Source: Mobula hypostoma (lineage: Eukaryota). From it: DNA of 64,000 bases. Positions 1 through 64,000 of this stretch are shown piece after piece. The DNA is taken from the NCBI RefSeq assembly GCF_963921235.1, contig NC_086097.1, positions 54,004,001-54,068,000 of the forward strand, in the 5' to 3' direction. Both the position numbers and the translations under genes were made by a program. The notes under the pieces are model-generated. The model did not search any database, had not been told where the DNA came from, and saw nothing but the letters and a program-made list of their open reading frames with translations. Each line of letters begins with the position of its first letter. Positions within the stretch are counted from its first letter, which is position 1.

Positions 1-1289
1 AGCCATACAGAGTTGCATCATGTCCAATGAGAAAATGAATGATGTGGTCACACCACCAACATTAAAGGCGTGAACATACTCCATTTGAAGAACAAAGTTT
101 CAATCGCTCTTTGACGTTCAATCAACCCTCCAGAGAGCAACACGCTTATATTTTTAAGTGATACAATGTGGAAAAAAGGATACTTCAGCTTTTTGCTCAT
201 TACTTTCTAGCGGCATTATCCTCAGACTCCCTGAAGCTCCAAGAGGCAGGAAAATTATAAGTTAATTTGTCAGTGGAAGATATATTATCCAGATTGCCTA
301 CAAAAAGACAGTTACAGACTGACTGAAATGTTTGCAACTGCACATGGCTGCTGTTACACAGTAGATGGCCAACATACCTCAATTCCCACCCACCCTGCTC
401 TCTACCTTTTTTAAATGGATTTGCCATGATTTCTGTACTCAGATTAATATTGATTCTGAATTAAAACAATTATAAAATAATAAAAATTAAATTATTACTA
501 AAGTAATGCATCCATTCTGAAAAAAGTAAAATCTAGAGAACATGTTCTAAAAGTGTGAAAATGAAACTATGCAACTTGACCCATGGGCTTCTCCAAAATT
601 TTGCTTTCGTTTCCAATTTATAACAAAATGCTGCATTTCACTGCATGTGTAAATTGCTTATTCAGAGATCCCCTCCTTGAAGATATTCTGCTTCACCATG
701 TTCTAATTACATTTGTGTTTATTACTTACCCCATTTTCTGGCCCTTTTAATGTTTGATCTTACACTTAAGACCCATTCTCACAACTATATCTCCTTTCTA
801 GACTTGAGCTGGAATTTCTTTCACAGATTCCTGTTTAAGTTTCATCCTTCCTGCTTCATATCCACCCACCATCACCAATAATCTCTTTATTCTAAATATT
901 CCTCAAATCTTTGCTCTCATTCTTTCAAGAATTTTATGTCCCTCCAACTAAAATTTTCTTCATTTCTTTTTTGTTCTGTATAGGTTGCTTCTGAACCTCT
1001 TTGTCAAACCACGTTGCTCTTCCTTTCTGTCCTTGGATGGAGAGAGAACCTCCTTAACTTTACTGTAAATTTTCTTATCTATGAGCCTCCTTTTTGATTC
1101 ATCCCTTCCCATCCCTGAGATAAATAGCTTGACATCTATTAAATATCTCAGACTTCTATATTTCTTTGGCCCGGTTCAGATCTTAGAGGCATTTTTGTAA
1201 AATTATCACCCGCCAATCAAATTTCCACTTTCTACCTCAACAAGGACTTCACTTCTCTATGGTTGCTAGATCAGAACTTTTTAAATAAG

Positions 1290-1440
1290 TTTTTCCCTTC
1301 CCCCCAACCTTTTTATTCTAGCATCTTCCCTCTTCCTTCTCAGTCCTGATGAAGGGTCTCTGCCCAAAACATGGACTATTTATTCATTTCCATAGGTGCT
1401 ATCTGACCTGCTGAGTTGCTCCAGCATTGTGTTTTGTTTT
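1290..1440 (+). mobile_element. Penelope-like element 3' end (pLTR) fragment with degenerate hammerhead motif
   Basis: Pyrimidine-rich tract, then cagtcCTGATGAagggtctctgcccAAAACATGgacta and gacctgctgagttgctccagc. The same layout follows the GIY-YIG-like remnant at 63450-63560. Confidence 0.7.
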
Positions 1441-1537
1441 TACAAGTAAATCCAATTTTCCCATTTTTCTGCTCTCATGCCTTCTCCCTTACACAAGAAA
1501 TGAGGTATTTCTTCTCTGCAAAGACAGCATTGCTAGG

Positions 1538-1730
1538 ATGAGGAATTCCGCAGATGCTGGAAATTCAAGCAACACACATCAAAGTTGCTGGTGAACGCAG
1601 CAGGCCAGGCAGCATCTCTAGGAAGAGGTACAGTCGACATTTTGGGCCCAGACCCTTCGTCCCTGACAACTGTACCTCTTCCTAAAGATGCCGCCTGGCC
1701 TGCTGCGTTCACCAGCAACCTTGATGTGTG
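1538..1730. mobile_element. Short Penelope-derived insertion with 62-bp inverted arms
   Basis: Arms 1573-1634 and 1669-1730 are near-perfect reverse complements. 13-bp TSD cagcattgctagg at 1525-1537 and 1731-1743. Confidence 0.8.
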
Positions 1731-3529
1731 CAGCATTGCTAGGCTTCATATTCAACAGGTCATCATCCCTCATTGTCAATGTAGAGTCACAGAGCCAGAG
1801 TTATACAGGCTGAAAATAGATCATTCAGCCAACTCATTCATGGCAACCAAGGTGCCAGCTGACCCATCCTATCTGCCTTTCTTTTGGCCCATATCCTTCT
1901 AAATCACTCCAATCCCTATACCTATCTAAACATCTTTTCAACTTTGTCATTGTTCCTGCCTCTACCATTACCTGCAGCAACTTGTTCCATACACCCAGTC
2001 AGGTCCCCTGTAAACCTTGTTCTCACCTTAGATACAGGTCGTCTAGTTTTAAACTCTACACCAAGAGAAAGACTATCATGTACAATTTATCTTTGTTTCT
2101 CCTGATTTTCTAATCCTCTAAGGTCATCCCTTAACCTCCTTCATTCTGGAGAAAATAGCCTCATACTATCCAGAACCTTCTTATATTTCAAGCCTTCCAG
2201 TCCTGAAACATCCTTGTGAATATTTTCTGCAATCTCTCTAGCACAATACAATACACAAATTTTGGTGTCATCCACTAATTATTCCACCTATATGCTCACT
2301 TGGAAAAATAACCCTCCAAACCTTCCACTACTATCCTTGGACTCCTTCCACCAAGCCAATTTTGTATCCAAACAGCTGGCTCACCAAGGTCTCATATGAT
2401 CTTCCCTTTTGGACAAGCCTATTGTGTGGGATCTTAACAAATGCCATGTGGACAATGTCTACCACTCTGCTCTCATCAATTCTCTAGCTCACCTCTTCAA
2501 AGAAACTGAATCAAGTTCATGAGATTTCCCAAAGAACCATGCTGACTACCTCTCCTTACTTTCCAAATGCAGATAGATCTTGCCTCTCATGTAATTAATC
2601 ACACCTCTTTCAGCATTACCAAGGGTTTAATTTCACCATGACCTAATGGTTCACTCTTCCCTTTTCCCTGCCCTTCAAACCAGCCTATGCAAAGACATTG
2701 CCCATCTATTTTCTAACTGTCTAGTCCCCACTTACACTTGTTAGATTCTTACCACCATTGACATTCTAACAAGTACTGACCCAGGGGATAGCTACCAACA
2801 TCTTAGGAACTGGGATAGATGAGCAAATTGGTGCAATGAGTGAACATTTCAAAACTTGCCTTGGTGTCACACTGTACTGGTAGGCGTGCTCTACCTTCCT
2901 ACTGGCAAACTTTTTTTCTTCCACTGGATCACTGGAACCTACCCTATTAAGCTGATTTTAAAAGGAAATGGGCAAAACATTAAAGAACCATTTGTATTTT
3001 AGTCAACATGTTCAAGAAGACAAGGTGCAGGTTATGTTCTACAGCTGATGTTCAAGGTGGAGATGTGTTTAGTTTTTATTTTATTGGTCATTTTAATGTT
3101 ACGGGAAATTCCTGTCCATCCCTAATTGTCCTTGAATTGAGGGGGCAAGGGACAACCATGTTCAGGTGTCTGAAGCTATGTATGTACTGTACTTGACTTG
3201 GCAAGGATGAAAGATTTCTTTCCCTTACGAATATTAGTAAACTAAATAGGTTTCTACAAACACTTCATGCCAGAATGCCCTCCAGTTTACTTTGACCTAT
3301 AATCATAATGATGAAAAGGTTAGGGGTCATAAACTCAATTAGGGGTCAGATAAGACAACGTCAGAACAGTCTTGTTTCAACACACAAGACTGAAATGAGA
3401 ATGGACTATGTGACATCGTATCGAGTTTGAAATGGGGAGGAATATATTGAATTCATTTTTCACAAGATTACCAGACAAAACAAAAATAGCTTATTTAAGA
3501 CTGTGTGTAAAAAAAACCACAAGATATTT

Positions 3530-3650
3530 TGCAAATATTGGAAATCTTGAGGATTACACACGAAGTGCTGGAGGAACTTAGCAGGTCAGTCAGCATCTAT
3601 AAAGAGGAATAAATAGCCAATGTTTCAAGTCAAGAGCGTTCATCAGCTGT
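3530..3650 (-). mobile_element. Degraded Penelope-like pLTR fragment
   Basis: Minus strand reads CTGATGAacgctcttgacttGAAACATT followed by gacctgctaagttcctccagc. Confidence 0.6.
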
Positions 3651-5435
3651 ACAAAATAAGCAGTTTGATGGCATAGAATTACTGGAGTAGTAGAGGTGGA
3701 AGTGGGTAGTGTCAGTGTGTATGTGAATGCTGACCCCCAAAGCTACAGATAAAAGTACAAGAGCTTTTTGAGACTCTAAAGAGAGATCAAAGAACAGAAA
3801 CTGCTAGAGATCTGGGGATGATTTGAGAAGCAATTGAAAAAAGTCCCAATCATCTGTACAAAGGAAGTGGTATGAAAGGAAGCAGAGAACGTGCGGCAAA
3901 GTCAGAGAAGGTTAGAGTCTTTACAGTGTTGCCTTGGGGTAGAAAACTGAAGAGATTTTAGAATGGGCTTGTGGAAAATAGGGACAATAATTTTCATATG
4001 AAAAGAGAAAATTATCTATAAAATTAGTTTTCAATGGTAGAAGTGTGGTTGACTTTTGGGGAAGGTAGGTGACTGTTGGAGAGTTACCTGAGAATTGAAC
4101 GCTATTTTCTAAATCAAATACAATATTGAATAGGCATAATTTGTAAATAGGCAGCTTCCAAGGCTCATGTATGATAATTGCTGTTTAACGCTGTCTTGCC
4201 CTACATGATTTCTTTCCCACTTCAATAGAAAAGGTTAATTAAGACTCTAGAACAGGCTATTGCTTTGTATCATTCATTTTGTATTCTTCACCAAGGAAAT
4301 TTTCTTCCCCCTTCACAGCTTTATAAAGCCACAATATAATCAAGTGACTGGGTAATGGTGGGGCGGGGGGGGGGGGGGAGCTCCCTCTCAAATATGGTTT
4401 CTTCATTGAAGGTAAAGAAAACCATCAAGAATGAACTTAAAAACTAAATACTCAAGGCTGGTATTTCTCAACAAAAGGTCTGTGTATCAGTGTTAATTTG
4501 CAGGAGCATTTTCTTTTCTTCAGACTAAATAAACCATAAATATATAAATAATGGCAGAGATTTCTGAGTAGAGTGGAATTTCACAACAGCTCATCTAGAT
4601 TCTGATCCACTGCAGCCCTCTCTGGAGCACAGGGGGGCATACCCAGTGAGCAGCTAACTGTCATCATCGTTACTGCAACATTCCACCTCAATACCAGGCT
4701 CATTGAGAGCCCTTAATTCAACAATGATTGGGAAGCCCAAAGATGTATCTCCCTATCTGTTTGCATGAAGTGTTCATCAAATAAGCCTGCTGTCATGATG
4801 GGAGCCCTTTCCTTGAAGTGGACATTATTTCTTTTCTTTTTTAAAAAGTTAATTGGGTAAAAGAATAATAACTGTATGATCATTAGTTTAAAAATAACAT
4901 TTTGCAACATCAAGCCAACTTATTTTTTTTAGCCTGGTGCTGAATAAACCTTGTATCATTATGGGTGCTGGAATAAATTGGGACCACTCCACAGAAAATG
5001 CACAATTTTTCCCTTTGGAGATGGGTGCAGTGTTAAAGATCATTGTGATAAATAACTGCATTACTTGGCTTGGGAGAAACAAAATTAAGTTCTGTGCTTA
5101 GAGGCAGCAGCTCACGTCCACCCTGCCAGATAACATTTTTATTGATTGGCATCTGTGGCAACTACATGAATTTATTTGAGGACTGTAATGACAACAGTGT
5201 GCCAGAACAAGGAGGACAAATTATCCAGCTCATTTGTGTCTAAATTCAAATTATTCATGGTGCTGAGAATACATGAAAATACAACCATGATAAATGACTC
5301 TTTTATTACCTTTCTTTTGATAAACAGTGATGTACATCAAACATGGATATCCTTGGAGGTACCTTCATCTCTTTGGGAATGCTAAAGTCCCATCAAGAAG
5401 TAAAATAGAACATAGAACAGTACAGTACAAGCCCT

Positions 5436-7237
5436 TGAAGACAGAAGCCCATGGGCCCTTGAAGACAGAAGCGGGTGAATTTATAATGGGGAACAAGGAA
5501 ATGGCAGACGAGTTGAACAGGTACTTTGGATCTGTCTTCACTAGGGAAGACACAAACAATCTCCCAGATGTAATAGTGGCCAAAAGACCTAGGGTAATGG
5601 ATGAACTGAAGGAAATTTATATTAGGCAGGAAATAGTGTTGGATAGGCTGTTGGGTCTGAAGGCTGATAAGTCCCCGGGACCTGATGGTCTGCATCCCAG
5701 GGTACTTAAGGGGGTGGCTTTAGAAATCGTGGATGCATTGGTAATCATTTTCCAATGTTCTATAGATTCAGGATCAGTTCCTGTGGATTGGAGGGTGGCT
5801 AATGTTGTCCCTCTCTTCAAGAAGGGAGGAAGAGAGAAAACAGGGAATTATAGACCGGTTAGCCTGACGTCGGTGGTGGGAAAGTTGCTGGAGTCAATTG
5901 TAAAAGATGAAATTATGACACATCTGGATAGTAGTAACAGGATTGGTCAGAGTCAGCATGGATTTACAAAGGGGAAATCGTGCTTGACTAATCTGGAATT
6001 TTTTGAGGATGTAACTCTGAAAATGGACAAGGGAGAGCCAGTGGATGTAGTGTACCTGGACTTTCAGAAAGCCTTTGATAAAGTCCCACATAGGAGATTA
6101 GTGGGCAAAATTAGGGCACATGGTATTGGGGGCAGAGTACTGACATGGATTGAAAATTGGCTGGCTGACAGAAAACAAACAGTAGTGATTAACGGGTCCC
6201 TTTCGGAATGGCAGGCAGTGACCAGTGGGGTACCGCAGGGTTCAGTGCTGGGACCACAGCTGTTTACGATATATATTAATGATTTAGATGAGGGAATTAA
6301 AAGTAACATTAGCAAATTCGCTGATGACACAAAGCTGGGAGGCAGTGTGAAATGTGAGGAGGGTGTTATGAGAATGCAGGGTGACTTGGACAGGTTGGGT
6401 GAGTGGGCAGATGCATGGCAGATGCAATTTAATGTGGATAAATGTGAGGTTATCCACTTTGGTGGTAAGAATGGGAGGGCAGATTATTATCTAAATGGAG
6501 TCAAGTTAGGAAAAGGGGAAACACAACGAGATCTAGGTGTTCTTGTACATCAGTCACTGAAAGCAAGCATACAAGTACAGCAGGCAGTGAAAAAAGCTAA
6601 TGGCATGCTGGCCTTCATAACAAGGGGAATTGAGTACAAGAGCAAAGAGGTCCTTCTGCAGCTGTACAGGGCCCTGGTAAGGCCACACCTGGAGTACTGT
6701 GTGCAGTTTTGGTCTCCAAATTTGAGGAAGGACATTCTTGCTATTGAGAGAGTGCAGCATAGGTTCACAAGGTTAATTCCCAGGATGGCGGGACTGTCAT
6801 ATGTCGAAAGATTGGAGCGACTGGGCTTGTATACTCTGGAATTTAGAAGGCTGAGAGGGGATCTTATTGAAACACATAAGATTATTAAGGGATTGGACAC
6901 GCTGCAAGCAGGAAGCATGTTCCCGTTGTTGGGTAAGTCTAGAACCAGAGGCCACAGTTTAAGAATTAGGGGTAGGCCATTTAGAACAGAGTTGAGGTAA
7001 AACTTTTTCACCCAGAGAGTGGTGGATATATGGAATGCTCTGCCCCAGAAGGCAGTGGAGGCCAAGTCTCTGGATGCTTTCAAGAAAGAGATGGATAGAG
7101 CTCTTAAAGATAGCGGAATCAAAGGTTATGGGGATAAGGCAGGAACTGGATACTGATTGTGGATGATCAGCCATGATCACAGTGAATGGCGGTGCTGGCT
7201 CGAAGGGCCGAATGACCTACTCCTGCACCTATTGTCT
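5436..7237 (+). mobile_element. 5'-truncated CR1 LINE (ORF2 RT to 3' UTR) inserted into an older antisense CR1 tail
   Basis: RT motifs SPGPDG, NYRPVSLTS, YLDFQKAFDKVPH, GVPQGSVLGP, KFADD; 3' UTR gaagggccgaatgacctactcctg. 7-bp TSD aagccct at 5429-5435 and 7238-7244. Confidence 0.92.
5453..7156 (+). pseudogene. CR1 ORF2 reverse transcriptase, lacking the endonuclease, with one premature stop at 6998-7000
   Basis: ORF 5327..7000. The frame continues past the TAA as NFFTQRVVDIWNALP...GTGY to TGA at 7154-7156. Confidence 0.9.
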
Positions 7238-7244
7238 AAGCCCT

Positions 7245-8020
7245 GCAGCCCATAACATTGTGCCAACATTTTAACCTTCCATCAGATCAATCTAAGCCTT
7301 CCCTCCTACATAATCCTCATCCATGTGCTTATCTAAGAGTTTCTTAAATCCTCCTAATGAATCTGACATCTGACTCTACTACTCCTCCACCACATTCCCT
7401 CTCCCCCCACCCCCCCCCCCCAGGAAGGCAATCCATGGACCCACCACCACTCTCTGTGTAAGGAACTTATTTCTGAAATCCTCCACATCTAAAAATAAAA
7501 TTATGAGGGGTATAGATAGAGTAAGTGCAAACAGGCTTTTACCTCTGCAGTTGGGTGGGACTGCAACCAGGGTCATGGGTTAAGGGTGAAAGACGACAAA
7601 TTTAAGGGGAACACGAGGGGAAAAACTTCTTTACTCAGGGTTGCGAGTGTGGAATGGTGCATGCAAGCTCGGTTTCAATGTTTAGGAGACGTTTGGAAAG
7701 GAACATAGATTGTAAGGGTATGGAGGGCCATGTTTCAGGTGCAGGTTGATGAGAGTAGGTAGTTTAAATGGATTTAGCATGGACTGGATGGGACAAAGGG
7801 CTTGTTTCTGTGCTGTACCTCTCCATATTCTTGGACTCTTGCCTATTTATTCCTATTTCTGCCCTGGGAAAAATGCCTCATCTTGTACATCACTATCAAA
7901 TCACCTCTCATCCTCCTTCACTCCAAAGAGGCAAGCCCTAGCTCACTCAATCTAATTTCATAAGACATCTCCTCTGGTCCTAGGAACATCTTGGTAAATC
8001 TCCTCTGTATCCTCTCAAAA
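7245..8020. mobile_element. Older CR1 3' fragments in mixed orientation (minus, plus, minus)
   Basis: Antisense CR1 tail (ccaccactctctgtgtaagg) interrupted by a sense piece (gagggtatagatagagt...ggactggatgggacaaaggg). Confidence 0.65.
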
Positions 8021-8159
8021 GTTTCCAAAATAATTTTATACATTTCATGAAGTTATCTGAGCACTATCAACATCAAAATCCAAAATTTAATCAGCTGCTA
8101 GAGAAAATAATTCTGAATCTCAAAAGTAATTTCAAAACTGCATACTCAATAGCTCAAAT

Positions 8160-8890
8160 GGTCATTTAAAGTCAGATGTATCACTACCACAGTGGAGTAA
8201 AGGGAACTACAGAGTCTTGAGAGAGGAGTTGTCCAGAATTGATTGGAAAAGAAAACTGGCAGGGATGATGGCAGAGCAGCAATGACCGGAATTTCTGGAA
8301 GAAGTTTGGAAGGCACGGGATAGATACATCCCAAAGAAGTAGTATTCTAAAGGAAAGATGACACAACCGTGGCTAACAAGAGAAGTCGAAGCCAGCATAA
8401 AAACCAAAGAGAGGGCATATAATAGAGCAAAAATTAATGGAAAGTTAGAGGATTGGGAAGATTTTAAAAGGCAGCAAAGAAAATCATTAAGGTAAAGATG
8501 GAATACGAAAATATGTATTTACGCATAAAAAATGTAGGCGAGCCAATAATATTAAAGAGGATACCAAATGTTTCTTCAGATACGTAAAGTGTAAAGAGAG
8601 GCAAGAGTGGATACCAGACCACTAGAAAATGATGCTGGAAAGGTAGTAATGGGGGAAACAAAATGGTGGATGAACTGAATTAAGTATTTTGCATCAGTCT
8701 TCACTGTGGAAGACACTAGCAGTATGCTGAAAGTTCCAGGTGTCAGGGGTCATGAAGTGTGTGAAGGTACCATAAATAGAGAGAAGGTACTTAGGAAACT
8801 GAAAGGTCTGAAGGTAGATAAGTCACCTGGACCAGATGGTGTGCACCCCCAGAGTTCTGAAAGAAGTGGCTGAAGAGACTATGGAAGAAT
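8160..8890 (+). mobile_element. Degraded internal CR1 ORF2 fragment (between EN and RT)
   Basis: Frameshifted motifs QPWLT, YFASVFT, DKSPGPDG. Confidence 0.75.
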
Positions 8891-10420
8891 GCCTTGTAAT
8901 CAATGATAACATCCTTTACTATGAACAACATCTCCTATTCTTGTGTCATCTGCAAATTTACTAATCAAGACTTGAGCATTCACATCCAATTTTTGAGTAT
9001 AAATAACAAATATGACGTGTCCCATTCATTGACCTCTGCAGCAAAACACGAGTTACTGGTCTCCTTTTCAAGAATTAATCTTCAATCACCACCCTCTGCT
9101 ACCAAACTCCAAGCCAAATATTTTATGAAATGTTAGCATATATCACAACATTGGCTACAGCATTTTCCTATCTACAAATCTGAAGAGGTCTTCAAACAAT
9201 GAGATAAAATGAGTATGACATTGGCTTCAAGTTGATGCTTATCTGTTAATCGTTAGTCAAACATCTACAATAGCAAGAAAAAGTTTGTGAACCCTTTACA
9301 ATTACCTGGTTTTCTGCAATAATTATCCATAACACATGGTCTGACCTTCATCTAAGTCACAAAAATATACAAACTAGTAACACACAAACAATTGTACTAC
9401 TTCTCGTCATTACTGAGGACACCATTTAAGTAATCACAGTCTAGCTTCAAAAAAGTATATGAACCTCTGGAGTAATGCCTTCAAGAAAAGCAATTTGGAG
9501 TCAGGTGTTCCAACCAACGATCTGAAATTGGAGGTATCGGTTGGAGAGGTGCCCTGCCCTTTTTAAAAAAAATAGACACACAAAGTCAGATATTGACAGA
9601 GTCTGCACTTCTCAAGAAAGGTCTCTTTATGTGCACCTCGCCTCGATCAAAACAACTTTCAGAGGACCTTTGAAGAAGAATTGGAGATGCATGAAGCTGG
9701 GAAAAGGCTACATTTTCCATTTCTAAAGCAGTTCTCATCAGTCCACAGCAAGATAATTTGTCTACAAATGGAGGAAATTCAGTTCTGTTGCTGCTGTCCC
9801 TAGGAGTGGGCATCCTGCAAATATCACACCAAGAGCACAATGTGGAAAGCTGAAGGAGGTGAAAAATCCAAGAGTAACAGCAGAAGACCTGCAGAAATCT
9901 CTGTAACTTATGTGTCCACTGCAAGAAAAGCACTGAACAAGAATGATGTTCATGGAAGGACAGCATGAAGAAACCACTGCCCTCCAAAAACAAAACATTG
10001 CTAGACATCTCAAGTTAGCAGACTACCTGGATTTCCACAACACTTCTGGGACAATATTCTGTGGATAGATGAGACAGAAGTTGAACTTTTGGGCAGAAAT
10101 GCACACTACTATGTCTGGAGGGAAAAGGGCTCTGTACATCAGCACCAAAACCTTTCTCCAACAGTGAAGCATGGTGGAAGGAGCATCATGGCTTGAGGCT
10201 GCTTAGCTGTCTCAGGGCCTGGACAGCTTGCAATCATTGAGAGAACAATGAAATCAAAATTGTATCAGGACATCGTACAGGGTAACAGTCCATCACCCGA
10301 AGGTTAATAAAAGATGGATAATGCTACAAGACAATGATCAAAAACACAAAAGTAAATCAACAGAATGGTTTCGAAAGAACATTTGTGTTTTGGAGTGGCC
10401 AAGTCAGAGCCCAGACCTTA

Positions 10421-11516
10421 AATAACATCTCCTCCTTGCTGATGAGCAACACTGGTGCACCTCAGGGGTATGTGCTTAGCCCACTGCTCTACTCTCTTTA
10501 TACCCATGACTGTGTAGCTACACATAGCTCAAATACCATCTATAAATCTGCTGATACAACCACTGTTGGTAGAATCTCAGATGGAGGAATCTAAGGTGGG
10601 GGCTTATATGGGAGGCAGGGTTTGAGGGTCGGCACAACATTGTGGGCTGAAGGTCCTTACTGTGCTGTACTATTCTATGTTCTATGTGACGAGAGGGCGC
10701 ACAGAAGCAAGATATGCCAACTAGTGGAGTGATGTCGCAGCAACAACCTTGCACTCAATGTCAGTAAGACAAAAGAGCTGATTGTGGACTTCAGGAAGGG
10801 CAAGACAAAGGAACACGTACCAATCCTCAGAGGGATCAGAAGTGGAGAGAGTGAGCAGTTTCAAGTTCCTGGGTGTCAAGATCTCTGAGGACCTAACCTG
10901 GTCCCAGCGTATCGATGCAGTTATAAAGAAGGCAAGACAGAGACTATACTTCATTAAGATTTTGAAGCAATTTTGTATGTCAACAAATGCACTCAAAAAC
11001 CTCTATAGATATACTGTGGAGAGCATTCTAACAGGCTGTATCACTGTGTGGTACGAAGGGGCTACTGCAGAGGGTTGTAAATGTAGTCAGCTCTATCTTG
11101 GGTACCAGCCTACAAAGTACCCAGGACATCTTCAAGGAGCAGTGTCTCAGAAAGGCAGCGCCCATTATTAAGGACCTCCAGCACCCAGTGCGTGCCCTTT
11201 TCTCACTGTTACCATCAGGCAGGAGATACAGAAGCCTGAAGGCACATACTCAGCGATTCAGGAACAGCTTCTTCCCGTCTGCCATCCGGTTCCTAAATGG
11301 ACATTGAACCCATGTACACTACCTCACTTTTTTTAATATAAAAAAATTTCTGGCTTTTTGCACAATTTTTAATCTATTCAATATACATATACTGTAACTG
11401 ATTTACTTATTTAATTATCTTATTATTTTTCTCTTCTATATTATATATTGCATTGAACTGCTGCTAAGTTAACAAATTTAACGACACATGCCAGTAATAA
11501 CAAACCGATTCTGATT
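10421..11516 (+). mobile_element. 5'-truncated Rex1/Babar-type non-LTR retrotransposon
   Basis: GAPQGYVLSPLLYSLYTHDC, FKFLGV, KKARQRLYF, NSFFPSAIR; gattctgatt tail. Confidence 0.85.
10585..10686 (+). mobile_element. ~100-bp CR1 3' tail inserted in the Rex1 element
   Basis: Near identical to 30005-30118, including the (ttctatg)n tail. Confidence 0.85.
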
Positions 11517-12359
11517 ACCCAATTGAGATGCTGTGGCATGACCTGAAGGCTATTAATGCAAAATATCCCAGAAATACTGATAAAATGAAACAGTTTTGTA
11601 TGGAGGGATAGTCTAAAATTCCTCCAAGCTGACTTGCAAGACTGATTAACAGTTACCAGAAACATTTGGTTGAAGTTACTGCTTTACAAGGAGGTCACAC
11701 CAGTTACTGAAAGCAAAGGTTCACATACTTTTTCCAACAAATACATATAATATTGGATCATTTTTCTCAATAATTAGTACAATGTTTTTGTGTTATTTAT
11801 GTAATTCGGTTCTCTTTATCCAATTTTATGACTTGTGTGAAGATCTGATCACATTTTAGGTCATCTTTATGCAGAAATAGAGAAAATTCTACAGGGTTTA
11901 CAAACGTTCTAGCATCACTGTATTTTGCAATTGATGTTTCAACATCAAGACGGTGCTGCCTGATAATCCCTGAGCTATAGCTTTGACAGATTTATTTCAA
12001 TAAAAGAATCAAATGACTCAGATCCTGAAATTTTTTTACTACAAGACAAAAAGTAGGAATGTTAGAAATACTCAGCAGGTCTGGCAACATATGTGAAAGA
12101 GAAACAGATTAAGTGCTTCAGGTTCAAAACCTTTTGTCCATCAGATGATCTAGAATATTACAAACCTCTTGTATTACAAGCCTTCTGTATTCCAGGGTTA
12201 CTCTACTTTATGCAATCTTTCCTCCTAATCCAACACTAAACCCTAATAATCTTCTCTTGAACCAACTCTGCTTCTTCCAGGATCAAAATATCAAACGTAA
12301 GGAGCAGTGACCATATCCTATACATTGTAAGCCAGATGTGATCAAGTTTTGTCTTACTA

Positions 12360-14042
12360 CAGTGCCTATAAAAAGTATTCACCCCCTTGGAAACTTTCAT
12401 GTATTATTGTTTTACAGAATTGAATCACAGTGGATTTAATTTGGCTTTTTTTAAAAACTCTGATCAACAAAAAATTCTCTTTCATGTCAAAGTGAAAACA
12501 AATTTCTGTAAATTGGTTTAAATTTATTACAAAATTAAACACTAAATAATTCATTGCACAAGTCACCCCCCCCCCCACCATTTCCCATTCCCCTTTTCCC
12601 TCTCACATGTTATCTCCTTGCCTGCCCATCACCTCCCTCTGGTGCTCTTCCCTCCCCCTTTTTTCTTTCTTCCATGGCCTTCTGTCTCTTTCACTAATCA
12701 ACTGCCTAGCTCTTTGTTTCATCCCCCCACCACTTCCAAGTTTCACCTATCACCTGGCATTTCTCTCTCCCCTCCACCCACCTTCCAAATCTACTCCTCC
12801 ATTTTTTTCCCCTCCAGTCCTGCCAAAGGGTTCAGCCCAAAATGTCAACTGTGCTTTTTCTCCCCCATAGATTCTGCCTGATCTGCTGAGTACCTCCAGC
12901 ATTTTGTGTGTGTTGCTTGGATTACCAGCATCTGTAGATTTTCTCTTGTTTGTGATTTGATTGCATAAGTATTCACCTCCTTCAAGTCAGTATTTAGTAG
13001 ATGCATCTTTGGCAGCAATTACAGCCTGGAGTCAGTGTGGATGGGCCTCTATCAGCTCAGCACATCTAAACACTGCAATTTTTCCTCATTCTTTAAAACA
13101 ACCACTCAAGCTGTCAGATTGCACGGGGATCATGAGTGAACAGCCCTTTTCAAGTCAAGCCACAATTTCTCAATTGGATTGAGGTCTGGACTCCAACTTG
13201 GCAACTCCAGGACATTAACCTTGTTGTTTTTAAACCTTTCCTGTGTAGTTTTAGCTACATTCTTGGGGATTGTCTTGCTGGAAAACAAATCTTCTCCCAA
13301 GTCACAGTTCTCTTGCAGACCGCATCAGGATTCCCCTGTATTTTGCTGCATTAATTTTACCTACTACCTTTACAAGCCCTCCAGAGCCTGCTGCAGTCTC
13401 TCCCATCTCAGCCACTGAAGCTTGAATCTCTTCCAGAGTTGTATAGGTCTCTTGATGGCCTCCCTCACTAGTCCCCTTCTTGCGCAGTCACTCAGCTTTT
13501 AAGGACAGCCTGCTCTGGGCAGATTTACAGCTGCACCATATTCTTTCCATTTCTTGATGATTGACTTAACTGTACTCCAAGGGATACTCAGTGATTTGGA
13601 AAATTTTCTTGTATCCCTCTCCTGACTTGTGCTTTTCAATAACTACTTTGCAGAGTTGCTTGAAGTGTTCTTTTGTCAGGATACTGACTCACCAGCAGCT
13701 GGATTCCACCTACAGGTGTATTTTTACTGCAATCAATTGAAACACCTTGACTGCACACAGGTGATCTCCAGTTAACTCATTATGTGACTTCTAGAACCAA
13801 TTGGCTGCACCAGTGATGATTTGGTGTGTCATATTGAAGGGGGGGGGGGTGGTGAATACTTATGCAATCAATTATTTTGTGTTTTATATTTGTAATTGAT
13901 TTAGATAACTTTGTAGAGATCTATTTTCACTTTAACATGAAAGAGTCTTTTTCTTGACCAGTGTCAAAAAAACTAAATCAAATCTACTGTGATTCAATGT
14001 CATGAAAACATCCGGGGTAATGAATACTTTTTATAGACACTG
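12360..14042 (-). mobile_element. Internally deleted Tc1-like element with long (~200 bp) terminal inverted repeats
   Basis: TA|cagtgcctataaaaagtattcaccc ... gaatactttttatagacactg|TA. The inverted similarity extends through gaatcacagtggattt and tttcatgtcaaagtgaaaa. Transposase-like remnants on the minus strand. Confidence 0.8.
12564..12959 (+). mobile_element. Penelope-like 3' fragment inserted in the Tc1 TIR
   Basis: Pyrimidine-rich UTR and hammerhead-like motif at 12815-12851. Probable TSD attgcacaagt (12553-12563) / attgcataagt (12960-12970). Confidence 0.75.
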
Positions 14043-14611
14043 TATGTTAAACTTGCTCATCTTTATATCAAAGTCTAAATTAAAGCAAAAAATCCTGGAA
14101 ATGCTCAACAGGTCTCAATGTGTAGAATTCAGAAAAAGAGTTTCTGATCAAATATTCTGGAATTATAAACTGGATTAAATTTATTATCACTGACATGTAT
14201 GATGTGAAATTTGTCGTTCTGTGGCAGCTACAACATCAAATTCCAAAGCTTTCCTTTTGATTTCATATTTACAGCATCTGTGGAATTTTGCTTTTGAATT
14301 TATACTCCATAGTTATAAATGTCTTATCTTTTAAAACTTTTTAATATAATCTAATTATATTACACTTAAGTGACATTTGAACATTGTCTACTAAAATCTT
14401 GGGTTATTTCCTCATTCTCAGTTTTTCATTTTTTAAATAGTTTCAGATCATGATCCAAGCTGTATATCAAAGATGACCTCACCAGAGAATATGGTAGATT
14501 CGTGGTTAGTGTGATGCTATTATTCTTCAGGGTGTTTCATTCCTCTGCTGGCTGTAAGGAGTTTGCACGTTCTCATCAGGCCAGAAGGGCCTATTCTGTG
14601 TTGTAGTCCTA

Positions 14612-15900
14612 AAGTTCAAAGTTCAAAATACAACCCTGAGATTCATCTTTCAGGCATACGCAATAAACCCATAATAGATAATAACCATAATCAGATTGAT
14701 GAAAGACCACACCAACTTAAGATTTCAATCAGTGTGCAAAAGACAACAAACTGCAAATCCAAAAAGAACAAAATAATAAATAATCAATAAATATTGAGAA
14801 AATGAGATGATGAATCTTTGAAAATGAGTTCATAGGATGTGGGTGCATTTTAACGATGGGACAAGTGAAGTTGAGTGAAGTTTTCCTCTTTGGTTCAAGA
14901 GCCTGATGGTTGAGGGATAGTAACTGTTCCAGAAACTGGTGGTGTGAGTCCTGAGTCTCCTGTACCTTCTTCTTGATGGCAGCAACAAGAAGAGAGCATG
15001 ACCTGGATGGTGGGGATCTCTGATGATGGATGCTGCTTTCCTGCAACATGTAGATGTGCTCAGTGGTGGAGAGGGCTTTACCCGTGATGGACTGAGCCTT
15101 ATCTACTACTTTTTGTAGGATTTTCTGTTCAAGGGCATTGGTGTTTCCATACCAGGCTGTGATGCAGCCAGTTGATATACTTTCCACCGCACATTTATAG
15201 AAGTTTGCCAAAGATTAGATGTCATGCCAAATCTTCTCAAACTCCTATTGAAGTAGAGGCACCACTGACCTTTCTTCATAATTGCACTTACGTGCTGGGT
15301 GCAGAGGAGGTCCTCCGAAATAGTAACACCTAGGAATTTAAAATTGCTGACCCTCTCCATCTCTGATCTCCAGTGCGGACTGATTCATATACCTCTGGTT
15401 TCCTTCTCCTGAAGTCAATAATCAACAATGGCCTTACTGACCATGAATAAGAGGTTGTTGTTATTTCACCACTCAGCAAGATTTTCCATCTCCCTCCCCT
15501 ATGCTGATTCATCACCACCTTTGATTCGGCCTACGACCAAATTGAATATGGCATTGGAGCTGTGCTCAGCCACACAGTCATTAGTGTACTTAGCCTCACA
15601 GTCACACATAAAAAGTGAGTAGGGCAGGGGGCTAAACACACAGCCTTGTGGCGCACCTGTGCTGATGGAGATTGTGGAGGAGACGTTGTTGCCAATCTGA
15701 ACTGACTGGGGTCTGCAAGAGAGAAAATCAAAGATCCAGTTGTACAAGGAGGTATTGAGGCCAAGGTCTTGGAGATAATTAATTAGTTTTGAGGATTTGA
15801 TGGTTTTGAATGCTGAGGTGTAGTCGATAAAGAGCATCCTGATATATGCATCTTTGCTATCCAGATGTTCAGGATTGACTGAAGCGTCAATGAGCTGGAA
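14612..15900 (-). mobile_element. Degraded Rex1/Babar-type element
   Basis: Minus-strand [39 protein letters not shown] in shifted frames. Confidence 0.85.
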
Positions 15901-17149
15901 TCAGCTGCGGCATCTAACAGCAGGTGTTAAATAACAACTAACTAACTAAGTAAATAAATAAATAGATAGATAGATAAATGTAGTATCTCTAATTGATCTG
16001 TTATCCCAAGTTATCTGTTTGCTGAATCACCATTGTTCAAAAGTACCATTATTTGCTGTTCTTATCAAAAAATAATCATTTTTTTCTAGGATATTTGCTG
16101 AGCGAATGCTGAGATTGTGTGGAATATTGGAAGAACTTTGTGGAAATTCTCTACTGAGCTTAAAAGTCGAGTTCACATTCCAAGCATTCTTGACTCTTTC
16201 TGAATGTGGCCCACTGGAACAATTGTTGGCTGCCCTCTCAATGAACAAGATAGCATTCTTTCTCATTCTTCAAAGAAAGGTTACATGAATGATCATATGT
16301 CAAACAAGTTCTGGCATCTACAGGGATTTACAAATACTTATTATAATTAATAAATGAAATACAAAGATATCTCACAGTAGATAAAGAAACTGCCTACATG
16401 AACAGGTTTGATGGACTATTTGTTTCCTCCTGCTTGGAATATGCTGTGCCATATAATGCTGGTTATTCTCAATGGTTTCAAATGGAACTGCTGACACACA
16501 GCCATTTAAACTGAACATCTGCACATATGCTAACAAATGTCTGGGATTTACTGGAAAACTCAAAAGGCCAAATCTGTCAAAGTACAATAGCAGATCCTTC
16601 CATGCTGGGAACTAAACTGGGGAAATTATCTTTCAAATCCTTCAGTCAGATCTGCTGCAGACCCAAGACCCCACTGATTTCAATGGAGATTGCATGGCAG
16701 AAGATAAGGAGTCAAAGTGTTTTAAGTACCAGTACTTGAAATCAAAGTATTTTAATTATTTAGCTTCACTTTAATCTTTTTGTTTACTTTTAAGTGTTTA
16801 GGCTTTTAAAAATTATATGCTCATCAGTTTTAATAAATATATTTCTTTGAACATCAGACATCAGAAAATTATAAAAATAAATGGCATATTTTACAGCCAA
16901 CAAACCGTATCATGGCATTGCTGAGAGTTAAGGCCCTTTGGGAGGTTTCAGGACTCTCAAACTTAGACCACATTACCGGAGAGGCCTCTGAGGATGCCCC
17001 TCTGTAGCCAGCCCACGCAGCTGCATGTAGCTCCGGGCTGTGAGTCTGAATAGAGTTCCAGGCTACTAAAATCTAGATGTGAGCCTAATTGAGTATTTTA
17101 TAAAAATGCTGAAGTGCAGCTAATTATGCAGTAGTGATAATAAATTTAT

Positions 17150-17700
17150 CCATTCTGGGCATTAAAGACAAAGACATTGAGTAGAAAAGCAAAGGAAGTC
17201 ATTTTGAACATTTCGAACCATTGGTTTGTTCTCAACTGATAGACTTGATCCAGTTCTGGGAACCACATTCAAGGCAAGATTTGAATACCTTGGTGGAAGA
17301 TATAGAAGAGGATTACTGGAATGTTTCTCTGGTTAAAGGATTTTAGTTACTTAGATAGACTAGGGCTATTCTTGTAGCATTTAGATCCTTCCTTAAATAC
17401 CTATAAGACTGTCAATATAGAGTAGATATTTAATGAAGGATCGAGACAGAGTAGGGAAAGAGAAAATATTCCTACTGATGGATGAGGACATGGAAAGGCA
17501 GCAGTTAGAAAAAGAATGAAAAATGATATGTTGAAGCCTTTTGTATGTCATGTGGTTAGGTCTGGAATGGCCTGCCTTTGGAGCAGTAGAAGCAGATTCA
17601 GTCATAACACTTTAAAGGGAACTGAATGAAAGGGAAAAAATGCTCAATTCAAGCTCTTGCATATATTTGTCCTGGACTCAATGTGCTGACTGGCCTCTTT
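17150..17700 (+). mobile_element. Highly degraded CR1 3' fragment
   Basis: Remnants attgagtagaaaagc, ccagttctggg, tctggaatggcctgcct. Confidence 0.55.
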
Positions 17701-19499
17701 CACCATTAAATCTTTCCAGAAGAAATGTTTTATTAAGAGAGACAAATCATATTTATTTTAAAGATGCAGCAGTATTTTAGATGTTAAGTAACATGATTTA
17801 AAGGAACACTCTGAAAGCATTTTTCACCAATTTCTTTTTCATATGGAGCCACATCATGGCTGCTTCATACTTGCAACAGTAATAGGCCTTGACATAAACT
17901 GTGCTATTACGTTTCAGATAAGTGAAAAGAAGGGCTTTTCCTCTTTCAGGTTTAGACTTGCAGTATTTTGACTTCCATTTGTTTTGATGTAACTCTCGGG
18001 GAAATTTAAAAACTAAATGGACCTTAGAGTACAATACTTTCAATAAAGTTGACATAAAAGAGGCTTCAAATTCACGTGAAACTGGAAGTAGGAATATTCC
18101 ACCCGGTGCAGGTATGTAATCAATTATGAAATATGCATTTACTAAATTTCAGCAATTGTCTTACATTCATAAAGAAATTTAATTATAATTACAGGTTAGG
18201 ATAGGAGACAAGAAAATGTATTTTTAATAATATTTAGTGGATAATGAGATTGTTCAGTGTTTCTATGATTCAGATTTTGTAATCGTAATAACCATGGAAC
18301 TCCGGAGTTCATCATCTTTACCCCATGAAATCAACAAGTCCAAAGTATCTCTGCATTTATGGTTTTGTGCATAAGTCTGAAATTGGTGACAGTATTTCAA
18401 TATAACTCTGCAACCTGCATAGATGATACTCAGAGATTAATGAGAAAATATAAGTTTAAATTGATTACAAAGGTAACGCTGAAGGTTTTGCTCCAGGTTT
18501 GAGGAGATGCAAGGAATGTTTTTGAATACTAGAAAAGAATTTAATGCCAGGCTTATTCACATATAATGCTTTTAAAAAATTATTTTGAGTTAACTTAGAA
18601 ACACATCGGAATTTCTTCCAAATGGCTCATTAAATTAAAAAGATTTTTTAAAGTTTTACAAGTCTTTTCTAAAATCTCTTCCATGGCTTCCTAATGTAGA
18701 TATTTTAAAGTTTACTGAAATACTCTGAATGTTTAAAATTTTGAGCTGCCTCAACACTGCTTATTTCCCCTAACAGCTAACAGCATTATCTTGTCTGTTT
18801 AGTTCAGATTTTGCAGCCAGGGCTCACACCATGAATTAGAGATAGGGCAGGAACTCTGATAGGATTTACACCTAACTCTGTATTTTGCAACTGACTGAAT
18901 TCAGCAATATCTATTAATACTGTCTATTTTAAAAGAGTTCCTACAAACTACAACAAACCCAAGTTTACGACCAAAACTGCACTAATTTCTCCTGACAAAA
19001 GTAAGGTGACTTCTCCAGCAAAATGTGGAGGGTGGATGAAAGTTGTATATTTCAAGATGATTCCTTCTCCAGCATGTTGCAGTGAGTGGGAGGATAGTTT
19101 CATCTTACTGCTATACATTAAAGCAATTCCGATATCGAGAAGTATTTCAGTCTTAAGCTACGGTTGACAGAAGAACTACCTAATCAAAATCTATCCTTTT
19201 CAGGAAATGTGGCAGTAAAATATGCAGGCAATAGCAAGGCTTGTTGATTCATTTGGCATACTACTGCTATATTAATGAAAATGTACAAATGAACTAGTAA
19301 TGACTAAAATGAGCCCAAAAATGCATTTTGTGATATTTCATTCCTAATGTTGTTGCTCTAATTATTAGTACTAATTGTTTAAGGAAAAAGCCAGAATTTA
19401 AACATTAGGTCTGAATATTAAAACAGAAGGAACCCAACATATTTGGGTCTGTTTATTAAAATATATATTTGACATATATCTAGTCAAAAATATTTTTTT

Positions 19500-20590
19500 C
19501 TATTATTATAAATTGCATTGTACAGCTGCAGCAAAGACAACAAATTTCACAATTATATGTCAGTGATATTAAACCAGATTCTGATTCTGATTCTGAAAAT
19601 ATGTGTGGAAGCTTCGCTAATTTGGAAAAGTCTTTGTACAAGGTTCAAAGTAAATTTATTATCAAAGTACATACATGTCACCTTATCCAACCAAAATACA
19701 ACCATATTTTCTTGTTGGCATTCACAGTAAATACAAAGAAACACAATAGTATCAGTAACAAAAATGCACTCAACCCTGGAACATCTGGACAGCACAGATG
19801 CATGCCTCAGGATGCTCTTTATTGACTACAGCTCAGCATTCAGTACCACCATCCCTTCAAGACTAATCAATAAGTTCCAAGACCTTGGCATCGTGTCTCC
19901 TTGTGCAATTGGATCCTGGATTTCCTCAATGCAGACCCCATTCCGTTCAGATTGATACATCTCTTCCATGATCTCCATCAGCACAAGTGCACCACAAGGC
20001 TGTGTGATTAGTCCCCTTCTCTACTAGCTTTACACTGTGTGGCTAAGCAAAGCTCCAAAGCCATATTTAAGTTGGCTGATGACAGCACTGTCATAAGGCA
20101 GAATCAAAGGTGGGGATGAACCAGCATAAAGGAGGGAGACTGAAAATCTGGCTGAGTGGTGTCACAACAACAACCTCTTATTCAATGTCAGCAAGACCAA
20201 AGAGCAGATTATTGACTTCAGGAGAAGTCCATGAATCAGTCCACACTGGAGGATCAGAGGTGGGGAGGAACAGCAACTTTGAATTCCTAGGTGCTATTAT
20301 TTCGGAGGACCTCTTCTGGGTCCAGCAAGTAAGTGCAATTATGAAGAAGGCACAGCAATGCCTCTACTTTATTAGGATTTTGTGGAAACTTGGCATGATA
20401 TCTAAAACTTTAACAAACTTTTATAGATGTGTATTGGAGAGTTTATTACTGGCGGCATCATAGCCTGGTATGGAAACAGCAATGCCCTTGAACAGAAAAT
20501 CCTACAGCAGTAGTAGATACGGCCCAGTATATCCTGGTTAAATGCATTCACTGTAGGACAAAGAAATACAATAGAATCAATGAAAAACTA
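19500..20590 (+). mobile_element. Cluster of Rex1/Babar fragments and tails (main piece 19780-20540 on +)
   Basis: RMLFIDYSSAFSTTIP, NFEFLG, KKAQQCLYF; (gattct)n tail at ~19577-19595. Confidence 0.75.
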
Positions 20591-21675
20591 CTGCTTTTTT
20601 GCCCTAATTGTGTAGACTGTTGAGCATTCTGTAAGGAATATTATTGCCCTGATTTACATTACTATTTTTATCTCATTAACTTCTTCCCTCAATCATACCA
20701 CTGCTTTGACATTCTGATATTGGAACCAACAGAACCCAGCTTGTTCTCAAATTATGAAAACAGTCTAGAGTTCAACTGGTATTATACGGTGCGTTACATT
20801 GGTAGTTCCTGGATACCAACAACATCTCTAGTCATAACAATGAAGACTGAATTCTTGTCTTAGAATTTTTTGAAGAGATTTTAATAGCCTGCATACCCTA
20901 TCCATGTCCCTCATCTTTTGTGGAACAGGATGATGCCAGAGTTAAAGGCACAGAGGAGGATTTACCATTCCATGCCGCATCACCTTATCTGGAAACTTAC
21001 TCTCAGCATCTGAGGTGGCCAATTGAAACAGCTGGGAATCCCATTATCACATACAAACCAGGGTCTTTAAAGCCCAATGCAATTTTAATAGAGGAAAGTG
21101 CTGTCAAGCACTTGATCTCTGGAGGCCATTAGCAATGTAGTCTGAGTATGGAGGATTCTTGTATGCACCATACCCTGAAGAACATTAGTGTACCTGCAGG
21201 ATTTTTATAACATTGTAGTGGTTTTCATGATTACTTTGTTGTATAAGAGGACACCAACTTTAAACCACAATAAAAAGGTTCAAGCTCCGAATTTTTTCAT
21301 ATGGAGGGTTCTGAAATTGCAGTCACTACATGATCCAAGCTTACCCTTAAGATGTGGAATTAACTACTCTCCGAAATGGAATTCTGGCCACCCTTCATTT
21401 TTCAGCCCCTTTGCGTCTGGTCTCAATTCACTTTAAGAATGATTTCCAAGTCAGATTCCCACCAGGAGCAGAGTTCAGTAAAAGAAAAGGCAGAGCTGAG
21501 GAGAGTAGAGGCTACGTCTGGGCAGTTACAAGGCAAAACATGGCATTCACATTACCCAAGGGAAAAGCTCTGTCAATGGAGCAGTAGCTCACTCCAGTAC
21601 TCACGTCAGCAAAATAAGAGACTGGCAGGTGATACTATAAATCATGAGGGGCATAGATAGGGTGAATGCACACAA

Positions 21676-22475
21676 TATTGGTCTAATCTCAAATAATAAC
21701 AAGGCAGCCTACAGAAAAGAAGTCATCACCCTGACACCCCGGTCTCAAGAAAACAACCTCTCCCTCAATGTTGCAAAAACAAACGAACTGTTTGTGGACT
21801 ACAGGAGGAATGGAGACAGACTAACTCCTATAGACATCAATGGATCTGGAGTTGAGAGGATGAACAGCTTTAAGTTCCTTGGCATCCACATCACTGAGGA
21901 TCTCACGTGGTCTGTACATACCGGCCATGTGGTGAAAAAAGCACAACAGCTCCTCGTTCATCTCAGACAGTTGAAGACTTTTGGTATGGGTCCCCAGATC
22001 CTAAGGACATTCTACAGGGGTATAGTTGAGAGCACCTTGACTGGTTGCAACACTGCCTGGTACGGGAACTGTACTTCCCTCAATCGCAGGACTCTGCAGA
22101 GAGTGGTGCGGACAGCCCAGCGCATCTGTAGATGTGAACTTCCCACTATTCAGGACATTTACAGAGACAGATGTGTAAAGAAAGGCCCGAAGGATCACTG
22201 GGGACCCGTGTCACCCCAAACACAAACTGTTCCAGCTGCTACCATCCAGGAAACTGTTCCACAGCATAAAAGCCAGGACCAACAGGCTCCGGGACAGCTT
22301 CTTCCACCAGACTGATTAATCCACGCTGATACAATTGTATTTATCTGTTATATTGACTGTCCTGTTGTACACACTATTTATTACAAATTGCACATTACAC
22401 ATTTAAACAGAGACATAACCTAAAGAGTTCTACTCCTCATGTCTGTGAAGGATGTAAGTAATAAAGTCAATTCAA
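21676..22475 (+). mobile_element. Rex1/Babar 3' fragment inserted in an old CR1 tail (flanks 21620-21675 and 22480-22690)
   Basis: ORF 21644..22315: NNLSLNVAKT, SFKFLGIHI, KKAQQLL, LQRVVRTAQRI; aataaagtcaattcaa tail. Confidence 0.85.
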
Positions 22476-23461
22476 TATTATTCACAGGAAAGAAAACCAA
22501 AATCTAGAAGGCACGGGGTTAAGATGAGAGAAGAAAGGTATCAAAGGGATCTGGGGGCAACTTCATACAGACAGTGGTGTGTATATGGAAGAAGTTGTCA
22601 GAGAAAGGAGTTGAAGTAGATTGATAACCACATTTACAAGTCATTTGAATAAGAACATGGATAAGAAAGGCTTAAATGGATATGATCTTAGATGGATATG
22701 TGCATTTGCACCATTTGTTGTCCTCTCACAAGAAAATGAATCTCAGGGGTGTATACGATGGCAGGTATGTACTTTGCTAATAAAATTTACTTTAAATCAA
22801 AGACAGGAGAATGCGACTAGCTTAGGTGGGCACTTTGGTTGGCATGGGTGAGTTGAGTCAATGCTGAAGTACTCTAAGAATCTTCCTCTGAAAGCAACCC
22901 AGAAGTATAAATGAATGTTAAGCATGTATTAAGACTTGAAGCTTTAAGGACTCAATAAAAGTGTCTTTTTCCTATTTTTCTTTAATGCAGATAATGATCT
23001 CTTTAAGCATTAATGACAAGCATTGAACAACTTGCATTGCCCCGATTTCTGAGTGTAAAAGAGAAGTTTGCATCTTCCATGCCCCTTTCAATATACCCCA
23101 AAGTTACAGATAATGAATAATTAAAATATAGACTCTGTTATAATGTAACAAATAAGACAGCTAATTTGTGCACCCTCACAGTGTTGATACAGAAATAATT
23201 ATTGGCCCAGGTATCGGGCATAATTGTCCTGCTCTTCTCTGCAGAAACTTGTGTCCTCATGACAGTATTTATGGGTTCTTGGTTTAATAGCTCTGTTTAA
23301 AGACAGAACACCGTCTGCCTAGTCGTATTTCCAATTTTCAAACATTATCTTGTCATTCATGTACAAGCCAACATGTCCATGAGATGGCAAGAACCTGAAA
23401 CACCAGGGATACCCAGCTGGTCATAGGGAGAATCTTCAAGCTTCCCAAGAGGGAGCACCAG

Positions 23462-23707
23462 TATTATGTTTTGTAACTCCAAGACATAAAACTAATTGAA
23501 AGAAAATTACAGAGCCAGGAATAATGTGTCCTTAGGTTTCGTTCCTCCAGCAAGCCACGCACCTGTGACGTGGTGACATAATGACATATGCCATGCACGT
23601 ACTTTAACATATAACGTGTAATGAATTATGTAAACAACACATAATGCTAAATCAAAAATACATTCACAATGTTACACAAATATTACTGAAATATTAAATA
23701 CACAACA
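23462..23707 (-). repeat. Gypsy 3' LTR
   Basis: tattatg...aaatacacaaca, homologous to 32756-33006; abuts the PPT at 23708-23716. Confidence 0.88.
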
Positions 23708-25106
23708 CTCCTCCCTACTTAGCTATAAAACTTCTATATATATAAATAGATAGGTAGTATATTATATAATACAACTACTATATAGGCATCCACAGCATGG
23801 TAAATTTTAAATCGTCCCATTCAGGCCTGAAAATTTAATCGCACTGGAGAATTTCTTACTCTTGTGGGATAACGTCTTTCCTGACGGTGGGAAGGGGGTC
23901 AGGGTCACTCAGCTTAGCAGGAGATACTTGTGGCTGTGAAAAAAATCTCAGATTCTGGGGCCTCTTCCATGGTGGTTGTAGGAGTTGACTCTGGTATAAC
24001 AGGAAATGGTTCTGACATCTTTGGATAGATTTCTTCTCTAATAATTGACTCTACTCTGCTCAACTGATCTATATAGTGTCTCCAGATAACATCAGACACA
24101 ATCTTCACTGTGTAGGAGAGTGGTTCAGTTCTGTCCTCAATCTTTCTAAGTACCCACTTTTAATCACCTCTGTAGTCCCTCGCCAGAACTGCTTGTTCAG
24201 GAGTGAAACATGGAACCTCTTTGTTTGAGGAGTCCTCAATTTGTCTCAGCTGTTTGTCCCGCATTTTCCTTCTGAGATTGGGTTTGAGCAGATCCAAGCG
24301 TGAGCTGAAGAGACAACCCAGGAACAGCATGGCTGGTGAGATGTTGGTTATGGAGTGTGCTGCAGTGCAAATGCAAGAAGGAAGTTAGTAAGCTGCTGAC
24401 TCAGTGTCAGTGTAATGTAGCCTGCAGACATTGCTCGCAGTGTGCTCTTTAGACTCTCCCTCTCGCCCCCTCTCCTCCTCCCCCCAAGCCATTCGGAGCT
24501 GGGTGGGGTGGTGCAGATGTAATATGTCATATTCCATTCATTTTCAGGAAAGACTGAAGTGTTACACCACAAAGTGTGGTCCATTGTCACTGACTAAGTA
24601 TACTGGAACACCAGTCCCTGAGAGAGGATTCTCAACACATCAACAATGTGCAAGACTGTACTGGAGACAGTTGCGAGCACTTCTGGCCATTTTGTAGCTG
24701 AATCCACCAACAACTTAGTGCCCATGAATGGTCTGGCAAAATCCACATGAATTCTCCGCCCAGAAAATGCAGGCTATTCTCAGGGATGGAGAGAAGCTGC
24801 TCTTGGCATCTTGACATCCCAAACAGTGCCTGACAAGATGCTTCATCTGCTGATCTATTCCAGGCCATGAGCCAATGCTTCCAGCCAGCACTTTCATTTA
24901 GACCTCGCCTAGATGACTGGCATGTAGCTCTTAAAACACTTCAGCTCTCAGCTTGGATGGCACAACAACTCTCAATCCCCAGGTAAGGCAACCCCTGTCA
25001 AAGACAAGTTCATCCCAGTGTTGGCAGAAATGGGGGAGCTGGCATTTCTGCTGCTCATTCCAGCCATTGTGGACGGCTGTGCAGTCATTTATTTATTTGT
25101 TGAGAT

Positions 25107-25545
25107 CAGTCAGTGGGTGCCGTCCAGAATCCAGGGTTGGCAGCTATGCACCTCCATCTTCTTCGATCTTGCGACAGCACTGAGTACAGCCTCTCCTCCA
25201 GTTTCTTCTTGCTGGCCACCTTGGCACTGCCCGCCGCTGCCCCCGCCGAACTCGAGCCCGAGGCCGTGTCGGCCTCCAGCCACGACCACTTCTTCGAGCT
25301 CGGCCCTTCCTTAGGCGGCGGCCTTGGGCAGGTCCAGGCACACGGTGCAGCGCCCAGGTTCATCATGTCTCTTCTAACTAAGTGCATAACATACGATTCG
25401 TAGATACGTGGTGAGGCTTTAGTCTCTTCCACGGAAGATGGCCGTCGGCTCACAAGGAGCTCATCCACCCTTTATCAGGTCTTGTTTCTTTTTAGTCCTG
25501 CTGAGTGTCCTCACACCCTCCTCACCAGACTAAGTCCGGTGGGGG
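25107..25545 (-). mobile_element. Short non-autonomous RTE-derived element
   Basis: 11-bp TSD tttgttgagat (25096-25106, 25546-25556). RTE-like C-terminus VRRDMMNLG...QDRRRWRCIAANP and actgactg tail on the minus strand. Confidence 0.65.
25174..25351 (-). pseudogene. CYHR1: Circularly permuted fragment of CYHR1/ZFTRAF1-like coding sequence
   Basis: Encodes [10 protein letters not shown] at its 3' end and [11 protein letters not shown] at its 5' end. Joined, they give [21 protein letters not shown], which I recall as the CYHR1 N-terminal motif. Strongly GC/CpG-rich relative to the surroundings. Confidence 0.8.
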
Positions 25546-26696
25546 TTTGTTGAGATATGGCACAGAATAGGCCCCTCTGGCCCTTCATATCACACCTCCC
25601 AGCAATCCCCCAGATAAATCCTAGCCTAATCACAGGACAACTTACAATGACCAATTAACCTACCAACTGGTACGTCTTTGGACTGTGAGAGGAAACAGGA
25701 GCACCCAGAGGAAACCCATGCTGTCACGGGGAGGATGTACAAAACTCCTTACTAGCAGTGATGGGAAAGACCTGATACAGTGTGGAATCCTTTCTGGTTT
25801 CCTTTTGGATCATCTCTGCCATAATAGGGAGGCTTTCGAATTGCATTAGGGAGAACACGTCCAGAGGATCGCCCTCTTTTGTAAAATTTTCAGGTATTTC
25901 CTTTTCCACGGGTAAACGGGACAATCCATCACCATTTCTATGATTAGTTGTCTTCATGAATTCGATCTTGTAACTGTGACCTCCAAGAAACAGGGCCCAT
26001 CTCTGCATTTATGCTGCTGCTGTTAGTGGAACTCCCTTCTGTGGATTGAAAATGGACTCCAGTGGTTGTTGATCAGTAATAAGGGTAAACTCTTTCTCAT
26101 ACAAATACTGGATAAAACATTTTATACCCTCAACCAGGCTGAAGGCCTCTCTGCCAATCCGTGTGTAATTTTTCTCTGCAGTGGTAAGGGAATGTGATAC
26201 AAAGGCATTGGGGCATTCACTTCTGTACTTATAAATGTGATATGACTGCACCTATACCATAAGACGAGGCATCACAGACAAGCTTTACTGGACAATGTGG
26301 ATCAGAATGTCTAAGTACAGTGTCTAACATCACTCTTTCCTTTACCTTTTGAAAAGCTACCTCATGCTTCTTTGTTCATTGCTGTTTCCTCCCAATCTGT
26401 AGTAATGTGTTCAAGTGGGAAACACAGTAGCCTAGTGTGCCAGGAACCTATTATAGTAATTGACCAATCCTAAAAATGACTACAACTGTGACGCATTCTT
26501 TGGCTTTTGGGCATCCACCACCACTTGAATTTTCTCAGCACACTTGTGTAATTCTTGTGCTCAATGATGTGAGCACAGTGATTGATGCCTGGTTTAAAGA
26601 ATTCACACTTGTTACGTCGTGCTCTGAGGCAATATCTTCTAAGCTTTTAATACTGTCTCGACATACAGTCCAAAGGTACGTGAGAAGGGCACCCGC

Positions 26697-27131
26697 ATGG
26701 TCTGTTGCCTCCCGGGTGCCAGGGTCCGGGATGTCTCTGACCGGGTGCACGACATCCTGGTACGAGAGGGAAAGCAACCAGAAGTCGTGATACATGTTGG
26801 GACCAACGACATAGGCAGGAAGAGGGATGAGGTCCTGAAGTGTGAGTTTTGGGAAATAGGCAGAAGGCTGAAGAACAGGACCTCAAGGGTGGTGTTCTCA
26901 GAATTGCTGCCAGTGCTACGTGACAGTGATGGTAAGAATTGGAGGAGATGGCAGTTGAATGCGTGGCTGAGGAGTTGGTGCAGGGAGCAGGGTTTTAGGT
27001 TTTGAGATCATTGGGATCTCTTCTGGGGAAGGTGGGACCTGTACAGATTGGATGGGTTGCACCTGAACTCGAGGGGGAGCAATATCCTTGCAGGTAGGTT
27101 TGCTAGCATGGTTCGGGAGGGTTTAAACTAA
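26697..27131 (+). pseudogene. CR1 ORF1 SGNH/GDSL esterase-like domain, 5'-truncated, internal stop at 27003-27005
   Basis: CLPGARV, IHVGTND, and DGLHLN downstream of the stop in the same frame. Confidence 0.85.
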
Positions 27132-27166
27132 TTTGCGAGGGGTATGGGACCCAGAGCGATAGAGCA

Positions 27167-30049
27167 GTGAAAGAAGTGCATGGAGTAAAGCCAGATCTAA
27201 CATACAGAGAGGCTTTGAGGAAAGAGAAGCAGAATAAACGGTGTAAAGACAGTAAGGTACAAGGACTGAAATGTGTGTACCTCAATGCAAGAAGCATCAG
27301 GAACAAAGGTAATGAACTGAGAGCTTGGATACCTACATGGAATTATGATGTAGTGGCCATTACAGAGACTTGGCTGGCACCAGGGCAGGAATGGATTCTC
27401 AACATTCCTGGATTTCAGTGCTTTAAAAGGGATAGAGAGGGCGGAAAAAGGGGAGGAGGGGTGGCATTACTGATCAGGGATACTATTACAGCTACAGAAA
27501 GGGTGGGTAATGTAGCAGGATCCTCTTTTGAGTCAGTATGGGTGGAAGTCCGGAACAGGAAGGGAGCAGTTACTCTGTTGGGGGTATTCTATAGGCCCCC
27601 TGGTAGCAGCAGAGATACAGAGGAGCAGATTGGGAGGCAGATTTTGGAAAGGTGCAAAAATAACAGGGTTGTTATCATGGGTGACTTTAACTTCCCTAAT
27701 ATTGATTGGCACCTGATTAGTTCCAAGAGTTTAGATGGGGCAGAGTTTGTTAAGTGTGTCCAGGACGGATTCCTGTCACAGTATGTGGACAGGCCGACCA
27801 GGGGGAATGCCATACTAGATCTAGTACGAGGTAATGAACCGGGTCAGGTCACAGATCTCTCAGTGGGTGAGCATCTGGGGGACAGTGACCACCACTCCCT
27901 GGCCTTTAGTATTATCATGGAAAAGGATAGAATCAGAGAGGACAGGAAAATTTTTAATTGGGGAAAGGCAAATTATGAGGCTATAAGGCTAGAACTTGCG
28001 CATGTGAATTGGGATGATGTTTTTGCAGGGAAATGTACTATGGACATGTGGTCGATGTTTAGAGATCTCTTGCGGGATGTGAGGGATAAATTTGTCCCGG
28101 TGAGGAAGATAAAGAATGGTAGGGTGAAGGAACCATGGGTGACAAGTGAGGTGGAAAATCTAGTCAGGTGGAAGAAGGCAGCATACATGAGGTTTAGGAA
28201 GCAAGGATCAGATGGGTCTATTGAGGAATATAGGGTAGCAAGAAAGGAGCTTAAGAAGGGGCTGAGAAGAGCAAGAAGGGGGCATGAGAAGGCCTTGGCA
28301 AGTAGGGTAAAGGAAAACCCCAAGGAATTCTTCAATTATGTGAAGAAAAAAAGGATGACAGGAGTGAAGGTAGGACCGATTAGAGATAAAGGTGGGAAGA
28401 TGTGCCTGGAGGTGAGCGAGGTCCTCAATGAATACTTCTCTTCGGTATTCACCAATGAGAGGGAACTTGATGATGGTGAGGACAATATGAGTGAGGCTGA
28501 TGTTCTGGAGCATGTTGACATTAAGGGAGAGGAGGTGTTGGAGTTGTTAAAATACATTAGGACAGATAAGTCCCCGGGGCCTGACAGAATATTCCCCAGG
28601 CTGCTCCACGAGGCGACAAAAGAGATTGCTGAGCCTCTGGCTAGGATCTTTATGCCCTCGTTGTCCACGGGAATGGTACCAGAGGATTGGAGGGAGGCAA
28701 ATGTTGTCCCCTTGTTCAAAAAAAGTAGTAGGGATAGTCCGGGTAATTATAGACCAGTGAGCCTTACGTCTGTTGTGGGAAAGCTGTTGGAAAAGATTCT
28801 TAGAGACAGAATCTATAGGCGTTTAGAGAATCATGGTCTGATCAGGGACAGTCAGCATGGCTTTGTGAAGGGCAGATCATGTCTAACAAGCCTGATAGAG
28901 TTCTTTGAGGAGGTGACCAGTCATATAGATGAGGATAGTGCAGTGGATGTGATCTATATGGATTTTAGTAAGGCATTTGACAAGGTTCCACACGGTAGGC
29001 TTATTCAGAAAGTCAGAAGGCATGGGATCCTGGGAAGCTTGGCCAGGTGGATTCAGAATTGGCTTGCCTGCAGAAGGCAGAGGGTCGTGGTGGAGGGAGT
29101 ACATTCAGATTGGAGGATTGTGACTCGTGGTGTCCCACAAGGCTCTATTCTGGGACCTCTACTTTTTGTGATTTTTATTAACAACCTGGATGTGGGGGTA
29201 GAAGGGTGGGTTGGCAAGTTTGCAGACGACACAAAGGTTGGTGGTGTTGTAGATAGTGTAGAGGATTGTCAAAGATTGCATACAGACATTGATAGGATGC
29301 AGAAGTGGGCTGAGAAGTGGCAGATGGAGTTCAACCCGGAGAAGTGTGAGGTGGTACACTTTGGAAGGATAAACTCCAAGGCAGAGTACAAAGTAAATGG
29401 CAGGATACTTGGTAGTGTGGAGGAGCAGAGGGATCTCAGGGTACATGTCCACAGATCCCTGAAAGTTGCCTCATAGGTGGATAGGGTAGTTAAGAAATCT
29501 TACAGGGTGTTAGCTTTCATAAGTTGAGGGATAGAGTTTAAGAGTCACGATGTAATGATGTAGCTCTGTAAAACTCTGGTTAGGCCACGCTTGGAGTACT
29601 GTGTCCAGTTCTGGTCACCTCACTGTAGGAAGGTTGTGGAAGCATTGGAAAGGGTACAGAGGAGATTTACCAGGATGCTGCCTGGTTTAGAAAGTATGCA
29701 TTATGATCAGAGATTAAGGGAGCTAGGGCTTTACTCTTTGGAGAGAAGGAGGATGAGAGGAGACATGATAAAGGTGTACAAGATAATACGAGGAATAGAT
29801 AGAGTGGATAGCCAGCGCCTCTTCCCCAGGGCACCACTGCTCAATACAAGAGGACATGGCTTTAAGGTAAGGGGTGGGAAGTTCAAGGGGGATATTAGAG
29901 GAAGGTTTTTTACTCAGAGAGTGGTTGGTGCGTGGAATGCACTGCCTGAGTCAATGGTAGAGGCAGATACACTAATGAAGTTTAAGAGACTACTAGACAG
30001 GTATATGGAGGAATTTAAGGTGGGGACTTATATGGGAGGCAGGGTTTGA
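27167..30049 (+). pseudogene. CR1 ORF2 (APE endonuclease + reverse transcriptase) with in-frame stops clustered near 29474-29563
   Basis: NARS, ITETW, YRPP, GDFN, SDH; YMDFSKAFD, GVPQG, FADD. The C-terminus is ORF 29591..30049 in the same frame. Confidence 0.93.
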
Positions 30050-30934
30050 GGGTCGGCACAACATTGTAGGCCGAAGGGCCTGTACTGCGCTGTACTATTC
30101 TATGTTCTATGTTCTATGAGATTTTGGAGATGTTCCTTGTTGTCGTCATCACTGGTGACAACAATGTCACCCAGGTAACTCTGAGTGCCTGGGCAAACTT
30201 GCAGTACCTGGTCTATCACCTTCTGCCAGAGCCCGGGTGCAGATGCGACTCCAAAATTAGGCTTTTTATGGTAATAAAACCTTTCTAAGTGTTTATGGTG
30301 AGAAAAACTTTAGACTCTTCTTACATTTCCATCTGCAGTTAGGCCTCAGCTAAGTCTACTTAGCTGAAGTGTTTTCCCCCAGAAAGGTTTCCAAAGATAT
30401 CCTCTATACTGGGCAGAGGGTATTGATCTACTTTGAGTATTTGGTTGATGGTGACCTTAAAATCACCAAAGATCCTAACAGGCCCATTCTTCTTGGCTGC
30501 TAGGACCACTGGTGTTGCCTATGGCCTCAACTCAAATTTGGAAAGAATTCTTTAAGCTTCCAAGGGATCTAGCTCACATGATGGTATAAGGAACCAGATG
30601 GGCTTTGTTAAAACTTGGGTGTGGAAATTTCATTGAACACTATTTTAGCCTTGATAAGTTTGAGTTTTCCAAAGCCATCCTTGAACATTGCTGTGGCATC
30701 ATCCAGTACATTTCATAATTCACTTTCAGTTGGCTCTATTGCAGGGAATGTGACATGCAAATAGTGGATGGATCTCCAATCAAGTTGTAGTTGTTTCAGC
30801 CGATCATGACCCCCCGCCCCCAATGCTGGCCCTCCTGTTTTTAGCACCTACTAGCTAAAATTTTCCCAATGTGGTAAAATTTCACTGTTATGAATGTCAT
30901 TCTCACAGAAATTATCTTTTCTCCAGTATACATT

Positions 30935-31556
30935 ACTGGACTTCCCCAACATCGGGAACAATCTTCCTGCATCTAGCCTGTCCAATCCCTTTAGGATTTT
31001 ATACGTTTCAATCAGATCCCTCCTCAATCTTCTAAATTCCAACAAGTATAAGCCTAGTTCATCCAGTCTTTCATCATATGAAAGTCCTGCCATCCCAGGA
31101 ATCAATCTGGTGAACCTTCTTTGTACTCCCTCTATGGCAAGGATGTCTTTCCTCAGATTAGGGGACCAAAACTGCACACAATACTCCAGGTGTGGTCTCA
31201 CCAAGGCCTTGTACAACTGCAGTAGTACCTCCCTGCTCCTGTACTCGAATCCTCTTTCACAGTTTGAGGATAAAGGGGAAGCCTTTTAGGACTGAGATTA
31301 GGAAAAACTTCTTCATACAGAGAGTGGTGAATCGGTGGAATTCTCTGCCACAGGAGACAGTTGAGGCCAGTTCATTGGCTATATTTAAGAGGGAGTTAGA
31401 TATGGCCCTTGTGTCTAAAGGGATCAGGGGGTATGGAGGGAAGGCTGGTACAGGGTTCTGAGTTGGATGATCAGCCATAATCATACTGAATGGCGGTGCA
31501 GGCTTGAAGGGCCGAATGGCCTACTCCTGCTTCTATTTTCTATGTTTCTATGTTTC
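30935..31556. mobile_element. CR1 insertion with 5' inversion (30935-31255 minus; 31257-31556 plus with tail)
   Basis: Minus part [11 protein letters not shown]...GKS, plus part HSLRIKG...GTGF and (tttctatg)n. TSD tatacatt / tatacgtt at 30927-30934 and 31557-31564. Confidence 0.85.
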
Positions 31557-32755
31557 TATACGTTCTTGGCTGGATATCTGCAGGCTTCAATTCAATATCT
31601 TTGAAATGACATTCAAATTCATTTTGTGGAATGACTTAAACAACTAAGTCAGTGTCCAATTCCATTTTAATTAATTTGCCGCTCACTTCTGGTGTAAGCC
31701 ATATGGATTGTCTCACATTGTAAATCCCAAGGCTACACAGTCCTGTGTCACTTTTATCATCATCCATTTTTTTTTATCAAATGCAGATTAGTGAGCTTCT
31801 TGAAACTTCAACTTGACTTTTTATCTTCTTCTCTTCCCTGTGCAACCCACTTATTTTTGCTTGCCCAAAATGCTCTTCGTATGTGTCCCACTTAGTTTCA
31901 TTTTCTGCAAGTTCCACCTTTAAACCTGCATTGGTCTGATGTATATGAGCCCTGCCACAACGGTAACTCAATTATTTGGCCAGGCCAGTTTCTGTTTCGA
32001 AGTTGTAAATTTGTTCACACTCACTTTTATTCCTAACTGCAATTGTACCTCTGTCTGCTGTTTCCATTGACACAGTGATTTCAACTGCACTTTTAAATGT
32101 AAGTTGTACTTCAGTTAAGAGCCATTTTTGAATGCTTTCTAGTAAGATTTTACAAACTAAATTATCTCTCTGTACATTATTAATCCATTCACTGAGCTAA
32201 CAAAACTGAGACATTTTCTTTAATTCAGCCAGGTATGCCGAAATGAAACCTAAAGCATTCTGGTTTTGGTTCTAAATGTTCCTGGATTACTTCCATGAAA
32301 GCAGCAAAGCTCATTTTGGCTAGTTTGGTTGGAGCAGTCAAACTTCAAATCAAACTGTATGCTTTCCCACTTAATACACTCAGCAGAACTGGCACTCACT
32401 TTTCACTGGCTATGTCATTTGCTGCAAAATACAGCTCAATTCACTTAGTATGTATCAGCCAGTTATCTTTTATGCAATCGAACATGTCTATCTTTCCGAA
32501 TTAGCCAGCCATTTCTGCATTTCTTTTTACTTGTGGTTATTATCACCTGGTACTCACTGTCTATGAACCCATGAATTTCATCCGTTTTCTGCCTTTTTTT
32601 AAACTCAACCAACTCTGTCCCTTCCCCAAGAAGCACGCACTGAACTTTTTTTTCATCTCAAACGTCTCCCTGTGCTTTTTTTTACTTGAACATCTTGCTG
32701 CACTTCAAAAGGTAGGTAGTCGTCTTGGATTCATTTAAAACTGCCTTGTTGCCAC

Positions 32756-33006
32756 TGTTATGCTTTGTAAAACCAAAATATGAAACAAATTGTAAGAAAT
32801 ACATGGAGCTGGGAATAATGTGTCATTAGTTTTCGTTCTCTACTTCCCGTGAAGCTCACACTTATTACGTGACAATGTAATGACTTAAGCCATTCACATA
32901 CTTAAACACATAACCATAATGAATTATGTAAACAACAAAGAATACTTAATCAACTAATATATTTATAACATTACTCAAATATTACTGGAATATTAAATAC
33001 ACAACA
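32756..33006 (-). repeat. Gypsy 5' LTR
   Basis: tgttatg...aaatacacaaca with TG...CA ends; abuts the PBS-like sequence at ~32744-32754. Confidence 0.88.
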
Positions 33007-35862
33007 ACCAGAGGTCAGGATAGAATACCAGGATGCTGGAGGCATGAAGCAGACATACTACTTGTTGTGTTGTTGCACAGCCCTACATTTTTGTATGCGG
33101 GTTTCTGAAGCAGAATTTGAATCGTCTGATTCATAAGTGAGTGTGCATCGACAACTGACCCTCAAGTTGTGGGTGGATTGAGGAGATGGCTGGGATTCTG
33201 CTGACTGATATTGAAATGGCACTGTCATCTCAGCCCTACTTCAGCATTTTAATTAGTGAAGATTGTTTTTACTAGAAGGCTTTGTAAATTGGGCACACTA
33301 CTACTATGAAGTGTAAGTATTTGGATGTCCAACTGTGAATGAGTATTTCACATATTGCAATGTTCACCTTGGGACTGCACCAACATCCACTGTTTGGGCA
33401 CAAACAAGGCAACAGTGGGGCAAAAATTAGTTCCAACCTGAAAGTGAGACAGGAGAACATGGCAACCATCCACTCATCAGCACTTAATCGTACATTTCAC
33501 ATCTTGAACAGCACCAGTAATGCTTAAGCAGATAGTGAGTGGGTAAAAAAAAATGTGAAAATGAATGAATCTGAACTGTTAAAAGAACTGCAGCAACATA
33601 ATCACAAAATCTGTAGCAACGCAAGTTTCATACTCCAGTTGCTCTCAATATCCCTAGCAAAGTGAAAATATTTCTGCTCCACTTCTGAAAGTGTACACAC
33701 GTGGTGAAAAGATGAGATCAGAATGTCGGTGTGCACATTCAAGCAAGCTGACTGCACCCAAATCTCAGCTCGTAAATGAAAAATAGTTATTGAACTGAGG
33801 TACTGGAAGGGAACTCTGAACGGAGCTATGCTTAGGCATGGTACTTGTATGTCGGTGGCTCCTCAGGACTGAGGAATACTTGCTTCATTTCCGTTCCAGT
33901 CCTGTCGCGTCTATGGTGACTGAAGAAAACCGTGCGGGATCTCAGACTCTCCAAGAATGGCCAGAAGCTGCTTCATGAGACAAGTGGATTGGTAGTGTGG
34001 GAAGCATTATGTTCTTTCTGTCATTTATACTAGTTTTCTGTGTGCTCCTGATGAAGGGACGTGGATTATGGTATCATTCCAAATGCACCTTCTTTATTTT
34101 GAGTCCTCATGAGGTTCAGGGGTGATGCTAAATTTATTTTTCCCAAAGATGTTTTGAGACTTTCCTTGCAACATTTCCTCTTTATGCCTGATAATCTCTT
34201 GTGTGACAGAATTCAAAGTTGAGTGCAATTTCGGGAATTTGATATCAGGGATATAAGTGATATAGCTAACCCAACAAAGCTGAACACACATAGTTAACGT
34301 TGGAGCTATTTGCCTGGAAGAGAGCAGTGATGATGTTGGTTTACTTATCCTGTCAGAAGAGTTGGAGGATTTTGCGACGCTAGTGTATATGCAAAGCATT
34401 GAGGTAAGATAGAAAGCTAGAGAAAGTGAATGGGGAAAATAATTCTAAGTTTCAGGAGGCAATCCATAGTCAGTAGTTTGCTTCTGTGCAGTAATATGGC
34501 CATCAGCTTGGCACAAAGTTGCTACAGAAAGATGTGTTTGCAGTGCAGAGTGTACTTTTCTATGGCCAGGGAAATAAATTTGGGAAAGGCACTGCAGAGT
34601 TTGCTAATCAAGATAAAAATACTTCTGTAAGTCTTTTCTTTACTTTACTATTATAACTGTCCTACTAATCTTGATTTCTCTTCCTCTTCTTTTTCCCAAA
34701 GCGAAAGGGAGTGCTGTCTGCTACTGGTACTGAAGCAAGCCCATTGATCAGGTAGCAGGTGTTAAGTCATTTGGGAAAACAGATGGAATGAATTTGTGGA
34801 TATTTTATCAGTAGATTGACCGGGTGTTATCTGAACAATGTGCACTGCTGAACGTTGTGTAGTTTGGAACTAAGTTACCTCAGCCCTACAGGAGGCACAG
34901 AGAGAACATCCTTACCACTTCACTGAGGCCACATGAAGTACTTCTTGTTCTCCCAGCACACTGAAAACAAAAGAAATCTCAAATTGTAGCCTGTGAATTT
35001 TAAAATGCTTTTGATATAGATGCTTAAAATTGATTATTTTGCACTATGCTTCATGAGTTTTGTGCCCATTCTGCAAACTGACGAGCTAATTTCCTTTAAT
35101 ATTATTAGTGCCCGTTCTGCCAAGTCAGCAGAAACTATTTTGGTATTAGGGCAGGTCAACTGTATTATCTTTCCTTCCCTCGCTCTTTTCAGCCAAGTAA
35201 TTCAGCTTGTGCCAATACTATATCCAAAGGATAACGGTCAAGGCTTGCATCCTACTGTCACACCTCTGCCTGGGAGAAGTGTTAACAGAAGAGTCCCTTT
35301 ATTCATCCAGTGTTTCTCAGATCATCATCCAATACGATGAGACAATATAACAAACTACTTAAGAATATAAGAGCTAGAAGCAGGAAAAGACCATCTGACT
35401 CTGCCATCATCAAGATCATGGTTGATCTTCTACCTCAGCTCCATTTTCTTGTGCTATTCCCATGTCCCTTGATTACCTTTGTTGATCTCTGTTTGAATGA
35501 ACCCAGTGACCAAGTCTTCACAGCCCCCCAGGTAGAGATTTCCAGAAGCCCACCACCCGCATCTCAGCGCTAAGTGACCTACCCCTTGTTCAAGATCTCT
35601 CAAAGTGGGGAAACATTCTCCTTGCATCCAACCTGTCGAGATAGATCAGAATTATGTCCATTTTAATGAGATCTTTTTCTAGAACATACTGTACATCTAG
35701 AAATTTGATGTATTCTCTAGAAAAGGAAAATCTTATTAAATCTCCCGAACAACAAACTGTTCTTCCCGGTATCTAGTCTATTGAATTGTTGCGCTACTCT
35801 CTCTTTATGGTAAGCACATCCCTTTTCAGTTAGGAGACTAAAAAAGAACTCGGTATTCCAAG

Positions 35863-35971
35863 GCAAACAACAGGAATTCTGCAGATGCTGGAAATTCAAG
35901 CAACATACATCAAAGTTGCTGGTAGATGCTGCTTGGCCTGCTGCGTTCACCAGCAACTTTGATGTATGTTG
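35863..35971. mobile_element. Short Penelope-derived inverted-arm insertion in an old antisense CR1 (~35365-36310)
   Basis: Perfect 24-bp inverted repeat 35900-35923 / 35949-35972. 14-bp TSD ctcggtattccaag at 35849-35862 and 35972-35985. Confidence 0.8.
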
Positions 35972-38124
35972 CTCGGTATTCCAAGCGCTGTCTCACCAGG
36001 ATCCAAAATAATTATTGTAAGACTTCTCAACCGCTATTCTCAAATCCTCTCCTGATGTAGGCCATAGCTGCCTTCCTAACTGCTTACTGCACCTGCATGT
36101 TAACTTGCAGTGATTTGTGTACCTTGGTCCCTTTGAACATGTAATGCCACTATTTAAAAAATACTATTTGTTTTGTTTCATACGATGAAGTAAATGACCC
36201 CACCTTTTCCCACGTTATATTTACCTACTCACTCAGCTCTCCCATATTTCCACAAAGCCTTTTTATATCCACCTTCTTACTCATAATCTCGCCTAAATTC
36301 ATATCACTAGCATTTCCGAAATATGGGATCCTCCCCCACTACCACCCAACAAATCATACAGAAACTACATCAAATTATTTTTGAAACATCTTTTCACCTT
36401 TGTAAATTGGATATTTCCACTGAGAGAAAGCTTGTTAAACTTTACTGAAAGTACCATCATGATTCACAAGCATTCATTGTGTTCTTTTTTGCCCATGGTT
36501 AACATATTCCACAAACTTTGGACATTATGCTGTTAACACCGTGCTCCAGGAGCTGAGCAAGTTCCTTGAGCAAGATTTCCCCCAGCTAAAGCAACATAAA
36601 TGTTCAGCTGTGATAAAAGTTTGTGAGTTTTCCAAACATAAATTAAGCTGATATCATCACCAGAGGACCATAAAACTGATTTATTATAAATACTGTTCTC
36701 ATTTGTTTACAGCTTAAATTCTTTGGTTCTAGTCAATTAGCACGTTAGTCATCTCTCAAAGTGACAGGTGCTTAAATGCATGTTACAAAAGCATTTGGGG
36801 GCAAAAAAGGCAGGGAAGCAGGACAAAAATGTGTTACCAGATATAATGGAGAGGGGAAACCCACTGATACATTCATTGCTGAAACATTTATACCACATGT
36901 GTGCACTTACTTGCTTGTGAAGGAGGAGGAGGTGCTTTAAAAATTCTTTCTCCGCTTGCCTTTGTTGTAAGGTGGTTCTTGGAAAAAATGCTTAGATAAG
37001 GCCAGTAAATTGAAGGAGTTGCCTAATTGCTGAAGTCTCTAGATGCTGGGCACTTAAAAGTTTCTTTCTCCACCCACCTTTCAGCTGACCCGCTTGCACC
37101 ACTTTTGTAAAGGCCAGCAGAGGCTGAACTCTGGAGATAAAGATCGTTTGGAACTGGTATAAGGAGCTCAATGTTGTTTAAATTAAATTCTTTCAAAGGG
37201 CTGACAGCAGAACAGTTATTTTTCATAAGACAGAGGAATTTAGTGAAAAGTTAAGGCTGGTCAGCTTCTTCCTGTCATCTTGTTTTGCGGTTAGATTACC
37301 GCATACTGTACTCCAAATGTAAGGAGTACGTTTACACATCTTATTTATTCAGCTGGATCACTCAGGCCTGTGTTTCTGGCTGATCCAACATATAAACAGA
37401 CCTAGTAAGTGGCTGCCTTTTCCCCCCTCCCCAGTGAGACTGCCACTTAGAAAAGTGTATGGTAGAATTAATGGAAAGCCAGAAATTCCACTTCTCGAGC
37501 CAGCTCTGATGGGAACCACATTTCCATTCACTAAAAACGTAGAGGAAAAGGTGATGGATACCAAAAGAAGTTGACAGTTATTTGACCTTAGGTCTATTAT
37601 CCCATTACTGAAGCTATGAATCTAAAACATCTGGGTTAGCATTTTGAAACCTTATTCCTTTCAATCAGAAACTAATTATCTAACCAATATAGATTAAATA
37701 GTAACCTACAATCGAAGTCACATGAACTTTTCCCTTCAAGTCATTATGAATGCAATTTTTCTTTTTAATAGTTGCAGTAATGTGACAAGTGAAGCTGAAA
37801 ATATAAATGCAGTTAGAAATGCATCCATCACATCTGGGGTTGGGACTGAGTTGCACCGAACAGCAAGATTCCACGTTAAGTCAGTGCAGGGATACAGTTC
37901 TAGTTAAGCCTTAGTCTTCGCGTAGCCTTTCCAATCACTTTTGCTGGAGCTGACTTATGTTAGAGTGTAATTCTACCTCAGATTAACGGCAAATTATCAT
38001 GTGTAAACCCCAACACCTCTACATTATCATTTCCTGTCAGTCACCTTACGTACAGACACTCTTGTGCCTAGTTGTCATTTTATGTATATAAGCTATCTTA
38101 TGTATTTATATTTATTGTGGGGTT

Positions 38125-38730
38125 TTTTGGTAATTTATTTTTCATTGAATTTCATCATCAAACAAACATTTCCATAAGATGTATTTCAGATACTGTACAT
38201 ATATATCATATAATCATATTTGTCACAAATCTCCACATAATATATATCTGAGGTGTACACTTACAGAAAGGAGAGGAAAGAAAGAACAATCGAAAGAAGA
38301 AAACTATGTACATAGTGGGGAGTGATCTCTTCTTTTAACTACATATTCATTGACTTGTGAGAAATCAGGCCTATGAGGTGTTATGTAGTTAAACCATTTT
38401 TTCCAGCATGAATAAAATTGTTCCAACTTATGATTAACAGATGCTGTTATCTTCTCCATTTTGTAAATGTCCATTGTAATTTCCATCCATACATTTAACG
38501 TTGGGCTCTCCTGTGATAACCATTTCCTGGTAAGAGTCTTTTTACCAGCCACCAGCAGTACATTCATTAAATATTTATCCCTTTTCAACCATTCTTGAGG
38601 TATGTACCCAAAGTATATGGTCTTACTCTCTAAGGGTATTTCACATTTAAAGATGTCTTGTAGGGCATTATGTATCCCACTCCAATAGTCTTTGATAACA
38701 GGGCATTCCCAGAAAATATGATAATGGTTG
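38125..38730 (-). mobile_element. L1-clade LINE 3' fragment inserted in a Rex1-type tail (~38020-38855)
   Basis: Minus strand HIFWECP and RKWLSQESPTLNVW...EKI...WKKW, typical of the L1 ORF2 C-terminus; T-rich tail on +. Confidence 0.75.
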
Positions 38731-39879
38731 TTTTTTTAATTATTGTTCTTCATCTTTTTGTGTTTTATTTTATGCTGCATCAGGTCCAGAGTAACAATTA
38801 TTTTGTTCTCTTTCTCACTTGTATACTGGAAATGGCATGAAACAATCTTGAATGGGATGGAATGGTAAAAAAAAATGACACTTGGAGAAGGGATGGTGGT
38901 GGGTAATCAAAGAACTGTAGACCAGAACCAGAAAGAAATTCACTAATCTTTCATGAATAAACAAGACAACAAAATGCCTCTCATTATTCATTTTTTAGGT
39001 AGCTTGGAATTAGTTTTCATATTTTGAAATCAATGGCTTCACCCAGTACCATGGCTGAGGCTTCACGAATGCTAAATCTGACGCAATGTTTCTCTATGTA
39101 CTGTCCAGGTAGTAAACAAGTCACCGCAATGGCAACTGCAGACTTGCAAGTCAGCCAAGAGGCGTTTGTGTTTTTCTTTCGTTCATATTTTCTGTTGCTT
39201 GCTTAGACATTCTCTTTGCTTCATCTGCCAAGACCACTATACTATTAACAAACTCTATCAGGCTAATTTTAATAAAGTACCTAGGGAAAACTGAAATAGG
39301 ATAAATGCTGCCAGTAATAGCCAAGACTGGGTGAAGTGAGGAATGTCTGACCATGAACTTGAAATACAGGTTACGGCAATTATGATTAAGGTAATAACAC
39401 AGTAAATGCAGATTGATTGGACATGACCCCCACTGCCTGAGGAACAGCCATAGCACCAAATAGTTGCTACCACTGTTATGATTCCACACCTGAAACTTAC
39501 CTAAGGAAAGCCTTTGAGTGGGAGAAATGAAGCCTTACTTGCACAGGAAAGAGAAAGGCAGGGAACATGCAGACAAGAAAAACATGACACAAAAATGATG
39601 CAAGATGGGTGATTTTTACTGATGAAATTCCTGCAGTAAGTGAGAAATCACACAAATTCCACAATGGGATATGAACGATCTTCTGGTCAGGTAGAGACAA
39701 AGATGTCTGAATGCTCTGAGCCTTCAGGATGGGCAATGCACTGAATGGTTTTGAAGGAATGGAGGAATGGGGTGTTGGCTGAAGTGAAGTGGCAGTTGAG
39801 AATATGTCAAGTGCCCTTTGTAGTCTTTATAATGACAGCTATATTTCCACAGTCCAAAATGAGATCAAAAAATGCCACT

Positions 39880-40070
39880 GTAAACATTCTGCAGGGCAGA
39901 CAGCATTTGTGGACAGAGAACAGAGTTAATATTTCAGGTCAAAGACCTTTTACAGGTCTGAAATGTTAACTCTGTTTCACTCTCCTCAGATGTTGTCTGA
40001 CTGCTGAGTACTTAAGGCACCGGTTTTTTTCACAGATTTACAGTTTTTGCAAGTTTTTTTTGCTTTTGTA
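39880..40070. mobile_element. Older inverted-arm Penelope-derived remnant
   Basis: acagagttaatatttcagg / tctgaaatgttaactctgt inverted pair with a gctgagta flank. Related remnants near 12050-12135 and 44980-45120. Confidence 0.5.
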
Positions 40071-41174
40071 TTGTACATTTTAACATGATAGAAAAGGCAC
40101 CAAACTCTTACTGAGGGACCCTTAAAGCAACAGACTCCAGATGATCAACTCCAGGATAAAATTCACACTAGTGATCAACGTCAAGTTTCTCCCATGTACT
40201 GCAAAGTACTTGAGAAAAACTGAAAAATGAAGACCACTGTATCAACACAAAGTCTTCCTTCTTTACTATAAATTGTGACACCATCAGCAGTTTACAAAAC
40301 AATGAAGGATACATAACTTATGTTTATGCATGGACACATATAGACATAGCTAGATTTTCCTGATAATGTAGCAACAGTACTCCTTTCATATCTCAGTGGT
40401 TTTAATTTATACTGTTAATTTAATTTAAGGAAAGACATATATCACACTGTAGCACTTAAAGTGGCCAAAAAATTGTACCAAGGTGTAAGCTTTCAATTTA
40501 ATAGCCATCTGAGTGCTGGAGCCATTCTGAGAAGGAAAGCATCATGGTACAAAAATACGTTATAAAGATCATGCACAATCTGGACGTTGTGACATTTGAA
40601 CACCTACCTATTTGTAACATTGAAAACTTGTGAAAATCTGCAGCATTTTAAACTGCATATATTGCAGCATGCATTTTGAGAAATCCAGGCGTGATCCCAT
40701 CCTCCTTTCTCACCTCCCTCGCTTGATTCCACGCTCCACCCTCCTCCACTACCAGATTCCATCATCTTTATCCCTTTGTCCACAATCAGGTCCTCCAGTA
40801 TTTCTGTCATACTGTTTACTTTGGACATGATGTGTTGTAGATCCAAATCAGATAGACTTGGACCTACAGTGCAGACATTGATTGCATTCTTGTATACTCT
40901 CACTACTGGATACCATGTTTAAATAATATTTTTGAACAAAGTACTGAAGAGGAACTTGATCATTGTTCTAATGATTGTTTTGGTCATAAAGATCATGATT
41001 TATTCAGAGTTAGTCTATGCCATGGAGCAACAGAAGGGGTTAAATGAGCAAAGATTTTACCTTTGAGTACTCTTCAGTGACAGCAGCTGGATATGAATGT
41101 GTTTCTGAGCAAAAGACAGGATGAGGTTTACTTTTGTTCCTCGAGAATGAATGTCCCTCTAGGATAGGTAGCTA

Positions 41175-41805
41175 TTAGATTAGATTAGATTATGAGGACA
41201 CTCAGTCTTCGTTTATTGTCATTTAGAAATGCATGCATGCATTAAGAAATGATACAATGTTCCTCCAGAGTGATATCACAAAAAAAGGACAAACCAAAGA
41301 CTAAAACTAATAAGACCACATAATTATAACATATAGTTACAGCAGTGCAAAGCAATACCATAATTTGATAAAGAGCAGACCATGGGAATGGTTAAAAAAA
41401 AGTCTCAGAGTTCCGATCGACTCCCGTAGTCCCCAATAGCAGGTGACAGAAGGGAGAAATTGTCTCTGTCATAAACTCCAGGCACCGACAACTGTCGATG
41501 CATTGGAAGCACCCGACCACAGCCGACTCTGAGTCCGTCTGAAAGCTTCGAGTCTCCAACCAGCCCTTCGACACCTAGCACCGAGCACCAGCTCTGCCGA
41601 GCGCTTTGACCCTATCCCGGCCGCCGAACAACAAGCAAAGCCGAGGACTCGGGGCCTTCCCCTCTGGAGATTCTGGATCACACAGTAAGAGCGGCAGTGA
41701 AAAAGGCATTTCAGAAGTTTCTCCAGCTGTTCCTGCGTTCCCTCACGTCTGTCTCCATCAAATCAGGATTGTGCACGGCACCCTACTTGACAGATTACAG
41801 ATATC
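41175..41805 (-). mobile_element. Non-coding retroposon with (AATCT)n tail and CpG-rich body
   Basis: (ttaga)n at 41175-41192, then tttattgtcatt as in Rex-type tails; CpG-rich 41410-41790; no recognisable protein. Confidence 0.5.
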
Positions 41806-42984
41806 AAGTCAGATGACAAAGAAAAGTCTTTGCCTCCAGAAGCACAACACAACAGCAATCCAAAGCATTCCAGATGGCAAAGGCCTGAAGAAATTGGCAG
41901 ATGTTGTTGATGAGAATTGCTCTGTAATGAGGTGGCATGGACTGTACTGCATTACTTCTATGATTCTATTAAAGTTAATTCCTAGATTTTGGATTTCTTT
42001 CAAATTTTTAAAAATGCTACTAATCCCAAAAGTTCCTGATGTTTGCTTCTTTAAATATTTCATTATATTGATTTAATGTGGCTTTGCAGTTTTTACATAA
42101 AGGACACCAGACTATGTTTTGTGCAATCAGACATTTATGATTTCAAAATCACTTTAGCATTTATATGATGTTTTAGCAAAACAATATGGGACTATCAGGT
42201 CGTATCTTCTCAAACACAATTTATTCTCTAAATTCTGGTTTTTATAGTTTTTGTTAAAGTTTCTCAAATATGTCTTGTATGCCGCTGAGATGACAATTTA
42301 TTGTCTGACTTGGAAAAAAACAAGCAACTCTTATATATAGCAAAGTAGAAGAAAATCAAATGCACACAGGAGTCCAGAGATCATTGTACTGAAGTCCTGC
42401 AGAAATTTACTTGGAAGCCACTCCATGATCCTCACATACTAATTGTTTTATTCATACTAGGACAGCGACTGAAAATAACTTAACTTCACTTACCTCGTAG
42501 AAACCTAGTTAAAATCACAATTCAAAGTTTCTTCCACGAAGTACTTAAAATTGGAAATAGATTTTCTTATTAACAGTTCAGCAAATCGGGAAAAGCTTAA
42601 TCAGAAATCAAGAATAATGTTAGTTCATTTATAATTAGAAGCATAATTACTTTCAAGATGAAAATATTACTTTTCTTAATGTAGAAACGTTGTCAGTTGT
42701 GCAGGGTCATAACAGACAGATGTTTTAAGTACGCTTTTGCGTGAATTGTGTAAGCACCTGACTTCCGCTACACAATTGTGAACGGTTAAACAGGCTGTAT
42801 ACTGTGAGGGAGGAAGAAAGAGCAGACAAGTGTGAATATAGGCACTTCACAAATGTATCCTAAGTAGTCCATTGCTATCTATATTTGTCTGCAGAGACAC
42901 CTTACTGCATATTAATAGACTAACAGTGGAAGGTAAGCAATTTATAAGACAGGCACAAATATATTAAACAGAAAACCCTGGACT

Positions 42985-44355
42985 AGGGTTCCCCAGCGGC
43001 CTCAATGACTACAGACCGGTGGCATTGACCTCCCGCATCATGAAGACCCTGGAGAGACTTGTTCTGGAGCTGCTCCGGCCTATGGTCAGGCCACACTTAG
43101 ATCCCCTCCAGTTCGCCTCCCAGCCCCGACTAGGAGTTGAGGATGCCATCGCCTACCTGCTGAACCATGTCTACGCCCACCTGGACAAGCCAGCGAGCAC
43201 TGTGAGGGTCATGTTTTTTGACTTCTCCAGTGCGTTCAACACCATCCGCCCTGCTCTGCTGGGGGAGAAGCTGACAGCGATGCAGGTGGATGCTTCCCTG
43301 GTATCATGGATTCTTGATTTCCTGACTGGCAGACCACAGTACATGTGCTTGCAACACTGTGTGTCCGACAGAGTGATCAGCAGCACTGGGGCTCCACAGG
43401 GGACTGTCTTGTCTCCCTTTCTCTTCACCACTTACACCTCGGACTTCAACTACTGCACAGATTCTTGTCATCTTCAGAAGTTTTCGGATGACTCTGCCAT
43501 AGTTGGATGCATCAGCAAGGGAGATGAGGCTGAGTACAGGGCTACGGTAGGAACCTTGGTCACATAGTGTGAGCAGAATTATCTGCAGCTTAATGTGAAA
43601 AAGACTAAGGAGCTGGTGGTAGACCTGAGGAGAGCTAAGGTACTGGTGACCCCTGTTTCCATCCAGGGGGTCAGTGTGGACATGGTGGAGGATTACAAAT
43701 ACCTGGGGATACGAATTGAGAATAAACTGGACTGGTCAAGGAACACTGAGGCTGTCTACAAGAAGGGTCAGAGCCGTCTCTATTTCCTGAGGAGACTGAG
43801 GTCCTTTAACATCTGCCGGACGATGCTGAGGATGTTCTACGAGTCTGTGGTGGCCAGTACTATCATGTTTGCTATTGTGTGCTGGGGCAGCAGGCTTAGG
43901 GTAGCAGACACCAACAGAATCAATAAACTCATTCGTAAGGCCAGTGATGTTGTGGGGATGGAACTGGACTCTCTGACGGTGGTGTCTGAAAAGAGGATGC
44001 TGTCTAAGTTGCATGCCATCTTGGACAATGTCTCCCATCCACTACATAATGTACTGGTTAGGCACAGGAGTACATTCAGCCAGAGACTCATTCCACCAAG
44101 ATGCAGCACAGAGCGTCATAGGAAGTCATTCCTGCCTGTGGCCATCAAACTTTACAACTCCTCCCTTGGAGGGTCAGACACCCTGAGCCAATAGGCTGGT
44201 CCTGGACTTATTTCATAATTTACTGGCATAACTTACATATTACTATTTAACTATTTATGGTTCTATTACTATTTATTATTTATGGTGCAACTGTAACGAA
44301 AACCGATTTCCCCCGGGATCAATAAGTATGACTACTACTAATACTACTACTACTA
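42985..44355 (+). mobile_element. Relatively young 5'-truncated Rex1/Babar element (RT + C-terminus, one in-frame stop)
   Basis: ORFs 43019..43567 and 43595..44194 share a frame: DPLQFA, FFDFSSAFNTI, GAPQGTVLSP, KFSDD, YKYLG, KSFLPVAI; (cta)n tail. Confidence 0.92.
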
Positions 44356-47201
44356 GATTTCTGACTGAAGATTTTTCCTGAAATTGAGGTATGCAGTGGC
44401 TTTCCTGATTCCAGGACATTCCCAAGTGCTTTATTTCAATTGAAATATGGTCTCTGTTGTTGTACAGTAGTTGTATCAGTTTATCTGTGTACTGCTAAGA
44501 CCCACAAAGAGCACTGATATATTGATCAGAAAATGTTTCGCTGAAGTTGACATGGTATAACCAAGGGGGTAAGCTCTTCTAAACTCTTTTCTGAAATAGT
44601 GCACTTGGGATCTCTTGCACTTATTTCAGAGGGCAGACCAGGACTTGGTTAACATCTCATCTGAGTGACAGCTCTCCAATAGATCAGCGTCCTGTACTAG
44701 ACTGCATTTCGTTGCAGAATTTGTGCTCAGATCCCTGGAGCAGAATCTTTGCTCGTGATGGTATGTGGTACTCCTAGAACCCAGCATAGCAGTTTAATTT
44801 GCACCCTTTGTTCCCACAATGTAAATCAATGCAATCTTTAAACTGGAAACTCGCTGCATTCTAACAAAACCTCACTGGGAATGATTTAGAAAAAACGAAA
44901 AATATTATCTTTCCATCAAATTGTATTATTTTCAGATAGGAACTTAATAGGAAAGAACAAGTCAGTGAAAATCAGAAAAAAAGCTGCTGGTGTTGGATAT
45001 CTAAAACGAAAACAGAAAATGCTGGATCTGCTCTCACCTGTGGGAAGAGTATTAGAGTGAACATTTCAGTTCAGAGACCCTCAATATTGACCCGCTGAGT
45101 ATTGTCATCATTTTCTGTCTTTGTCTCCATGGGAAAGATTACTTTGTAAAGTATTTTTATATTTGATATAACAATAGGAAATGAAGGGCAAAATGGTCAC
45201 ATATCTTAAAGAAATTAAGAATACACCTTAATCAACTTAAGCAAAGAAGGATTGGGCAAATTATGGTCATCACACTGTTTTCCTTTATTGATCTTAACAC
45301 TGAAACAAATCTTACTGTTAAAACATCTAATGTCTACACCATTTTTCAATGTTTCACTAAATATTAGTTAGTTTATTCTGAGAAATCTCTGCATTTATTA
45401 TTATTTGATGATTTGAAAAATAACATTATAATTTGCAAGGTTAAACATGGAGACCTGCTTGTATACTGGTGTGTCAGCGTCTATGTTCAGATCCTGATTC
45501 TTACTTATTTAATTACTTGCAAATCAAAATGGCAACAATTTGAAGACATATTCTATAGAAACTGCTTGCATAGATGTTGAACAAGTTTGATCAGGATCTA
45601 AGAAAGATTCATCAATCTTGACGCCATTTCTATGGCTTTCAGCAATTCAATGTGTTTAGCCACGAGAATGTTTACCCTGCTATCTGTTAGAATGCTATGT
45701 GCATCACAATCTCCATTTCCCAATGTGCTTCTGTGGACAGCACTCCCTGGAAGATTGTCAGAAGCAGAAGAATGCACCACATCCCAAAAGCAACTAGGGA
45801 TCAGATGGAAGGACAGACCTCGATCAGCCAGCCATTCTTCCAGCTCAGTTTCCAGGATGCATCATCACATGTTCTCCTGGAAGATTAATAAATTGCAAAT
45901 GAATGCACAAGGCCAAGGATTTCTCCCACAAGTTGGCCAAGAAACTATTGGGTCTTCATGAATATTGGATATCAGCAAAGAGATATTTGCACATGTGTAC
46001 CAACAAGTGTACCTTTGTTGATTAGAGAATAATATGAAGCCAGCAGCTTAATTTAGGCCTGCAGATATTGTTCACAAAGCAGTATATTTACATTCTAATA
46101 AATATGGATATTCATTCAGTACCTAAAGGTTGAGATAGAGTATATAGAAACTTGAATTTAATCAGTCCCAAAACAAACAGCTGTAAATTTTTAGATTATC
46201 AGCAAATGTACAAATACAAAGCATGAGGAAAGAACATCATCTAATAATCTCCTAGTTACGAATGTTATTCAAATCTTGATTTTTTTATGCTGCTCCCCAG
46301 AAGTGCTAGTGTTTTCTGGAATAATTTTTACCTTTTTACTTCCTCTGATATTACACAAGTAACTTTACAGCTGTTAGAAGATTTAATACTTGTTATTTGC
46401 AAGTCAGCGAAGTCAAAATCAATCCTTGTTCAATATCTGTGCTGCCTTCATGTTAAAACAATCAACTGAAGTGCATTTTGCTCCACAAAAATAACATTTT
46501 CTTTGCATGTTTTTTTTCAACTAGGAAATAATGTTCCACCTAGACTCAGTAAACTAAAATGTTATACTCTGTGCAATAACTTAGAACAGAAATCTTGCCA
46601 AGACGGTTATATTTTATCTCAGTGCTAAGGGTGATAAATCTGTGACAATTACTGGTTTGAAATGAGAGTCCTTGGGGAAAAATCACACAGAGAGAGAAAG
46701 GGCAGCAAGAGGAAATCATGAACGCTCAGATGTAACAGGATTAATTTTAAAAAATCAACAGAAACCTTTTCTCAATTCAATTTTATAAGGATATGAGTGA
46801 TTGAGCAAAGGGTCTGGGGATAGGAGAAAGGATTTTCTGGTCTGTTTTCCCTTTATGGCAGACTTTTTCTTCTGTTCCTTCCTTTAACCTGTTCTTCTGC
46901 GTCATTTTACAATTTTGACATAAAGTCATTGAGCTTAAAATCTCTTTTTATCTCCGTTGAAGCTGTGTGATTTGTTGAACATTTCTATCAATTATGTTTT
47001 TAGTCCAGATTTCTGGCCTCTGTGCCATATTACTTTAAGCTGTTGAGGAACAAAGAAATTGAAGTTTATGCTGATACAACTAGATGTAATAGGGTGAGAT
47101 GAGATTTGTGTGAAACATGATCACCGGGCAAGAACTAGTGGAATTAATGGCCTGCATTAATTACACTTAGCTATTTCTTTATGAGTGATTTTTACAGGGT
47201 A

Positions 47202-47597
47202 CAGGTAATTCCCAGTTACCAGGTTCTGTTCTTTAGAACTGTTCAACCCAAACTATTTGTAAGTCAGAAGTGAACATCCCAGAAAATTCCAGAAACAGCT
47301 GTAGCTGGAGAGCGAGCCGGCACACAAAGAGCGGCCGCCGATGGTCTCGCTGACTCAGTGAATTCAGAAGTGAGGATGCTCAGTGTTCCCAGCTCTGCTC
47401 AGCTCAACCCAGCACCTAATTGTTGTGGCTTATGGGTGGGTGATGGTGGTGGGAAAAGAGATGCTGAAATGCCCCATACCCATCAGGCAGAAGGTGCCTG
47501 CAGTCCCTACAGCAGCCTGCAAATCCATTTCTGTCCGTCCCTCTGGTCCCTCAAACACTCATTCATGAGATGGGCATTCATAACTGGGGAGGATCTG
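47202..47597. mobile_element. Tc1/mariner-superfamily (pogo/Tigger-like) MITE
   Basis: TA|caggtaattcccagtta ... taactggggaggatctg|TA imperfect TIRs; no coding capacity. Confidence 0.6.
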
Positions 47598-48704
47598 TAT
47601 TTTCTGAAAGTCTATATCCATTCCTCTAACTTTTGATCACCTCCCCAGCAAATTTGGTCATATATGCCAGATATGACCTACCCTCCTCAAATGATGCTGG
47701 GTTGTTTTAATCAATTGGACAACTTCCAAGTGCTCATCACAGGTGGACAGTTTGTGAAGTAGGTATTCCTTTCACCAGGCTGCAGTAATCTCCCAAAATA
47801 CTACCTGATCCACAACTTCCCTTTTCTTTTTTTAATATTTTCTTAAGTAGGTGTACATATTTCAGAATTTTCCTGTCTGAATGAATACTTCCAAAATCAT
47901 AGGACAAATGAGCTGCTTTCAGTTACTTCCATTGAAAACCTATGATTCTGGCAATCTCCAAACCATCGATTGAAATGATGGCAATCAATTTCTTATTGCA
48001 CAATCATGACTGGCTGATTGGAAGTCAAATTACTGCTCAGGATTCTAATATTTAATTTCAATAATCATTTGCTAGCTCATTTTCTATGTTAGGTGGCTGA
48101 CAGTTGTAACAAGAGCAGAGGCTCCCCTCTGCAAGTTGTCAGTGGCATGGAGTGTCCAAACACAGGTGCTGTTTCGCTCAGGCCAGGCACAAGGGATTTG
48201 GTGGGAATTAAGTGACCAGAAAGCTACAGTCTTTTGATAAAGTGAACCACAAGGTTGGGCAGAGTAGCAAATGGAAGCAGAAGGGGTGAGGGAGACTGGA
48301 AGTAAATATGTTGAAAGCTAATTATTCTCTTCCTGAAGCCCAGAGAGAGTTGTTTATCTTCTTGCCAGACCTGCTTCCTTCAAGCCTTTGATAGGCCATA
48401 CGATCTGACCTGATTTACACACTATTTCTCCAAGGCAGTTCCTTTCTTTTTCAACTTCTCTGTAGCCATTATCATGTTTGACCACACCATCCTCCCCCAA
48501 AGTTTCTGCACCATTGTCCGGCCAAATGGGATTACACGTATTCATTCAGTTGCAGTCAGAGATTCAGCTTTAACGGCTTTGGTTCACACACGCACCCAGT
48601 GACTTCTGGTGTACCACCCACCCCTTCCCCCAAAGATTATTCCCCTTCCTTGAGCTGCCTTCAGCAAAGTGACATGAAAACAGCATCATTTTCCAGTTGC
48701 ATCA

Positions 48705-49090
48705 TAAAAAAAATTGGAGGAACTCAACAGACCATGCTGTACAAACAGAGGCAAAACAATGGTTGATACTTCAGGCCATATCTCTGCTTCTGTACTGAGA
48801 GTGTACAGGGAGATAGCCATTGTAAAACAGTAAAAGGGAGGGGTGAAGCAGGGAATGACAGATGGTAGGTGAAATCAGGTAAGGTCGGTGATGATGGGTA
48901 GATGGAGCTAGGTGCACGAGGGGGAGGGTTTGCGTCAGGAGAGAGTGGCAGATGGGTAATGGGTAGAGATAGGTCTCGACCAGAAACGTTGACTATTCTT
49001 TTGCCTCCTTGGATGCTGCTTTACCTGCAGTGTTCCTCTAGCACTTTGGTTTCTTGTTCCATTTTCCAGCCTCTGCAGTCCTTTGTGTTA
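48705..49090. mobile_element. Degraded inverted Penelope-like remnant
   Basis: Antisense arm (ggaggaactcaac..., purine-rich) then sense arm ggtctcgaccaGAAACGTTgact...gatgctgc. Confidence 0.55.
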
Positions 49091-49402
49091 TCACTTCCAA
49101 TAGTGTGCTATGCAGGTACACCAGCTTCATCTCACCAGCATCACTTGTGATCCCTCCAGCATCTTTAAGTTATTACAGGCTGAGTATTGGGTCCTCATTA
49201 TAAACACCATCCCAGTATGAATATTATTCTGCTCTCTGGCAACCACCAGATTGTTGGCACACTTGATGGTATTTTGACCTGAACCAAGTTTTATACATTG
49301 CTATGACTTCCCTCACCTGCTGCTGAAACCTTCATTCAGGCCTGGTTAACTCCAGCCTTGACTCTTCCTATACTGTTCTGGCCATTCTTCCTCCATCTAT
49401 GC

Positions 49403-51691
49403 CAGTGATTCCCAGTGGGGGTGGTTACATGTCCTAAGGGCATTCGGGGAAATAGAAGTTATTGGGGGCATTCAAGATTCTTGGGGGGAGAGGAGGGATG
49501 ATAAGCAGGACGCTTACTTGAGGCATGAGACCTGACTGACCGTGACAACTTGCTGCCATTATCAACATCCGACAGGCATTTCCAGTTTGTGTTAATTTTT
49601 TATTTTAATTTAGCCCAGTTAATGATGGATAAATACGGACAGCATGATCTCTATGAGCCTGAAGGCTGTGAAGCCTTGGATTCTAATCCTGCTAAGAAAC
49701 AGAAACTACAGAAAATGCATCAATACAATGTTACATACCTGGAGTATTGTTTTATTCTGTTCCCAGCAGATCAGCAACACGCCATATGTCTTATTCGTCA
49801 TACTGCACTGTCTAATGAAGCCATGAAAGCTTCAAGATTGCAGGAACATTTCTATGAAAGACTCCCTGAAAAGGCTACTTATGGTATTACTCAGTTCCAG
49901 AAGATGAAAGAAGCATTTGAAAAGCATTGCACTCTCGAATCATTTGCCAAGAAAGCTAAAAATGACCTTGATCGTTGTCTCATTGCTTCTTATAACATTT
50001 CCAAAATGATAGAAAAGTGTGGAAAATCTCATACAATTGGTGAAAGATTAATAATGCCTGCTATATCAGAAGTGCTCACCACTGTTCTCAAAATGGATAC
50101 CAGTATTTTAAAATCAATTCCTCTGAGTAATAACTCTGTAGATTGTAGTAGTGATGAAATGAGTGAAGACATTAAGTATCTGTGACAGAAAACAAAATTT
50201 GGGATACAGCCGGATGAGTAAACTGTGTGAGACAATGAGGCATTGCTAACGGCATATGTACGGGTTTATCAAAAGTGGAAAAGTTTATGAAGAGATTCTC
50301 TTTTGTAAAAAGTTATAACAAATATCAATAGAGAATTAATTTATGACAAGCTCAAAATGTATATTGAGGATAAAAGTATTCAGATTAGGAACATGATTTC
50401 TCGTGCACCAGTTGAAGCACCATATATGACAGGTTGCCTTGCTGGTTTAGTGGCATTAAAATGAAAAAAGAAATTCCAAGTCTGTTTGCAATCCATTGTG
50501 TAATTCATTGTCAACATCTTATAGCCAAAAACCTCAGCCAGCAACTTTTTTCAAGTGTGACTCTTGAATATCTGCTATCAACAGAATTAAAGCTCATCCA
50601 TTAAATAGCAGAATATTTCACCAGTTATGCCAAGATAATGATGAAGAGCTTACTTCTTCATACTAACATGCATTGGCTGTCAAAATGCTACTGCTTAAAA
50701 TATTTCTTTGATCTTTTTGACACTGTGGTTGAATTTTTGCTCAAAGTCAACAAGAGCTTGGGAAATAAGATTGAATTTCTGTGTGGAGATGTGGCACACC
50801 TAGCCAATCTGTATGATAAAATGAACATTCGAAATATGAAACCGCAGGGTGAGAATTTCAACTTAATCCAGGCAAAAAGTGCGGTGTCCTCTTTTATAGG
50901 AAAATTGGAAATATATAAGCAGAACATTAGAAGAATGTACTCAAAGTTTCCCTGCATGGAAAGTATGGCACTCCCTTTCATAGACAGTGATTTGCAAGAG
51001 TACTTCTTACACCTACAGTCACTGAAGAAGGATTTTCAAAATTTATTCAAGGATTTGAATGATCTGGAAATTCCGGACTGGGTAACTAACTTATTTCTTT
51101 GCAAGGTGGAAGCACAGGAAAAGAGCTTGCAAGAAGAAATGATTGAAATTCAGAATGATGAAGAAGCAAAACTGCCTTTCAGGAATGTCAGCTTTTGTGG
51201 TATGTACCTACACTATCATACAAGGTTTCCTGGTCTTTGGAGAAGAGCCAAACTGCTCTTGATTGCATTTCCATCCTCCTACCTTGTTGAAAGAGGCTTC
51301 AGTGCAGTGAACCACATACTCACGAAAAACAGAAACCGCTTGGGCATTGTTATGCATGGAGACTTAAAGCTTTTGCTGTCACAACTTGAACCAAATGTTT
51401 CAACTTTTGCTAAAAACCATCAACCTCAAGGATCACATTGATATTCAAACTGCTGTACAGCACACAGGTACTATGTAACTAGGTTTAAAGACAATTAAAA
51501 ATTTAAAACAGAATCATTTTTCTCATGTTAGCATATGGTAGACATGTTTTTACATTATGGGGGCACCAGAAAGTACATTGTGCCTAACAGGGGGTTGGGA
51601 AGTATGAAAGTGCTTTGTGGTGGGGGGGTGTTGGCAAGCATGAGAGTGCTTTAGGGAGGCGTTGAGCTAAAAAAAAGGTTGGGACACACTG
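49403..51691 (+). mobile_element. hAT (Buster/Charlie-type) DNA transposon
   Basis: TIRs cagtgattccca / tgggacacactg. 8-bp TSD atctatgc (49395-49402) / atctattc (51692-51699) with central TA. Confidence 0.88.
49622..51441 (+). pseudogene. Buster-type hAT transposase pseudogene (ZBED5/SCAND3-like family)
   Basis: LSNEAMK..L, KSHTIGERLI, IPLSNNSV, IHCVIHCQHL, WLSK, FPSSYLVERGFS; stops and frameshifts at 50185-50640. Confidence 0.88.
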
Positions 51692-51755
51692 ATCTATTCT
51701 CAGTAAATCTGATGCAAGATTCCTAACGCAGTATCACATTCACCTAATTACTGAG

Positions 51756-51899
51756 ATCAAACAAGAGAAAGTCTGCAGATGCTGGAATTCAAGGAAATCC
51801 AAAAACTTCCTGCTGAAGGGTTTCACCCGAAACATCGACTGTACTCTTTTCCATAGATGCTGCCTGGCCTGCTGAGTTCCTCCAGTATTTTGCGTGTGT
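51756..51899. mobile_element. Short Penelope-derived insertion (inverted terminus plus sense hammerhead-bearing arm)
   Basis: 11-bp TSD taattactgag at 51745-51755 and 51900-51910; cCTGCTGAagggtttcacccGAAACATCgactg at 51809-51841. Confidence 0.8.
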
Positions 51900-52019
51900 T
51901 AATTACTGAGCTTACTGATTTATCTTTCTTTGCCCTTTGTTTTCAAATCATTCAACAGCTCTGTAACTACTCATCCAACTCTGCATCCCCGCTTCCCAAA
52001 CATCTTCAGCTCTCTACCA

Positions 52020-52375
52020 ACACAGTGCTGCAACTAGCAGAGCTGCTGCCCACAACCCCAGCAACCAGGGTTCAGTATTGACCTGACTTGTGCAACGTGG
52101 AGTTTGCACTTTCTCCCTGGGACCACATAGATTTCTTCTTGGTACTCTAGTTCACTTCCCAGCCCAAATATATCTCAGTTGCTGTGTTAATTAGGCACTG
52201 TAAATTGCTCCTAGCATATTGAAAATTGGAAGGTCAGGAGGGAACTTGACAGGAAAAGTGGGGAGGATAAAATTGGTTAAGGATTGGTACTGGTGTAAAA
52301 ATGGTTGGTGGATAGTGCAGATTTGTTGAGTCGAAGGCCCTATTTCCATATCATATAGCTCTGTCTGGCTCTGTG
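52020..52375 (+). mobile_element. HE1-like tRNA-derived SINE
   Basis: gagctgctgcc...gggttcag head, gtggagtttgcactttctccc core, gtcgaaggccctatttcc tail. Confidence 0.65.
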
Positions 52376-52470
52376 ACCCTCTTTTCTCCTTTAAGCTACA
52401 GCTTAATACCTACCTGATGCACTTTCCACTAACTGCCCTAATATGTAGCTTGGTGCATTTTTGTATCTCC

Positions 52471-53078
52471 TAATAAGACAATAAGACAAAGGAGCAGAAG
52501 CCGGCCATTCGGCTCATCGAGTCTGCTCCGCCATTTTATCATGAGCTGATCCATTCTCCCATCTAGTCCCACTCCCCTGCCTTCTCACCATAACCTTTGA
52601 TACCCTGGCTACTCAGATACCTATCAATCTCTGCCTTAAATACACCCAATGACTTGACCTCCATTGCTGCCCGTGGCAATAAATTCCACAGGTTCACCAC
52701 CCTCTGGCTAAAAAAATTTCTTCGCATCTCTGTTCTGAATGGGCGCCCTTCAATCCTTAAGTCATGCTCTCTCGTACTAGACTCCCCCACCATGGGGAAC
52801 AACTTTGCCACATCCACTCTGTCCATGCCTTTCAACATTCGAAATGTTTCTATGAGGTCCCCCCTCATTCTTCTAAACTCCAAGGAGTACAGTCCAAGAG
52901 TGGTCAAATGTTCCTCATATGTTAATCCTCTCATTCCCGAAATCATTCAAGTGAATCTTCTCTGAGCCCTCTCCAATGTCAGCACATCCTTTCTTGAATA
53001 AGGAGCCCAAAACTGCACACAATACTCCAAGTGAGGTCTTACCAGTGCTTTATAGAGCCTTAACATCACATCCCTGCT
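52471..53078 (-). mobile_element. CR1 3' fragment
   Basis: ORF 52563..52946 LGLYSLEFRRMRGDLIE...NFFSQRVV; (taagacaa) tail. Confidence 0.88.
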
Positions 53079-53873
53079 AATTGTTAAGATGATTCTGCTA
53101 CGTTAAGGCTGTTTGATAGTTGCTGCTTTTGGCAATGTGATCCTCAAGCCCCTTTCCAACAGAGTCATCAGCCATTTCAATCAAAGCCCATTTTAAAACT
53201 GCAGCAGATGTTCATCATGTATGGTTTCAATCAGAAGACACTTCCTGCAACTTCTATCTTTCATTGGCATGCTGTTGGAAATAGATGTCCCCAAAACCCG
53301 GGCACAAACTTTTCTGGAATATATTAATTGCACTAAACCCAACTCAGAAATTAAACCATTTGCCTGGAGGTCTAGCATATTCTGTCAAGTAAACAGAAGT
53401 TAAGTAAAAAAAAGAATCTAGTGTTTTCCTGGAGCATATGACAAATAAACTCTTCTTGGGCTTACAGCCAGGTACAAGTATTGATTTTAAACTATTGATA
53501 TAATATTCAGAAATGTTTGAAAGCAGCAACAATAATGCAGTCTTATAGGTAAAACAGCATCTGCAAAATCAGGACATAAAATATCATATTGGCTGTGCAT
53601 TAATTGAAACTTTGATGCAATGTCCCAACATGATAAGAATCAAGATGCTAAAATGCTATGTGTGATATAACATGAATATCTAATACAAATATTAGCTAAT
53701 TATTCTAAAAATATTGAACTATTATTACAGACCAAGTGCTGGTGAATGGAATTAGTCTGGATGGCTTCTGACAATCGGCATGGATATGGTGGGTTGAAGA
53801 ACTTCATCCGGTGCTATGATTCAATCTGTTAAAAGGGCAAGGACTACTTCCTAAGTCCCTCAGTTTTACAAGC

Positions 53874-53978
53874 TTTACAGTCAGAAGGACACTCAAACAT
53901 TTAAACATCAATTTTACTGTCACAAGGATACTTAAACATTTAAACATCAGGTTTACAGTCACAAAGGCACTTAAACAT
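53874..53978. repeat. Minisatellite, 39-bp unit, ~2.7 copies
   Basis: tttacagtca..gg.act.aaacatttaaacatca recurs with starts at 53874, 53913 and 53952. Confidence 0.8.
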
Positions 53979-54344
53979 AGGCTTAGCTTTCAATAATTTG
54001 CCATGAAGCAAATCTCATAGTGCATCAGGACTTTAGCAGAATGGAAATAACACTAAGAATAAATGGAAAGAGGAACTGCCATTGTTCTCAGTGCAATGAA
54101 TGAGAACGATCTACTCATTCTCATTTAACAGGGTGGAATGAACAATCAAGTACCAGATAAAATTCTTTGTGATGTAATGTCAGCTATTCATTTTAGGAAG
54201 AGGAATAAAAGAGAACAGTTTTAAAGAGAATGCTTGCATGCAAATCATTTAAAGTGATGGGACAAAGTAAGACAGTAATTAACAAGCCATTTGGAATCCA
54301 AAGCTTTCCAACTGAGGCCCCGAGTTCAAAAGATAGGAGGTCAT

Positions 54345-54578
54345 CTGAATCAGGTTTAATATCACTGGCATGTGTCGAGAAATTTGTTAGTTTAGTGGCA
54401 GCAGTACAATGCAATACATGATAAACACAGAAAAAATAAATCAATTTATATATATATATAAAATAGTGAAATTAAAAATAGTGCAAAAACAGAAAAAAAA
54501 GTGAGGTAGTGTTCATGGGTTCAAAGACCATTTCAAAATCAGATGGCAGAGGGGAAGAAGCTGTTCCTGAATCGCTGA
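54345..54578 (-). mobile_element. Rex1/Babar 3' tail
   Basis: Reverse complement of the tail family at 11250-11516. Confidence 0.75.
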
Positions 54579-57359
54579 CCAAAATAAAACAATAGCTCCC
54601 AAACTGGAGTAATGTGTGGAATTCTGACCACAATATTTTTGGACACACATAAAAATCTTGGAGTGGTTACAGAAAAGGGCTATGAGAATTGTTATAGTGT
54701 TGAATGTTTATAATAACATGGGGAGACTGGAGAAGTTGAAGTTGTTCTATTTGAACAAGAAAGGCTGGCAGATTTGTCAATGGTGTTATAATGGAGGATT
54801 CAGATAGACAAAGAGGCAGAAGTAGCTTCCAATGACCAGAAGTAGAGATAGGTGATATGCAAGATGCTGAGGTGACATGAGGAGAACTTTTTATAAGTAA
54901 TGAATGTTTAATATTTGGAGGGCATTATCTGATAAGATAATGGACATTGATTTTTACAGAAGCCCTTTACAAAAACTCAGATAAATTGCAGAAACATATG
55001 AAAAATAAAGGGGAGACCATGGAATTAATTGGATTGAATTTTCAGACAAATGAGCTTGGATTTGATGCTTTTTTCAGTGGTATTTGTTGATCAACAACAA
55101 ACTTGCCTCAAATTTATATTTTAAAATGTGGATATTGTTACCTAAATAATTACTATATAATCTGTATACTCAATTCTATTTCTTTAAGTATGATAGCTAA
55201 AATGATACTACAATTAATATTGCAAATTGATTCTAGTGTGATAATTACATATTAATGCCTATGGCCATTTACTGGAAAAGCACAGTTCACATATTGCAGA
55301 AAGAGTTTGCTTTGCAGTCTTTCTGTGTCATGAATCTTAAATCCCAAAAGACTGTTGGATTGGGGAAATGTCAGTGTCAAATTGCAAAAAAATAAAATCA
55401 GGAAAAGGACCAAACCAAACCAGTTCCACTTTAAATAGGAGTAAGATGTGCATGAGAAAAGGTTAATTAATTAAATATTCTGATGAGGCTACCTGTTGTC
55501 ATTTTAACAATGTTCTGGTTTTAGCTACAGCCAGCACAATTCCCAACCCAACAGCACAGAACAGTTAGGGAGGCCTGACTCAAGGATCTTGTATTGTTTC
55601 CTTTACGTTATCTAGTCATCATAAAGCTCGACTGTGATACATACACAATCCAACTGCAGCACAACCTTTGTCAAACAGTTCCTCTCCAGATCAGGACATA
55701 TCCACTTAACAGGACCCCAAAGACTATCAGATCCCCACCCTCACTGTACCGGTCACTGGGAGCCTCATGATCATCATCACGCTGTAGTTTATATGGTCTC
55801 CTTTAGTTTTCTCTATTTTCTTTCTTGCTGCCAATTGGCAGGTGGGTGATGTGTTCCCTTCTGGGCGTGGGAGGGGTTGGGGATTTGAGGACTGATGTTC
55901 TTGTTCATGTTTTCCCGTGTGGGCAATCTGTTAGATTTTTGTGTGCGAGAGAGGGGGTTGGAGGTTTGGGGTTTGCAGGTTCAGTTTCTTTTTTTGTGTG
56001 TGTGGTGGGAGGGAGATGGTTGATTTCTTTTTTCTTTCAACGATTTCCATGGTTTTTCTGTATTTCATGGCTATCTGGAGAAGATGGCTCTCAGAGTTGT
56101 ATCCTGTGTACATATTCTTATAATAGAATGAACCTTTGTTCCTTTGAACCTCCTTTGATTAGGACAAACCGATCATAAGAGAACCATCAGCCCCACCATG
56201 ATCAGCAATTCACCAATTACCATTGAACAGCTTTCTCATTCCACCACTGCGGACAGCACTCTTCCTGACACCCAAACTTCCCTCCTCTTCCCCTCTCCCC
56301 TTCAACCTGTGTCCCTGACCACATGATCACGTGAGTGGAACTTTCTGGTAATTCAGGCTTCCCTGTAATCCAGGCAACCCCTGCTCCCCAATCATTCTTG
56401 CCTGCTGCTCTCCTGGGCTTCATTCTTCTAAGGGAAGCCTTCCAGATGAGACACCACCTGAAGGACGTTTTGAACTTAATTTTTGTTCTTGGGAAACCTA
56501 TCTGTGAGCTTCCTAACCACAATAAAAGCCCACTGCTCCTTATTCCATTCACAGATCTTGGCTGCAGAGCAAAAACCAATCCTATATTATATCAGCCTTC
56601 ACTATTATGCATTTATGATTTTACAATCTCGGTTTAGAAATCAAAACAGCATTTGATTGAATTTGGCAACAAGGAGCCGTAGGTAAACTGGAGTCAATGG
56701 AAATCAGGGGAAACCCTTCACTGTTTGGTAAAAAAGGGAAAGAATTGATGGTTGGAGGTCAATCATCTCAGTAACAGGATATGTCTGCAGAAGTTCCTCA
56801 GGGTGTGCCCAAGAGTCAATCACCTTCCGTGACTTTCCTTCAATCAAAAGACCAGAAGTAGGGGTACACACTGATGATTGCACAATGCTAAGGACCATTC
56901 ATAATGCAGCAGTGAGTATCAAAATGCAGCAGGACCTGAACAATATAAAGCCTGGGCTAATAGATGGCAGATAACATTCACAGCACACGTGGTATGGAGT
57001 GATGATATTCAACAAGAGGAAATCCACCTAACATCTCCTGACATTTAATGGCATTACCGTCACCAATCCCCCCATTGTCAATACCTGTGGATTAACACTG
57101 ATCAGATACTGACCTGGAGTCATAAATATTATATGACTACAAAAGCGAGCCAGATGCAATGGGTTTTAACTCACTTTCTAACTTCCCAAAATCTGTTTGC
57201 CATCTAAAATGCTGAGATCAGGAGGGTGAGTTGAGTGCAGCTTCAATAACACTCAAGAAGCTCGACAGGACATAGGATGAACTGCAGCATCCCACCAAGG
57301 CTCCTTGGATGGCACCTTTCAAATGCATGACCTCTACCAGCTAGACAGACAAAGATAGC

Positions 57360-60300
57360 GGAACATAGAACAGTACAGTACAGTACAGGCTCTTTGGCCC
57401 ACAAAACTGTGCAGAACTTTTAACCTATGACAAGAACAATCTAACCCTTTCCTCTCACATAACCCTCTATTCTTCCTTCATCCATGTGCCTATCTGAAAG
57501 TCTATTAAATATCCCTAATATATCTGCCTCTACCACCACCCCTGGCAGTGTGTTCCATCCACCCATCACTCTGTGTCTAAGAAAAAACCTACCACAGATA
57601 ATCTCTCTGTATTTCCTCCAAGCACCTTAAAAATATGTCCTCTAGTATCAGCTATTGCCACCCTGGGAAAAAGTCTCTGACTGTGCATTCTGACCATGCT
57701 TTTATCATCTTATACAGCTCTGTCAAGCTTCCTTTTGTCCTCCTTTGCTCCAAAGAGAAAAGCCCTAGCTCGCTCAACCTTTCTCATAAGAAATGTTTTC
57801 GAATCCAGGCAGCATCCTGGTTAATCTCCTCCAAGTGTTCTCCAGAGCTTCCACATCCTTCCGGTAATGAGGTGACCAGAATTTAACACAAAATTCTAAG
57901 TGTGGTATAACCACAGTTTTATAGAGTTGCAACATTACCTCACGGCTCTTGAACTCAGTCCCCCAACTAACAAAGGTCAACATATTATATGTCTTCTTAG
58001 CCATCCTATCAACTTGCAAGGCAACTTTGAGGAATCTGTGGACTTGGACCTCAAAATCCTGCTGGTTCTCCCCACGGCTAAGAACCCTGCCATTAACCCT
58101 GTACTCTGCCTTCAAGTTCAACCTTCCAAAGTGTATCACTTCACACTTTTACGGATCTGCCACCTCTCAACCCAGCTCTGCATCCTGTCAATGTCCCGTT
58201 GTAACCTACAATTACTTTCTACACTGTCCACAACACCATCAACTTTTCGTTACCTGTATACTTACTAGTCCATCCTTCCACTTCCTCATTTACTGCAAGT
58301 CATTTATAAAAATCACAAAGAATCCCTGCGGAACGGAAATAGATTTAGACCTCCAGGCAGACCCGCTGAGTTCCTCCAGCATGTTGTGAGTGTGACTCTT
58401 CTTCGCCTACTTTCTGTCAGCAAATCAACTGCAAATACATGCAGCCAAGTTCCTCTGGATTCCATGGCCCCTAACTTTCTGAATGAGCCTACAATGGGTA
58501 ACCTTGTTGAACACCTTACTAAAATCGTATATGTCACTTCCACTGCTCTACTTCAGCAATTCGTCTGGTCACTTCCTTGGAAAAAATAAATGAGGCTCGT
58601 AAGGCACAACCTGCCCGTCACAAAGCCATGCTGACTATCCCTAATCAGACGATGCTTCTCCAAATGCTTGTAGATCCTGTCTCCAGGAATGAATCTGAGA
58701 TATTCTGCCCACCACTGATGTAAAACTCACTGGTTTATAATTCCCAGGGTTATCTCTATTACCCTTCTTTAGCAAAGGAATAACATTTCCTACCCTCCAA
58801 TCATCTATTACCACTCCTGTGGCCAGCAAGGCCACAAAGATCATTGCGGAAGGCGCAGCAATCTTGTTTCCTGTAGTAACCTGGCTTATATGCCGTCTGG
58901 CCCCAGGGACTTCACTATCCAAATGTTATTCAAATGTTACAGCACACCCCCTTTCTTAATGTTGACATATTCTAGCATATCAGCCTGTTTTGCGTTGTCC
59001 TTATGACATCATGTTCCCTCTCATTGCTGAGTACTGAGCTAAGTATTCATTAAGGACCTCTCCTAACTCCTCCCTTCCCTGCCTCAATGGGACAAACCTA
59101 TACAGAACCCCATGCAAGAGCTCCTTAAACAACCTCCACATTTCTGTTTTGCATTTCCCTGAATACATCTGTCCCCAATTAATAATCCCAGGCACCTGCC
59201 TAAAAGCATCATAATTAGACCTTTCCCCCAGTTAAGTACTTACCCATACTGCCTGCTCCTATCACTGTCCAAGACTATGGGAGAGGTCGGGGGGTTATGG
59301 CCACCGTCTCAGAAAAGCTTGCCCACCGAGTTATCTGTCAGTTGACCAGGTTCATTGCCTTGTACTAGATCCAGCATGGCCTCTCCTCTAGTTGGCCTGT
59401 CCACCTATTATGTCAGGAATCCTTCCTGGACACACCTGACATATTCTGCCCCATCTAAGCCTCTTGTACTAAGGAGGTATCACCCACAACTTTCAAGGAT
59501 AATTCATCTCATGTTCTCAATATTTAATGCTTATTTATTTATTTATTATTTGTTTTTTTTTCTTTTGTTTTTTCATAGTTTGTTGTCTTTTGCACTTTGG
59601 TTGTTTGCCCTGTTGGGTGCAGTCCTCCATTGATTCTATTTTGATTATTGGATTTACTAAGTATGCCCACAAGAAAATGAATCCCAGGGTTGGATATGGT
59701 GAAATATATGTACTTTGATAACAAATTTACTTTAAACTTGGAACCCTGACACTTCTCACATTAAAGTAAGCATACTTCAGCCCATCCAAGTACTGCAATT
59801 ATGCCTTTTCCAGTGTTGTCCTTCCTCACAGTCTCTCCACACATTGCATCTATCTTTACACCAATTGCTCCATCCTCTGATTTACCACTTTGGATCCCAT
59901 CCCACTGACAAACTAGTTTAAACCCTCCCCAACAGCCTGAGCAAACCTGCTCAAAAGGATATTGGTCTCTCTTGAGTTCAGGTTTAACCCATCCCTTTTG
60001 TATAGGTTATAACTTCCCAGAAGAATCTATGATCCACAACAAATCTAAACCCAGTCGCCCACACCAAATCTTCAGCCACATCCTCATCGGCCAAATAATA
60101 CAATTTTTACCCTCATTGGTACTTGGCGCAGGCAGCAAACCTGAGATTATTACCTCTGAGGTCCTGCTTATTAGCTTCCTTCCCAGCTCCCTATATTCAC
60201 TCTTCAGGACCACATGCATTTCCCTAGCTATGTCTTTCATACCAATAGTTGCCACAACTTTTGGCAGCTCTCCCTCCCCCTTACGAATGCTGTGAATTCG

Positions 60301-60360
60301 ATCTGAGATGCTACTAACCTTGGCGGCCGGGACGCAACATACCATTCGGGTGTCGCTTAC
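57360..60360 (-). mobile_element. Long degraded CR1 with ORF1 esterase remnant and nested small insertions (~58325-58392, ~59480-59745)
   Basis: Minus-strand MVCCVPAAKVSSISDR (ORF1), GNYKPVSFTSVVG, PHLEFCVKFWSPHYRKD; gaacatagaacagtac tail at 57361. Confidence 0.82.
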
Positions 60361-62002
60361 ACATCCACAGAATCACTTGTCTGTGGAACCTAACTATTTA
60401 ATCCTCTATTACCACCGCTCTCCTATTCTTCCCTCTTCTCTCTTCCCTTCTGAGCCACAGAGCCAGACTCTGTCTTGGAAACCTGGTTGCTGAAGCTTTT
60501 TCTCTTCCCTTTCCCTCACCAGACAGATCTCAGCTACATGCCTCCTGCAACTTAGGTGTGACTGCCTCTCTGTAGCTCCTATCGATGGCCTCCTCATTCT
60601 CCTCCAAACCTTGGAAGTTGCCCTCCAAGCCATTCACCATCTTGAGTCAAAATCCTGGAACTCCTCCCTAACTTCATTGTGGATATACCCACACCTTAAG
60701 GACTTCAGTAGTTCAAGAAGGCAGGTCACCACCACCTTGTCAAGGGCAACTGGGGATGGGCAATTAAAAGCTGGCTCAGCCTATGAAGCCCATGTCCCTT
60801 GAATGAAGAAAAACAATATTGTATTATTTTTAATAATACTTTTTAAGAGATTTGTACTTTTTAATAAACTCATGTACTTTTCACACTTGCTGGCAGAAGG
60901 TGGTATAACAGCTAAACTAACGGTATGTCACCTTTCTCATGTTTCATTGGCTGAGTATTAGCATATTACTCATGTGATGTAATTGTTATCATTATGTAGC
61001 TTATTAACAAATTTACCTCTAAGGAATTTCTCTTATCTTATCTATAACAGTGATAGATTTTTCAGAAGCATCATCTTTATTCTTTTGTCTTCGCATGAAT
61101 TCCCCTCTTAGCACTGTTTCTTAGTTCCTTATTTAGTTTTGTTAGCATTTGTATGTTTGATTGTGCTCTAAAATAAACTGAAATCTTGGAATTAAGACTG
61201 CTCACCATTTTTGACTCCTTGGAACAAACTTAAGGATCATAAATAAGCAGAGATCCAACATGAGGTAGCTGATCAAGATCATGATACTAATGGACTGCTA
61301 TTTCCTGCAGGAATAGAGCTCTGCCGATGCCTGAACACGTGTGCCTGGGTTTTAAAAATGTGGAGGATATTTTAATTTCAGTCTACATTGTGGACATGGA
61401 CAGTCAGTCAGCCACTGACAAATGGATGTGGCCTTTTTGAATCAACAGATGGGACTTACATTTTTTTCCTATCTCATCTGAAGCAGTTGGAAACTATATT
61501 AGCTCATGATTTCATTACATGACTGATTCTATTACCAGTACATTTGATAATCTGTCTTTATGGCTTGCAAATTGCATGCCTGAGATGATAGAAAAATAAC
61601 AAAGGTACAATGCCTGTGAATCTTTCAAATTGTTATCTTACATAATTGTTTCATTGTCTTTAAGCTGCATGAAAGAGCAAATTGAAGGCATTAAATTTAC
61701 CTCCAGGCATCAATTTTTGGAAACTACAATTGTAGCTTGCTACACATCAGCAATCAGTGGCACCATGCCACCAATTTGACATATAAAAGCTCACTGAGGC
61801 TGCTTACGTGGGGTAGGATTAAGGCCTAAGTACTTATCAGGCAACACTCTGCTATTTCCTTTGTATCTGCTGGAATTTCTCCAGAACTAACTGTTCTTAA
61901 AGTGATATCATCCGCTCGAACTGCAGTTTTACAAAACAGTAGGTAGTGTCATTAATAGTCAGGATACACAAGAATACTACTTGATGTCACTTCAAATATG
62001 AA

Positions 62003-62470
62003 GATTAGATTAGATTAGATTCAACTTTATTATCATTGTGCCGAGTACAGATACAAAGCCAATGAAATGCGTTTAGCATCTGACCAGAAATGCAAAGAAT
62101 AGTGTTATTTACAAAATAACTGCGAATTAAAAAAGTGCTACAGCACACAAATATAAAAGTACTGAGACAGTACAATACGGAAGCAATACTGCTTAGCGCT
62201 GTGATGAGAGGTTCAGCAGGGTCACAGCCTCAGGGAAGAAGCGCTTCCTGTGCCTGCTGGTGCAGGAGTGGAGGCTCCTGTAGCGCCTACTGGATGGGAG
62301 GAGAATAAAAAGTCCATGGTTAGGGTGAGATGCATCCCTGATAATGCTTTTCGCCCTGCCCAGGCAACGCTCATGGTAGATGTTCTCAATGGTTGGCAAC
62401 TGGGTGCCGATAATCCGCTGGGCAGTTTTCACCACACGCTGGAGTGCTTTGCGGTCCGATACGGGACAAT
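62003..62470 (-). mobile_element. Rex1/Babar 3' fragment with (AATCT)n tail
   Basis: DRKALQRVVKTAQRII...HPNHGLF.LLPS.RRYRS...FFPEAV. Confidence 0.85.
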
Positions 62471-63339
62471 GATTTAGAATCATTGAAGATGATTCATTGA
62501 AGATGGGACAATGAAGATGATTTATTATCTCCAAACTATAAATATTGCATTATGTTTTCATAAATCTTAATGTTAGTTATAGTTATCCACTGTATACATG
62601 TTTAAAAAGACTTTAAAAGATATATCATATGAGAATTTTAAATTTATATTAAAGCATTCATCACAACACCTATCATATCAAATTGCAGATAACAATAATA
62701 AAATTAAATTAGCCCTCTCCCACCAGGATAATTTAAGAACCATCAGCTCTATGGTATTCAATTGTTATTTCAAAGCATTTTTCTTGTATTCTTGCTGATA
62801 TGTTATTGCCACTAGTTTTCATATGTCACACATATAGATTCAAAACCTTTAACAAAGTGTATATAAAAAATAGAGACCAAGAGAGCAATGCTTGGGAGGC
62901 AACTGCAAAGGTAAACAGCCTTGTTCATGTCTTATGGGTACATGACTTTTAGACATTTTTATGCAATCATGAGTTGAGTATGGATAATAGATTCAATTCT
63001 GTTTTTTATCCTTAATTGAATTTAGGGACGATGATGTTGAGATATCTTCTTGAACACAGCTCATGTGGTTTCACACTGAGCAAGAAGGTAGGTTACTTGA
63101 AACTATGGTAACTCACCCAAAATGCCGGAGGAGCTCAGCATGGGCAACAACTATAGAAAGGAAGAAAGAGTCAATGTTTGGAGCTCTCTTGCTGAAAACC
63201 CAGAGTAGCATGCACCCACTTCATCAGCTACTTGGTAGGAAGTGTGTTAGAGTGACAAAGCAATGGCACTTTCCTCAGAATATCACTATCTGTTTGGGAT
63301 ATACTTAGCCCTGCAAGCATCTAACGTGCTACCCAGACC

Positions 63340-63920
63340 ATTCACCTCCATTCAAGGCCCCAAACAGTCCTTCCGGCTGAGGCAAAAGCTGGAAGCAGAA
63401 CTTCCCAGAGGTGAAATATTTTAATTCCTATCCCTAATCCTGTTCTGACATGTTGGTCCATGGCTATGATGAGACTACCCTCAGGATGGAGGTGCAGCAC
63501 TCCATATTCCGTCTCAATAGCCTCAAAGTTGATGGCATGAATATCAATTTCTCCTTCCGTAAAAATACATATTCCTTTTCCCTTCCCTTTTCTTCTGTTG
63601 CCCACTCTGACTTCTTACCTAGTCTCACCTACCTAACACCTCCCCCTGGGTCCCCTTCTCTTTCCCTTTCTCCTATGGTCCACTCTCCTCTCCTGTCAGA
63701 TTCCTTCCACTCCAGCCTTTTGGCTTTCCCACCCTCCTAGCTTCATCTATCACCTTCCAGCTGTCCTCCTTCCCTTCCCCCCACCTTTTTATTCTGGCAT
63801 CTTCCCCCTTCCTTTCCAGTCCTGAAGAAAGGTCTTAGCCCAAAACGTTGACTGTTTGTTCATTTCTGTGGATACTGCCTGGCCTACTGAGTTGCTCCAG
63901 CATTTTGTGTCTGTTGCTTG
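63340..63920 (+). mobile_element. Penelope-like element 3' part: GIY-YIG endonuclease C-terminal remnant, pyrimidine-rich UTR, hammerhead-like motif
   Basis: RMEVQHSIFRLNSLKVDGMNINFS resembles the PLE C-terminal E..hI..L....P.GhN motif; cagtcCTGAAGA...AAAACGTTgactg at 63817-63854. Confidence 0.75.
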
Positions 63921-64000
63921 GGATAGTCATGTTGTTTTGTAGCTCCTTGGAGATGCACCTGAGACTAGAACTCCAGAGGACAATATTCCATCAGCAGGTA

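What the first reader, a model, noticed from the sequence alone, without database searches (positions are those of the whole stretch)
1341..63854. Dispersed minimal type I hammerhead-ribozyme motif in Penelope-derived repeats
Seen: related motifs at 1341-1378 (+), ~1631-1662 (-), ~3614-3646 (-), 12815-12851 (+), ~48971-48994 (+, 3' half), 51809-51841 (+) and 63817-63854 (+). Their combined consensus is cagtc-CTGAnGA-a-ggg(tctcgg)ccc-GAAA-CGTC-gactg. Stem I is cagtc/gactg, stem II is ggg/ccc, both catalytic boxes are present, and the cleavage triplet is GUC. Helix III is reduced to the palindrome ACGT, so it could form only in a dimer. Established: Penelope-like elements and retrozymes carry such minimal hammerheads. 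No single copy here is fully canonical, and most changes fall at CpG positions (cGAAA to cAAAA, CGTC to CATC/TGTC), so these are probably decayed copies of an active master (inference).
Basis: partly seen in the sequence, partly recalled or inferred. Interest (0 to 1): 0.7.

Follow-up and report, generated by a model that had tools for sequence, protein, structure and literature searches.

The report
Dead Penelope hammerheads, shark/ray-type genome
The seven motifs are mutated, likely inactive leftovers of a tiny self-cutting RNA already known from Penelope-type jumping genes, so they are ordinary, but intact relatives elsewhere in this genome show that the element is copied straight through the cut site, and one copy suggests that a single RNA was likely copied twice.

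Summary
All seven motifs are at the stated coordinates. They are the minimal type I hammerhead of the terminal repeat (pLTR) of a Neptune-type Penelope-like element (PLE), with about 0.7 million fragments in this 3.5-Gb genome. Young full-length elements carry an RT + GIY-YIG ORF and two hammerheads about 3.5 kb apart. The motif matches the published min-HHR consensus, and stem I covaries across distant PLE relatives.

None of the seven window copies has an intact core. They come from at least three subfamilies, not one master. 20 of 37 changes are CpG decay, but A6C in two copies is inherited from a lineage that amplified with this damaging core change.

Copies neither start nor end at the cut site. 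One hyper-edited insertion shares 19 of 19 A-to-G changes between its two pLTRs, which fits one RNA copied twice (circle or template jump). A second shares only 12 of 14 and 17.

Cleavage is untested. This is a new member of a known kind. The scan had noted it before (58 notes, at least 22 genomes), including A6C and the editing clue.

The parts
1341..1378 (+). Decayed min-HHR (G12A, helix III palindrome broken) in a 5'-truncated pLTR piece at 1293-1432; old long-linker type by its linker sequence
1631..1662 (-). Min-HHR lacking C3/U4 (cut by the inversion junction), G12A; young subfamily, 91% identical to a full-length element; minus arm of a head-to-head insertion, carries the tail
1664..1730 (+). 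Plus arm of the same head-to-head insertion (93% complementary to 1573-1639), no core; 13-bp target-site duplication at 1525-1537 and 1731-1743
3614..3646 (-). Decayed min-HHR: boxes kept, stem II and helix III broken (10 differences); piece 3515-3646
12815..12851 (+). Min-HHR of the A6C lineage (A6C inherited; G8A and G12A from CpG decay); piece 12736-12958
48971..48994 (+). 3' half of the motif; piece 48967-49083, paired head-to-head with a very decayed piece at 48698-48881 (-); possible 10-bp target-site duplication at 48687 and 49060
51809..51841 (+). Min-HHR with A6C and the short-linker signature, starting at the front edge of the motif; insertion 51756-51899 with an inverted tail piece and an 11-bp target-site duplication (51745-51755, 51900-51910)
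63817..63854 (+). Decayed min-HHR (G12A, G10.1A) at the 3' end of a 5'-truncated PLE fragment; old long-linker subfamily
63302..63924 (+). 5'-truncated Neptune-type PLE body with a broken GIY-YIG remnant at 63341-63554 (tblastn E 7e-15); inverted partner at 63082-63185 (-)
35863..35971 (.).
39870..40011 (.).
58357..58404 (+). Core-less 3' scrap of the same family (another lies at 12058-12132, minus strand)

Best explanation
The seven motifs are mutated, likely inactive copies of the minimal type I hammerhead that sits in the terminal repeat (pLTR) of a Neptune-type Penelope-like retrotransposon, left behind as 5'-truncated or head-to-head insertions. Shown: intact parents carry the motif twice, 3,513-3,517 nt apart on the sense strand, with the predicted cut about 139 nt upstream of the ORF's ATG. 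New copies end about 66 or about 103 nt downstream of the cut site (the PLE 'tail'), and copying runs through the site without stopping. After insertion the motif decays neutrally, mostly at CpG. Inferred: in the parent RNA two motifs would pair through the ACGU palindrome and cut after GUC, but only weakly and likely with help from the element's protein, because a lone motif folds into a core-blocking hairpin. The cut does not define the ends of the inserted DNA. Full-length copies with two pLTRs likely arise when one RNA is copied more than once through, most simply as a cut and re-ligated circle, with a template jump as the alternative. My odds: identity as a PLE min-HHR about 0.97; window copies inactive about 0.95; parent motif cleaves at all about 0.6; circle as template about 0.3.
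For: Element: 5 of the 135 listed protein hits have a 1043-aa open frame. It shows RT motifs, a C-x4-C-xx-C linker and a CCHH-type GIY-YIG (Pfam RVT_1 E 6e-5 and GIY-YIG E 0.002, both under the curated cut-offs). Motif: it fits the published consensus CUGANGAH-G..C-GAAAN-NUH (PMC4209133 Fig. S3). In related PLEs from metagenome contigs, a core-only search downstream of the ORF found a core in 16 of 31 loci, stem I of 3 or more pairs in 11 of 16 (28 of 224 with swapped arms) and stem II in 15 of 16. On 13 aligned motifs, 24 cells change on both sides and 0 of 500 shuffles reach that (rows were picked with a stem requirement). Ends: 30 of 30 core-selected copies continue past GUC; 65 of 71 young 3' ends fall at +57..+75 or +95..+111. 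Of 68 copies holding the ORF start, 1 begins within 10 nt of the cut (1.5 expected) and 54 run through it. Decay: among 57 old copies, non-CpG core positions are 91% conserved, the downstream flank 88% and CpG positions 57%. Re-copying: in 42 insertions the 5' and 3' pLTR differ by 0.66%, against 1.6% between insertions. One insertion (L356) has 36 sense-strand A-to-G changes, and all 19 that lie in the pLTR overlap are in both pLTRs.
Against: No cleavage was measured. Rfam finds no hammerhead in the window or in two intact copies, even at E<=10. The double hammerhead (-16.7 kcal/mol for the CCC form, -11.5 for the CCT form) is less stable than two monomer hairpins (-25.8, -22.0), and in wider context the hammerhead stems are rarely formed. 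A lineage with A6C amplified (4,220 pattern matches against 1,546 for A6G plus A6T), and A6C strongly impairs other hammerheads in Mg2+ (PMC7151607). In the Anolis element, hammerhead mutants still insert in vitro (PMC11167929). The second hyper-edited insertion (L352) shares only 12 of 14 and 17 changes between its pLTRs, which a single circle does not explain cleanly. The expected avoidance of a 5' G at edited sites is not significant (p=0.09).
Confidence: 0.8

Rival explanations
1. The motif is hammerhead-derived, but catalysis is dispensable or lost in this family. The hairpin is kept for protein binding, transcription start or RT run-off, and pLTRs arise by template jumping on uncut linear RNA.
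For: An A6C lineage amplified: in the unbiased sample, short-linker copies are 7 C to 2 A, against 1 C to 45 A in the long-linker and young groups (p=1.4e-6). The youngest burst replaced G10.1-C11.1 by G-U (51 of 51 readable cores). No ends pile up at the cut site. Short copies pile up at the motif's front edge instead (28 of 119 profile starts at -35..-24). Anolis mutants still insert.
Against: The catalytic boxes are invariant while stem I covaries among elements of 40-55% protein identity, which points to selection on the catalytic fold. G-U at 10.1/11.1 occurs in several published min-HHRs. A6C RNAs could be cut in trans or in Mn2+. I did not test whether the A6C lineage made full-length two-pLTR copies.
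Confidence: 0.3
2. The repeats are an independent non-autonomous element (non-LTR retrozyme or SINE) that multiplies as tandem hammerhead units.
For: Many copies are only 100-200 bp and have their own target-site duplications. Retrozymes derive from pLTRs (bioRxiv 10.64898/2026.07.22.740005).
Against: Copies share a 3' end and have variable 5' ends that run into the PLE ORF. Close neighbours in the sample are mostly inverted pairs, and no tandem array of units was seen in 664 kb. The short copies group by parent PLE subfamily.
Confidence: 0.06
3. The window copies are host-co-opted, working ribozymes.
For: Copy density is high (about 200 per Mb), so some copies will lie in transcripts.
Against: 0 of 7 has an intact core. 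4 of 7 have G12A (G12 is the catalytic base, recalled knowledge). The core is no better kept than the flanks among old copies.
Confidence: 0.02
4. Chance resemblance of a repeat to a hammerhead.
For: The motif is short, Rfam gives no hit, and folding z-scores are weak (-0.5 to -2.6).
Against: Reversed controls are 0. The motif has the same place and strand in distant PLEs, with compensatory changes.
Confidence: 0.01

Closest known systems
Minimal type I hammerheads (min-HHR) in pLTRs of metazoan Penelope-like elements (Cervera and De la Pena 2014, PMC4209133)
   Same: Both boxes, one extra base after A9, a G-led stem II, helix III reduced to a palindrome, a short stem I, location in both pLTRs, and mostly dispersed single copies.
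   Different: No cartilaginous fish is among the 56 motifs of Fig. S3. Copy numbers here are far higher (77,238 exact-core matches of the CCC and CCT forms, against about 4,000 and 9,000 reported for coelacanth and Xenopus, by different methods). No A6C core is in that alignment.
Neptune-type EN+ PLEs (Craig et al. 2021, PMC8557442)
   Same: RT, then a CX2-5CxxC linker, then a C-terminal GIY-YIG with CCHH; partial tandem pLTRs, inverted 5' copies, a one-sided 30-40 bp tail.
   Different: The clade was not fixed by a tree here; Nematis also has the linker. Target-site duplications of 11-14 bp are clear at three window insertions.
Poseidon element PAc of Anolis (Frangieh et al. 2024, PMC11167929)
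   Same: Two internal RT start sites downstream of the hammerhead that define the tail; no ends at the cut site.
   Different: Different clade. There the ORF starts inside the hammerhead; here the ATG is about 139 nt past the cut. Protein-assisted cleavage was shown there and is untested here.
Non-LTR retrozymes (bioRxiv 10.64898/2026.07.22.740005)
   Same: pLTR-derived type I hammerheads in vertebrates, one chondrichthyan included.
   Different: Retrozymes are tandem non-coding units; these are truncated or inverted ends of a coding element.
A6C hammerhead of phage Bcep176 (Naghdi et al. 2020, PMC7151607)
   Same: The same core substitution as in one subfamily here.
   Different: That ribozyme has a stable monomer fold. 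The effect of A6C in a dimer-dependent min-HHR is untested.

Membership tests
min-HHR of metazoan PLEs | CUGANGA and GAAA boxes in the parent element | tested here: met
   15 of 18 young unbiased copies intact; exact counts
min-HHR of metazoan PLEs | Stem II closed next to the core, with an extra base after A9 | tested here: met
   G-C in older families, G-U in the youngest; G-U is also in published examples
min-HHR of metazoan PLEs | Helix III reduced to a palindrome, followed by UH | tested here: met
   ACGU then C17 in 17 of 18 young copies
min-HHR of metazoan PLEs | Stem I pairing supported by covariation | tested here: met
   11 of 16 against 28 of 224 swapped; 0 of 500 shuffles. No covariation inside this genome's family, where the stems hardly vary
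min-HHR of metazoan PLEs | Located in both pLTRs of a PLE | tested here: met
   L090, L091, L093; 42 of 44 elements examined have a direct pLTR pair
min-HHR of metazoan PLEs | Self-cleavage as a dimer or with protein | not testable with these tools
   Folding only
min-HHR of metazoan PLEs | Intact core in the seven window copies | tested here: not met
   0 of 7; they are remnants, not working members
Rfam hammerhead families | Covariance-model hit | tested here: not met
   No hit at E<=10 in the window or in two intact copies
Neptune-type EN+ PLE | Single ORF, RT followed by C-terminal GIY-YIG with CCHH | tested here: met
   (Pfam scores under the curated cut-offs)
Neptune-type EN+ PLE | CX2-5CxxC linker between RT and endonuclease | tested here: met
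   C-x4-C-xx-C in the ORF; definition from PMC8557442
Neptune-type EN+ PLE | RT phylogeny separating Neptune from Nematis | not tested
   No named reference set was fetched
Neptune-type EN+ PLE | pLTRs, inverted 5' copies, 30-40 bp tail | tested here: met
Non-LTR retrozyme | Tandem non-coding units, each with a hammerhead | tested here: not met
   None in the window or in the 600-kb sample; the whole genome was not scanned for arrays

The most novel reading that the evidence does not exclude
This genome holds a fossil record of how PLEs make their pseudo-LTRs. Near-full-length copies read through both the hammerhead cut site and the place where short copies stop, at a constant drop-off rate. 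An RNA-edited insertion carries the same 19 edits in both pLTRs. Together these would mean that one RNA, cut by the hammerhead pair and closed into a 3.5-kb circle, is reverse-transcribed more than once around, while truncated copies need no cleavage, so that an A6C-impaired lineage could still spread.
Probability: 0.3. Interest if true: 0.6.

Novelty: new member of a known kind. Interest (0 to 1): 0.3.

Why it matters
The window copies themselves matter little: they are neutral debris of a described motif. The family is useful because the role of PLE hammerheads is still open (PMC8557442 calls it unclear, and PMC11167929 finds cleavage unnecessary in vitro). This genome offers natural variants (G-C, G-U and A6C cores), young open-frame elements and RNA-editing marks, which make the circle versus template-jump question directly testable.

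Tried and rejected
Rfam scans gave no hammerhead. One search had a mistyped pattern and returned 0, so it is uninformative, and I did not scan the genome for unrelated hammerhead families.

The G-U pair at 10.1/11.1 first looked new, but several published min-HHRs have it, so I dropped it as a novelty. A cluster of 5' ends at -500..-700 (14 against 6.4 expected) did not survive a scan correction (p=0.08).

A linear template cut at the 5' hammerhead was rejected, as was a linear template starting at -30 for long copies: only 2 of the 54 that pass the cut stop at -26 or -31. Recurrent, polarised 5'-versus-3' pLTR differences, which a linear two-pLTR master would give, were not seen beyond a few two-way polymorphic sites.

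Sequencing runs: no RNA holder listed. The contigs laid cannot show RNA ends and were not used.

Lunse et al. (PMC5785218) is not held; I saw only its title in a reference list. No tRNA lies in the window.
Full report
**Observation.** All seven stretches are present as written. The window is 40.5% GC with CpG at 0.23 of expectation and lies at G000:C1:54004001-54068000 of a 3.48-Gb assembly. A profile built from 29 other copies recovers the seven with E from 3e-68 to 2e-14, against a best E of 2 in the reversed window. A broader profile gives 16 window hits and 119 hits in 60 evenly placed 10-kb stretches, with 0 in the reversed control. That is about 200 per Mb, or roughly 0.7 million fragments.

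**The parent element.** Thirty copies related to 63735-63921 share a 3' end and have variable 5' ends. The long ones translate into broken RT and GIY-YIG sequence, and the window's own 63302-63924 piece has a GIY-YIG remnant. Five of 135 listed protein hits have a 1043-aa open frame. Three of the ten long-frame loci fetched (L090, L091, L093) show two intact direct motifs 3,513-3,517 nt apart, in pLTRs 97.8-99.2% identical. The ORF has RT motifs, a C-x4-C-xx-C linker and a CCHH-type GIY-YIG, the Neptune/Nematis layout (PMC8557442, passages). One of the five frames (L089) has lost a catalytic aspartate; I did not check the other four. The closest proteins by identity are from the bamboo shark Chiloscyllium punctatum (72% and 68%), so the host is inferred to be a cartilaginous fish.

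**The motif.** It fits the min-HHR consensus of Cervera and De la Pena (PMC4209133; main text parts 1-2 of 4 and supplement file 2 parts 1-2 of 3 read; file 1 could not be searched). Inside this genome the stems hardly vary, so I tested covariation on 80 related PLE loci from metagenome contigs. Of 35 loci whose match reached the ORF end, 31 had at least 150 nt downstream. A core-only search found a core in 16 of them, 96-276 nt after the match, with stem I of 3 or more pairs in 11 and stem II in 15; swapping arms between loci gave 28 of 224. On 13 aligned motifs (3 from this genome, 10 from the contigs, picked with a stem requirement), the three core-proximal stem I pairs are never broken and vary on both sides; 0 of 500 shuffles reach the observed 24 two-sided changes. 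Rfam gives no hammerhead hit even for intact copies.

**Folding.** An intact monomer folds into a hairpin in which GACG of the first box pairs with CGUC and blocks the core. The double hammerhead is 9-10 kcal/mol above two such hairpins, and in 100-190 nt of context the hammerhead stems have probabilities of 0.26 or less. This agrees with the low dimer activity reported for min-HHRs and the protein dependence of the Anolis ribozyme (PMC11167929, parts 1-2 of 4).

**State of the window copies.** None passes a strict descriptor. Against a natural intact copy they show 37 differences, 20 of them CpG transitions (p=1.5e-4), and four have G12A. Among 57 old unbiased copies only 7 keep both boxes. 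Non-CpG core positions are 91% conserved, the downstream flank 88% and CpG sites 57%. This is neutral decay after insertion.

**Several masters.** A tree of 46 copies built without the core separates an old long-linker clade (holding window 63817), a second small clade, a poorly resolved A6C group (holding window 12815) and a young clade in which the CCT form is nested (100/100). The CCT form has 57,510 exact matches against 5,799 for the mirror CpG product, so the youngest master itself had G10.1-U11.1. This pair is already in the published alignment. A6C has 4,220 matches against 1,546 for A6G plus A6T, shares flank signatures, and is tied to the short-linker type in the unbiased sample (7 C to 2 A, against 1 to 45). 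One of the 14 A6C rows in the tree is a sporadic change in the young clade. A6C cut the rate of another hammerhead to 3.55e-6 per min from 0.3 at 0.3 mM Mg2+ (PMC7151607, part 1 of 4). I found A6C before looking at earlier notes; notes e1-7808234 and e1-9834341 report it too.

**Ends.** Thirty of 30 copies chosen by the core alone continue past GUC. Of 71 young copies (pattern required about 15 nt beyond the cut), 36 end at +57..+75, 29 at +95..+111, 4 earlier, and 2 run on into the ORF. This is the known tail. Of 68 copies holding the ORF start (4 duplicate rows dropped; two others share a flank), the 5' ends fit one exponential (mean about 700 nt, KS p=0.48); 1 lies within 10 nt of the cut, 54 pass it and 52 pass -31. 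The ratio of 722 ORF-start matches to 57,510 cores implies a similar mean of about 780 nt (rough, as the patterns differ). Short copies behave differently: 28 of 119 profile starts fall at -35..-24, and 7 of 40 precisely mapped young ends fall at -40..-24. That test followed a lead from notes e1-9927094, e1-9897000, e1-7910813 and e1-9150879. So long copies come neither from an RNA cut at the 5' hammerhead nor from one that starts just before it.

**One RNA copied twice?** Following note e1-8158691, I fetched 40 more elements; with 4 held earlier, 42 of 44 had both pLTRs. Within an insertion the pLTRs differ by 0.66% (250 of 37,938 sites), between insertions by 1.6%. Two of 38 whole units carry sense-strand A-to-G clusters (36 and 17; the other 36 have 0-4), as A-to-I editing of the RNA would leave (inference; 5'-G avoidance p=0.09). 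In L356 (G000:C9:135639600-135644080) all 19 edits in the overlap are in both pLTRs. In L352 (G000:C40:72295400-72299840) 12 of 14 and 17 are shared, and its inverted arm follows the 3' pLTR. The two insertions share only 3-6 sites with each other. L356 needs a step in which one sequence was copied into both pLTRs: a circle as proposed in PMC4209133, a template jump, or an edited DNA parent followed by either. L352 fits a single circle less well. DNA alone cannot tell these apart, and n is 2.

**Comparison and novelty.** This works like, and by the tested features is, the min-HHR of an EN+ PLE. It is not a retrozyme (bioRxiv 10.64898/2026.07.22.740005, parts 1-3 of 5 read; its supplements were not seen and may list chondrichthyan sequences). 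Nine literature searches showed no paper on this shark/ray family, on an A6C PLE lineage or on shared edits in pLTRs. Lunse et al. was not available and may cover fish variants. Other papers were seen as passages only (PMC6765202, PMC544870, PMC2837043) or as a listing (PMC3088659). The scan's own notes already hold 58 similar findings in at least 22 genomes.

**Verdict.** Real and correctly interpreted, a new member of a known kind. The window copies are likely inert, and the interest lies in side results that bear on an open question about PLE replication. Interest 0.3.

Noticed in passing
L356 = G000:C9:135639600-135644080 and L352 = G000:C40:72295400-72299840: Full-length PLE insertions with 36 and 17 sense-strand A-to-G changes; 19 of 19 and 12 of 14/17 are shared between the two pLTRs. 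Likely RNA editing fixed by retrotransposition.
   Followed up: yes
window 12815-12851 and 51809-51841; L159-L188: A subfamily amplified with the A6C core change (4,220 pattern matches).
   Followed up: yes
L089-L098: The youngest, most numerous subfamily (about 1-2% divergence, 1043-aa open frames) has G-U in place of G-C at the base of stem II.
   Followed up: yes
window 1525-1743, 35849-35985, 51745-51910: Short head-to-head insertions with 11-14 bp target-site duplications and the tail on one arm only.
   Followed up: partly
L099-L158 and L031-L067: Short copies often begin about 30 nt before the cut site, at the front edge of the motif, whereas long copies pass this point.
   Followed up: partly
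window 26643-30049 (+), 5324-7238 (+), 57361-60372 (-): CR1-like LINE copies (name recalled from sequence type); 26643-30049 has an esterase-type ORF1 and a 789-aa endonuclease-RT frame.
   Followed up: partly
window 42968-44194 (+): A young LINE RT fragment with ALKBH8_N-like C-terminus; a related copy, 94% identical, interrupts the PLE in L002.
   Followed up: no
window 49529-51441 (+): Broken hAT-type transposase remnant (Pfam Dimer_Tnp_hAT, E 0.001).
   Followed up: no
window 24928-25471: GC-rich open frames on both strands with no Pfam hit; possibly a host exon.
   Followed up: no
L269:1982: A related PLE from a metagenome contig has intact stems around an altered first box (A6G); single copy, status unknown.
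   Followed up: no

Follow-up and report, generated by a model that had tools for sequence, protein, structure and literature searches.

A rotated piece of ZFTRAF1 exon 1 inside a LINE-derived retroposon family of Mobula hypostoma

The window, a stretch of 64,000 nucleotides from Mobula hypostoma (contig NC_086097.1, positions 54,004,001 to 54,068,000), carries one 5'-truncated copy of a non-autonomous retroposon on its minus strand, at 25107-25545. Within that copy, at window 25174-25351 on the same strand, sit 178 bases of exon 1 of a host gene, ZFTRAF1/CYHR1, in two pieces that have swapped places. The rotation is real and exact. It did not happen in the window copy; the rotated order goes back to a single old event in the element that founded a family of about 1,000 copies. 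Our favoured account, to which we give a probability of roughly 0.45, is that a putative circle, once opened, was captured in that founder by the reverse transcriptase of a LINE.

The rotation came to our attention through a sequence-only reading, which claimed an exact circular permutation of 178 bp and a CYHR1/ZFTRAF1 source. Both claims held. By blastn against the source locus (L013), the fragment falls into two pieces (Table 1), the 138 bases of A and the 40 of B, which abut directly in the gene in the order A then B and stand in the window in the order B then A, with a gap of 0 and an overlap of 0. The family consensus, which takes away the private mutations of single copies, agrees with the gene at 175 of the 178 bases. 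Two of the three differences alter residues that are conserved in the proteins of relatives and therefore arose in the founder. The two TGG codons of the window copy had been put down to CpG decay, in keeping with the consensus, which has C at both sites (in 42/55 and 36/55 copies). No product of more than one turn was found, the native A-B joint turning up, at exact-match sensitivity, in the gene alone. When the window's rotated frame was used in a protein search, none of the 573 candidates reached E<=10.

Table 1. The window copy and its target-site duplications, listed in the element's reading direction (window coordinates)
Feature	Positions	Strand	Remarks
Target-site duplication, 5' side	25546-25556		11 bp; the same 11 bases stand on both sides of the copy
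RTE-type LINE 5' part: end of 5' UTR and first codons	25352-25545	-	84% identity with gaps to the full-length LINE L104; also matches the majority of 20 LINE 5' loci
Piece B	25312-25351	-	Later 40 bases of the fragment; 95% identity to L013 by blastn
Piece A	25174-25311	-	Earlier 138 bases of the fragment; 92% identity to L013 by blastn; consensus 136/138
RTE-type LINE extreme 3' end: last codons, stop and ACTG-repeat tail	25107-25173	-	Consensus 3' end equals the majority of 12 LINE 3' ends
Target-site duplication, 3' side	25096-25106		11 bp; its first base could also belong to the tail

The sequence-only reading had also proposed comparing the fragment with its gene in this genome, and that comparison gave a single exonic source in native order: the A-B pattern has one match, at G000:C5:228091026, and its control has 0. 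The locus has an ATG and a GT donor along with 109 codons, and its translation matches ZFTRAF1/CYHR1 proteins, the best matches (E 1e-39 to 5e-22) being to a sawfish, two skates, a catshark and a chimaera. Downstream on that strand come the three coding blocks that follow in the gene, at distances of about 91, 154 and 157 kb and with 95-97% identity to the sawfish protein; they were the only three matches among 15 scored candidates. Exon 2 is absent from the 70 kb below exon 1 and lies about 91 kb from it, which gives the gene a first intron of about 91 kb (G000:C5:228091002 to 227999891). Long first introns have been noted for mRNA/LINE-1 chimeras (PMC13174262). Within 80 kb around exon 1 there is no LINE and no copy of the family.

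What the window holds once, the genome holds many times over. All 40 scored candidates (of 919) match the 178-base stretch over at least 175 of its 178 bases, at 92-100% identity and on many contigs. The motif that spans the closure has 375 exact matches on both strands, with 0 for its control, and among the matches listed (100 of 375) it is spread over five contigs. Of 29 copies picked on the 5' part, 11 contain the closure motif, which puts the family at about 990 copies; 3 of 14 copies picked on a mutated base put it at about 1,750. Among the sequencing runs listed, 20 of 24 contain part of the element and none contains half of its words; they come under 8 coded organism labels and one metagenome label, include no RNA record, and say nothing about species range, expression or the joints. 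Copy number excludes an assembly artefact as an account of the rotation, a possibility that the sequence-only reading had itself raised. Taken together with a private insertion at the window site, for which the target duplication would have to enclose the 178 bases and not, as it does, the whole element, that explanation has a negligible chance of being right.

The family consensus, built from 55 copies, is about 570 bases long and reads LINE 5' part, B, A and the last 68 bases of the LINE. Copies diverge from it by 2.9% at non-CpG sites and by 19% at CpG sites. Every one of 30 loci picked on the 5' part contains exon sequence, with both pieces detected in 29, and 5' truncation is seen in all 12 copies chosen by their exon part, each of which runs through to the 3' end. 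Target duplications of 9-13 bp accompany many other copies, although these are automatic calls and not all are reliable. Target duplications and 5' truncation are features of target-primed reverse transcription, and the family has both. A search of the literature on the family, or on edited retroposon masters, brought up nothing on point; Repbase and Dfam lay outside that search, and the family may be catalogued.

One curiosity of the consensus is a frame of 93 codons (consensus 293-574, window 25106-25471) that opens at what is likely the first ATG of the LINE, closes at the LINE stop codon, reads piece A in its native frame and is open in 20/55 copies. Without the family's loss of 10 bases it would end at the closure after 28 codons. 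The open frame is either a one-in-three coincidence or reflects selection for a master that is translated as far as the 3' end.

The arrival of the element in the window was an unremarkable affair. A circle re-inserted at this site had been suggested; what we find is the ordinary target-primed insertion of a retroposon of some 1,000 copies, its 11-bp duplication flanking the whole element. The window copy begins at consensus position 136, the foot of a hairpin that opens the full-length members of the family, so the hairpin itself is missing here. Its LINE 5' part carries losses of 7 and 10 bases that are specific to the family. Eleven other loci align to the window from 25106 over 283-440 bases, 7 of them as far as 25545. 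One relative, L003 (G000:C1:52501413), lies only 1.5 Mb from the window and has in common with it 11 of the 22 differences of the window copy from the consensus (7/11 of those at non-CpG sites); the next-best copy has 5. The two probably come from one source copy, and their flanks differ.

The neighbourhood has a history of its own. Its site of insertion was an older short repeat, at the A/T-rich end (window 25546-25764 and 25084-25095); this repeat is 71-83% identical to pieces of five other loci and may resemble the HE1-type SINEs of sharks. Around it, at window 23856-26251 and 30100-30309 on the minus strand and 26643-30049 on the plus strand, the broken relic of an LTR retrotransposon, with integrase zinc finger, RNase H and reverse transcriptase pieces, is interrupted by the retroposon nest and by a LINE with an endonuclease-reverse transcriptase frame of 789 codons. 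An Rfam scan of 24900-25900, a span that lies clear of the 5' hairpin of full-length copies, gave 0 matches at E<=1.

The partner that lent the element its two ends is a LINE. Its 3' end occurs without the insert motif at 171 places, and among the matches listed (100) it is mostly preceded by one other upstream sequence, the end of the LINE's reading frame. A full-length example, L104, is about 3.3 kb long with a single frame, a reverse transcriptase domain (PF00078, E 2.9e-28) and a weak endonuclease match (E 0.026). From motifs and layout we provisionally take it to be of the RTE type. Both ends of the short element are common to L104, whose 5' region has matches of almost the whole query length at some 30 of 40 scored places. 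With the majority of 20 LINE 5' loci as the reference, consensus 106-316 shows 92.7% identity (with gaps); the last 68 bases, with their ACTG repeats, equal the majority of 12 LINE 3' ends. Missing in between is the LINE's interior, about 2.9 kb from roughly 2605 to 5513 of L104. Two groups of full-length LINEs (L114 and L133; L122, L125 and L127) carry different leaders ahead of their shared 5' end, which looks as though new 5' leaders had been acquired by the LINE more than once.

Three joints tie host and LINE together, and all three are blunt when judged against the majority of the 20 LINE 5' loci, the 12 LINE 3' ends and the gene. A 2-base overlap at the 5' joint, seen when L104 alone is the yardstick, proved private to L104 and was dropped. 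We looked for a form of the element from before the capture. Sixteen of 23 matches chosen to differ after the 5' joint were fetched, and 16/16 carry an exon piece; among the matches listed (100 of the 171 3' ends that lack the insert motif), none is preceded by the family's 5' part. With neither an insert-free sibling nor an insert-free 3' end joined to the 5' part, deletion of the LINE interior and capture of the exon look simultaneous. The founder shows other jumps and slips as well, namely losses of 98, 7 and 10 bases and a fold-back on itself, and all parts of the element stand in the RNA sense. Parts in RNA sense, a deletion and a capture made at once and a founder given to slipping favour capture of the opened circle by the LINE enzyme.

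Much hangs on the closure, which lies between 25312 and 25311 (CTA/AGG) with 0 bases of microhomology. A closed circle that is cut once, and whose product is taken in whole, is expected to leave just such an exact abutment at the opening point. In 6/6 RNA folds of the exon that point falls in a hairpin loop, a weak result in favour of the circle. The sequence-only reading had seen a ccgccg microhomology at about 25314-25322. This did not survive: the closure is elsewhere, and the repeat needs a base present in 2/55 copies, the window copy and L003. A direct repeat of 2-15 bp at the fragment ends is likewise absent (0 bases), and an overlap of 3 bases arises at the ends only on the assumption that 2 bases were lost later.

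That reading had a DNA microcircle in mind, and part of its case stands. The size, the high GC (68%, with a CpG observed/expected of 0.93) and the origin of the fragment in a single exonic CpG-island locus are as described for microDNA; the junction microhomology is absent. In its full form the explanation would have end joining close a nucleosome-sized DNA circle from the CpG-island exon, which was then cut, or copied, a single time and used to patch a broken LINE in place of the interior, after which the chimera spread as a retroposon. The order B before A is an accepted mark of circular DNA intermediates (PMC7450558), 178 is near the size peak of about 200 bp (PMC5587290), and about half of microDNA closures are blunt (PMC5591271). 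The length, the CpG-island source and the blunt closure, fitting DNA microcircles as they do, count against the capture of an RNA. But the patching would demand three base-exact joints and a separate 2.9-kb deletion, no 2-15-bp repeat marks the ends, no insert-free short element has been found that could have served as the acceptor, and the sense orientation of the fragment and its end 4 bases from a splice donor would be left unexplained. We consider it fairly unlikely, and the captured circle more likely to have been RNA than DNA.

The sequence-only reading had named splice sites at the internal junction as a sign of circular RNA. Exon-exon back-splicing does not account for the closure as it stands: the 3' limit of piece B stops 4 bases short of the gene's exon-1 donor, and the other end lies inside exon 1. 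An RNA circle would consequently require either closure by some non-spliceosomal route or a later loss of 2 bases. The second of these can be spelled out as a back-splice from the exon-1 donor to a cryptic AG in exon 1, which would give a circle of 180 bases from whose joint the founder later lost two. The left end does start with AG, the right end is only those 4 bases from the donor, moving it 2 bases further on would give the 3 bases of overlap, and the founder was prone to deletions, the shorter form being the one that leaves the frame open to the LINE's stop. Against this, the cryptic acceptor has no pyrimidine tract and an extra, unobserved change is required. Nor does any copy preserve the longer closure: a spacer of 11-14 bases was found in 0 copies, as against 375 matches when 10-14 were allowed, and among the matches listed (100 of 375) the short form is present in 100/100. 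Back-splicing is in our view a very unlikely origin.

A rotated order need not involve a circle at all. Reverse transcriptase on a linear, looped ZFTRAF1 RNA could copy 138 bases, slip back downstream, copy 40 more up to the start of its own cDNA and return to the LINE RNA. Collision with its own cDNA would give zero gap and zero overlap without any covalent circle, the founder made several other jumps, and reverse transcription through open-ended structured RNA can yield non-colinear joints, a warning sounded in PMC4897178. There is even a 4-bp inverted repeat immediately outside both ends of the fragment, as found by chance in 0.7% of 57,630 end pairs. Yet folding of the exon does not predict that these ends pair. 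In whole-exon folds the pairing probability of the inverted repeat is 0 in 5/6 windows and 0.12 in the shortest, a point against the captured circle as well, and a stem joining the fragment ends, which we had entertained as a candidate, is predicted under neither RNA nor DNA parameters. A linear template would also call for two internal landings in place of jumps to free ends, and a clean stop at its own cDNA is unexpected when R2-type enzymes displace annealed strands (PMC4117753). We regard the circle-free route as unlikely. Capture of an opened circle has a weakness here too, for the template jumping that it calls on is documented for R2, which belongs to a clade other than that of the partner LINE.

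The other end of the element tells a second story. In full-length copies the first segment repeats the following one in inverted form, and the two fold into about 55 base pairs of duplex (consensus 5-134; in copy L038 the fold at L038:1476-1612 has a z of -5.8). ADAR converts A to I in double-stranded RNA, which reverse transcription turns into strand-specific A-to-G changes, and an A that follows a 5' G is edited less. In the duplex a parental A has become G at 15/23 sites, against 0/102 elsewhere in the element (Fisher p 5e-14). Counted on the transcript strand against the LINE, the ratio of A>G to T>C in the duplex is 15:0, with 12 sites in the sense arm and 3 in the inverted arm. The opposite arm keeps its T at 13/13 mirrored sites (10 sense-arm, 3 inverted-arm), which places the changes later than the fold-back and on one strand only. 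LINE copies with the hairpin blocks (9 and 17 carriers) have A at the changed sites with nearly no exception. A sixteenth site was dropped as the LINE is C/T polymorphic there. An A after a 5' G changed in 5/11 cases, as against 10/11 otherwise, a difference that is only suggestive (p 0.06). DNA mutation is strand-symmetric, and a one-stranded pattern fits A-to-I editing fixed by reverse transcription. The hairpin changes are thus likely to be ADAR hyper-editing frozen into DNA in the founder.

Editing would seem to have preceded the spread of the family. At non-CpG edited sites, A is found in at most 2 of the 16-46 copies covering the site, and this near-absence makes an edited master the ancestor of every copy sampled. 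The unedited arm, when searched for, gave 2 matches, both of them ordinary copies with an edited sense arm. Of the 12 copies chosen by their exon part, 8 begin within the hairpin. One copy, L144 (G000:C55:50488498), has in its inverted arm the LINE state at 3 sites that are changed in the consensus, and is either an early branch or a case of chance reversion.

Putting the pieces together, the following could have taken place. In one germline event the LINE enzyme would first have copied 68 bases of LINE RNA, then jumped to the 3' end of the opened circle and copied it end to end, which amounts to exactly one turn, before jumping back onto the 5' part of the LINE RNA. A fold-back would have created the duplex of about 55 bp at the 5' end, and ADAR would have hyper-edited the transcript. 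Reverse transcription would have fixed the edits, and from the edited master all sampled copies would derive, with LINE protein acting in trans. In its most complete form, then, our proposal is that an RNA circle from a first exon, closed by some means other than the spliceosome, was opened a single time, captured in full and carried to about 1,000 sites by a master hyper-edited by ADAR, the consensus being a fossil of both events. We put this full chain forward tentatively, and with more doubt than confidence.

Why should any of this matter? The family would provide a base-exact, heritable record of a putative tiny circle-like intermediate from a coding exon in the germline, one that is readable only thanks to the multiplication of the retroposon. 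It bears on the question of whether circles of under 200 bases, be they microDNA or circular RNA, become inherited sequence. The hairpin, for its part, indicates ADAR editing of a retroposon RNA that was written into DNA and founded a whole family, and its mirrored arm is an internal control of a kind rarely available. There are practical consequences too. With about 1,000 near-copies of a conserved coding exon in the genome, ZFTRAF1 can be misannotated and reads can be mismapped, and the copies, if transcribed, would supply antisense or small RNAs directed at ZFTRAF1.

Several known systems have something of this family in them. With microDNA, as described in PMC5587290 and PMC5591271, it has in common the size class and the GC-rich, exonic CpG-island source; it differs in having no terminal direct repeat and in that its present copies spread by retrotransposition. 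Set against what a re-integrated microDNA should look like, a length of 100-400 bp, a unique exonic or CpG-island source and a rotated order are all found, whereas a direct repeat at the ends and integration at the window site are not. Duplications through circular DNA intermediates (human cSDPs and cattle translocations; PMC7450558) show an equally exact B-A flip, their joints being blunt or nearly so, but those are large segmental duplications in two copies and ours is a matter of 178 bases in a multiplied mobile element. In the LINE-1/mRNA and U6/LINE-1 chimeras of PMC13174262 the host piece is 5' and colinear; here it is internal and rotated, and founded a family. Another comparison is with the pseudogenes derived from circular RNA, such as the 33 mouse circRFWD2 copies (PMC4897178), which are likewise multi-copy, associated with retrotransposons, without poly(A) and made of non-colinear host exon. 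Their joint is an exon-exon back-splice site, whereas our family has both ends within exon 1, is carried by a LINE derivative and numbers about 1,000 copies. The nearest kin are the bipartite non-autonomous derivatives of RTE elements (Bov-A, RTESINE1/2 and WALLSI3), which have the same build (PMC5786205 and PMC7245038), a piece of the 5' UTR joined to the extreme 3' end with its microsatellite tail, the interior deleted and movement provided in trans. They differ from our family in having a small-RNA head where ours has a fold-back on itself with A-to-G clusters, and in lacking a rotated piece of a protein-coding host exon between the LINE ends. The family is a variant of these bipartite RTE elements and not a plain member, set apart by the 178 host bases that it carries between its ends.
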